The position numbers and the translations under genes are program-made. Shown here piece by piece: positions 1 to 32,000 of a stretch of DNA of 32,000 nt (the stretch's first letter is position 1; the number at the start of each line of letters is the position of its first letter). The notes under the pieces are model-generated. The model worked only from the letters and a program-made list of their open reading frames with translations, searched no databases and was not told where the DNA came from. This DNA comes from Nitrosopumilaceae archaeon (GTDB lineage: Archaea > Thermoproteota > Nitrososphaeria > Nitrososphaerales > Nitrosopumilaceae). The stretch lies in assembly GCA_035528495.1 (NCBI GenBank), contig DATKYM010000045.1, positions 7,652-39,651 on the forward strand, in the 5' to 3' direction.

Positions 1-512
1 TAAATCTCTTTTCGTTGTCCATCAATTTGGGCAAACACTTTGCCTTCGTAATTACATGTACAATTAGTAATCGAAATGGATTCATCCCATATCTTGTAAA
101 ATTCTCTTAATTCTCTGCTTTCGTAAATTCCCAAACCTATTCTTTTCTTTGATAGAAATTTGAAGGCAAGAATTACGTTTCTCTTTTTATAAATGTCAAA
201 TATTTTGACCCACTTTAAACACCTTTCAATCTGATCTGCAGGTACGGGAAGTGACATACTAGTTCCTGATTTTGCTTCAATCGTAAAAATTGAACTTTCT
301 AGGGTATTTACGGCTAAAACATCAGGAAGTGCGGTGCTAGGAGATCCAAGCCTAAATGCGTTCCAATTCTCAACAGAGTTAAATCGTTTAACTATGGTGT
401 CCTCCCAATGATATCCTCTTTGTCTTCTAGTATGAGCTGCTTTTCCATGATTTTTTGATTTTTCTTTTTGTTTATTTTTTAAAAATGTAATAGTTCGAGA
501 TTCGGGTATCAA
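1..512 (-). CDS. Partial CDS (3' end runs off the left edge): PD-(D/E)xK nuclease resembling archaeal Holliday-junction resolvase Hjc
   Basis: Absent from the ORF track because no stop lies inside the window. The minus-strand frame is open from the in-frame TAA at 537-539 down to position 1. The first plausible start is TTG at 510-512; the first ATG is much further in. Hand translation: ...KNHGKAAHTRRQRGYHWEDTIVKRFNSVENWNAFRLGSPSTALPDVLAVNTLESSIFTIEAKSGTSMSLPVPADQIERCLKWV... The E / PD / E-x-K spacing (WED, LPDV, IEAK) is the Hjc-type pattern. The function call is from motif memory only. Confidence 0.5.
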   Translation of the reverse strand, partial: MIPESRTITFLKNKQKEKSKNHGKAAHTRRQRGYHWEDTIVKRFNSVENWNAFRLGSPSTALPDVLAVNTLESSIFTIEAKSGTSMSLPVPADQIERCLKWVKIFDIYKKRNVILAFKFLSKKRIGLGIYESRELREFYKIWDESISITNCTCNYEGKVFAQIDGQRKEI

Positions 513-596
513 TACCCTCTTTAATTTACTAATGATTTAGACAAGTAGGTAATAATGATATAACCTCATGCCATACTTTTGATTTACTTTATGGCA

Positions 597-917
597 TTAT
601 GACATTACAATCATTTTAAAAAAATATCTGTTATTAGTAATTCCACATTCAACAATTTCCACATCTCCATTTTTTCGTGGTGCTCCTGAAATTACTTCGC
701 CCATTAATTGAATAGAATTTTCAAATTTTGCAACACAAAAGTAGATTTTTTCTTTTTTTGAAAACTCAATTATGGTGCCAATACGTGAGCACTCCCGCCA
801 TGAGTTTTCATTTAAACACTGATTACAAAATTCTGAAGGTGGCCATACGATTATTTTACAATAATTACACTCTGAAATTAAAAAAATTCCTTTGTTTAAC
901 GCTTCTTCAAAATTCAA
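597..917 (-). CDS. DUF35-type zinc-ribbon/OB-fold protein (thiolase partner)
   Basis: 106-aa ORF. A CNYC...CNQC four-Cys ribbon is followed by an OB-fold-sized C-terminal half. ATGA overlap (914-917) with the upstream thiolase-like gene, the usual partner of DUF35 proteins. Confidence 0.8.
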   Translation of the reverse strand: MNFEEALNKGIFLISECNYCKIIVWPPSEFCNQCLNENSWRECSRIGTIIEFSKKEKIYFCVAKFENSIQLMGEVISGAPRKNGDVEIVECGITNNRYFFKMIVMS

Positions 918-2023
918 TTCTCTAAAACCAATATAGTCGATGATGTTGCGGCGGCTGCCATGTTATGAATTAGACCAACTTTTGCTTTATCTACCTGTCT
1001 TTTGCCTGCCTTTAATTGAAGTTGCTGGGTAATTTCTATAGTTTGAGATATCCCAGTTGCTCCCAACGGATGACCTGCTCCTAACAGTCCTCCACGTGGA
1101 TTAATTTTTGGACTTTCTGTTAAATATGACTCTTTAACCAATTTGATACCTTCCCCTGGTTTTGTAAATCCTATTGAATCCAATGCCATAGGTTCACAAA
1201 CTGAAAAAGCATCATGAATCTCCATTACATCGATATCCTTTTGGGACTTTTTGGACATTTGAAATGCACTTTTAGTTGCTTGTTTGGTTGATTCCATATG
1301 ATCAAATGTCTGATTTTTGGTAAAACTAGCAGATGTGGTTTTTTGTCCTATCCCTGTAATCCAAATCGGACTATCAGTAAATTTTTTACAAAACTTTTCT
1401 GATGTTAGTAAAATAGACGACCCCCCTGTACAAGGTCTTGAACAATCTAGTAATCTTAAATCATCTGTAAGTTTTTTAGAATTTAATACATCTTCCATAG
1501 AAACACCTTTTTGTGAGAAAGCAAATGGATTACTTTTTGAATGTTTGTGATTTTTAACGGATACAAAAGCCAGATCCTCATCAGTAATGCCATATTTTTT
1601 TTTATATGATTTTGAAAATATCGACGCCCAAAAAATAGGATGTTTAAATTCTCCTCTCAAATTGTCCCATTCCAAAATTTGACCTGGACTATCATATCTT
1701 TCTGCACCGGAAATTAAAACGACTTCTGCCAATCCTGATGCGATATAGGAATAAGCTGAGACAATTGAATTTGTTCCTGAATTACACAAGCTTTCAATAG
1801 AATGAGCTATTTTTGGCTGAATACCTGTCATTTCAGATAAAATAGCCGAAAGATATTTGGAATTATTATTTGTCGACACTAAAACTGAATCTATATCTTT
1901 TTGAGTTAGATTAGATGTGGAGTCAAATAGATTCTTGGTTGCTCTTAATAATACTGATTCTATTTTCAAATCTTCATTTGAAAATTTTGTCTGGCCATAT
2001 CCCACAATCGCAACTTTTGGCAT
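914..2023 (-). CDS. Thiolase-fold acyl-CoA acetyl/acyltransferase (SCP-x / archaeal thiolase-like)
   Basis: 369 aa. Active-site-type Cys context SLCNSGTNS near aa 80, C-terminal GHPLGATG and NMAAAATS. Substrate cannot be assigned by eye. Confidence 0.85.
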   Translation of the reverse strand: MPKVAIVGYGQTKFSNEDLKIESVLLRATKNLFDSTSNLTQKDIDSVLVSTNNNSKYLSAILSEMTGIQPKIAHSIESLCNSGTNSIVSAYSYIASGLAEVVLISGAERYDSPGQILEWDNLRGEFKHPIFWASIFSKSYKKKYGITDEDLAFVSVKNHKHSKSNPFAFSQKGVSMEDVLNSKKLTDDLRLLDCSRPCTGGSSILLTSEKFCKKFTDSPIWITGIGQKTTSASFTKNQTFDHMESTKQATKSAFQMSKKSQKDIDVMEIHDAFSVCEPMALDSIGFTKPGEGIKLVKESYLTESPKINPRGGLLGAGHPLGATGISQTIEITQQLQLKAGKRQVDKAKVGLIHNMAAAATSSTILVLEN

Positions 2024-2991
2024 TATTTTTCCTCAAAAAAGGTATTTGAAAATAATTTAAACGAATCAACTACATCTCCAATTGGGTTAAACTGCATAAT
2101 GGGCTGACTCACTCCTGTTTCCTTAATTTTTTGCAATTGATTTACACATGTTTCGGGGTCTCCTGTTACGGTCAAAGCATTTATCATTTGATCTGTAACT
2201 AACTCGTGATTTGAAGCAAATCCTGATTTTTTAAATTCCTCAAAAATGTTTCTAGTTTCATTTTGAAATCCATTTCCAGCTAAAAATTCTCTGTAAATTT
2301 TTCCAACCGATACATAAAATGCCAAGGTTTTTTTACATTTATCTATTGCCAATTCTGAGTCCTTGGAAACACATGTGATAAATTGACAAGCCACATCAAT
2401 TTTTCTTTTTGATTGCATAGTTTTAATTGTCTTTTTCATTTCATCTAGTGGTCTTAAATAGAATATTACGCCGTCTCCAACTTTCCATGTCAGTTCCACC
2501 ATTTGTTGATTTACTGCCGCAAGATAAATTGGGATTTTTTCTCTAGGCGCTTTGATTAACAAGGTAAAATTTTTCAAATTAAAAATTTCGCCCTTGTAAT
2601 TCACAGACTTGCCTGTCAAAATCAACTTAATGATTTCAACGTATTCTTTCATCCTTAAAACTGGATTTTTAAATTCAGTCCCATGAAAATCTTCCACTAT
2701 GGCAGTACTACTTGTCCCTAAACCTAAAATCAAGCGTCCGTTTGATATCGTATCTACTGTAACTGCGCCCATTGCAATGACTGCAGGGCTTCTTGAAAAG
2801 ATATTGATAATTGAGGATCCTATTTTTTGAGATTGAGCTTTCTGTGATACTGTACTTAACATTGAAAAATTTTCCATTCCCCATGTTTCAGGAATCCAAA
2901 TAGTTTCCACCGATGTTTTTGATAGAAATTGAGAGCAATCTAATACTTGGTTAATTGATAAAAGTGAGCCTAGACTGCAAGCTATTCTCAT
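2023..2991 (-). CDS. Luciferase-like monooxygenase (LLM) family flavin/F420-dependent oxidoreductase
   Basis: 322 aa, LLM-type pattern including NGRLILGLGTS. Its stop overlaps the thiolase start in TAATG (2021-2025). Cofactor not determinable from sequence. Confidence 0.7.
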   Translation of the reverse strand: MRIACSLGSLLSINQVLDCSQFLSKTSVETIWIPETWGMENFSMLSTVSQKAQSQKIGSSIINIFSRSPAVIAMGAVTVDTISNGRLILGLGTSSTAIVEDFHGTEFKNPVLRMKEYVEIIKLILTGKSVNYKGEIFNLKNFTLLIKAPREKIPIYLAAVNQQMVELTWKVGDGVIFYLRPLDEMKKTIKTMQSKRKIDVACQFITCVSKDSELAIDKCKKTLAFYVSVGKIYREFLAGNGFQNETRNIFEEFKKSGFASNHELVTDQMINALTVTGDPETCVNQLQKIKETGVSQPIMQFNPIGDVVDSFKLFSNTFFEEK

Positions 2992-3312
2992 AGACGATGT
3001 AATGTATATGTATATTCTAGTGTTTCCTTTAAATTATCTTTCTAGACGGTTTTATTCTCAAAAAAAAATATTTTTGGATTAATATAGTATATCTCTTTTA
3101 GCATTTGGTAAATTTTCATTGAGGTCTAATATTATCATCAGATTTTATAAATTAAATCAATGTGTGCCCAAATTTTAGATGAAAACCTTTCTGATGAAAA
3201 TGCCTTTTGGAGTACTGCTACAAAATATGCTGCATTAGCGAAAAACGATGAAAAATTTGTAAGCGAAATCGCCTACATGATGGTTACATTACATAGAACC
3301 GGGTCTTAAAAT

Positions 3313-3984
3313 TTATTTAATTATTTTATGAATGTTCAAAGAACACTCTTCTATATCTTTTAACGAATCTATGGAATACCATTCTATATTTCGAAATTTC
3401 ACAGTATTTAGTAGTCCTTTTTTTGCGTAATTTGGAAAAACAGTTTTTTCAATATCTCCTTTTTTCGGTAAATCTTTTAGAACATTTTTTTTTAAATGAT
3501 AAATTCCCGCATTCATCCAAACCTCTGGAATTTCTTTTTTTTCTCTAAATTTTATTACCTTGGCATCTCTTGTATCCATGATTCCAAATTTGGTTCGAAG
3601 CTCAATTGCAGCTATTGAATTTGGTGTCACTAATAATTTTTTAAGATCAATGTTGGTAATTATGTCTCCATTCATTACGATAAATGATTCATTTTTAATT
3701 AGATTACCTGCTTGTTTTATTGCTCCCCCAGTTCCAAGAGGTGTTTTTTCATTGGAAAATTTAATTTCCAATCCTAGGTTATTTTTTACAGAAAAATAAT
3801 TTTTAATCATTTGAGCCTTGTATCCTGAACATATTACTATCTTATCGACTCCAAATTTTTTTAAATATTTTATCTGCCATTCTATAATTGGAATGTTGTC
3901 CAAAGGAATTAGTGGTTTTGGAACATAATCCGTTATTGGTTTTAGGCGTTTTCCTTGTCCGCCAGCTAAAATTATTGCTTCCAC
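3313..3984 (-). CDS. Sugar-1-phosphate nucleotidylyltransferase (NTP_transferase family)
   Basis: 223 aa. N-terminal ILAGGQGKRLKPIT..VPKPLIP signature of the nucleotidyltransferase fold. Specificity unknown. Confidence 0.85.
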   Translation of the reverse strand: MEAIILAGGQGKRLKPITDYVPKPLIPLDNIPIIEWQIKYLKKFGVDKIVICSGYKAQMIKNYFSVKNNLGLEIKFSNEKTPLGTGGAIKQAGNLIKNESFIVMNGDIITNIDLKKLLVTPNSIAAIELRTKFGIMDTRDAKVIKFREKKEIPEVWMNAGIYHLKKNVLKDLPKKGDIEKTVFPNYAKKGLLNTVKFRNIEWYSIDSLKDIEECSLNIHKIIK

Positions 3985-4097
3985 TGTTTAACCCTACTTT
4001 GAAGTTTTTATATCTTTTATTTTTTGGTTTTAAAAATGATTTTTCTCTTTAGAATGCTTTGAAAAACAATTATTCTAAAAAATAAAAAGCAGATAGT

Positions 4098-4247
4098 CTA
4101 ATTGACTATAGTTTTAATTGTGCCCCATTTAAGGGCAAATTCTTCTTTAGTGATTTTAATTCTAGATTTACACTTGAGACATCTTCGGATTTTAGTGGCC
4201 TTAGAATATCTCCAAAGATGAGCTTCTCCTTTTTGAGTACATTTCAT
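4098..4247 (-). CDS. Unlisted 49-aa mini-ORF, basic, possible C-H-C-C zinc-ribbon protein
   Basis: Hand translation base by base: MKCTQKGEAHLWRYSKATKIRRCLKCKSRIKITKEEFALKWGTIKTIVN, ATG at 4245-4247, TAG at 4098-4100. Below the ORF-track length cut-off. Cys3/His10/Cys23/Cys26. Sits in an otherwise empty 298-bp gap. Confidence 0.35.
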   Translation of the reverse strand: MKCTQKGEAHLWRYSKATKIRRCLKCKSRIKITKEEFALKWGTIKTIVN

Positions 4248-4282
4248 ACAATTCTAATTTTTTAACGACCTTAAGAATATTG

Positions 4283-4492
4283 TTAATTAAACAATTCTAA
4301 TTCTTGCAAGATTTTACCCATAGAATGTTTCCATTGCCTCATTCCGTCTATGTCTGATGGTCTATTACCTTCCAATTCTTCTTTTTCCTTTATTAGTTCC
4401 AAATACCTTTTATTCTCAATTCTATCCATTTTGTTCATTTTTTGTATTAGGCGTTGACATAAAAATTTTATATAATTAATTTTTCCAATCAA
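4283..4492 (-). CDS. Hypothetical small protein (69 aa, or 51 aa from the internal MNKMDRIE start)
   Basis: ORF-track entry only: charged, helical-looking sequence with no recognisable motif. Confidence 0.4.
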   Translation of the reverse strand: MIGKINYIKFLCQRLIQKMNKMDRIENKRYLELIKEKEELEGNRPSDIDGMRQWKHSMGKILQELELFN

Positions 4493-4599
4493 TTCTTAGA
4501 GTAATTGAATTTCTTGATTATTGACCTACACACCTCTTTCTTGGAACTTAAAAATGGCCAGTCTATATGTCAAAAAATACTAATACCTTTAATAATATT

Positions 4600-4725
4600 T
4601 TAATTTTTTTCTGTCAGATAATAGTGAAGTTCTGTATAGCAATCTTTACAATATTCTTCAAACTCTGTATGTTCACAGTCATATACTTTAGAAGTGTTCC
4701 TGTCACATTTTGTGCAATTCGTCAT
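4600..4725 (-). CDS. Unlisted 41-aa CxxC...CxxC zinc-ribbon mini-protein
   Basis: Hand translation: MTNCTKCDRNTSKVYDCEHTEFEEYCKDCYTELHYYLTEKN. The ATG (4723-4725) directly abuts the TAA stop (4726-4728) of the upstream membrane-protein gene. Cys4/Cys7 and Cys26/Cys29 pairs. Confidence 0.45.
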   Translation of the reverse strand: MTNCTKCDRNTSKVYDCEHTEFEEYCKDCYTELHYYLTEKN

Positions 4726-5163
4726 TTATGCAACCTTTGCTTGAGATTTTCTAATTTTTATTATTCCCAGGACTATGATGATGGTACCGATTGCAATCAA
4801 AGTTCCACCCTCTCCTAGCATTCTAGTATTGTTTTCGGATTCTAATGAACTAGACATGGAAATTGCACCTCCGATTATTATCAAAATACCTGTTATTATC
4901 AACATAATTCCTAAGCCTTTGAATGGGGGTTTTTTATATATGAAGAATGCAATAAACGATAAAATTATTGGAGGGAATCCAAATCCAATTCCACGAGTCA
5001 TTGCATCAAATGGTAAGAACCCCTCACCTGCTCCTCCTCCTCCAACAATTACATCTGCTCCATAAATGACCAAAAGTATTATTGATATTCCAGAAAGTAC
5101 ATGCGGGATTGAAACCATGATTGATGTTCTTTGGAAATTATTAATAAACCTATGATGTGCCAA
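4726..5163 (-). CDS. Small integral membrane protein (about 4 predicted TM helices, Gly-rich)
   Basis: 145 aa with long hydrophobic/Gly-rich runs (ILLVIYGADVIVGGGGAGEG, GFGFPPIILSFIAFFIY, GIMLIITGILIIIGGAI, LIAIGTIIIVLGII). No family recognised. Confidence 0.7.
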   Translation of the reverse strand: MAHHRFINNFQRTSIMVSIPHVLSGISIILLVIYGADVIVGGGGAGEGFLPFDAMTRGIGFGFPPIILSFIAFFIYKKPPFKGLGIMLIITGILIIIGGAISMSSSLESENNTRMLGEGGTLIAIGTIIIVLGIIKIRKSQAKVA

Positions 5164-5179
5164 ATCTTGTTCTGGTCAC

Positions 5180-6325
5180 TTAGGTTAATGCATTAATTTG
5201 GAGTTTTTCTTTAAGACTTTCCAATTTTTGCAATAGGTAATCTGTAGATTCTCCTGGGTTTCCAACTAAATTAATATGCCCTAATTTTCTTAAGGGCTTT
5301 GATATTTTTTTTCCATACATTTTAAGAAAAACATTTTTCTCGGAAATATTAATTGGAATATATTCACCTTCAAAATCTTTTGATCCTAGAATATTATACA
5401 TAACTGTCGAGTGCAATAGTTTTACACCGCCTAATTCCAAACCCAATATTGCTCTTAAATGTTGATCAAATTGTGATGTTTCACTTGACTGTAACGTATG
5501 ATGACCCGAATTGTGAACTCTAGGTGCAATTTCATTGATTAAAATATTATCCTCCTCGGTAACAAACATTTCAATCCCGAATACTCCTGCCCCTTTAAGG
5601 ATAGTGATGGTTTTTTTTGCAATTTCTTCAGTTTTGTTAGATATTCCTTTAGATACTCTTGCGGGAGCTATGGTCTCTCGGAGAATATTATTTTCATGAA
5701 TGTTTTCGACTAGAGGAAATGTTTTGATTTGTCCTTTTGTGTTTCTTACTGCAATTACAGATACCTCCATTTTAAATCGCACAAATTTTTCAAGTATTAA
5801 ATTTTGACCTTTAAAATAATCAAACCCTTTTTGGATATCATTAAAAGAATTTATTTTAAAATTACCTTTTCCATCATATGCATCTCGTCGAGCTTTTAAC
5901 AAAGATGGGTATCCAAATTTTGCAATTCCTTGTTCTAAATCATTAACAGAATTAATCTGAATGAATTCAGGGGTGGGGATTTTATTTTCTAATAGAAACC
6001 TTTTTTGCAACAATTTATCTTGGATTATCTTCAAGGATTCGGGGGATGGATTTACCTCTACCATAATTTGAACTGACTTTAAAACATCGCTGTCACCTGA
6101 TTCAATTTCATAGGTTATAATATCTGATTTTTTGGCTAATTCCTGAATCGCTTTTTGATCTTTAAAATCAGCGATAATTTGTTCTGCCCCTACCTGAGTT
6201 GCAGGACAATTTTCAGTAGGATCAAGGACTATTATTTTGGATATCTCCTGAGGCATTTTTTTGGCAGCTTCTGTAAGCATCATTCCTAGTTGACCACCAC
6301 CAATAATGCCTAAAATTTTGCCCAT
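5180..6325 (-). CDS. purK: N5-carboxyaminoimidazole ribonucleotide synthase (ATP-grasp)
   Basis: 381 aa. N-terminal ILGIIGGGQLGMM, ATP-grasp body, NEIAPRVHNSGHHT motif typical of PurK. Divergent from purE. Confidence 0.9.
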   Translation of the reverse strand: MGKILGIIGGGQLGMMLTEAAKKMPQEISKIIVLDPTENCPATQVGAEQIIADFKDQKAIQELAKKSDIITYEIESGDSDVLKSVQIMVEVNPSPESLKIIQDKLLQKRFLLENKIPTPEFIQINSVNDLEQGIAKFGYPSLLKARRDAYDGKGNFKINSFNDIQKGFDYFKGQNLILEKFVRFKMEVSVIAVRNTKGQIKTFPLVENIHENNILRETIAPARVSKGISNKTEEIAKKTITILKGAGVFGIEMFVTEEDNILINEIAPRVHNSGHHTLQSSETSQFDQHLRAILGLELGGVKLLHSTVMYNILGSKDFEGEYIPINISEKNVFLKMYGKKISKPLRKLGHINLVGNPGESTDYLLQKLESLKEKLQINALT

Positions 6326-6424
6326 GTTGAGGTCATAAGTCGACGATTAAAAATAGCTAATGTTTTTTTGTACGTCTTTGTCGTTTATTTTTTATTTGTT
6401 AAAGATAATAACTGATAATTATCG

Positions 6425-7009
6425 TTGATAGATATGAGTTATTCCAAAAAACCCCTGGTCGGAATTATTATGGGGTCTAGTTCTGATAGCCGAATCATGA
6501 ATGGTGCAGCAAAAATTCTTGATCAATTTAAAATCAAGCATGAGGATCAAATTATTTCTGCCCATCGAACACCATCCCGTTTATCTGAATATGCGGAACA
6601 TGCAGAAAAAATGGGTTTTAAAATAATTATTGCCGGTGCTGGTGGCGCCGCTCATTTACCTGGAATGATTGCATCTCACACTATAATTCCAGTTATTGGA
6701 GTCCCAATCCTAGTATACAATGATAAGCAAGTAAAGAAAACTGAGAAATCAAAATTTTCAGCATTTGGAGGTTTAGATTCCCTACTTTCAATATCTGAAA
6801 TGCCTACGGGTTCACCTGTTGTGGCAGTCGGCATAAATAAATCTGAAAATGCAGGAATTTATGCAATAAAAATTTTAGCAAATGAATCCTCTGAACTAAA
6901 AACCAAATTAAAACAACATAAATTTACTCAACATAAATCCGTCCTCAAGGAATCCGAAGAACTAAAAAAACTAGGCCTTTCAAAATTTGTCAAAAAAAAA
7001 CTCAAGTAA
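6425..7009 (+). CDS. purE: N5-CAIR mutase (class I PurE)
   Basis: VGIIMGSSSD, SAHRTP and AGAGGAAHLPGM motifs. The track ORF starts at TTG 6425; the ATG at 6434 (MSYSKK) is the likelier start. Carries an extra Lys-rich loop (see findings). Confidence 0.9.
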   Translation: MIDMSYSKKPLVGIIMGSSSDSRIMNGAAKILDQFKIKHEDQIISAHRTPSRLSEYAEHAEKMGFKIIIAGAGGAAHLPGMIASHTIIPVIGVPILVYNDKQVKKTEKSKFSAFGGLDSLLSISEMPTGSPVVAVGINKSENAGIYAIKILANESSELKTKLKQHKFTQHKSVLKESEELKKLGLSKFVKKKLK

Positions 7010-8252
7010 GTAATCTAAATATGATGTTCTTTTTTTGAAAAGATTCAATTAGTTTGTCAGATTGTTCTTTGCCGGCAGTTTCTAAACTTAAGGTAACTGA
7101 TGCAGATCCCGCACCTATATTTGAGCTTAGTCTGTCATGAACTACTTCTACAATATTTGCATTAGCGGCACTAATCTCATCTACAATCTCCTTGAAGGCC
7201 CCTGGTCTGTCAGGTAACAAAACCGATATTTTCAGTAGCCTTCCCATGGCTGCCAGCCCTTTATCCACAATTTGTCCAAGTAAGTACATGTCTATATTAC
7301 CTCCAGCTAGAATCGATACAACTTTTTTTCCAGGCGAAGGTTTTTTGGAAATTAAGTATGCTAACCCAACTGCTCCTGCAGGTTCGATTACTACCTTCAT
7401 TCTCTCCATGAGCAAAAACATTGCCTTAATTATGTCCGAATCATCTACTAAAACAATATCATCAATTAATTCCTTAATTATTGAAAATGTTGTTTGTCCT
7501 GGAACCTTGACTGATATTCCATCTGCAATAGTTCTTGCACCACCTGCGCTGGTAATAGAACCTTTTTTCCATGATTCATACATTGATGGAAATGATCTTG
7601 ATTGAACCCCAATTATTTTTACATTTGGATGTGTTGTTTTGATTGCAATTAATACTCCTGCAGCCAATCCTCCGCCCCCAATTGGCAAATACACTTCTTC
7701 AACATCTGGCATCTGTTCCAAAATTTCTAATCCGATAACTCCTTGACCTGCAATAATTTCAGGATCATCAAATGCAGGAATTAGAATTGCTCCTGTTTTG
7801 TTTGCTATTTCTTTTGCCTTTGTAGATGCTTCATCATAATTTGTACCCTCTAAAACCACTTCAGCTCCATATCCTTTTGTTGCAGATACTTTGGCAGGTG
7901 ATGCATTTTTTGGCATCACAATTGTACATTTTATTTTCTCAGCATTAGCAGCATATGCAACTCCTTGCGCATGATTACCAGCAGATGCTGCAATCACCCC
8001 TTTTTGTTTTTCCTCCTCTTTAAGATTTAGGATTTTATTATACGCTCCTCTGATTTTGAAAGCACCAGTTTTTTGTTGAAATTCAGATTTTAGAAAAACT
8101 TTGGATCCACTTAACATACTAAAGGTCGGAGAATAGATAAGTGATGTTTTTCGTATTTTATCACTTTTCATCTTGTCTGCTCGTAATATGTCCTCATAAG
8201 TTGGAGTCATTTGCGATGTTCCTATTTTGCCGACATATTTGACTTCTTCCAT
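7002..8252 (-). CDS. ilvA: Threonine ammonia-lyase (PLP-dependent threonine dehydratase) with C-terminal ACT-like domain
   Basis: 416 aa. PLP-lysine context QQKTGAFKIRGA, then SAGNHAQGVAYAA, glycine loop PIGGGGLAAG, and a C-terminal ~75-aa regulatory-type domain (LLKISVLLPDRPGAFKEI...). Biosynthetic versus catabolic type not distinguishable by eye. Confidence 0.9.
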   Translation of the reverse strand: MEEVKYVGKIGTSQMTPTYEDILRADKMKSDKIRKTSLIYSPTFSMLSGSKVFLKSEFQQKTGAFKIRGAYNKILNLKEEEKQKGVIAASAGNHAQGVAYAANAEKIKCTIVMPKNASPAKVSATKGYGAEVVLEGTNYDEASTKAKEIANKTGAILIPAFDDPEIIAGQGVIGLEILEQMPDVEEVYLPIGGGGLAAGVLIAIKTTHPNVKIIGVQSRSFPSMYESWKKGSITSAGGARTIADGISVKVPGQTTFSIIKELIDDIVLVDDSDIIKAMFLLMERMKVVIEPAGAVGLAYLISKKPSPGKKVVSILAGGNIDMYLLGQIVDKGLAAMGRLLKISVLLPDRPGAFKEIVDEISAANANIVEVVHDRLSSNIGAGSASVTLSLETAGKEQSDKLIESFQKKNIIFRLLT

Positions 8253-8387
8253 AAAAAAATCACAATTTAATCAATTTTTACGAATAGATGCAAAAATCGT
8301 TCTCGAGGAAACAAAATTCCCTTAAACCTCCTTTAAACATTAAACTTGATATTTAATCTTAAAGTCTTCAAGGCGATTAAAATAAAA

Positions 8388-9239
8388 TTAAACCATAATG
8401 TACTTTAAGACTTCATCTACTCGACTTTCAAGTTTTTTCTTTATCGGATCAGGTATTTTTCTAGGATCAAATAATCCCTCTTTAATACCACCCTTGACAA
8501 ATTCTATGTCAAAAGTACACAAACAGCCTTCTTCCCCTGTAACTAATTTAGCATCATCAATTAATACGGTGCTTGTTTGATATGTTTCAATAAGTAAATT
8601 ATCTAATTCTTTTACCAATTCTTTTTTTCTATCGACCATCTGTTGAAAATCTACACCTGATTTTTCTTCAATCTCTTTGTAAATTTTCTCTCTTAATTCA
8701 TTATTTTCAAAGAATATTTCAAATAATTTTTGATGATCAAAATCCTTGTACCCTATCTCTTTTAATCTATCCAAGATAAGTTGATCATTATTATCAGATA
8801 ATTGCTGCTCTTCATTCTTTGTCAAATCAATAATATTTGCTAACTCCTTTTGTGCCTCTACCACTCTTTGATCAGGTCGGTAAAATAACAACACATGGTA
8901 TTGTAATGATAAATGACCTGAAATTAGATAATTACCTTCTTTGATTTCAAATTTTGTAAAAATTCTACGTAGGTCTTCATTATTTGAAATTGATACTTGT
9001 TGAATCGTCCAATCTTTCAAATCTTTTATTAAATTTTCATAAAAACGTCTTACTAATTCAGGATCAAAAGTTTTTTGTTCTGTAATTGTTGCATCTCCGA
9101 GCATCACCTTGGTGTTAACAGGAATAGTTATGTTTTGAATTTGTTCAATGAAACTATTTTGTATATCAGTATTTTTGGTATTTAAAAATTGGATAAATTC
9201 ATTTGGTGATTTAATTCCAAGACGCACAAAAACATCCAA
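8388..9239 (-). CDS. Hypothetical protein (283 aa)
   Basis: Long ORF with ordinary composition, free of opposite-strand genes. No motif recognised. Confidence 0.6.
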   Translation of the reverse strand: MDVFVRLGIKSPNEFIQFLNTKNTDIQNSFIEQIQNITIPVNTKVMLGDATITEQKTFDPELVRRFYENLIKDLKDWTIQQVSISNNEDLRRIFTKFEIKEGNYLISGHLSLQYHVLLFYRPDQRVVEAQKELANIIDLTKNEEQQLSDNNDQLILDRLKEIGYKDFDHQKLFEIFFENNELREKIYKEIEEKSGVDFQQMVDRKKELVKELDNLLIETYQTSTVLIDDAKLVTGEEGCLCTFDIEFVKGGIKEGLFDPRKIPDPIKKKLESRVDEVLKYIMV

Positions 9240-9303
9240 TTTTTATGTTCCTTAAACCTTACACCATGAAATCCTAATAAGTGTAAAACACAGTATAGTA
9301 GAT

Positions 9304-9426
9304 ATGACCGACGATGACATTAGTTGTAATTTCTGCCAATCAAAAATTTTAGTATATTATCATGAACAATATGCTGGAGACCGTGGAAAATGTATCCTTT
9401 GTGGGATTGATTTCCCCTTAGAATAG
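9304..9426 (+). CDS. Unlisted 40-aa CxxC...CxxC zinc-ribbon mini-protein
   Basis: Hand translation: MTDDDISCNFCQSKILVYYHEQYAGDRGKCILCGIDFPLE. ATG 9304-9306, TAG 9424-9426. Lies 28-31 nt upstream of the cyclase gene on the same strand. Confidence 0.45.
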   Translation: MTDDDISCNFCQSKILVYYHEQYAGDRGKCILCGIDFPLE

Positions 9427-9454
9427 GTTCAAAATAGCCCTTATCGGAGATTTA

Positions 9455-10243
9455 TTGATGCCTTCAGATCATTCACCAATTGAAAAAAAAACTCCCGAAG
9501 TCATTGATCCAAGCCTTGATCATAGAGAAGAAAAAGTAGTTGATTCTGAAACAATGATCATGGAAACCCAAAAACGTGTTTGGGGTGCTCTGAAAAAAGG
9601 ATATGAATACACTGGGATAACTAATGAATCTGAACAATTTTTAAGAGAAAATGTTTTTAAAAAAATCAACATAGTGGTGTTGTATGTTGATTTAGTTGGC
9701 TCTACAACTATGACTTTGGAATTACCTCCAGAAAAATTGGCTATTATTATTAGTTCATTTTCTCAAGAAATGGCCTCAGTAATACGTCAACATCAGGGGT
9801 ATGTTTTAAAATTTGTAGGTGATGCTGTAATTGGCTATTTTTATGCCACAGACAACTCCTTACTTTCTTCAGATAAGGCTGTTACCTGTGCAAAATCAAT
9901 GATAACGGTAATTGAAAAGGGAATTAATCCAATTCTAAATCAATATGATTACCCAGATTTAATGGTAAAAATTGGAGTAGATTATGGCCAAAGTATTGTT
10001 GTTCGATACGGATCAAATGAAACGACCTCACATGTAGATTTAATGGGACCTGTGATGAATATTTCTTCAAAAATCCAGAACATGGCAAAACCAAATCAGA
10101 TTCTTATTGGTCAAGATGTATATGAAAGAATACATCCAACAACTCAGAAAAATTTCATAGAAACAAATTGGACTAAAGATGAATGGAAGTTTCGTTCCAG
10201 ATTAACTGGAGATATATACAAAGTATATCAATATGATGGATGA
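9455..10243 (+). CDS. Class III nucleotidyl (adenylate/guanylate) cyclase-domain protein
   Basis: 262 aa. The two metal-binding Asp contexts of the cyclase homology domain are present: VVLYVDLVGSTTM and KFVGDAVIGYF. TTG at 9455, and the ATG at 9458 is the likelier start. ~70-aa N-terminal region without a recognisable sensor. Confidence 0.8.
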   Translation: MMPSDHSPIEKKTPEVIDPSLDHREEKVVDSETMIMETQKRVWGALKKGYEYTGITNESEQFLRENVFKKINIVVLYVDLVGSTTMTLELPPEKLAIIISSFSQEMASVIRQHQGYVLKFVGDAVIGYFYATDNSLLSSDKAVTCAKSMITVIEKGINPILNQYDYPDLMVKIGVDYGQSIVVRYGSNETTSHVDLMGPVMNISSKIQNMAKPNQILIGQDVYERIHPTTQKNFIETNWTKDEWKFRSRLTGDIYKVYQYDG

Positions 10244-10449
10244 TGTTTTCTTTATGCTAAATTAATAGTTTCAAAAATTTTCAATTATTTTAAAAAACTA
10301 TTTTTTGGCAGTAAAAGAATTACATGTTTTAACGTCTATAGATTTTGACACATTCGAACATTTCCAAAAAATTCGATATGATCTAAAGGAAAATTATCGA
10401 TTACTTTTTTTGGATAATTCTTGGCCCTAAAATTACTCAAAAAACTAAA

Positions 10450-10473
10450 TTATTACCGTACCGGTACGGTAAT
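10450..10473. repeat. 24-bp perfect palindrome TATTACCGTACCGGTACGGTAATA
   Basis: Verified by hand to equal its own reverse complement. The GC-rich core (CCGTACCGGTACGG) stands out in an AT-rich intergenic stretch ~200 bp past the cyclase stop. Function unknown. Confidence 0.9.
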
Positions 10474-10500
10474 ACATATCCTTCAAAATATTGTATAGAA

Positions 10501-10623
10501 TTAATTCCAATTGTGAAATACACTGTGGCAATCACACAAACAACCCTTTACACAATCCATTCGTAGGCAGTCTTCACAAGTTTTACTTTTTATGCTTAAC
10601 ATGTTCATTTTATTATTGATCAT
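10501..10623 (-). CDS. Unlisted 40-aa Cys/His-rich micro-ORF (alternative ATG starts at 10608 and 10602)
   Basis: Hand translation: MINNKMNMLSIKSKTCEDCLRMDCVKGCLCDCHSVFHNWN. Seven Cys and two His in the last 27 residues. In-frame TAA upstream at 10636-10638. Confidence 0.4.
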   Translation of the reverse strand: MINNKMNMLSIKSKTCEDCLRMDCVKGCLCDCHSVFHNWN

Positions 10624-11521
10624 GATGTTAAAGCATTATGAATTAACTAACCTAGATCAGGTATTCCATATCTGATTTAAGCAAGTTAAAATTTTAAAAA
10701 TAAAAAATTGAATTATTGGGGGTTAGAATACCCTCTTGTTGAAAAACTAATGACTCTATAAGGAATAACTATCGAAATTTTTTACATATGGTATGGGGAA
10801 TTCTTTTTTCAAATAATGAGTTAAAACCAGTAATTATTTTAATTGTGTTTAATGAAGATCTTTTCCTTAATTTAATTGAAAAACAATTTCGTTACAAATA
10901 CAAGGAATGAAAATAATGTAAAATAAATATTAATAATTTCAAAAATTAACTCCCAATATTAAAAACAAATTTTGACATTCTAAATATATGGATTAAATTA
11001 GAGGTAAATTCTTTTCTACAAATTTTAAATCAGTTTGAACAAACATTCAAAGTTTGGCAATCCTGCGCATTTTTTCATTCTACAACGATTCCTTAACAAA
11101 TTAATTAATTAAATTTTGTAACTGATAATAAAAGATCGATATTGAAACCAATTATAATATAATAATCACTGAGATGTTAAATTTTATTTTTCTAAATTTA
11201 AAATCCTTGTCATTAAATTACTTGCCTCGCAAATACGATCATAAATAATTCATAATATCAAAAAGATATCCAAAAAAGGATGATTTAAAAACTCTTATAG
11301 TTGTTTCTTCATGATGTGAGTTTTTATAATCATGTTTAAAGTATTTTTGATTAATGGATCCAAAATACCTATTCACTTTACCATTACATGATGTCAAAAG
11401 AAAAATTTTAATTTACTTGGATATTGAATTATTGGTTTTAATCGCACTCTGATCTCTTTTCTTTAAAATAAGTCCCATTAAATTTAATTGATCATGATTA
11501 AAAACTGATTGTTCTTGATTG

Positions 11522-11668
11522 TTAGATAGTAAATTTGTCTGGACATTCTACATGTTCGTAATGGTGTTCTGAAAATTTTTCTTGAACAACATAAATTACA
11601 ATTTTGTGCAATTCTTCCCCCTTGATCTTTTTGTTGCATTTAAGACATATTTTATTTGAATTTGTCAT
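11522..11668 (-). CDS. Unlisted 48-aa micro-ORF with N-terminal CxxC
   Basis: Hand translation: MTNSNKICLKCNKKIKGEELHKIVIYVVQEKFSEHHYEHVECPDKFTI. An overlapping 51-aa ORF in another frame (11484-11639) means coding status and frame are uncertain. Confidence 0.3.
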   Translation of the reverse strand: MTNSNKICLKCNKKIKGEELHKIVIYVVQEKFSEHHYEHVECPDKFTI

Positions 11669-11805
11669 TCGTAATTGCGATCTAAAATTCTAATCTATAA
11701 GGATCTACGATTAGCTCAATTTGAGTAAAACGAACTCATGTTATACTTTTTAGTATATCAAACGCCTAAAGCAAGGCAAAAATATGGTATAAAATCACGA
11801 TAAAT

Positions 11806-12174
11806 ATGGATGGAGAAGTATTAAATCAATTAAAAAATCTTTATGACTTAAACAATGATATTCCTCACAGAGCATTTCAATTTCCGCGATTACCTCCAGG
11901 CATAAACCCCCCGATGTTTAAAATTTTTGAAAATCCAATGAAAGAAAAATTTCTACAAAACGCATCAAATCTTAATAAAACGTTGGATGGTTTTCAAAGA
12001 ATGTATCATCATCATGTATCTGGATTAACAAGCATGAATGCATCAGGGATAATACCCCCAGGACATCCATTATATTCTGAAAAAAATTCGATTCAAATTT
12101 TAAAAACAAGAAACGATCAATTGTTAAAACAAAATCTTGAATTAAAAAAAAAATTAGACAAAAAACAATCCTAA
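11806..12174 (+). CDS. Hypothetical protein (122 aa) with C-terminal coiled-coil-like tail
   Basis: ORF-track entry. Pro-rich N-terminal half, then NDQLLKQNLELKKKLDKK at the C-terminus. No family recognised. Confidence 0.55.
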   Translation: MDGEVLNQLKNLYDLNNDIPHRAFQFPRLPPGINPPMFKIFENPMKEKFLQNASNLNKTLDGFQRMYHHHVSGLTSMNASGIIPPGHPLYSEKNSIQILKTRNDQLLKQNLELKKKLDKKQS

Positions 12175-12249
12175 CTTGATTATCCTTTTTGATTTCAAAA
12201 TTTCTCAACCTAGTACGAATCCTTATTAATTTCAAAATTAACTTGCCTT

Positions 12250-12636
12250 ATGGTAAAAACTCCTGCTGAAAAGTGGAAAGATCTAGTTGTAAATTACAGA
12301 AAAAAATGCCAAAAAATTATTCAAATCTCCTCAAGTGTTAGATATACTGGAGTGATTAACGCATATGGGAGAACAATAACAGGGATTGTAAGATCCGATT
12401 TAAAACCTCTGTTGAAATCAGAGCAGGTAAAAAATGAGTTTTTCATACTTTCAACTTTAATGAATTTAAGGAAAGATTCTGATAATTCTATAGGAAAATT
12501 AAATCATGTTTTACTTCAGCATCAAAAAGTATCTATCATTATTTTCCAAAAAAATAATATGACTTTTTATATTTCAATTGATGCAAAAGAAAAAAACATC
12601 AATTCAATTATTTCAAAAATTAAAAAATTAATTTAA
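12250..12636 (+). CDS. Hypothetical protein (128 aa); size and pattern loosely reminiscent of Roadblock/LC7-type small regulators (unverified)
   Basis: ORF-track entry. The alternating beta/alpha-looking pattern is an impression only. Confidence 0.55.
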   Translation: MVKTPAEKWKDLVVNYRKKCQKIIQISSSVRYTGVINAYGRTITGIVRSDLKPLLKSEQVKNEFFILSTLMNLRKDSDNSIGKLNHVLLQHQKVSIIIFQKNNMTFYISIDAKEKNINSIISKIKKLI

Positions 12637-13046
12637 GCGGGAGTAAAACCGTGATATCCGCCGGTCTGTTGGTTTTTATCGCTGAATATGGGTTCAAATA
12701 GGGATATTAGATATCCGTCAGGATCTTGGATCACTGCATTCTTTCCTGCCTCGCGTTCCACAATTTCACGATAAATTGTAACGCCTTTGCTTCTTAATTC
12801 ATCTACGGAGGATTGAACATCTCCAACTAGAAATCCTACTGTGATTCCGTTGTCGATTGAGCTCCCAATATGTTCTGCTGTTAATGAAGCAGGGTGTAGA
12901 CTAAGTAAGGCACCAGAGGTTCCTAAATCCACCCACGATCGTCTTTGATTCTTAATTGGAAGTCCAATTAATTCATGGTAAAAAGAAATTGATCTATCAA
13001 TATCTTTTACAGCCAAAATTACGTTTCCAACCTTTTTGACATTCAC
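12633..13046 (-). CDS. VOC-family (glyoxalase/bleomycin-resistance/dioxygenase fold) protein
   Basis: 137 aa. N-terminal VGNVILAVKDIDRSISFYHELIGL and C-terminal DPDGYLISLFEP are typical VOC module edges. Confidence 0.85.
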   Translation of the reverse strand: MNVKKVGNVILAVKDIDRSISFYHELIGLPIKNQRRSWVDLGTSGALLSLHPASLTAEHIGSSIDNGITVGFLVGDVQSSVDELRSKGVTIYREIVEREAGKNAVIQDPDGYLISLFEPIFSDKNQQTGGYHGFTPA

Positions 13047-13081
13047 GATAATCTCTTCGCAGTCGTACGTTAAATTCTTTT

Positions 13082-13300
13082 TTATTGGACTTCAACCATG
13101 GTCTCTGTCCTATCTACTCCACTAATTTTTTGAATTTGAGTGGCAATATCCTTAATTTGTCCTAATTCGTCAACCTCAATAATTGCCACTGCATCAAATT
13201 GCCCACTTGTTGGAAAGGAATCACGTACACAATTGACTTTTCGTAGCCTTGCAGCTATCAATTTTTTAGGTGATTTTACTAAAATAATCGCTCTTACCAA
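13082..13300 (-). CDS. Stand-alone Lrp/AsnC ligand-binding (RAM) domain protein, no HTH
   Basis: 72 aa. The pattern AIILVK....V.......G.FD......VD....I.....I.KI.GV..TET is the RAM/ACT-like C-terminal domain of Lrp/AsnC proteins. Confidence 0.7.
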   Translation of the reverse strand: MVRAIILVKSPKKLIAARLRKVNCVRDSFPTSGQFDAVAIIEVDELGQIKDIATQIQKISGVDRTETMVEVQ

Positions 13301-13533
13301 CCCAAATCTACCTCCACTTCAATCAATGTTTCAGTTGTAACAATATCTTTAATTTTTTTAAGATCTATCACCATTTGATTAATTTCATCCATTGTACCAC
13401 GCATTATCGCACTAATGTCTGCTCGGCCTGCTACTACCATCACATCTTTGATGATTTTTCTTTTTTTCTTTAAAATTAGAACTACTGCGTCAACCTTTCC
13501 AGGTTTAACGGTAATTAGGCACAATGCTCTCAT
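13294..13533 (-). CDS. Stand-alone Lrp/AsnC ligand-binding (RAM) domain protein, no HTH
   Basis: 79 aa, paralogous layout (ALCLITVKPGK...VAGRADI....G.......I..LKKIKDIVTTETL). Overlaps the downstream paralogue by 7 nt. Confidence 0.7.
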   Translation of the reverse strand: MRALCLITVKPGKVDAVVLILKKKRKIIKDVMVVAGRADISAIMRGTMDEINQMVIDLKKIKDIVTTETLIEVEVDLGW

Positions 13534-13569
13534 GTATTAGTATGTGAATTAGGATCGGATAAAGATTTC

Positions 13570-13776
13570 TTAGTCTGAGGCTTCTTGGGATCTTGCTTCT
13601 TCAAGATAAGCTCTTCTTTCTTCATTAATTTTCTCTTGATCGATCGTGAGATCATCATCAATTATTGCTATGCCATCACCATAATCTTCATTTATCTCGT
13701 TTTTACCTTTAGTTTTCCCTTTTGTTTTCTGTGTTTTTACCTTTGATGATTTTTTTGCAATTTTTTTTCCTGCCAT
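13570..13776 (-). CDS. Hypothetical small bipolar protein (Lys-rich N-terminus, acidic C-terminus)
   Basis: 68 aa: MAGKKIAKKSSKVKTQKTKGKTKGK then an acidic tail. A TTTATAAA box lies about 28 nt upstream of the ATG on the minus strand. Confidence 0.5.
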   Translation of the reverse strand: MAGKKIAKKSSKVKTQKTKGKTKGKNEINEDYGDGIAIIDDDLTIDQEKINEERRAYLEEARSQEASD

Positions 13777-13844
13777 TAATGTCGAAATCCTAGAGGTGGC
13801 CTTGTTTATAAAAATTATGAAGCATAGATATTTTAGAAGAAAAG

Positions 13845-13918
13845 TGCCAGGGGCGAGATTTGAACGCGCGACAGCCCGGTCTTCAGCCGAGTGCTCTCCC
13901 AGGCTGAGCTACCCTGGC
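13845..13918 (-). tRNA. tRNA-Phe: tRNA-Phe (anticodon GAA)
   Basis: Minus strand reads GCCAGGG TA GCTC AGCCTGGGA GAGC A CTCGG CTGAAGA CCGGG CTGTC GCGCG TTCAAAT CTCGC CCCTGGC A, 74 nt. Full cloverleaf with U33, purine 37 and a GTTCAAATC T-loop. One C:U mismatch in the T-stem (52:62). CCA not encoded. Confidence 0.9.
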
Positions 13919-13960
13919 ACATTAAAAATTCTTTTTGATGCAAAATTAAAGTTTGTCTTT

Positions 13961-14497
13961 TTATCCTTTCCAGATATTTTCTTTTTTTCCTTTTCTTTTG
14001 TTAATTACACGCCCTAAAACAAACAAAAGATCAGATAGTCTATTGATGTATTTAACACAGTTTTCGTTGATCTGTTCTTGTTCCATTAATGATACTAGGC
14101 AAGTCTCAGATCTCCTTACAATTGTTCTAGTAAAATGCACTTGTGAGGCTGATATATCTCCGCCAGGCAAAATAAAATTAGTTAATGGAGCCAGCTCCGT
14201 TTCAAAATTATCAATTGTATTTTCAATCCTAGTTATCATAGAAGAAGTAACCCTGTTTCGTATTTGGAGCAAATCTGGGTTAGACAGGTCCGCTCCAGCT
14301 ATAAACAAATCATTTTGAATTTGTGTGAAAACTTCTTCTATATCGGAGTCCAACTTATTAGTCAAAACTATACCTAATGATGCATTCACTTCATCTATTG
14401 TTCCATATGCAATAATCCTAGAGTTGGATTTTGCTAGGCGTAAACCGCCTTGGAGGCCAGTTGTACCATCATCACCAGTTTTAGTATATATTTTCAA
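13961..14497 (-). CDS. ATP:cob(I)alamin adenosyltransferase, PduO/MMAB type
   Basis: 178 aa. The N-terminal IYTKTGDDGTTGL motif and helical-bundle length are typical of PduO-type adenosyltransferases. Confidence 0.9.
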   Translation of the reverse strand: MKIYTKTGDDGTTGLQGGLRLAKSNSRIIAYGTIDEVNASLGIVLTNKLDSDIEEVFTQIQNDLFIAGADLSNPDLLQIRNRVTSSMITRIENTIDNFETELAPLTNFILPGGDISASQVHFTRTIVRRSETCLVSLMEQEQINENCVKYINRLSDLLFVLGRVINKRKGKKENIWKG

Positions 14498-14507
14498 GAC
14501 TTTTTGT

Positions 14508-15116
14508 ATGGGCGTTTTACTATTATGTTATTCTAATACACTCCATCTAGAAAAATTGATTAATCATATCTATATTAAAAAAACAATCTTGATTTTAGAT
14601 TTTTTATACATTGCAGCCAATCTCAAAATAATTTCAAGGCAAGGTTGGATTGATAAACTCTCTATAGTGAATCCAGAGTCAGTGGCAGATCATACATTCT
14701 CCATGGCAATTATCGGAATGATTTTGTCTGACTCTCAAAATTATAATACTAATAAAATTCTAAAAATGATCCTACTTCATGATTTGGCTGAATCTATTAC
14801 AGGGGATTTTACACCGGAACAAAAATCTAAAAAAGATAAAATAATTTTAGAAAATAAAGCCATGAAAGAAATTTTAAAAAATTTACCTAAAACTCTTCAA
14901 AAACAATATCTTTTAATTTGGAATGAATATCAAACGAATGAAACAAACGATGCAAATTTTGTTCATCAGATAGATAAATTTGAAATGGCATTACAGGCAA
15001 AAATATATTCAAAACAGAATAGATCTTCTAAAGATTTCACTACTTTTTTTGATTCCGCAAAAAAAGAAATCAAGCACCCTGATATTTTAAATCTGTTTAA
15101 TCAGCTAAATAATTAA
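14508..15116 (+). CDS. HD-domain phosphohydrolase (YfbR-like 5'-nucleotidase type)
   Basis: SRQGW...ESVADHTFSMA...LLHDLAESITGD...HQIDKFEM motifs. The track ORF (from 14325) overlaps the adenosyltransferase gene in antisense. I trimmed it to the ATG at 14508, which has a TATA-like TAGTATATATTT ~20 nt upstream. TTG at 14588 is another possible start. Confidence 0.8.
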   Translation: MGVLLLCYSNTLHLEKLINHIYIKKTILILDFLYIAANLKIISRQGWIDKLSIVNPESVADHTFSMAIIGMILSDSQNYNTNKILKMILLHDLAESITGDFTPEQKSKKDKIILENKAMKEILKNLPKTLQKQYLLIWNEYQTNETNDANFVHQIDKFEMALQAKIYSKQNRSSKDFTTFFDSAKKEIKHPDILNLFNQLNN

Positions 15117-15121
15117 GAGAC

Positions 15122-15355
15122 ATGTCTGAAACTCAAAAAGATGAATTAATTGAAGCACAAAAACAAGTAATAGGAATACTTTTTGAAGTAATTAAAAGAC
15201 TACAAGCAAATAATGACTTGGATGAAGAATATTTTAAATTGATTTCAAGCCAGGAAAAAACCAAACAGAATACAACAAGATTGGAGAATATTTTAAAAGA
15301 GAGAACAGAAAACGCAAAAATTGTTGGAAGGTTATTAGAAAAACTGGACGATTAA
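15122..15355 (+). CDS. Hypothetical small helical protein (77 aa)
   Basis: ORF-track entry 5 nt after the HD gene. Charged, coiled-coil-like. Confidence 0.5.
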   Translation: MSETQKDELIEAQKQVIGILFEVIKRLQANNDLDEEYFKLISSQEKTKQNTTRLENILKERTENAKIVGRLLEKLDD

Positions 15356-15651
15356 TCTTCGCAATCACAATCATCGTCTGAAATAATTTTTAGTTTTAGT
15401 GTTTGTTGAAATTTATTTTGAACATAATGGGCCAAATTTATAATTCTAATTCTGATTTCTTTATTTTTCCAACTTCCTTCATTTTGAAACCATGATTCAA
15501 TATCATCTAAATCGTATCGCTCACCCTCTTCAATTATTGTTTTAAAAATAGATTTAATTTGCTCAATCTCATATTCTTTTAAACTATTTTTATCTTCTAT
15601 CATTGTGGTTATTTCATTTAATTTTAAAATTACATTATTTGTTAAGGGCAT
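15352..15651 (-). CDS. Hypothetical acidic protein (99 aa) ending in DDDCDCED
   Basis: ORF-track entry. Convergent with the previous gene, the two stops sharing the TTAA at 15352-15355. Confidence 0.5.
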   Translation of the reverse strand: MPLTNNVILKLNEITTMIEDKNSLKEYEIEQIKSIFKTIIEEGERYDLDDIESWFQNEGSWKNKEIRIRIINLAHYVQNKFQQTLKLKIISDDDCDCED

Positions 15652-15960
15652 TATTTTTCTTACTTGTAAAATAAATAATCTTGCTATCTAAACTTATTCT
15701 TATTTAGAGTAAATCCTTGACTGTATTTTGTTTTAGAAACTATCTAAAAAAAAATTAAATTTATTTTTAAAATTACTTGTCAGATCTTTTTGAATTTTTT
15801 AATTTTAGAAATTCATTCTACTAGAACTAAATTAGATTTTTTAGTTTGAATTGTGAAAAAAAGATGTAAAATTACCACGTTTTGTTTTTTCTTTTGATTA
15901 AATTTGATCAAATTTCCATTAAAAAGATCGTTTTTATATTATTTTGAAATTTAAGAATCT

Positions 15961-16308
15961 GTGCAGTATTTTCAAGCATTAAAGTTGGGTCAGAAAAGGG
16001 TTGCATTGGCCCGCGAATATCTAAATAAAATCACAGATGGCAAAGCTATGCCTGCTTTGGCCCTAAGGGATAACAAAACCAATGTTTGGGATCCTGTAGG
16101 TGAAGAAATTTTATACTCATTTGTAGACGAAAGTGCGGGTTTTGTGTTGACAGATACAAGTGGCTACATTCTAGCCATAGTTGATAGAAATGGTATTTCC
16201 AAATCAATTGTACAAGGTGTTACTCAGGTTCAAAGGGAACAGTTTGAAACAATTTTTCACTCAGATAATGTAAAAGAATTCAAAGGTAAGGTAATTTTAC
16301 CTGTATAG
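15961..16308 (+). CDS. Hypothetical protein (115 aa, GTG start in the track)
   Basis: ORF-track entry preceded by a 309-bp AT-rich intergenic region. No motif recognised. Confidence 0.5.
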   Translation: MQYFQALKLGQKRVALAREYLNKITDGKAMPALALRDNKTNVWDPVGEEILYSFVDESAGFVLTDTSGYILAIVDRNGISKSIVQGVTQVQREQFETIFHSDNVKEFKGKVILPV

Positions 16309-16375
16309 ATTAATTAACAAAAACTGTGCTTAAATTCATGCCCAAACCTTTTTGAAGGAATGTCCATGAATTTAT

Positions 16376-17602
16376 TTGATGAAAAAACATTCTCAAGAAG
16401 TTGAGGTAAGCGGTCACTTGATTGACTCTATGATTTTGACAAAAATTTTTGATAAGATAATGAATTATGGCGGAGAATTTGAGATTTTAGAATTAACTGT
16501 AGGTAAAAAGAAAAAGGATTCTAGTTTTGTTAAACTTTTAGTTACTGGAAAGGATCAAAAACACCTTGAGGAAATCATGGATAATATTCATAGAGAAGGG
16601 GCTGTTGTGCACAACAAAAAACAAGTCAAACTAAAAAAAGCACCAAAAGACATGGTGATGCCAGATAATTTCTATAGTACTACAAATAATGATACATGGA
16701 TTTTTCATAACAACTCATGGATTTCAGTTGAGAATCAAATGATGGACAAATGTATCGTTGTAAAGAAAAACATCGCACACTGTGTGCCAATTAGAGATGT
16801 AAAAAAAGATGATCTTATTGTTGTAGATGAAATTGGTGTTAAAGTAACTCCGCCTCAAAGACCTCGAGATCAAGCAAATATTTTTGCATTTATGGGAAGT
16901 AGTAGTTCTAGTGAAAGACCCACCCAGCATATTGCAAAAAAGGTTGCATTAGACATTATTCAAACAACAAAAAACGGAGGTAAAATCGTAATAGTTGGAG
17001 GTCCTGCCATAGTACATACCGGCGCAGCTGATTCTGTAGCCGAATTAATTCGAGGTGGATTTGTTCATGGTGTACTTGCAGGTAATGCATTGGCAGTTCA
17101 TGATATTGAATATGCTACCATGGGTACTTCTTTAGGAATGTATGTTCATGATGCAACGCTAGCTAAACGTGGCCACAGGAACCATATGGATACTATCAAC
17201 GCAGTTTTCAAAGCAGGCTCTATTCCAAAAATGGTTCAACAAAAAAAACTCAAAAGCGGTATTTTTTATGAATGTGTAAAAAATAAAGTTCCTTTTGTTC
17301 TGGCAAGCTCGATTAGAGATGATGGACCTTTACCTGATGTCATAACCGATGTTGCCAAAGCGCAAAGGGAGTACAAAAAAGTTCTTAAAAATGCTAGCAT
17401 GGTGATAATGATTTCAACAATGCTTCACTCTATTGCCACAGGAAATATGCTTCCATCAAATGTTAAAGCTATTGTTATTGACATTAGTCAGCCAACAGTG
17501 ACTAAATTAATGGATAGGGGAACATGGCAAGCTTTGGGAATAGTAACTGACGTGGGGGCTTTCTTGCCAATGGTCGCTCAAGAAATTAACAAACTCAAAT
17601 GA
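16376..17602 (+). CDS. LOR/SDH-domain protein (TIGR00300-like; family linked to ornithine cyclodeaminase / saccharopine-dehydrogenase-like chemistry)
   Basis: 408 aa. N-terminal EVSGHLIDSMILTKIFDKIM..GGEFEILE module followed by a Rossmann-like GGKIVIVGGPAIVHTGA region, as I recall for this archaeal family. ATG at 16379 is the likelier start. Confidence 0.65.
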   Translation: MMKKHSQEVEVSGHLIDSMILTKIFDKIMNYGGEFEILELTVGKKKKDSSFVKLLVTGKDQKHLEEIMDNIHREGAVVHNKKQVKLKKAPKDMVMPDNFYSTTNNDTWIFHNNSWISVENQMMDKCIVVKKNIAHCVPIRDVKKDDLIVVDEIGVKVTPPQRPRDQANIFAFMGSSSSSERPTQHIAKKVALDIIQTTKNGGKIVIVGGPAIVHTGAADSVAELIRGGFVHGVLAGNALAVHDIEYATMGTSLGMYVHDATLAKRGHRNHMDTINAVFKAGSIPKMVQQKKLKSGIFYECVKNKVPFVLASSIRDDGPLPDVITDVAKAQREYKKVLKNASMVIMISTMLHSIATGNMLPSNVKAIVIDISQPTVTKLMDRGTWQALGIVTDVGAFLPMVAQEINKLK

Positions 17603-18400
17603 TTAGTTTATTGTCTGTAATCTTGGATGTAATACATGGTATCCATTTTCATTGAATCTTATTGGATAGGTTTGTTCACTGTGTTTTGTTCCTCTCATTT
17701 TAATAACCTGAACTGATCGTTCCATTGTATTTGTTTTTTGAACATGATTTAAAATTACAATTCCTGATGCTTCATACCATTCTGGGGGAGTTTTTGAATC
17801 TAAATTCTCTGAAATAAAAATTGACGTGCATTTTTTTTCATCTAAGGCGTGAATCAATTTTTGAATACCTTGGCGAGCATTAAATTTATTTCCATACTGT
17901 ATGCTTAAAACCGAAAGTGAATCAACAACAAGACGTTTGGCATGAATTTTTTTAATTCCTTGCAAAATTAATTGAGTCAAATGAGTAAATGGAAAAGGCT
18001 CTGTACCATACAAAGAATCTCCTGATTCAAACGTTTCATCATTCATTTTAAATGGTCGTGCATCAACTATCAAAATTTTTTCTTCATCCATCAACTTTTC
18101 AATATTCCATCCATAACTTCGAAAGTCATTAATCAGTTCTTGTGGGCTTTGTGTTAGAGTTACAAATATTCCTGGTTCTTCAAAATCTAGTGCGCCATTA
18201 TGAAGAAATTGCATCCCAAATGTTGTTTTACCACTCCCAGATTCTCCAGATAAGACAATTGTTTTTCCTTCTTTTAATCCTCCATCTATAATCAAATCGA
18301 ATCCTGGGATTCCTGTGCGAATCTTAAATTCCGAATTACTCACAATAACAAGCAGATAATTTTGTATATAAAGAGGTGTGAGTTTATCTGATATACACAT
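17603..18400 (-). CDS. Single-domain KaiC/RecA-superfamily ATPase (ArlH/FlaH-like class)
   Basis: TGIPGFDLIIDGGLKEGKTIVLSGESGSGKTTFGMQFL (Walker A) and Walker B-type RLVVDSLS. An internal GTG at 18341-18343 preceded by a TATA box is a likely true start (246 aa). Confidence 0.85.
   Translation of the reverse strand: MCISDKLTPLYIQNYLLVIVSNSEFKIRTGIPGFDLIIDGGLKEGKTIVLSGESGSGKTTFGMQFLHNGALDFEEPGIFVTLTQSPQELINDFRSYGWNIEKLMDEEKILIVDARPFKMNDETFESGDSLYGTEPFPFTHLTQLILQGIKKIHAKRLVVDSLSVLSIQYGNKFNARQGIQKLIHALDEKKCTSIFISENLDSKTPPEWYEASGIVILNHVQKTNTMERSVQVIKMRGTKHSEQTYPIRFNENGYHVLHPRLQTIN
18365..18372 (-). promoter_or_regulatory. Candidate archaeal TATA box (TTTATATA on the minus strand) for the KaiC-like gene
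   Basis: 21 nt separate the box from the in-frame GTG at 18343, which is the spacing expected for a leaderless archaeal mRNA. The box lies inside the longest-ORF N-terminus, which has no KaiC homology. Confidence 0.35.
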
Positions 18401-18423
18401 AAAAAAATTTTTCTAATTTGAAA

Positions 18424-19287
18424 CTAGAGTGGAATTGATTTAGATTTTGTCCATAACAAATCAAACAATAATTTTTTAGAATAAATCATTGCCGAAGAAT
18501 TTGTCCACATTGCAGATACATTCTCTTTTCCAGATTCAGAATTCTTCATAAAGAATAAAATCTCTTCATTGTCCTTTATGACAAAGCAAATAGAACCATC
18601 TTTAGTAGTTGGAAATTTTTTAACATTAGTCCTATCAATTTCATCGTAAACATATAGTGTTCTTTCTGAAGAGCTTGTTAGAATCTGTAAATCAATATCT
18701 GATTTATCCAAGGGCTCTAAAAAGTTAGCATGGTAAAACTTTAGAAAATCTTTCTCATTTCCAATTATTTGAAATCCTTTTTTGGTGTTTCTAATCATAT
18801 CATTTATTTTTCCATAAATTTGATTTTCTCCCTGTAACATTTGAAATTTATCTTCTTTATCAAGTTCAGGCTCATTGTGATAATTTGGTATTGTGTTCCA
18901 AAGTTTAGTAACCTCTTCTTCTTGTTTTTCTAATTTTCTAATTCGTTCTTTTTCAGTGTTGACCATTGATTTGATGGCACTGGATAATGACAATGCTGAA
19001 AATTTAATTGGATGCTGAAATGTTGCAGATACGATTCCCTTGTTTTGTAGGGTAGTTAGAAGATGATATGTCTCAGTTCTTGGAAGTTTTAAAGCTCGAC
19101 AAACCTCAGGTGCAGTTTTTGAGCCATACTTTCCTAAAAATATGTATACCTTGCATTGGTTTACAGTTAAACCAAATTTTGAAAATTGATCTTGTAGTTG
19201 ATCTATAGATTGTTTATGTTCATAAGAACTAGAATCTGGATCATTTTCAAATATCGTGGATTGGGCATTATCAGTCAATTCTTTCAC
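18424..19287 (-). CDS. TrmB-family winged-helix transcriptional regulator
   Basis: 287 aa. N-terminal FGLTVNQCKVYIFLGKYGSKTAPEVCRALKLPRTETYHLLTTLQNKGIV is the TrmB HTH, followed by a coiled-coil linker and a C-terminal effector-type domain. GTG start in the track. Confidence 0.8.
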   Translation of the reverse strand: MKELTDNAQSTIFENDPDSSSYEHKQSIDQLQDQFSKFGLTVNQCKVYIFLGKYGSKTAPEVCRALKLPRTETYHLLTTLQNKGIVSATFQHPIKFSALSLSSAIKSMVNTEKERIRKLEKQEEEVTKLWNTIPNYHNEPELDKEDKFQMLQGENQIYGKINDMIRNTKKGFQIIGNEKDFLKFYHANFLEPLDKSDIDLQILTSSSERTLYVYDEIDRTNVKKFPTTKDGSICFVIKDNEEILFFMKNSESGKENVSAMWTNSSAMIYSKKLLFDLLWTKSKSIPL

Positions 19288-19450
19288 TCCGAGTACAATC
19301 CAATATTCCTCTTTGATTTAGAGGGATCAAGTCAACTACCATTGAGTTGAATGATCGTAATGTTGCTTCTGCTTTTAAAAAAGAAGCGATTTTCAGGCCA
19401 AAAATTCTTTTTCTAGGCTTAATTTTGTTGTCTGATAAAATTATTTTCAT
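19271..19450 (-). CDS. Possible unlisted 59-aa ORF bridging the upstream gene and trmB-like gene
   Basis: Hand translation: MKIILSDNKIKPRKRIFGLKIASFLKAEATLRSFNSMVVDLIPLNQRGILDCTRSERID. Its ATG shares one base with the upstream TAA (TAATG at 19448-19452) and its end overlaps the TrmB GTG by 17 nt. Alternatively this 162-bp stretch is non-coding regulatory DNA. Confidence 0.25.
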   Translation of the reverse strand: MKIILSDNKIKPRKRIFGLKIASFLKAEATLRSFNSMVVDLIPLNQRGILDCTRSERID

Positions 19451-20034
19451 TATTCACATCCCACCGTTAAGATCGATTTGAAAGAAAATTTCTCTCGGAT
19501 AGCATCGGTTTTAATGAAGGCTAGCTCATAAGGGCCGTCATTTTGTTCATATCCAACTCCGGCTAATTCCTTTTTAATGCCTGATTTCATTAATTGTTCC
19601 AGACTGTCACGTATGTTCTTTAATCTCTCAGACTCTGCCTTCATACCTTCAAGTGATTTAAAGTATAATTCAAGCTCCCCTCTAGTTCCAATCCCATTGT
19701 AAAGATGTAATCCTTCATAATCTATCCAATTTTCTGATTTACCTTTTTTTGGTTTTCGCTTATTATCACTTTTTTTATCTGATTTCTTACTTTCTCTTTT
19801 TTTATTCTCTGATTTTTTATTATCACTTTTTTTATCTTTAGAATTTTCTGGATTTAATTTTTCTTTCAAATCAGATAATTCTTCAGAATTGTTTTGTTCA
19901 CCAACTCTAATTTTATCTCCAATTATTTTTGATTGTAAATTTATTTTCTCATCTAAATCTTTTATTCTTTCATCCAGAGACTCTTTTAGTTCTATAATTG
20001 AATTAAAACGTGATATTTTATTATTCATAATCAA
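19450..20034 (-). CDS. Hypothetical protein with central poly-basic low-complexity tract
   Basis: 194 aa. Tract KDKKSDNKKSENKKRESKKSDKKSDNKRKPKKGK flanked by helical regions. The track starts at TTG 20034, and ATG at 20028 is also possible (2 nt after the upstream TGA). Confidence 0.65.
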   Translation of the reverse strand: MIMNNKISRFNSIIELKESLDERIKDLDEKINLQSKIIGDKIRVGEQNNSEELSDLKEKLNPENSKDKKSDNKKSENKKRESKKSDKKSDNKRKPKKGKSENWIDYEGLHLYNGIGTRGELELYFKSLEGMKAESERLKNIRDSLEQLMKSGIKKELAGVGYEQNDGPYELAFIKTDAIREKFSFKSILTVGCE

Positions 20035-20591
20035 GATACCTCATTTATTCTTGTACTGTTTGGATTAGGTTGATTTACAATATTTTGATCAGAACTATTT
20101 GAAGAATTTTGATTAATAGAATTTTCGGAGGAGTCAGAAAGGTTACTATCATCATTTATTTTTTGGATTTTTTCTATTTTTCTGGTTACAGCCTTTAAGA
20201 ATGTGATATTTTTATTCTGAATGATTTTTTCGTTTTTGCATAATTCTATAATTGGTGTCATTGCATTTTTTAGAATTTGAGCAATGTTTTTAGTAGAGAA
20301 TTCATCTAATCTTTTTTGTATTACCTTACCGTTGGATTTCTTTATTACAATATCTAATGATGGTGTTAAAGTTATTTTGGTATTATCATCTTCATTGAAT
20401 ACTTTGGGCGGTAAATCTACAGAGAATCCTAAAAATTCAGTTATAATTTTTAAAGAGTTATACAGCTCGTCAATTACATTACCCTTTTCACTTTCTAACT
20501 CATAAATTTGTACAGATTCATCTACAAGTAAATCAGTATTCTTTAAAACCTCATCAAATTCTTTGATTTCAGCCTCATAACTTGGTTCCAT
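20031..20591 (-). CDS. Hypothetical protein (186 aa) with Ser/Asn-rich C-terminal tail
   Basis: ORF-track entry, tightly coupled to the next gene. No family recognised. Confidence 0.65.
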   Translation of the reverse strand: MEPSYEAEIKEFDEVLKNTDLLVDESVQIYELESEKGNVIDELYNSLKIITEFLGFSVDLPPKVFNEDDNTKITLTPSLDIVIKKSNGKVIQKRLDEFSTKNIAQILKNAMTPIIELCKNEKIIQNKNITFLKAVTRKIEKIQKINDDSNLSDSSENSINQNSSNSSDQNIVNQPNPNSTRINEVS

Positions 20592-20654
20592 TACAATAAA
20601 AGTTCAAAATTTCATAAAGAGTTTGGGTGTGTAAGTTCATGTTACAAACATCTC

Positions 20655-23111
20655 TCAAATCACACGCACGATTCCGATGTAGTTCGTATGGAGAAAAACC
20701 TGGCCTTCTGAATTATACCCGTCTAAAAATACATACATTCGATATCTCCCCTCTGGAACTAATTCACTTGAAACATTTCCAGGCTGTACACGGGGTCTAT
20801 CAAATTCAACTGCGACAGTATTGCCTACGGATATTACTGAACTATCTTGAGTTGGTCCTAAAGGTGTACCATCTGCAGTTATGATGAACGCCGCATAGGA
20901 TGCTGCAGAATTTTCATCTTCAAAAATTACCCTGCTCTGATATTTTATCCAATTGTCCGCAGGACCTGGATTAAATATTCCAATCACTCCTATGTCAGAA
21001 TTATCATATCCCCCATAACCTGCTATTCCTTTATCGGGGAATGGAATCTGAAGAAAACTACTTCCCAATCCAGACACCACATCGGTATCATCTATCACCA
21101 TTTTAAAGTCTAAATTGCCTATACTTTTTGGGATATTTGTCATTTGGATCATCAAGCGTTCTCCTGGGTCTATAACTCGTTGTTGAGTAGTAATTACAGT
21201 AAAATTAAACTGACCCCAAATATCACTAATGGGAGAAGAATACTCTGCAAAGTCACTAGAGTACGGGAATGAATAACTCAAAGTTTGTGTAATTATTTTG
21301 TCTGAGGCGCCAAGATCATTTCCAAATTCATCTACGATACTAATATCAAAATCTACAAGATGACTACTAGTACCATAATTTGTATTAAACAAATCCTCCA
21401 CTTCTTGTTGACCACTCTCATTCAAATCGTAATTATCCCAGTGAATTATATCATCAATCATACCATGAAAGCCATTAGTCAGAGGAGATATTGTAAATGC
21501 GCCAATGTGTATATTACCTGAGAGAACAATAGTTCCACTACCCGGGTTAGAGTCTTGATCTTGTAACACTCCATCCACATACAACTTGCAATCATTATCA
21601 TCGGGCATTACTGCAGCAAAATGGTGCCACGTATCATCCCTGTAATCTACTGCACTAGTACAAGTGGCAATGCTGGATGTAAAACTGGCATCTAATTGAA
21701 AAACCAAATTGCCACTTGGGTTTAGATAAATTTCAAAGCTATCAGTAATACCGCTGTTCTCTCCATAAAAAATTGTCTGAAAATCATTTGGACCTGTACT
21801 TTCTGCATTAAACCATCCTGCAGTGGTAGTAGGACTGGCATCAAGATCATTGTCATCATTTATACCAATCATTGCATATTGATTTCCTGAAAAATGATAT
21901 GCTCCGGCACCTTGATGTCCAGTTGGAATCCATAATGGTCTCTGAGAGCCAGAAGCCAAAGTCATTACCGTGTTTGTAGTAGTATCTAATGGAGAGTTTA
22001 GGTCACTTTCAAAATGATATGACATGGTTTCAGTTGTGTTTCCCGTATGTGTCAAAGATGGAGGCATTGGACTGCTGATGTATCTAAGAGTCGCATTCCA
22101 TTTTCCGGCAGGTATGTTGCTTGTCACATTTCCATCTGTATTAGAATAAAAAATTGGATCAATGAAGCTAAAATCAATAATTTCACCCACATTGTCTTCG
22201 GGAATAGATGCCCACATTTGACGTTGACCTAATGCATCAAAATTTTCTTTATGAAAAAATAAGATGTTATCAGGTGCAGAAGATGAGGTCAGAAATTTAC
22301 TTTCTAAAGAACTTCCGCTTTCCTCAGCAAATTCTACTACCTTGACAGATACTTCTTTAGTTATAGTATTTCCTGGTGCTCCGTTTAGGATACTTGCTTC
22401 AAACTGAATTTTATCTCCGTCATTTCCTGAAATTTTAAAGGTCCACTCAAAAATTGCAGAGTTGCCTTTTTCTAGTACAGGGTGAGGATCAGGCATGGAA
22501 CTCTCTAGCTGAGCTGTTGCGCCTAACGACGTTAGATTTAGAATTGGTTGAATATTTGTATAAATTGTGTTTTGGGTAGAATTATTTGTGACAGACAATA
22601 AAATAGTAGTTTTAAAATTGGTTGGGACTTCTTCAGGCAAGGCAAACAATTGTAAATTTAATGGATCAGTTGAAGCATTTACTGAAAATTCTTTTGTTAT
22701 TCCCCTATCTGTTACTAGTTTCATCTTATAGCTTTCCGTAGATAAAGCTGTAAATGGTAAAAATTGTAAAATATCCTCAACCATATTTCCTGGTGCCACA
22801 GTTTGGTTTAAATCAAATCTATAAACCTGGTCAACTCCAGTTACATTTTCTATCCATAACCTAGAAAAAGAAATTGGAATGTCTCCTGAATTATAAATAT
22901 CTAAATTAATTTTATTGTTTACTATTGTCAATCTAGAAATATCAAAGGACTCCTTTTTTCGATTTTCTCGTTCTTGTTCTGCTGCAATAACATTTTCTGA
23001 AAAATCTTCAAATAAATTCATGCTAGATGTCAGATAACTTGCCGCAGTAATTATTGCAATAAGAAAAAATACAGCTCCCACTACAGTTGACAGAGCTCTT
23101 CTTTGTTTCAT
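20655..23111 (-). CDS. Giant (818-aa) archaeal type IV pilin-like protein with internal LamG/concanavalin-A-like lectin domain
   Basis: N-terminus MKQRRALSTVVGAVFFLIAIITAASYL is a class III (prepilin-type) signal. Aa ~365-575 (nt ~21387-22019) carry Laminin_G_3-type landmarks: DDTWHHFAAVM, CKLYVDGVL, GNIHIGAF, FHGMIDDIIHWDNYDL. Many N-x-S/T sequons. ATGA overlap with the upstream small pilin gene. Confidence 0.8.
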   Translation of the reverse strand: MKQRRALSTVVGAVFFLIAIITAASYLTSSMNLFEDFSENVIAAEQERENRKKESFDISRLTIVNNKINLDIYNSGDIPISFSRLWIENVTGVDQVYRFDLNQTVAPGNMVEDILQFLPFTALSTESYKMKLVTDRGITKEFSVNASTDPLNLQLFALPEEVPTNFKTTILLSVTNNSTQNTIYTNIQPILNLTSLGATAQLESSMPDPHPVLEKGNSAIFEWTFKISGNDGDKIQFEASILNGAPGNTITKEVSVKVVEFAEESGSSLESKFLTSSSAPDNILFFHKENFDALGQRQMWASIPEDNVGEIIDFSFIDPIFYSNTDGNVTSNIPAGKWNATLRYISSPMPPSLTHTGNTTETMSYHFESDLNSPLDTTTNTVMTLASGSQRPLWIPTGHQGAGAYHFSGNQYAMIGINDDNDLDASPTTTAGWFNAESTGPNDFQTIFYGENSGITDSFEIYLNPSGNLVFQLDASFTSSIATCTSAVDYRDDTWHHFAAVMPDDNDCKLYVDGVLQDQDSNPGSGTIVLSGNIHIGAFTISPLTNGFHGMIDDIIHWDNYDLNESGQQEVEDLFNTNYGTSSHLVDFDISIVDEFGNDLGASDKIITQTLSYSFPYSSDFAEYSSPISDIWGQFNFTVITTQQRVIDPGERLMIQMTNIPKSIGNLDFKMVIDDTDVVSGLGSSFLQIPFPDKGIAGYGGYDNSDIGVIGIFNPGPADNWIKYQSRVIFEDENSAASYAAFIITADGTPLGPTQDSSVISVGNTVAVEFDRPRVQPGNVSSELVPEGRYRMYVFLDGYNSEGQVFLHTNYIGIVRVI

Positions 23112-23557
23112 GGCCCCATAACATACGTTTGATAGATAGATCCTTTTTCCGTTGTGACTGCAATTCGAATAGGATCAGTAGTTGTCCAATTATAAGTAAT
23201 TTCAGTGGAAAAATAATCATTACTTGCAATCCCGCCGTTTGTTATTAACAAATTAGTTTTATCTATAGAATTATCAAGAGTTATTTTTGTTACATTAAGT
23301 CCTATAGTTCCAACGTTGCTTGTTGTTACATTGATAAATTTAGTAGGATTGTTTCCAAACCAAACATTTTCTACAACTAAAAATTCATTTAATTTATTCA
23401 CCCCATCTGAATATGCCGTATTAATTTCCTGTTGCTCATTTGAAAATATGCTATTTGACCACGCAGTCATCATACTACCCATGACTGCGACTGCTGAAAG
23501 CAAAATCCCAGTAGTGACTACAGTAGCTAACGCTCTGCGTGTAGTGTGTTTAGGCAT
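23108..23557 (-). CDS. Archaeal type IV pilin-like protein (149 aa)
   Basis: MPKHTTRRALATVVTTGILLSAVAVMG is a class III signal with the same RRAL[AS]TVV core as the 818-aa protein, followed by a beta-rich body ending in VTTEKGS. Confidence 0.75.
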   Translation of the reverse strand: MPKHTTRRALATVVTTGILLSAVAVMGSMMTAWSNSIFSNEQQEINTAYSDGVNKLNEFLVVENVWFGNNPTKFINVTTSNVGTIGLNVTKITLDNSIDKTNLLITNGGIASNDYFSTEITYNWTTTDPIRIAVTTEKGSIYQTYVMGP

Positions 23558-23656
23558 ACAATAATGGCAAAAAATGCAATATTATCCATCGAGGTGTATT
23601 TTCAAAAACTTACAATTTTTGAAATAATTATTTTATTTATATAAAAAATGAGTTTT

Positions 23657-24469
23657 TCAACGTATTGAGAGCGAATTTTTATCCACATTCTCTCTGAACA
23701 AGCCTATTTGATTTGATAATCCATATGCAAACATGGTATAGGTCCATAAGAATAAAATTTCAACGATGTGTCCTGGATAGTAAATATTTTGAAGAGACAA
23801 GAATAGTACACTATTATCGCCAATTATCTGAGTAATTATTCCTAAACATAAAAGAGATATCATAAAATTTACACCTCCTTTAAAAAATAAAATAACGCCA
23901 ATCAAGGCAGGTATTAAAATAAGCGAATCTAAAATTGGATATGCCAGTAAGACTAGAAAATTCTCGTTAATTAAATCCGATTTAGAATCTAAAATCATCA
24001 TTAATGAGGGAATTAAAAGAGAGATTGAAACTGTTGACATCCCAACTAACATCTTTTTTGAAATTTGCTTTACAAATGGTCTTAAATAAAAAATAAGAAA
24101 TGCAAAAAATAGTTGATATCCAGTTATATAGAAAAAATCATCGGCATACTTCCAGGCATCAATTCCCAACATAACATTGTAAAACACATCAACAGTTTCT
24201 GCACAAAACCAATATGCCGAGAACAACATAAACAAAATCCATGCTTTTCCATGATTCCCCTTTAGACCATATTTTGAGACCATAAAAAGTGAAAAGATAG
24301 TTACAATGCTAGAAAGAACAATTGAAATTCCATTTGAAACATTTTCTGCTATTTCTGGACTCAAAAAATTTGCCAATAAAATTAATGCGGTTATTCCCAA
24401 CAAGGTAAAAAGAAGATATTCCTGAACATTAAATCCTTGATAGAATAATTGCAAAGGATTACCTCGCAA
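23657..24469 (-). CDS. Polytopic integral membrane protein (about 7-8 TM helices), unknown family
   Basis: 270 aa, almost entirely hydrophobic helices. Its start overlaps the stop of the AAA+ gene by 11 nt. Confidence 0.7.
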   Translation of the reverse strand: MRGNPLQLFYQGFNVQEYLLFTLLGITALILLANFLSPEIAENVSNGISIVLSSIVTIFSLFMVSKYGLKGNHGKAWILFMLFSAYWFCAETVDVFYNVMLGIDAWKYADDFFYITGYQLFFAFLIFYLRPFVKQISKKMLVGMSTVSISLLIPSLMMILDSKSDLINENFLVLLAYPILDSLILIPALIGVILFFKGGVNFMISLLCLGIITQIIGDNSVLFLSLQNIYYPGHIVEILFLWTYTMFAYGLSNQIGLFRENVDKNSLSIR

Positions 24470-25745
24470 TCTGTTCCAGGAAATTTTGGATTGGTTGAGA
24501 TGACATCATGTTTCCAAGATTTTTCTTTATAGAATCAACAATCGTAACATGTGCTGTTCCGTAAATATCTTTGAGAATTCTATTTAGGAATTCTGGCTCA
24601 TCATAACAATCAGCTAGAGTTCTGTTATAATCCGCCATTAATTTCTCTTTTACTTTATTTAGATCTGGTTTTCCAATTTCCAACAATGATTTTTCGATCG
24701 CTATTATGATGAGTTCCTTTGGATCATTACTTGTGGTAGTTACACCCCAATCAACTGAGGTAATGATTTTTCTTACCTCATCTTGAATTTCATAATCATC
24801 ACTAGTCATGGCAACTAGAGTCTCATTTCCGGCATCTAATGGCGATGCACCATCGGCAATTATTCTTGCCCAATTTGCCAGATCACCTACTGAAGGACCG
24901 TAAGGTAAATCGCCGTTTTTGTATTCTTGGCGTAATTTAGCTGCTACATGAACTATACTTGTTGCAGTATCTCTGGGAACTCCAGTACGTTCTAAAAGAA
25001 GGTTTATTTCTTTTTCATCTATATGATTGTCCACACTCATGTAGTCAAAGTTTAGCCAAACGCTCATTCTTCTTCTAAATGCAGCATTCAGTGGTTTAGT
25101 TCCTGTAAATTCAGAAGAGAAAGGATTCATACTGATAATCATGTATGCATCTTTGTGTCGATTAATTAGTTCATTATCTTTTTCATTTAATACCATATGA
25201 CCCCTAGCGTCCAAAATTGGGTTTAGTTTTGTGGCAACATCTTGTTTCATCATATTTGCCTCATCTAAATACAGTATTCCACCATATCTACACCAAGAAG
25301 TAATAATACCATCAATCCAATTTTCTTTTCCTAATCCTATGTAACGACCAAACAGATCATATGCGGATGTTTGTAAACCACAATTAATTTCCCACAATGG
25401 AAGCTGAGTTAGTTCAGCTACAAGGTAAACTATGTGCGTTTTACCTGTACCACTGGGCCCAATACATGCACATTGTTTAAAATATCCTAATGCTCTAACA
25501 ATTCTTTCTACATAATTCTGCCCATTATCATAAAATGGAGGAGTGTCTTGTGGAATCAACTCTTGCATATCTTCAGAGAAATTAAAATTATCTGGATTCA
25601 CATATTTTTTAATATCATAGGTGTGTAACTTCTTTGAATCTACTTTTTTATTTTTGGAAAAATTTATTTTTAAACTAAAATCATCATTATAAACTCTTGA
25701 TGTTTTAAGATTTTTTACATTACCCTCAGATGTGCTTGAAATCAT
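24459..25745 (-). CDS. MoxR-class AAA+ ATPase (AAA_5; CobS/NorQ/CbbQ-like) with N- and C-terminal extensions
   Basis: 428 aa. Walker A GPSGTGKT (aa 96-103), Walker B ILYLDEAN (aa 157-164), Arg-rich NAAFRRRM. Has a ~90-aa N-terminal leader and a ~100-aa helical C-terminal extension beyond the AAA+ core. Confidence 0.85.
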   Translation of the reverse strand: MISSTSEGNVKNLKTSRVYNDDFSLKINFSKNKKVDSKKLHTYDIKKYVNPDNFNFSEDMQELIPQDTPPFYDNGQNYVERIVRALGYFKQCACIGPSGTGKTHIVYLVAELTQLPLWEINCGLQTSAYDLFGRYIGLGKENWIDGIITSWCRYGGILYLDEANMMKQDVATKLNPILDARGHMVLNEKDNELINRHKDAYMIISMNPFSSEFTGTKPLNAAFRRRMSVWLNFDYMSVDNHIDEKEINLLLERTGVPRDTATSIVHVAAKLRQEYKNGDLPYGPSVGDLANWARIIADGASPLDAGNETLVAMTSDDYEIQDEVRKIITSVDWGVTTTSNDPKELIIIAIEKSLLEIGKPDLNKVKEKLMADYNRTLADCYDEPEFLNRILKDIYGTAHVTIVDSIKKNLGNMMSSQPIQNFLEQIAR

Positions 25746-25836
25746 AGAATTAATTTAAAATAAATATGTTAAACAAGAGAGATGTATTGTTATACTACAG
25801 ACAGGCTGTTAATTATGAATAATTAAGATATTAGTC
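25746..25836. promoter_or_regulatory. 91-bp divergent promoter hinge between the two arms of the filament locus
   Basis: Contains AT-rich TATA-like elements in both orientations: TTTATTTTAAA on the minus strand near 25757-25768, and TTAATTAT near 25809-25816, ~21-28 nt before the ATG at 25837. Assignment is by position only. Confidence 0.3.
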
Positions 25837-26373
25837 ATGAATCATGAGGTAGATGTATCTAATTTAATGTTCAATAAAACTGCCGAAAAAACCAGTTTTA
25901 AAAAATATGACATTAACGTTGATCTTGAAGAAGAATCCAGTGATGGTGAAAAAACGATTTTAAAGTATTCTCTAGATTTAACTTCAAATCCAAAAAATTC
26001 TGTCATCAATATAAGCGGAAATACAACATTATCTGGTGAAAAATCAGAGATTGAGGAATTTTTAAAACAAGAAAACGAAAAAACACCTGAAGTTGTATCT
26101 TTAATTTACCAGGAATTATTTCCATTAATGTATATAATTTCAAAGAATATGAAAATTCCATCACCATCTCATACGTTGTCACAAAATAATATTAAACAAT
26201 TCGATGAACAGAATAAAGATATAGATTCCAATGATGATAAACATGAATCAGTTGAACCTAAAAAAGAAAACGAAGAAAATCAAAATGATCAATTAAAAGA
26301 AGGACAATCAGAAATTGTAAAGGATACCACATCCATTGAAACAGAAGGGCAGAATAATGTTTCTGAAACTTGA
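25837..26373 (+). CDS. Hypothetical acidic protein (178 aa): ~115-aa folded-looking N-domain plus Asp/Glu/Asn-rich tail
   Basis: ORF-track entry, first gene of the plus arm, 9 nt upstream of the VWA gene. Confidence 0.6.
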   Translation: MNHEVDVSNLMFNKTAEKTSFKKYDINVDLEEESSDGEKTILKYSLDLTSNPKNSVINISGNTTLSGEKSEIEEFLKQENEKTPEVVSLIYQELFPLMYIISKNMKIPSPSHTLSQNNIKQFDEQNKDIDSNDDKHESVEPKKENEENQNDQLKEGQSEIVKDTTSIETEGQNNVSET

Positions 26374-26382
26374 TGATTTAAA

Positions 26383-27942
26383 TTGCAACAGACATTTCTT
26401 GACATAATCTATAAAATTTTCTATGAAACTGCCCAAAGAGATTTCAAAGATATTAGATTATTATTATCTGAAAAATTTTCTTTCCCTTCTATTAAATTTG
26501 AACCCATTATTGAAGTAAAAATCCCAATTCCAAAAAATACTGAATATGGGATAGTTTATGCAGGTTATTTATTTAAAAATTCTCAAGAAGGTTTAACAAC
26601 TGTGTGGAGTTTTTTTTTATCGACTGTTTATCATTTAGCAGCTCATGTTGCAGTCTCAAATTATTCTGTTTATAATGGTTGGATGAAAGATAAAACACCA
26701 AGATTAGCTTGGAAAGTTATTAATTTTATTGAAGATGATGCAGTTGAAAGGTATCTTTTTTCTACCAATCAGGATGTGTGGATCAACCTTTCAAAAATTA
26801 AAAATGAATATGCTAAACATAACAAATTTAATAAAAATCAATCTAAATTTGCTCTTACTTTAGGCCAAAAAACCAAAAACTCTATTAAAAATGAAATGAG
26901 TCAAGTTACTCTACAACAATTTGATAATGCAAGTAAAAATAATCAAATTCATTGGGCCTCAGAATTATACAAAAATAGATTTTTGTTTTCAGAAGACACT
27001 CCATTTTATTATGAACAAAATAATTACAATCAATCATTAATTTTAAAACACAATAAAATAAAGATATACCCCATTGGAAAATTTGCAAGTAGTGTTAAAA
27101 AATTAAATTTTTTATATCTTGAAGAAAAAGAAAGAATTCAAAATATAATACATAAACTTCGAAGAGATTTAAATGGTTTGAATTTTGAAGATATCGTTCT
27201 TCCAAATGAAGATATTTTCGAATATTTTAAACTCAAAGAGAAAAATAAAAAAATTCTTAAAAAAATTAGGGAGCAAATCAGAAGTGTTCTAAACAATTCC
27301 GAAGATCCAAATACAAACATGTACGGTGAAATAGATATGGAATTAGCAATTCAAGCAATAGCAAGTAATTCTCAAAATTATGCGGAGGTATTTAATAAAC
27401 TAGAAGAGCAGAGAATTGAAGAAACCTGGGGAATTCTTATTGATAATAGTGCAAGTTTGAAGTTGAGATTTGACCAAGTAAAAGATTTCATGCTTTGTCT
27501 TGCAGAAGCATCAGATGAATTAACTGGGCCTGCGGGGTCATGGGGTCTTTATAGTTATGATCAAAAATTTTCTATTTTAAAGGATCATAAAGGAAAATAC
27601 AATCAAGATTCTAAAGCAAGGATTGGAGGTTTGCATAGCGGGGGATTATCATATACATCTGATGCAATTTTATTAGCAGGGAGGATGATGGCCAAAACTC
27701 CTGCCGATCTAAAACATCTTTTTGTGTTTACAGATGATTTTCCTACCGGAGTATGGAATCAGGACCGCAAGCTGGCCCTTGCTGTAAAAGAAGTTGAAGG
27801 GATGGGAATAGAGACCATAGGAGTTGGTTTATCCCCTGGAATTTCAAAATATTTTAAAGATTCCTGTTGGGGAACTAATATTCGTGAATTAGTAGATGCC
27901 TTTGTGAAAGTTTATAGAATGAAATCAATGAAATCACTATAA
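26383..27942 (+). CDS. von Willebrand factor A (VWA) domain protein with intact MIDAS (CobT/NorD/CbbO-like partner of MoxR ATPases)
   Basis: 519 aa. C-terminal VWA with DNSAS (aa 354-358, nt 27442-27456), a downstream Thr in SYTSD and Asp in FVFTDD. No signal peptide or TM segment. The only nearby in-frame start is TTG at 26383. Confidence 0.8.
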   Translation: MQQTFLDIIYKIFYETAQRDFKDIRLLLSEKFSFPSIKFEPIIEVKIPIPKNTEYGIVYAGYLFKNSQEGLTTVWSFFLSTVYHLAAHVAVSNYSVYNGWMKDKTPRLAWKVINFIEDDAVERYLFSTNQDVWINLSKIKNEYAKHNKFNKNQSKFALTLGQKTKNSIKNEMSQVTLQQFDNASKNNQIHWASELYKNRFLFSEDTPFYYEQNNYNQSLILKHNKIKIYPIGKFASSVKKLNFLYLEEKERIQNIIHKLRRDLNGLNFEDIVLPNEDIFEYFKLKEKNKKILKKIREQIRSVLNNSEDPNTNMYGEIDMELAIQAIASNSQNYAEVFNKLEEQRIEETWGILIDNSASLKLRFDQVKDFMLCLAEASDELTGPAGSWGLYSYDQKFSILKDHKGKYNQDSKARIGGLHSGGLSYTSDAILLAGRMMAKTPADLKHLFVFTDDFPTGVWNQDRKLALAVKEVEGMGIETIGVGLSPGISKYFKDSCWGTNIRELVDAFVKVYRMKSMKSL

Positions 27943-28105
27943 ATTTGAAGATTTTGGATTAAATCATAAAAATATTATTATAAAATTCGGTTATTTCCAA
28001 TATTTTACCATTAAACTCCTATCTATCTCCGTGACCCTGAGTTTGTCTGTTCAAAAATATTACACATCAGATCCTATAACCTCATACTGTCATTTTATTT
28101 TAATA

Positions 28106-28774
28106 ATGAAAAACCACGTTTTCACAAAAAAGAGAAAAGGTATCAGTACAGTACTTACCACTGTAATTATCCTGGTAGCTTCGGTAGTTCTTGGTTCTGG
28201 TGTAGTGTTGTATGGAACAAGTCTGTTCCAAACAGTTGCCCAAGAAGAGAGTATCCAAGTACAGGGGATTCAGGTTTGGGTAAATGCAACTGATCCATTA
28301 GGTGATGCGTGGGGAGCAGCAGGTGTAAGAAATAACGGTGACAAGAACTTATCTGTAGACACCATCCACATCAAAGGTGTAACAATACCATATACAAACT
28401 GGTATTGGGATGCAGATCAAACAAGAGTTACCACCGATAACTGGCAAGCGAGCTTTGTTCATGAAGGTACTGCAGGTGTAGGAACTTTAATGAAAAACTC
28501 ACTAGAAGTGACAACTAATTGTTCCGCTTCAACAGTTACTACTTTGGAAATTGATTTTGATGGTGGTGTATCAAATCCAAATGATTCATTGGCCACTCTC
28601 TGTCTACAACAAGGTTCAGGTCCAGTAGGACTTAAACCAGGAGAGAGAGCAATTATCTACTTCCAAGTACCGCAAGAGAAAATCACAACACTTGATGCAG
28701 GAGCTGCAACAACGTTGAAGATATTTGCAGGAGAAGCAGGCGCTCCCCTAAGTACAATCATCCAAAACCCATAG
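28106..28774 (+). CDS. Archaeal type IV pilin-like protein (222 aa), candidate major subunit
   Basis: MKNHVFTKKRKG/ISTVLTTVIILVASVVLGSGVVLYG is a class III signal (basic stretch, Gly, then a hydrophobic helix). The track ORF from 28031 adds 25 implausible residues. Own 163-bp upstream region and a hairpin plus T-tract downstream. Confidence 0.8.
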   Translation: MKNHVFTKKRKGISTVLTTVIILVASVVLGSGVVLYGTSLFQTVAQEESIQVQGIQVWVNATDPLGDAWGAAGVRNNGDKNLSVDTIHIKGVTIPYTNWYWDADQTRVTTDNWQASFVHEGTAGVGTLMKNSLEVTTNCSASTVTTLEIDFDGGVSNPNDSLATLCLQQGSGPVGLKPGERAIIYFQVPQEKITTLDAGAATTLKIFAGEAGAPLSTIIQNP

Positions 28775-28810
28775 GGAGAGTGTTTTTTTGTATCTCTCTT
28801 TTTATTTTAT
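28774..28810 (+). terminator. Hairpin plus T-tract directly after the pilin stop (possible partial terminator)
   Basis: GGGAGAG (28774-28780) can pair with CTCTCTT (28794-28800; 5 Watson-Crick plus 2 G:U pairs) around a T-rich 13-nt loop, followed by TTTATTTTATT. Archaeal termination typically uses oligo-T tracts. Confidence 0.35.
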
Positions 28811-28825
28811 TCAGGAGAATGAAAA

Positions 28826-30376
28826 TTGAAATCTGTAAATGAAAATCAAATTGAACTAGGAGGTATTCTAAATCATGACCTGTTAGATGAAAGCACAATC
28901 AATAAAGTTTCAAATCAATTCAAAATAGTAAAAGAATATTCATTAAATGCACCATTTAGTTATGCAAAAATTTTATGGGATGAGAAAAATTCATATTTTC
29001 AGTATTTTGTGGATGAAATTAAATTAAATTTTGATGAAGAAAGAATTTACAAAGATTTGTACACCTTTGTAGAGGAGAGTTTAGATTCTCTTGAGACCAC
29101 AAAAGAGCAAAAATTTGATGTTCATTTAAACGACGTAATTAAAAAACATGAAATTTTTTTCACCTCAAATCCTATAGCGAGCATGGAAAAGGTCAAATAT
29201 TTTTTAAAAAGAGACATTATGGGTTACGGTGAAATTGACGCTTTAATGCATGACCCAAATATTGAAGATATTAGTTGTAGTGGCCCCAAAAATCCACTAT
29301 ATGTTTGGCATAGACAATATGATAGCTTGTCTTCAAATATCTCCTTTGAGTCACATCAAAAGCTAAATTCATTTATTACTCGTATTGTTTTCAAAGCAGG
29401 AAAACACGTCAGTACTGCCCATCCTATTTCTGACCTGGCAATTACTGGAAATCATAGAATCTCAGTATTGTATCAAAAAGAGATTACTCCAAAAGGGACT
29501 AGTTTCACAATCAGAAAATTCAAAGAGGATCCTTATTCAATAATTGATCTTATTGGATTTGGGACGATTGATATTGAAACTGCAGCATATCTCTGGATGT
29601 TGATTCAAGCCAAGATGTCAATAATGATAATTGGTTCTACAGGTAGTGGAAAAACAACTGTACTTAATTCAATTGCCGGTTTGGTAAGTGAAAATGATAA
29701 ATTATTTTCAGTAGAAGATGTAGCTGAAATTAATATACCACATGATAATTGGTTTTCACTTATTTCAAGATCAGGTTATGGATCAAATGATGAAGGTGAA
29801 ATTGGATTATACGAATTGATCAAATCTGGTGTTAGACATAGGCCAGACTACATTATTGTTGGTGAAATTAGGGGTTCTGAAGCTTATGTAATGTTTCAAG
29901 CAATGGCTACAGGTCATGGAGGCCTAAGCACTATGCATGCAGATAGTTTGGATTCTGCAAGTAAAAGATTACAACAAAAACCAATGAGTATACCGCCAGC
30001 ATATCTTTCTTTGATGAATTGTGCCCTGGTAATTAAAAGGGTAAAAGACAAGGTAACTGGGCAAAGTATGAGACGTGCAATATCTATTGAAGAAATATCT
30101 AGTAGTTCTGCTCCAAATTCAGTAACTACGTGGAACCCTAAATCCGATTATTTTGATCATTCTTTTAGTTCAAGTAAAAATCTTAAAAAAATTTCTGAAC
30201 AAACAGGTGATGAATTTAATGAGGTTTTAAAAGAACATCATAAAAGAACAAAAATCTTGAAATGGATGTCATCTAACAACATCCGAGAACATAAAAAAGT
30301 CACAGAAATGATTAGGAAATATTATAATGATCCAAAATCTGTCTTAAAAAAAATCAATTACGGGGATGAAGAATAA
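28826..30376 (+). CDS. Type IV filament assembly ATPase (archaeal PilB/FlaI-ArlI, VirB11 superfamily)
   Basis: 516 aa. Walker A IIGSTGSGKTTVLN, Walker B/Asp box PDYIIVGEIRGSEA, His box GHGGLSTMHA. TTG start at 28826, with no in-frame ATG for ~120 codons. Confidence 0.9.
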   Translation: MKSVNENQIELGGILNHDLLDESTINKVSNQFKIVKEYSLNAPFSYAKILWDEKNSYFQYFVDEIKLNFDEERIYKDLYTFVEESLDSLETTKEQKFDVHLNDVIKKHEIFFTSNPIASMEKVKYFLKRDIMGYGEIDALMHDPNIEDISCSGPKNPLYVWHRQYDSLSSNISFESHQKLNSFITRIVFKAGKHVSTAHPISDLAITGNHRISVLYQKEITPKGTSFTIRKFKEDPYSIIDLIGFGTIDIETAAYLWMLIQAKMSIMIIGSTGSGKTTVLNSIAGLVSENDKLFSVEDVAEINIPHDNWFSLISRSGYGSNDEGEIGLYELIKSGVRHRPDYIIVGEIRGSEAYVMFQAMATGHGGLSTMHADSLDSASKRLQQKPMSIPPAYLSLMNCALVIKRVKDKVTGQSMRRAISIEEISSSSAPNSVTTWNPKSDYFDHSFSSSKNLKKISEQTGDEFNEVLKEHHKRTKILKWMSSNNIREHKKVTEMIRKYYNDPKSVLKKINYGDEE

Positions 30377-31815
30377 TGTTATCAATAAATAAAATAAATG
30401 AAAAAAGTTTTGAGCATAAACAAGGGAACAAAATCAATGGGGAACTACCATATTTTATCACGATTGTGACCTTACTTAGCAGCGCTGGCCTTGGACCATA
30501 CTTTATGCTTCAGAGAGTAAAATCTATGGAACTCTTACCTACAATAAAAAATGAAACAGTAAAAATGCTAAAACGCATTGATCTGTTAGGCGTGGATCCT
30601 TTAGAGGTAATGCGCCAAGTAAGGACTCATTCTAGTTCAAAAGCCTTGGGAGAATTTTTTGACGGATATGTTTCAACCATAGAGAGTGGAGGAAATATTG
30701 TAAATTATCTAAAAAGTAAAATGAAAACAGTTTACGACAGGCATGCTGAATCCCAAAAGCAATCAGTGGTCAAGTTGGGTGCTCTTGTTGAGGCATACAT
30801 GACCATTCAAGTTGTTTTACTGGCAGTTTACATTATTGGGGCTGCTGTAATTTCAGATCCATTCAATGCATCTGAAACAGGAGTAAGTGCTGAATTGATA
30901 TTTTTAATTGTAACACCTGCAGTATCTGTCTTGTTTCTTTTTGCAGCTAATGCTAATTCTGTTTCAAAAAGTCCAGAGATAGATAAGAAAAAAATAATAA
31001 TTTTTGCTGCGCCTCCATTAATAGTAAGTGGAATTGTAATTGGTTTGAATTTATTTCCTTATCCTGTAATGAATCCCTATTTGCTAGGCGGAGCATTAAT
31101 TGCAGCCTCAATTGTACCGACGATTTATTTCAAAAAAGTGTATGCAATTACAATGGCATCAGAAGATTCTACTCCTAAAATACTTCGTACTATATCAGAA
31201 GCACGAAAGACCGGAATGAGTCCTGAAGGAAGTGTTATTCATGCATGTAAAAGAAAAGAATATGGTGCATTTGATCCAATCGCAAATGGGATAGCAAATA
31301 GGATAGAGTGGGGGGTTGATTTTAAAACTATTTTTCATTATCTACAAAAAGAAATTCAAACCTTTAATGTTTTGATTAGTTTCAATATTTTGTTTGAGTT
31401 AATTTCTGCAGGTGGGGGGAATTCAGAGACGCTTGATTCCTTAACTGAAACCAGTGAAAGACTACATGTAATCCAAAAAGAAAAACGTGAATTGCTTATG
31501 CCTTATTTGTTTGTTGGATTTATTTTAATGGGAACCACAGGATTTACAACTCTTTTAGTGATTGATTCCTTTGCAGACATCGAACAACAAAGTCGAAATT
31601 TATCGGAGATTGAGGAAGTGGTTGTATCAACCTCGTTAGGGTTGTATCCATTTATTGTGCTTATTCAGTCCTGGACTGCAGGTTTATTCCTTGGTAAGGT
31701 AATCAAGGGAGCATTTTCAGGAGGTTTCCTGTATTCTATAATACTCGTTATTATGACATTGATAGGAATAACCTTGGTTCAATTTTCAATAATAGATGTG
31801 AATTCATTATTCTAG
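30376..31815 (+). CDS. Type IV filament platform membrane protein (PilC/FlaJ-ArlJ/TadC family)
   Basis: 479 aa. Two repeats of a cytoplasmic helical domain plus TM helices, the T2SS-F-like layout. Its ATG shares one base with the ATPase stop (TAATG at 30374-30378). Confidence 0.85.
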   Translation: MLSINKINEKSFEHKQGNKINGELPYFITIVTLLSSAGLGPYFMLQRVKSMELLPTIKNETVKMLKRIDLLGVDPLEVMRQVRTHSSSKALGEFFDGYVSTIESGGNIVNYLKSKMKTVYDRHAESQKQSVVKLGALVEAYMTIQVVLLAVYIIGAAVISDPFNASETGVSAELIFLIVTPAVSVLFLFAANANSVSKSPEIDKKKIIIFAAPPLIVSGIVIGLNLFPYPVMNPYLLGGALIAASIVPTIYFKKVYAITMASEDSTPKILRTISEARKTGMSPEGSVIHACKRKEYGAFDPIANGIANRIEWGVDFKTIFHYLQKEIQTFNVLISFNILFELISAGGGNSETLDSLTETSERLHVIQKEKRELLMPYLFVGFILMGTTGFTTLLVIDSFADIEQQSRNLSEIEEVVVSTSLGLYPFIVLIQSWTAGLFLGKVIKGAFSGGFLYSIILVIMTLIGITLVQFSIIDVNSLF

Positions 31816-31883
31816 AAAAACTAGGTGTCTCATAAAGAGTCATACAGTTTCTTATATCGATTTTTAGGCAAATTTTTCATGTA

Positions 31884-32000
31884 TTGAAAACTTTCTTTCT
31901 ATTATTGTTAATTGTAGCCTCCATAATTATGCCAAATGCATATGGGCAAGAACCAAAAAATTTTGGATATAAACAGTTGCCAGATAAATTAGTTGAAGGA
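31884..32000 (+). CDS. Partial CDS (5' end only): secreted/exported protein with Sec-type signal peptide
   Basis: From TTG 31884: (M)KTFFLLLLIVASIIMPNAYGQEPKNFGYKQLPDKLVEG, open to the window end. Signal-like h-region and an AYG/QE cleavage-type site. The start codon is uncertain. Confidence 0.35.
   Translation, partial: MKTFFLLLLIVASIIMPNAYGQEPKNFGYKQLPDKLVEG

Follow-up and report, generated by a model that had tools for sequence, protein, structure and literature searches.

Among ammonia-oxidising archaea, Abby et al. (2020) catalogued four pilus types, and Makarova et al. (2016) list in their Supplementary Table S4 a gene set for Nitrosopumilus AR1 and AR2 that comprises TrmB, arCOG11968, arCOG11534, an arCOG01824 'FlaF-family' pilin and an arCOG03871 pilin, together with arCOG05517, GvpN/MoxR arCOG00441, vWFA arCOG02900, a pilin, FlaI and TadC. 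The published tree of Makarova et al. places the thaumarchaeal ATPases in subclade 4A, sister (support 0.892) to a Sulfolobales clade that includes S. acidocaldarius gi 70608025, which, judging from the order of gene identifiers, would be the ATPase of the Aap adhesive pilus; the 4A/Aap relationship used here is the one in that tree, applied to orthologues identified by synteny.

We analysed a window of 32 kb from a marine ammonia-oxidising archaeon of the Nitrosopumilaceae, which contains, at positions 17603–31815, thirteen genes organized in two divergent arrays flanking a 91-bp hinge (Table 1). The ORF map gives eight ORFs for the minus-strand array, read from 25745 to 17603 (428, 270, 149, 818, 186, 194, 287 and 265 aa), and five for the plus-strand array, from 25837 to 31815 (178, 519, 247/222, 516 and 479 aa). 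ORFs on the opposite strand are all short (60–85 aa) and nested inside larger ones, and the arrays are uninterrupted, as the initial annotation had described them. Likewise, the ATPase, platform, pilins and accessory genes were all found where they had been placed, and the domain and signal evidence agrees with an archaeal type IV filament locus encoding an ATPase, a platform and three pilin-like proteins. The flanks consist of housekeeping genes and the GC content is even, indicating that the locus is not an island. We consider it likely that the locus encodes a type IV pilus of the Nitrosopumilaceae, is chromosomal and was inherited vertically, and that it belongs to the branch of ATPase subclade 4A drawn for the Thaumarchaeota in the published tree and is a relative of the Aap adhesive pilus of Sulfolobales; the pilus probably functions in attachment.

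Table 1. Features of the pilus locus, with positions in the 32-kb window.
Feature	Position	Strand	Evidence
Single-domain KaiC-like ATPase, 265 aa	17603..18400	-	PF06745, 195 bits
TrmB-family transcription regulator, 287 aa	18424..19287	-	PF01978, 44 bits, and weak TrmB C-terminal domain
Conserved cytoplasmic protein, 194 aa	19450..20034	-	Position and size correspond to arCOG11968
Conserved cytoplasmic acidic protein, 186 aa	20031..20591	-	Position and size correspond to arCOG11534
Putative modular pilin/adhesin, 818 aa	20655..23111	-	Class III signal MKQRRA/LSTVVG; pilin-like N-terminal part; Laminin_G_3, 61 bits
Putative small pilin, 149 aa	23108..23557	-	Class III signal RRA/LATVVTT
Polytopic membrane protein, 270 aa, about 6–8 TM segments	23657..24469	-	TM prediction
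MoxR-class AAA+ ATPase, CbbQ/NorQ type, 428 aa	24459..25745	-	AAA_5, 74 bits, and CbbQ_C, 51.5 bits
Divergent promoter region (hinge), 91 bp	25746..25836		Conserved element CCTGTCTGTAG at 25795-25805, minus strand
Acidic cytoplasmic protein, 178 aa	25837..26373	+	Position corresponds to arCOG05517
NorD-like VWA protein, cytoplasmic, 519 aa	26383..27942	+	Intact MIDAS motif
Probable major pilin, 222 aa from ATG at 28106	28106..28774	+	Class III signal KKRKG/ISTVLTT
Type IV filament assembly ATPase, 516 aa	28826..30376	+	T2SSE, 130 bits
Polytopic platform protein, FlaJ/TadC/UpsF type, 479 aa	30376..31815	+	T2SSF, two stretches, 53 bits
Secreted Ig-like (Big_1) surface protein start, ~820 aa	31884..32000	+	Cut by window end

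The accessory genes had been thought to match no named archaeal system, but Table S4 of Makarova et al. lists the same families, in nearly the same order, for AR1 and AR2; the novelty of the accessory set was therefore overstated, the gene set having been catalogued in related genomes since 2016. In that source, the subclade 4A loci of Nitrosopumilus koreensis AR1, Nitrosopumilus sp. AR2, Nitrosoarchaeum koreensis MY1 and Nitrososphaera gargensis resemble the window in their matching families of similar sizes, a pilin of ~220 aa, a large secreted protein and a divergent promoter between arCOG05517 and the MoxR gene. Unlike these loci, the clade of the window has the arCOG05517/MoxR block inverted together with the hinge, its MoxR protein reaches 428 aa versus ~340 aa owing to a fused helical domain, and it has gained a 270-aa membrane protein; for the 4A loci, the corresponding parts of Makarova et al. 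do not single out KaiC or the A24 peptidase, which lie at the locus edges. With Aap, the window has in common an ATPase, a platform and PilA/arCOG03871-type pilins. However, the locus contains no counterpart of AapX, the signature Fe-S protein of Aap, and in turn carries the AAA+/VWA pair, a lectin-bearing modular pilin, an acidic protein, two proteins of unknown function and TrmB, KaiC and response-regulator genes.

The two-armed layout proposed at first is present, although it is specific to the clade of the window and a product of inversion. The acidic-protein gene is always divergent from the AAA+ gene, and the hinge element is also found between these same two genes in distant lineages; within the window's clade, the central ~45 nt of the hinge are near-invariant. 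As a new observation, then, this clade inverted the acidic-protein/AAA+ block along with its hinge.

To define the pilins, we scanned the entire 32-kb window for a FlaFind-type motif with a hydrophobic stretch after it, and exactly three of 421 start-codon candidates carried such class III signals, namely the 222-, 149- and 818-aa proteins already singled out in the initial annotation; none of the signals was on a substrate-binding protein. The N-termini of the three are strongly conserved, in 30–50 orthologues each, and all their matches to pilin families fall under the curated cutoffs. The 222-aa protein, whose start (rather than that of the 247-aa ORF) is the one chosen by gene callers, matches the UpsA model with an E value of 5.5e-10, its mature N-terminus is near-invariant in ~50 orthologues, and its gene is kept in loci reduced to the core; it is probably the major pilin. 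The 149-aa protein is probably a minor pilin; its family profile matches over its full length the solved pilus subunit 8FK7 of Pyrobaculum calidifontis (E 1.5e-5). The claim that FlaF/FlaG-type genes are lacking needs to be qualified for this protein, because its orthologues are filed under a FlaF-family arCOG and it weakly matches ArlF, as well as UpsA, although the solved pilus subunit matches better; curated-model and family searches found neither ArlG nor archaellin (ArlB) at the locus. Its stop overlaps by 4 bases the start of the 818-aa gene, and both genes always travel together. The 818-aa protein has a conserved signal, a UpsA-like N-terminus (E 2.6e-4) with a single N-terminal hydrophobic segment and, in residues 410–559, a concanavalin A-like lectin domain; its orthologues range from 408 to 1057 aa.

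The assembly core consists of an ATPase with the Walker A motif GSTGSGKTT and a platform protein of ~7–8 TM segments whose start overlaps the ATPase stop as TAATG, both features having been read correctly before. Among structures, the ATPase matches Archaeoglobus GspE 2OAP over its full length (E 6e-97) and FlaI with an E value of 1e-64. The platform matches the UpsF (E 2e-22) and BasF (E 6e-21) models, in both cases under the cutoff. Past the platform gene, the truncated product at the window end shares 90% identity over 39 aa with the N-terminus of an 821-aa protein from locus L054, in which a Sec-type signal and Big_1 are combined with a C-terminal anchor. Domain searches found no A24 prepilin peptidase in the 32-kb window, as reported initially. 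It had been placed elsewhere in the genome, whereas in all six clade members reaching far enough it lies ~3.9 kb past the platform gene, and it is downstream in more than 40 loci overall (PF01478, 30.5 bits, and PF06847, 36.3 bits, both above cutoff). By comparison with these relatives, the peptidase gene of this genome is expected at the same distance, beyond the window end.

The AAA+ protein comprises an ATPase part (residues ~1–331), matching the structures of CbbQ (E 9e-25) and NorQ (E 1.5e-19), and a fused helical domain of ~85 aa (343–428), which is 34% identical to the C-terminus of a response regulator of the locus (E 4e-17) and is tentatively NitrOD5-like, from sub-threshold matches. 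The fusion is limited to the window's clade, the open frames of other orthologues being of ~337–358 aa. The 270-aa membrane protein, with no family match in Pfam and curated-model searches, also occurs at this position in the window's clade only and is missing there in distant loci; in loci L015, L062 and L066 its gene adjoins one that encodes the small helical domain as a separate protein. Thus, we newly observe that this clade fused the helical domain to the AAA+ ATPase and gained the membrane protein that accompanies that domain. Since the domain is elsewhere a free protein encoded beside the membrane protein, this suggests that the AAA+ ATPase may be tethered to the latter. A Pfam search with the VWA protein itself gave no match, and PF13519 is noted as a weak match on an identical (100%) database protein, P0121; its MIDAS residues D354, S356, S358 and D451 do not vary among 30 homologues, and the best fold matches of its model (pLDDT 82.6) are NorD in NorQD complexes (E 1e-9). 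The pair resembles NorQ/NorD and CbbQ/CbbO in its AAA_5 and CbbQ_C domains, in the C-terminal VWA with intact MIDAS of the partner and, in most lineages, in the adjacency and co-orientation of both genes. Unlike those systems, it sits within a pilus locus with no nitric oxide reductase or Rubisco nearby, its genes in the window are on opposite strands with the acidic-protein gene between them, and the AAA+ ATPase has an additional C-terminal domain.

The 178-aa acidic protein, with no family match and a poor AlphaFold model (pLDDT 57), aligns as a conserved 117-aa N-terminal domain followed by a variable acidic tail. The 194-aa protein (coiled coil, basic linker and C-terminal domain) and the 186-aa protein, whose gene stop overlaps by 4 bases the start of the following gene, gave no match in Pfam or PDB and are syntenic in all full loci. 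The position of the TrmB gene is conserved among loci. The KaiC-like ATPase, which matches KaiC structures with an E value of 1e-53 and whose gene adjoins that of TrmB in ~11 distant loci and in L088, is probably a regulator.

Several orders of ammonia-oxidising archaea share this gene content. Synteny of the set extends to ~33 of the 35 relatives with enough upstream flank, spanning Nitrosopumilus, Nitrosarchaeum, Nitrosotenuis, Nitrosotalea and Nitrosomirales, with L078 (Nitrosomirales), the deep-branching L085 and L088 among them, which indicates that the two arms are not an accidental juxtaposition. Nevertheless, the L049 and L064 lineages keep the core without the AAA+/VWA pair and the minor pilins, and four Bathyarchaeia contigs have clustered genes for the AAA+ ATPase (62% identical), the VWA protein, homologues of the 194-aa (hhalign probability 98.8%, E 1e-16) and 186-aa (96.9%) proteins and TrmB (32% identity over 259 aa), next to cysteine desulfurase/NifU and sugar-nucleotide genes, with no T2SSE, T2SSF or pilin within 8–10 kb. 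These five genes hence constitute a module that stands alone in Bathyarchaeia, a new observation, and its coupling to the pilus core is not obligate. The locus might then be two functionally independent neighbours, a pilus core (pilin, ATPase, platform, surface protein, peptidase and minor-pilin pair) and a module with a non-pilus job, such as metal or cofactor insertion, as in other MoxR/VWA pairs; those of the NorQD and CbbQO types that have been characterised act as chaperones for metalloenzymes or Rubisco. We regard this as unlikely: in Nitrososphaeria the module is interleaved with the pilus genes, with the minor-pilin pair between its halves, and the interleaving survives inversions and extends across orders; no candidate metalloenzyme target was found in or beside the locus; and Makarova et al. 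independently scored the AAA+/VWA pair as strongly linked to such loci.

We find it rather less probable still that the genes encode a short pseudopilus, without long adhesive filaments, that places or exports surface proteins in the manner of the Sulfolobus bindosome. The core architecture is as in the Ups pili and bindosome (Bas) of subclade 4I, the best curated-model matches, all sub-threshold, are UpsA for the pilins and UpsF and BasF for the platform, the gene right after that of the platform always codes for the large secreted Ig-like protein, and Makarova et al. point to S-layer or adhesin-like extras in thaumarchaeal loci. However, the matches of the ATPase to BasE (225 bits) and of the platform to BasF (75 bits) are far under the Bas cutoffs of 1000 and 1300 bits and weaker than, or similar to, those to FlaI and UpsF; the published tree groups the orthologues with the clade taken as Aap, the Ups/Bas clade holding different thaumarchaeal ATPases, paralogues from AR2 and N. 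gargensis; the match of the 149-aa family is to a subunit of a true filament; and substrate-binding proteins with class III signals are absent from the window. An archaellum or rotating archaellum-like motility organelle, evoked by the related ATPase (called 'FlaI' by some sources) and platform, the N-terminally similar filament proteins, the FlaF-family filing of the 149-aa orthologues and the ArlH-superfamily KaiC-like ATPase at the locus edge, is extremely improbable, because the window lacks archaellins, ArlG and ArlCDE/X, the scores for ArlF (20 bits, cutoff 110), ArlH (27.8, cutoff 215) and FlaI (355, cutoff 550) are well below cutoff, the ATPase is nearer Archaeoglobus GspE than FlaI, and swimming ammonia-oxidising archaea are described as having a separate archaellum locus.

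As an attachment pilus, the system could work as follows. The A24 peptidase, encoded outside the window, would cleave the three prepilins after [KR][GA], and the ATPase hexamer and the platform would polymerise a filament built mainly of the 222-aa protein; the 149-aa and the lectin-bearing 818-aa pilins might be minor or tip subunits conferring binding, probably to glycans, and the Ig-like surface protein a co-expressed envelope component. The AAA+/VWA pair would be an ATP-driven remodeller working from the cytoplasm, in which the VWA MIDAS site, by analogy with NorQD acting on a membrane enzyme, would grip an acidic residue on a target, for which the platform, the ATPase and the acidic protein are candidates. 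Expression would be controlled by two TrmB-type regulators, the KaiC-like ATPase and the response regulator, with the conserved hinge element as a candidate operator; its exact 11-mer, CCTGTCTGTAG, is present a single time in each of 25 loci, in every case at the hinge, and once in the window.

Open reading frame mapping bore out the gene layout proposed in the initial annotation, with 13 genes in two arrays diverging from a short hinge, a TAATG in which the stop codon of the ATPase gene overlaps the start of the platform gene, and the Walker A motif of the ATPase (see table). The reading as a filament locus likewise held, with a T2SSE ATPase (E 6e-97 to Archaeoglobus GspE) and a T2SSF platform accompanied by three proteins with class III signals. 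The flanks are of a housekeeping nature (purE/purK-like, threonine-dehydratase-like and ArgZ-like enzymes, cobalamin adenosyltransferase and tRNA-Phe) and GC content is even across the window, so that there is no sign of a mobile island. An Rfam scan of the window retrieved one tRNA and no other match, and a scan for bacterial-type promoters and terminators, whose model is bacterial and the host an archaeon, gave counts not above those of shuffled sequences.

Genes and hinge of the type IV pilus locus, in window coordinates
Feature	Position	Strand	Remarks
KaiC-like ATPase, single-domain	17603-18400	-	195 bits
TrmB regulator, 287 aa	18424-19287	-	
Protein without assigned function, 194 aa	19450-20034	-	no family match
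Protein without assigned function, 186 aa	20031-20591	-	4-base overlap with next gene
Modular pilin, 818 aa	20655-23111	-	Laminin_G_3, 61 bits; class III signal, predicted cleavage RRA/LSTVVG; UpsA-like N-terminus, then concanavalin A-like lectin domain
Pilin-like protein, 149 aa	23108-23557	-	class III signal, predicted cleavage RRA/LATVVTT; ArlF match of 20 bits, far below cutoff (110)
Membrane protein, 270 aa	23657-24469	-	~6 hydrophobic segments
AAA+ ATPase, 428 aa	24459-25745	-	AAA_5 (PF07728), 74 bits; CbbQ_C (PF08406), 51.5 bits
Hinge	25746-25836		91 bp
Acidic protein, 178 aa	25837-26373	+	no family match
VWA protein, 519 aa	26383-27942	+	homologues, invariant MIDAS residues, fold matches
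Pilin, 222 aa	28106-28774	+	class III signal, predicted cleavage KKRKG/ISTVLTT; UpsA model E 5.5e-10, below cutoff
T2SSE ATPase (PF00437)	28826-30376	+	130 bits; Walker A GSTGSGKTT
T2SSF platform (PF00482)	30376-31815	+	53 bits, two stretches; ~7-8 TM segments

A FlaFind-type motif together with a hydrophobic stretch was found in 3 of the 421 start-codon candidates of the 32-kb window, exactly the proteins of 222, 149 and 818 aa that had been singled out as carriers of class III signals. Each contains one N-terminal hydrophobic segment, and the signals of all three are kept in their orthologues. The mature N-terminus of the 222-aa pilin (…IILVASVVLG.GVVLYGTSLFQ) is almost invariant among some 50 orthologues, and the protein is also kept in loci reduced to the pilin, ATPase and platform core; it is likely the major subunit. 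The family profile of the 149-aa protein matches, over its full length, the subunit of the solved Pyrobaculum calidifontis pilus 8FK7 (E 1.5e-5), and on this match we class it as a predicted pilin and not as a stator protein. Orthologues of the 818-aa protein range from 408 to 1057 aa, which fits a modular, fast-changing adhesin. The genes for the small and the large pilin overlap by 4 bases and, in the mapped loci, always move together: the pair is shifted downstream of the platform gene in two loci of relatives, L029 (locus positions 17397-18600) and L034 (7602-8900), and in Nitrosotalea loci (L018 and L020, for example) it is inverted without changing place.

For a wider view of conservation, 80 genomic loci around relatives of the ATPase were fetched and all 13 window proteins were mapped onto them. 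The ATPase shares 85-95% identity with proteins of Nitrosopumilus/Nitrosopumilaceae metagenome bins and around 60-65% with those of Nitrosotalea, Nitrosarchaeum and Nitrosotenuis. The two arms had been taken as one set, and within the Nitrososphaeria they are indeed not distributed independently: the whole gene set is present in about 33 of the approximately 35 loci with enough upstream sequence, including a Nitrosomirales locus (L078), and the same architecture is found in a deeper-branching contig (L085) and in locus L088. In the latter, one strand carries the genes for TrmB, the two proteins without assigned function, the large pilin, the small pilin and the acidic protein, with KaiC first and off this strand; the other strand carries those for AAA+, VWA, pilin, ATPase, platform, an Ig-like surface protein and an A24 peptidase. 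This is likely the ancestral order. Two loci (L049 and L064) hold the core only and are nested among full loci in a neighbour-joining tree, indicating that their reduced state results from secondary losses; the tree is a rough one and covers the fetched loci.

The initial annotation considered that the accessory genes matched no named system. The same series had, however, already been catalogued, without a name, as judged from the gene lists for Nitrosopumilus sp. AR2 and N. koreensis AR1 in Supplementary Table S4 of Makarova 2016, which match the window also in gene sizes. As listed there, it runs from TrmB, arCOG11968, arCOG11534, a signal-bearing arCOG01824 "FlaF family" protein of ~150 aa and an arCOG03871 pilin to arCOG05517, a GvpN/MoxR protein of ~340 aa, a vWFA protein of ~516-520 aa, a pilin of ~210-225 aa and FlaI, and continues in AR1 with TadC and an 870-aa ORF; the arCOG membership of the window proteins was assigned by position and size. 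The parts of that work bearing on thaumarchaeal loci also describe an extra S-layer-like protein or adhesin in them. In its published tree, the ATPases of AR1, AR2, MY1 and N. gargensis form the sister group (support 0.892) of a Sulfolobales clade that includes gi 70608025 of S. acidocaldarius, whose reading as the Aap ATPase is ours, drawn from gene-identifier order and not from a statement in the table. The proposed placement of the window ATPase as sister to Aap combines the published Newick tree, synteny-based orthology and this reading of gi 70608025. Abby et al. 2020 recognised four pilus types in ammonia oxidisers, two of them "adhesion-like", and a preprint of 2026 offers a classification of archaeal filament systems.

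As far as the table and tree of Makarova 2016 go, the window locus is a further thaumarchaeal pilus locus of the subclade 4A type, known from genes alone. It shares with the subclade 4A thaumarchaeal loci listed there the GvpN/MoxR and vWFA genes upstream of the pilin, ATPase and platform, as well as the order and similar sizes of TrmB, two unknowns, the small and large pilins and arCOG05517, and differs in that the MoxR gene is inverted, whereas in relatives it is adjacent to and co-oriented with the VWA gene. The Aap pili of Sulfolobales have an AapX-type Fe-S protein, but we found no AapX-type Fe-S or radical-SAM-type domain in the ORFs of the locus or in the genes downstream of it in the close relative L054. 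Nor does the locus correspond to an archaellum, with its archaellin ArlB, ArlF/ArlG, ArlH and an ArlI recognised by curated models: there was no match to an archaellin or ArlG, and the scores were below the cutoffs for ArlF (20 bits, cutoff 110), ArlH (27.8, 215) and FlaI/ArlI (355, 550). The system itself had been catalogued in 2016; the window locus has a lineage-specific rearrangement and fusion.

The role of a remodeller of the NorQ/NorD type in a pilus locus is the central question raised by these genes. Among solved structures, the AAA+ protein is closest to CbbQ (E 9e-25), followed by NorQ (E 1.5e-19). A special link to eukaryotic midasin was discarded, because the corresponding 152-bit PDB match sums several AAA modules, the best single one scoring 46.8 bits versus 90.6 for CbbQ. 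The VWA domain of the window protein was missed by direct Pfam, NCBIfam and PDB sequence searches and its detection needed homologues and a structure model; an identical database protein is recorded as a weak match to PF13519, and relatives match PF00092 and PF11775. Residues D354, S356, S358 and D451 do not vary among 30 homologues; the position of the MIDAS threonine (DxSxS...T...D) shows no conspicuous conservation in this alignment. The model, a confident one (pLDDT 82.6, pTM 0.80), best matches the fold of NorD in NorQD complexes (E 1e-9), and then the MIDAS domains of Rea1/MDN1.

The pair shares with NorQ/NorD-type pairs an AAA_5 module with a CbbQ/NirQ/NorQ C-terminal domain and a partner with a C-terminal VWA domain and MIDAS Asp/Ser residues. 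Unlike in those pairs, a known target is not alongside in the locus, and neither the window nor the related loci examined yielded a metalloenzyme or Rubisco gene of this kind. In NorQD, a membrane enzyme is remodelled from the cytoplasm: the VWA finger of NorD occupies the pore of the AAA+ protein, and acidic residues of the target are engaged by the MIDAS site or the linker. Because of this analogy, the AAA+/VWA pair would be a cytoplasmic remodeller, and, if such a MoxR/VWA pair acts on the pilus machine, the reach of this chaperone class would extend beyond metalloenzyme and Rubisco activation. Separately, the VWA protein has in its N-terminal domain, at residues 84-118, a YHLAAH...EDD motif, with H88, E117 and D118 invariant and H84 nearly so, which occurs in homologues from Nitrososphaeria, Bathyarchaeia and others; H84, H88, E117 and D118 may form a metal-binding site.

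Part of the accessory set also exists away from pilus genes. Four Bathyarchaeia contigs (L083, L084, L086 and L087; cluster at 6800-12500 in L083) contain an AAA+ protein 62% identical to that of the window, together with a VWA protein (27%), a TrmB (32% over 259 aa) and homologues of both proteins without assigned function (hhalign probability of 98.8% for that of 194 aa and 96.9% for that of 186 aa). These genes lie directly downstream of cysteine desulfurase/NifU genes, with sugar-nucleotide biosynthesis genes nearby, and no T2SSE, T2SSF or pilin gene was found within 8-10 kb of them in the four contigs. Together with the core-only loci, this indicates that the pilus locus is made of two modules able to exist apart. 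Their long-kept interleaving in Nitrososphaeria argues for a functional link there. A bolder scenario, which we consider rather improbable, is that the AAA+/VWA pair, the two unknowns and TrmB constitute an autonomous ancient module, which would have been taken over by ammonia-oxidising archaea for ATP-driven control of the pilus and would be tethered, in the window's clade, to a membrane protein through the fused helical domain. Such a module might remodel the platform/ATPase complex, gate the incorporation of the large lectin pilin or drive disassembly; if true, its recruitment would be a kind of pilus control without a described counterpart. Ammonia-oxidising archaea rank with the most abundant microbes of the ocean and of soils, and this locus, their most widely conserved non-archaellum pilus system, bears on the ways in which they attach to particles, to one another or to partners.

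The window adds testable handles on this machinery: an operator-like element in the hinge, a natural AAA+ fusion and the separable module. Outside the window's clade, the AAA+ gene adjoins the VWA gene on the same strand and the acidic-protein gene diverges from the AAA+ gene; within the clade, the block of the acidic-protein and AAA+ genes is inverted, and the hinge moved with it. Distant lineages likewise have the hinge core, TTAAC-N2-CCTGTCTGTAG-N7-ATACAT, between these two genes, in an orientation that follows them. The exact 11-mer (25795-25805, minus strand; once in the window) was found in 25 loci, with a single copy in each that invariably falls in the hinge; it lies between two TATA-like boxes, each ~25-30 nt from a start codon. 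The element is a candidate operator, perhaps for TrmB-type regulators.

The AAA+ orthologues from outside the clade have open frames of ~337-358 aa, and only clade members contain an extra helical domain of ~85 aa (residues 343-428; window 24459-24719). The extra domain shares 34% identity (E 4e-17) with the C-terminus of the response regulator of the locus and 37-43% with stand-alone ORFs of ~95 aa, and carries a conserved DCY[DE]xPE motif. It thus appears in three settings: fused to AAA+, in the clade only; as the output of a response regulator (L054, 15546-15800); and as a free ORF (L062, 20758-21045). In L015, L062 and L066, the free ORF is followed directly by a homologue of the 270-aa membrane protein. 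The AAA+ fusion and the co-acquired membrane-protein gene suggest that the helical domain binds this membrane protein. The fusion, lineage-specific like the rearrangement, would be a natural tie between the AAA+ ATPase and one particular membrane protein. The top Pfam match was each time NitrOD5 (PF11537), a Death-domain-like output domain (Galperin et al.), with 19.8 bits for the AAA+ C-terminus and 17.4 and 20.5 for the C-termini of response regulators; a firm assignment was dropped, because all these matches are under the cutoff of 27 and the stand-alone copies showed no NitrOD5 match in Pfam, and we tentatively call the fused domain NitrOD5-like.

The observation that no A24 prepilin peptidase gene is present in the window was correct; the deduction that it must be encoded elsewhere is probably not. 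The window ends 185 bases past the platform gene and inside the next one, and its last stretch (31884-32000) is 90% identical over 39 aa to the N-terminus of the corresponding product in L054. In L054, this product is a secreted Big_1 protein of 821 aa; next come a response regulator encoded on the other strand and a second TrmB, and a 228-aa A24 peptidase (PF01478, 30.5 bits; PF06847, 36.3 bits; both above Pfam cutoffs) follows at ~3.9 kb past the platform gene. A peptidase gene occupies the equivalent position in all six clade members with sufficient sequence on this side, and in over 40 loci in total. From this comparison with relatives, we count the peptidase as a gene of the locus, presumably lost to the window end.

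The 194- and 186-aa proteins gave no meaningful match, either with family profiles against the PDB or in Pfam searches with the window proteins and with each member of the 194-aa family. For the acidic protein, a SecB-like fold, prompted by a helix containing LFP, was not supported and is at most a weak lead: the AlphaFold model is poor (pLDDT 57), and its Foldseek matches, many to SecB or SecB-like proteins, are weak (E 0.04-0.5, TM ~0.3); the family profile found no match in the PDB, and hhalign against an approximate E. coli SecB sequence returned a probability of 0.1. The acidic tail (window 26190-26373) varies in length among nearly identical strains, with proteins of 178, 198 and 218 aa, and one variant (L081, 6953-7609) contains ~20 extra residues that repeat the adjoining NQNDQLKEGQSEIVKD and look like a tandem duplication.

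Two further observations concern the left part of the window. An AT-rich stretch of ~1.5 kb (10244-11805; GC ~0.26), with no ORF of at least 80 aa and no Rfam match, is located downstream of a class III nucleotidyl cyclase gene (9455-10243; Guanylate_cyc, 52 bits). Genes for an OB-fold/zinc-ribbon protein, a thiolase-like protein, a luciferase-like oxidoreductase and a nucleotidyl transferase (597-3984, minus strand) lie ~14 kb to the left of the pilus locus; in L062, the same four genes are directly downstream of the A24 peptidase gene and adjoin the free helical-domain and membrane-protein genes, suggesting that the window's lineage underwent a larger rearrangement.

Follow-up and report, generated by a model that had tools for sequence, protein, structure and literature searches.

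A MoxR-VWA gene pair as a probable cytoplasmic accessory of the clade 4A T4P locus in Thaumarchaeota

What does a MoxR-class AAA+ ATPase, paired with a VWA/MIDAS protein, do between the two arms of an archaeal pilus locus? The question is raised by a 32,000-nucleotide stretch (the window) of contig DATKYM010000045.1 from a Nitrosopumilaceae archaeon. A sequence-only reading had described four ORFs between the arms, and all four were found as described: the minus strand encodes a 270-aa membrane protein, TM270 (23657..24469), and the 428-aa ATPase (24459..25745), while the plus strand encodes a 178-aa acidic protein (25837..26373) and the 519-aa VWA protein (26383..27942). The minus arm (20655..23557, minus strand) encodes two pilin-like proteins, each with an N-terminal hydrophobic helix: a small one (23108-23557) and an adhesin of 818 aa that contains a Laminin_G_3 domain (20655-23111; Pfam and NCBIfam matches). 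The plus arm (28031..31815, plus strand) comprises a pilin with an UpsA-like N-terminus (28031-28774, its start probably near 28106), a PilB/FlaI-like ATPase (28826-30376; T2SSE match, 1e-37), and a PilC/TadC-like platform protein (30376-31815; T2SSF match, 4.5e-14). The minus arm closes distally with four minus-strand genes for cytoplasmic proteins (17603..20591): o186 (20031-20591), o194 (19450-20034), a TrmB-family regulator (18424-19287), and a KaiC-like ATPase (17603-18400), the last two assigned through Pfam. Searches of Pfam and PDB gave no relatives of o194 or o186, whose positional equivalents in Makarova Table S4 are arCOG11968 and arCOG11534.

The ATPase belongs to the CbbQ/NorQ subfamily of MoxR-class enzymes, as indicated by Pfam, PDB relatives, and motifs. 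It has an AAA_5 core (25065-25463; residues 95-227, 74 bits vs a cut-off of 22) and a CbbQ_C lid (24756-25010; residues 246-330, 51.5 vs 20.6). The catalytic motifs are intact: Walker A GPSGTGKT at 96-103, Walker B ILYLDEAN at 157-164, sensor-1 N207, and an Arg cluster at 224-226, which confirms the earlier AAA_5-type assignment. Among solved structures it comes closest to midasin AAA domains, CbbQ, NorQ, and CobS. Extra domains had been proposed at both ends, and the proposal holds for the C-terminal one. The N-terminal ~80 residues (25506-25745) are common to homologues from window-type Nitrosopumilaceae (group A), other Thaumarchaeota (group B), and Bathyarchaeia; being family-wide, they are not an extra domain. 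The C-terminal 94 residues (~335-428; 24462-24743) are an added domain, a fusion found only in group A, and share homology with the C-domain of a REC protein (222 aa) encoded in the same loci (E 1e-16 to 1e-18). Their top Pfam match, below the gathering score, is NitrOD5, described as an output domain, of the Death-domain-like class, that thaumarchaeal response regulators carry (PMC5847659). The presence of this NitrOD5-like domain in both the ATPase and a REC regulator ~8 kb downstream in related loci marks a probable two-component input, which may operate by NitrOD5-NitrOD5 docking.

The partner of the ATPase is a NorD-type VWA/MIDAS adaptor, identified by alignment, PDB profile matches, AF2, and Foldseek. 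The 519-aa protein has no Pfam match of its own; members of its family match VWA_2 (18/23), VWA (16/23), and CobT_C (12/23), and the best PDB matches of the family profile are NorD (E 1.2e-5) and CobT. Foldseek matches of the AF2 model (pLDDT 81.6, pTM 0.78) are headed by the NorD VWA domain and the MDN1/Rea1 MIDAS domain. The VWA domain (27412-27939) contains an intact MIDAS formed by D354, S356, S358, S423, and D451, and all of these except S423 are invariant in the family alignment. The MIDAS had been read as a complete DNSAS...T...D; it is complete, with the "T" position occupied by S423, a serine in Thaumarchaeota and a threonine in Bathyarchaeia that aligns with the MIDAS Thr of NorD. 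The AAA_5 and CbbQ_C matches and the NorD/Rea1-type MIDAS thus establish a MoxR/VWA-MIDAS pair, and neither protein contains a TM segment, as had been noted. The ~340-aa N-region, at first sight unrecognised, matches only its own family: an exhaustive search returned only 77 representatives, all belonging to it. Its N-domain (26383-27291) carries invariant H84(x3)H88 and E117-D118. According to PMC9976466, the VWA member of a MoxR/VWA pair selects the target through its N-domain, a view that a family-specific N-domain fits. A conserved linker of low model confidence (27292-27411), which contains the GEIDMELAIQAIAS motif, follows. The pore-inserting "finger" is not resolved in the AF2 model, and the conserved low-confidence segments at residues 304-343 are the only candidates for it.

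Homology of the two proteins to NorQ/CbbQ/CobS and NorD/CobT, respectively, could mean that an orphan NorQD, CbbQO, or CobST homologue, serving a client that has nothing to do with the locus, lies here by accident, as the sequence-only reading allowed. Gene order makes this highly improbable. Among Nitrososphaerota species representatives, counted over assessable loci, PilB lies 2.3-3.5 kb downstream in 19/20 loci (group A 7/7, group B 12/13), with VWA identity falling to about 31%, and this synteny with pilus genes spans Nitrosopumilales, Nitrosotalea, Nitrosotenuis, and Nitrosomirales. Genes of the nor, cbb, or cob type are absent near the pair in the window and related loci, and the N-domain of the VWA protein is unrelated to anything outside its own family. 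A chance neighbour is thereby effectively refuted. The position of the pair in the pilus locus is not due to chance, and its assignment to the filament locus stands.

This link was already known in silico. Makarova, Koonin and Albers (2016) found the arCOG00441/arCOG02900 pair strongly linked to thaumarchaeal clade-4A pilus loci and predicted it to be a T4P regulator or modulator, so an accessory module of this kind, which the sequence-only reading did not know from characterised archaeal pili, had been described before. Three things are added here: an acidic third partner, a derived Nitrosopumilaceae arrangement, and the Bathyarchaeia context.

The pilin-PilB-PilC order of the plus arm is the same in groups A and B, and both keep the minus-arm pilin-like genes. 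The AAA+ gene is present in 29/30 assessable Thaumarchaeota loci and homologues of the acidic protein in 30/30, with VWA identity as low as 26% within group B. In group B, AAA+ immediately precedes VWA and is read from the plus strand, opposite to the acidic-protein gene, which occupies the minus strand. The window shows the derived arrangement, in which the segment containing the acidic-protein and AAA+ genes is inverted, the NitrOD5-like domain has been acquired, and TM270 is inserted. The AT-rich spacer of 91 bp from which the AAA+ and acidic-protein genes diverge (25746..25836) marks the breakpoint region of this lineage-specific inversion. A separate group of Nitrosopumilaceae VWA paralogues (L042-L051) has neither an AAA+ gene nor pilus neighbours.

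By position the acidic protein corresponds to arCOG05517, and it is a third partner conserved alongside the pair. As first described, its gene ends 9 nt before the VWA gene, beyond the 91-bp spacer, and its product is acidic (pI 4.5). AF2 modelling (two of five models, pLDDT 61 overall and 72-87 in the domain) predicts a domain of four antiparallel strands plus two helices, one short and one long (25837-26169), followed by a disordered acidic tail (26170-26370; 18 D+E vs 7 K+R). The top 22 Foldseek PDB matches are all SecB or SecB-like, at marginal E values of 1.6e-3 to 5e-2, which gives moderate support to a SecB-like fold. SecB itself has such a tail, which docks on SecA. This likeness suggests that the protein may keep prepilins or the 818-aa LamG adhesin insertion-competent, with the MoxR-VWA pair loading or releasing these substrates and its MIDAS site docking on the acidic tail of the chaperone; MIDAS sites do bind acidic ligands (PMC9976466). 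The gene does track pilus association, being present in all 30 assessable Thaumarchaeota loci and in the distant L008 locus, where the order is AAA+, VWA, pilin, PilB3, PilC, vs 2/34 Bathyarchaeia loci. Those two (L079, L082) have no pilus genes, however, the fold is only moderately supported, and a SecB-type chaperone is not known to be required by archaeal prepilins, making this role unlikely.

The membrane protein TM270 has about 8 hydrophobic helices, in agreement with the 7-8 TM segments first counted, and its invariant polar residues include H73, E91, D111, K139, D181, N201, D218, and H234. It has no relatives in Pfam or PDB, and its homologues are all stand-alone proteins of ~270 aa. 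Paralogues with ~39% identity are found in unrelated gene context. Whether TM270 and the AAA+ gene overlap by the reported 11 nt is a matter of start-codon choice: if translation begins at the in-frame TTG at 24454, the probable true start judging from its fit to the orthologues, a 4-nt gap takes the place of the overlap. With either start the two genes are tightly coupled. This translational coupling and the tight adjacency of the pair to pilin-PilB-PilC in Thaumarchaeota loci speak for the initial proposal that the pair directly activates, metal-loads, or remodels PilB/PilC, or matures pilins through the 8-TM protein. Known MoxR/VWA pairs such as NorQD act on membrane complexes and insert metals, and the invariant HxxxH...ED of the VWA N-domain could be a metal site. 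TM270, however, occurs in 9/9 group A loci, in 0/26 group B loci, and in no Bathyarchaeia locus. It therefore cannot be a general route of pilin maturation, and of the four genes proposed as a module only the AAA+, VWA, and acidic-protein genes are conserved. Related loci L001 and L003 moreover contain a separate prepilin peptidase (Peptidase_A24/Arc_PepC_II). Nothing examined points to PilB/PilC as the direct client, neither protein shows an identified cofactor-requiring feature, and the Bathyarchaeia pair lacks them nearby. PilB/PilC activation and pilin maturation are accordingly doubtful.

The Bathyarchaeia loci separate the pair from the pilus. An orthologous AAA+/VWA pair (AAA+ gene in 31/31 loci) occurs in about 34 species, with o194-like (32/34), o186-like (32/34), and TrmB-like (27/34) genes beside it, and PilB, PilC, and pilins are found within 10 kb in 0/32 loci. 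Instead, these loci are flanked by dTDP-sugar genes and by a gene for a polytopic membrane protein of 501 aa. Their diversity is no more than moderate (median VWA identity 70%), so their gene order weighs less than their number implies. Since pilus genes are missing here, the pilus link may be indirect or specific to Nitrososphaerota. The only neighbours common to both phyla are o194, o186, and TrmB, which favours a regulatory or remodelling module acting with those immediate partners.

This context gives some weight to a switch at the level of transcription only, in which a TrmB-family regulator complex is remodelled by the pair, o194 and o186 serve as co-factors, and pilus machinery and pilins are left untouched. 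The model for such a switch is the vWA protein ArnB in archaellum regulation, and Makarova et al. assign the VWA protein to the arCOG that also contains ArnB and treat the pair under "Regulation of T4P expression". If it were true, pili would be one regulon, that of Thaumarchaeota, among several, and the surface-glycan genes neighbouring the Bathyarchaeia pair would be another context. Yet in Thaumarchaeota the pair lies immediately upstream of pilin-PilB-PilC and beside the SecB-like gene, which suggests handling of polypeptide clients, while TrmB, o194, and o186 are 4-8 kb away on the other arm. Among the matches listed, those nearest to the window VWA domain are NorD, CobT, and Rea1, with ArnB absent, and the scanned window ORFs include no FHA (ArnA-like) partner. 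A purely transcriptional switch is therefore possible, though less than probable.

The AAA+/VWA pair most likely forms a module that acts in the cytoplasm, in remodelling or in regulation. More specifically, it is probably a dedicated MoxR-VWA remodelling machine and a fixed cytoplasmic accessory of the clade 4A T4P locus, working with the SecB-like acidic-tailed protein. Its immediate clients are more likely o194, o186, the TrmB-family regulator, and the SecB-like protein with its cargo than PilB/PilC. The mechanistic template comes from PMC13036017 and PMC9976466. By analogy with NorQD, CbbQO, and Rea1, a hexameric ATPase ring would hold one VWA adaptor, whose MIDAS metal ion and family-specific N-domain would grip a cytoplasmic client by an acidic determinant, the client being part of the pilus system or in control of it. 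In the Nitrosopumilaceae lineage of the window this module has been rewired by inversion of the segment of the SecB-like and AAA+ genes and by gain of the NitrOD5-like domain, with the 8-TM protein newly co-transcribed with the ATPase. ATP hydrolysis would twist or stretch the adaptor and so remodel the client, which may act as a switch of pilus production or assembly competence.

The AAA+ ATPase and the VWA protein encoded here form a pair that is a fixed part of the pilus locus in Nitrososphaerota. The four ORFs of the sequence-only reading lie exactly where it placed them. On the minus strand are the 428-aa AAA+ (24459-25745) and the 270-aa membrane protein TM270 (23657-24469), and on the plus strand are a 178-aa acidic protein (25837-26373) and the 519-aa VWA protein (26383-27942). 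The stretch is AT-rich, with about 32% GC, and its nearest relatives are Nitrosopumilus and Nitrosopumilaceae MAGs, which makes a Nitrosopumilus-like source probable. A protein 100% identical to the VWA protein is found in JGI metagenomes, and that of locus L009 (Nitrosopumilus sp.) is 87% identical. No hydrophobic segment is present in either the AAA+ or the VWA protein.

The AAA+ matches the Pfam family AAA_5 at 74 bits (cut-off 22) and the CbbQ_C lid at 51.5 bits (cut-off 20.6). Among PDB entries, the midasin AAA domains are its best sequence matches, and CbbQ (E 9e-25), NorQ (E 1.5e-19) and CobS are also recovered. The motifs read from its sequence are a Walker A (GPSGTGKT, residues 96-103) and a Walker B (ILYLDEAN, residues 157-164), with N207 (in MNP) as sensor 1 and RRR 224-226 as the Arg finger, both assigned by position and motif alone. 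On these matches the protein is classed as a MoxR-class ATPase of the CbbQ/NorQ (AAA_5) subfamily. An extra N-terminal domain had been ascribed to it; this is rejected because residues 1-80 are common to all family members, including those of Bathyarchaeia.

The VWA protein of the window has no Pfam match itself, and matches to VWA, VWA_2 and CobT_C occur in 12-18 of 23 family members (CobT_C in 12 of 23). Its AlphaFold2 model (pLDDT 81.6, pTM 0.78) retrieves in Foldseek the VWA domain of NorD from the 2026 NorQD cryo-EM structures (E 3e-9) and the MIDAS domain of MDN1/Rea1 (E 1e-7). In an alignment of 23 sequences extending to Bathyarchaeia, residues D354, S356, S358 and D451 never vary; position 423, which aligns with the MIDAS Thr of NorD, is S or T. 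The protein therefore has a C-terminal VWA fold with a complete MIDAS motif, DxSxS...T...D, as had been claimed, except that the 'T' position is actually S423. The monomer model has no clear pore finger, and the conserved residues 304-319 and 332-343 have pLDDT below 50.

The N-region of the VWA protein, residues 1 to about 300, is a different matter. An exhaustive search of 1.84 billion representatives returned 77 matches, all of them 510-590-aa proteins of the same family, so that by sequence the region is family-specific. This fits what has been published on MoxR-associated VWA partners, whose N-domains are described as mutually unrelated and as setting target specificity (PMC9976466). The most conserved part spans residues 5-127 and contains a β-sheet, a helix carrying H84-x3-H88 and a following helix carrying E117-D118. 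These two invariant motifs lie at window positions 26629-26658 (residues 83-92) and 26728-26745 (residues 116-121). The H84-x3-H88 layout is zincin-like, but the position of the catalytic Glu is always L, M, F or V, and H84, H88 and E117-D118 may constitute a putative non-catalytic metal site.

Loci of progressively more distant VWA homologues were compared, and then 79 loci from GTDB species representatives, with neighbours scored by iterated HMMs built from the window proteins; the loci fall into four groups, and in the counts that follow, denominators are assessable loci. Group A comprises Nitrosopumilus, Nitrosomaritimum and other Nitrosopumilaceae, with VWA identities to the window of 69-87%, and has the window arrangement: AAA+ in 9/9, the acidic protein (SecB-like, as discussed below) in 9/9, TM270 in 9/9 and PilB downstream in 7/7. 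Group B comprises Nitrosotalea, Nitrosotenuis, Nitrosomirales and other Nitrosopumilaceae, at 31-41% VWA identity, with AAA+ in 20/21, the SecB-like protein in 21/21, PilB downstream in 12/13 and TM270 in 0/26. Across both groups PilB is found downstream of the pair in 19 of 20 assessable Nitrososphaerota loci, and in L008, a further distant locus, AAA+, VWA, pilin, PilB3 and PilC follow in the same order. The synteny comparison across Nitrososphaerota suggested by the sequence-only reading thus finds the pair keeping its position in the pilus locus. The alternative offered there, that an orphan NorQ/NorD- or CobS/CobT-like pair sits beside the pilus genes by chance, fails on this constancy and on the family-specific N-domain of the VWA protein.

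Several of these loci have peculiarities of their own. L008 (ENA ERZ26167216) is part of a 2.38-Mb contig from long reads, with frameshifts interrupting several of the genes. NCBI assigns P0095, closely homologous to the L008 VWA protein, to Thermodesulfobacteriota, yet the pilus genes of L008 are of archaeal type, a conflict that could reflect mis-binning or horizontal transfer. In the Nitrosotalea loci L025, L028, L029 and L035, the arm with the LamG adhesin and small pilin occupies the plus strand, opposite to its orientation in the rest of group B, which implies that the pilus locus has been rearranged more than once. Group C consists of orphan VWA paralogues beside aEF-2, for example in N. 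salarius BD31, at 28-34% identity and with no pilus neighbours: AAA+ 0/6, SecB-like protein 0/6, TM270 0/9 and PilB downstream 0/8. These paralogues (L042-L051; for example L048:10001-11572 of Ca. Nitrosopumilus salarius BD31) directly follow aEF-2, bear the N-domain signature YHVGVH...VEDAKV and a complete MIDAS, and have neither an AAA+ gene nor pilus genes within 10 kb. Two of the loci, L044 and L048, have a 425-aa KaiC-like protein next, on the opposite strand, and the L048 copy has a Zn-ribbon-like motif and a TM segment.

The tie between the pair and the pilus locus, the central idea of the sequence-only reading, is right and is not new. Makarova, Koonin and Albers (2016, PMC4858521) described arCOG00441 (GvpN/MoxR-like ATPase) and arCOG02900 (vWFA protein) in thaumarchaeal clade-4A T4P loci, and their abstract places the pair among predicted T4P regulators or modulators. 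Published in 2016, the core association is no discovery here. Table S4 of that paper lists for Nitrosopumilus AR1/AR2 an uncharacterized arCOG05517 on the minus strand, then the MoxR-like ATPase, vWFA protein, pilin and FlaI-like ATPase, and on the other arm TrmB, arCOG11968 and arCOG11534. This order corresponds to that of group B. By synteny and protein size, the sole basis on which the window proteins were assigned to arCOGs, arCOG05517 is the positional equivalent of the acidic protein, arCOG11968 that of o194 (194 aa, 19450-20034) and arCOG11534 that of o186 (186 aa, 20031-20591), both on the distal minus arm. The published pair is the same module as that of the window, directly upstream of the pilin, FlaI/PilB-like ATPase and TadC/PilC. 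In contrast, the inverted segment, the NitrOD5-like extension and the 8-TM gene of the window fall outside the paper's description, as do a fold for arCOG05517, a pilus-less module in Bathyarchaeia and any experiment. In the literature searched, no other paper on arCOG00441/arCOG02900 and no experimental work on the module were found.

A comparison of the window with group B defines what is new. In group B the gene of the acidic protein is on the minus strand, and the plus strand carries a short (~335-aa) AAA+, VWA, pilin, PilB and PilC. The AAA+ and VWA genes there, as in Bathyarchaeia, are adjacent or overlapping on the same strand; in the window they are divergent neighbours. Relative to group B, the window has an inverted segment containing the acidic protein and AAA+ genes, an extended AAA+ and an inserted TM270, and the group A arrangement is the derived one. 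The inversion, the MoxR-NitrOD5-like fusion and the 8-TM partner together are a lineage-specific variant of the module.

TM270 has about eight hydrophobic helices; relatives turned up neither when 17 members were scanned against Pfam nor in a profile search of the PDB. Its reported 11-nt overlap with the AAA+ gene holds as annotated, but a TTG start at 24454, favoured by the orthologues, would leave a 4-nt gap instead. As it is restricted to group A, TM270 is rejected as a general membrane partner of the pair and is instead a lineage-specific add-on. Paralogues at ~39% identity have unrelated gene contexts. By size and TM count only, TM270 is possibly linked to arCOG10526, an 8-TM '...histidine kinase' of ~265 aa in Table S4 of Makarova et al. 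Most orthologues (P0131, P0156, P0175, P0201, P0206 and P0208) end in a Zn-ribbon-like, Cys-rich tail, CPACGKxCxGH/CNC, which is absent from P0121 and from the window protein (compared at 23657-23700).

The extension of the AAA+ may connect it to two-component signalling. The ~90 residues gained at its C-terminus relative to group B are homologous to the C-domain of a 222-aa REC protein (E 1e-16 to 1e-18), whose gene lies ~8 kb downstream in those group A loci long enough to show it, a position beyond the end of the window. Of 7 isolated domains, 6 have NitrOD5 (PF11537) as their best Pfam match, with nearly the whole profile covered. The scores of 15-21 bits for the AAA+ C-terminal and REC C-domains are under the gathering threshold of 27, and the domain is for that reason named only NitrOD5-like. 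NitrOD5 serves thaumarchaeal response regulators as an output domain and is assigned to the Death-domain-like class (Galperin et al. 2018, PMC5847659). As in the REC-NitrOD5 regulators of that work, the two mutually homologous domains have NitrOD5 as their best match; unlike here, its table contains stand-alone NitrOD5 and REC-NitrOD5 only, with no fusion to a MoxR ATPase. The Death-domain-like class suggests to us that the NitrOD5-like domains of the AAA+ and the REC protein may dock homotypically.

The acidic protein (pI 4.5) is the third conserved partner of the pair; its orthologue in group B is the gene of 175-180 aa that is transcribed divergently (E 1e-23 to 1e-28). Its model, built on a shallow alignment (at least 60% identity), shows a domain of 111 residues (pLDDT 72-87) with four antiparallel strands plus one short and one long helix, and behind it an acidic tail that is disordered. 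All of the top 22 fold matches in a Foldseek search of the PDB are SecB or SecB-like, with E-values of 1.6e-3 to 5e-2 and TM-scores of 0.40-0.48 on the target. The predicted succession of four-stranded antiparallel sheet, long helix and acidic flexible C-terminus is that of SecB of E. coli and H. influenzae and of M. tuberculosis Rv1957 of the TAC system. Unlike these chaperones, the protein is archaeal, has a cytoplasmic context beside a MoxR/VWA pair and lacks any Pfam or NCBIfam match, and hence any sequence match to the SecB family. Given the marginal E-values, the evidence for the modelled fold is moderate, and it is called SecB-like, not proven. Past the variable tail, most group B homologues finish with [NT]VSS[VILN], the L076 homologue with AVSSE and the window protein with NVSET. 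This semi-conserved motif (window 26340-26370; homologues in L003, L005, L018, L027, L031, L036 and L076) may be a docking peptide.

MoxR/VWA systems with known clients offer templates for the module. NorQ/NorD inserts iron into nitric oxide reductase. Like the window pair, it combines a CbbQ/NorQ-subfamily ATPase with a VWA partner that has a C-terminal MIDAS, here the best PDB match in both sequence and fold, a conserved pre-VWA motif, an N-terminal domain and a flexible linker. In contrast to NorQD, in which a finger is seen, the window model has no clear one; the VWA N-domain is unrelated to that of NorD; and the window system has extra partners (the SecB-like protein, o194 and o186) and no evident metal-insertion target. 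No nor genes occur in the window or in the related loci compared. A reading of the VWA protein as NorD sensu stricto is accordingly rejected, as its N-region matches only its own archaeal family (77 representatives) and no nor operon is present. The Rubisco activase CbbQ/CbbO and the cobaltochelatase CobS/CobT share the MoxR plus VWA architecture, and CbbQ is a top PDB match of the AAA+, but no Rubisco or cobalamin genes lie near the pair, the N-domain is another one and the VWA protein is shorter (519 aa).

Rea1/Midasin resembles the pair in both halves: its MIDAS domain is a close structural match (8ql1, 6qt8), and its AAA domains are the best sequence matches of the AAA+. The parallel drawn here is with its mode of action, in which a small ligand domain is caught by the MIDAS through one of its acidic residues and then removed by the AAA+ ring. 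The window ATPase and MIDAS, in contrast, are on separate polypeptides, and where the Rea1 ligands are UBL domains (Ytm1, Rsa4, NLE1), no UBL ligand was found in the window and the adjacent small protein is SecB-like. The ArnA/ArnB repressors of the Sulfolobus archaellum show that a vWA protein can control a type IV filament in a TACK archaeon, and ArnB has been placed in the same arCOG as the thaumarchaeal VWA protein (PMC4858521). The partners of ArnB, however, are an FHA/Zn-ribbon protein and kinases rather than a MoxR ATPase, and its gene always lies outside T4P loci (PMC4858521). No FHA (ArnA-like) domain was detected among the scanned window ORFs. The window VWA protein, MoxR-paired, inside a T4P locus and with a domain closest to NorD, CobT and Rea1, is on these grounds rejected as an ArnB-type regulator.

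Group D, some 34 Bathyarchaeia species with VWA identities to the window of 24-34%, presents the pair apart from the pilus. The AAA+ is present in 31/31, o194-like in 32/34, o186-like in 32/34 and TrmB-like genes in 27/34; the SecB-like protein occurs in 2/34, TM270 in 0/34 and PilB in 0/32, with no pilin. Pilus genes could be elsewhere in these genomes, outside the compared loci. The counts overstate the independent evidence, as the loci are only moderately diverse (median VWA identity 70%) and also have in common a longer run of genes: a Hel308-like helicase, IscS/IscU, the pair itself and a membrane protein of 501 aa. What is informative is that, of all its neighbours, the pair keeps just o194, o186 and TrmB in both Thaumarchaeota and Bathyarchaeia. 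Both o194 and o186 are soluble and have no Pfam or PDB relatives even at permissive thresholds. Directly upstream of the pair, 21-23 of 26-32 Bathyarchaeia loci have IscS-like (Aminotran_5) and IscU-like (NifU_N) genes, a second aminotransferase and a conserved 89-aa protein (L006:5571-8801 and equivalent positions in ~22 other loci). This block, seen in none of the Thaumarchaeota loci compared, could hint at a metal or Fe-S link or, given the limited diversity of the Bathyarchaeia loci, be inherited gene order. The 89-aa protein was considered as a diverged SecB-like protein and dismissed (hhalign probability 0.4%).

Other features of the window complete the locus. The pilin ORF (28031-28774) probably starts at M26, near 28106, 25 codons past the mechanical start; from there it has a typical archaeal class III signal peptide (MKNHVFTKKRKG/ISTVL...), and the L001 orthologue is called at 221 aa. 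The minus arm closes with the TrmB-family regulator (18424-19287) and a KaiC-like ATPase (17603-18400; PF06745, E 1.5e-57). The latter gene is kept in groups A and B and brings to mind ArlH, the KaiC-like protein of archaella, as well as the T4P regulators of KaiC type to which Makarova et al. drew attention (PMC4858521). Farther out, a 262-aa protein with an adenylate/guanylate cyclase catalytic domain (9455-10243; E 1e-13) borders a ~1.5-kb stretch of 26% GC without an ORF of at least 90 aa (10244-11800), and tRNA-Phe(GAA) lies ~2 kb past it (13844-13918). An integrated element near this tRNA gene (10.2-16 kb) was considered and rejected: no att-like repeats were found, and the genes there are ordinary small housekeeping genes.

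The NorQD structures provide the template for a mechanism. One VWA adaptor sits on a MoxR hexamer with its finger in the pore, its MIDAS binds acidic residues of the target, the N-domain serves as a second grip, and ATP-driven rotation stretches the linker and remodels the target (PMC13036017, PMC9976466). MIDAS mutants of NorD are reported to lose the client and to retain the ATPase. The window proteins hold every sequence feature of this mode except a resolved finger, and the same mode of action is proposed for them on that basis; beyond domain identity and synteny, every step is one that we infer. The pair would act NorQD-like on a cytoplasmic client of the pilus system. Its immediate partners would be o194, o186, TrmB and, in Thaumarchaeota, the SecB-like protein together with whatever it holds; these are more likely than PilB and PilC because the cross-phylum core excludes the latter two. 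The output would be control of pilus production or assembly competence, and group A would have supplemented the module with an input from REC-NitrOD5 and with a membrane protein.

A fuller version of this mechanism is a signal-gated remodelling switch for an adhesive pilus, which we regard as rather unlikely. A phosphorylated REC-NitrOD5 regulator would dock on the NitrOD5-tagged MoxR ring through a homotypic NitrOD5 (Death-like) contact, and the MIDAS adaptor and SecB-like holdase would then remodel a client in the pilus system. In this reading the five-gene core shared with Bathyarchaeia (MoxR, VWA, o194, o186 and TrmB) would be ancestral. If the switch were real, no MoxR/VWA system before it would have had a type IV filament as its client, and no MoxR ATPase would have been under direct two-component control.

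Ammonia-oxidising archaea are among the most abundant microbes of ocean and soil, and to our knowledge their control of surface attachment is almost unstudied. MoxR/VWA pairs are widespread and have few known clients: Rubisco, nitric oxide reductase, chelatases and the pre-60S ribosomal particle. The association of the pair with the pilus locus will not surprise specialists; what this conserved AAA+ machine of globally abundant archaea acts on is a testable question. The possible clients are better defined in view of the SecB-like fold and the Bathyarchaeia core, and the candidate partners are narrowed to the SecB-like acidic protein, o194, o186, TrmB and the REC-NitrOD5 regulator. Ca. Nitrosotalea devanaterra (L025) is a cultured carrier of the ancestral, group B arrangement. 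If the pilus system is indeed what the pair acts on, the MoxR/VWA family would gain a client of a new class, and archaeal pilus research a concrete regulatory handle.
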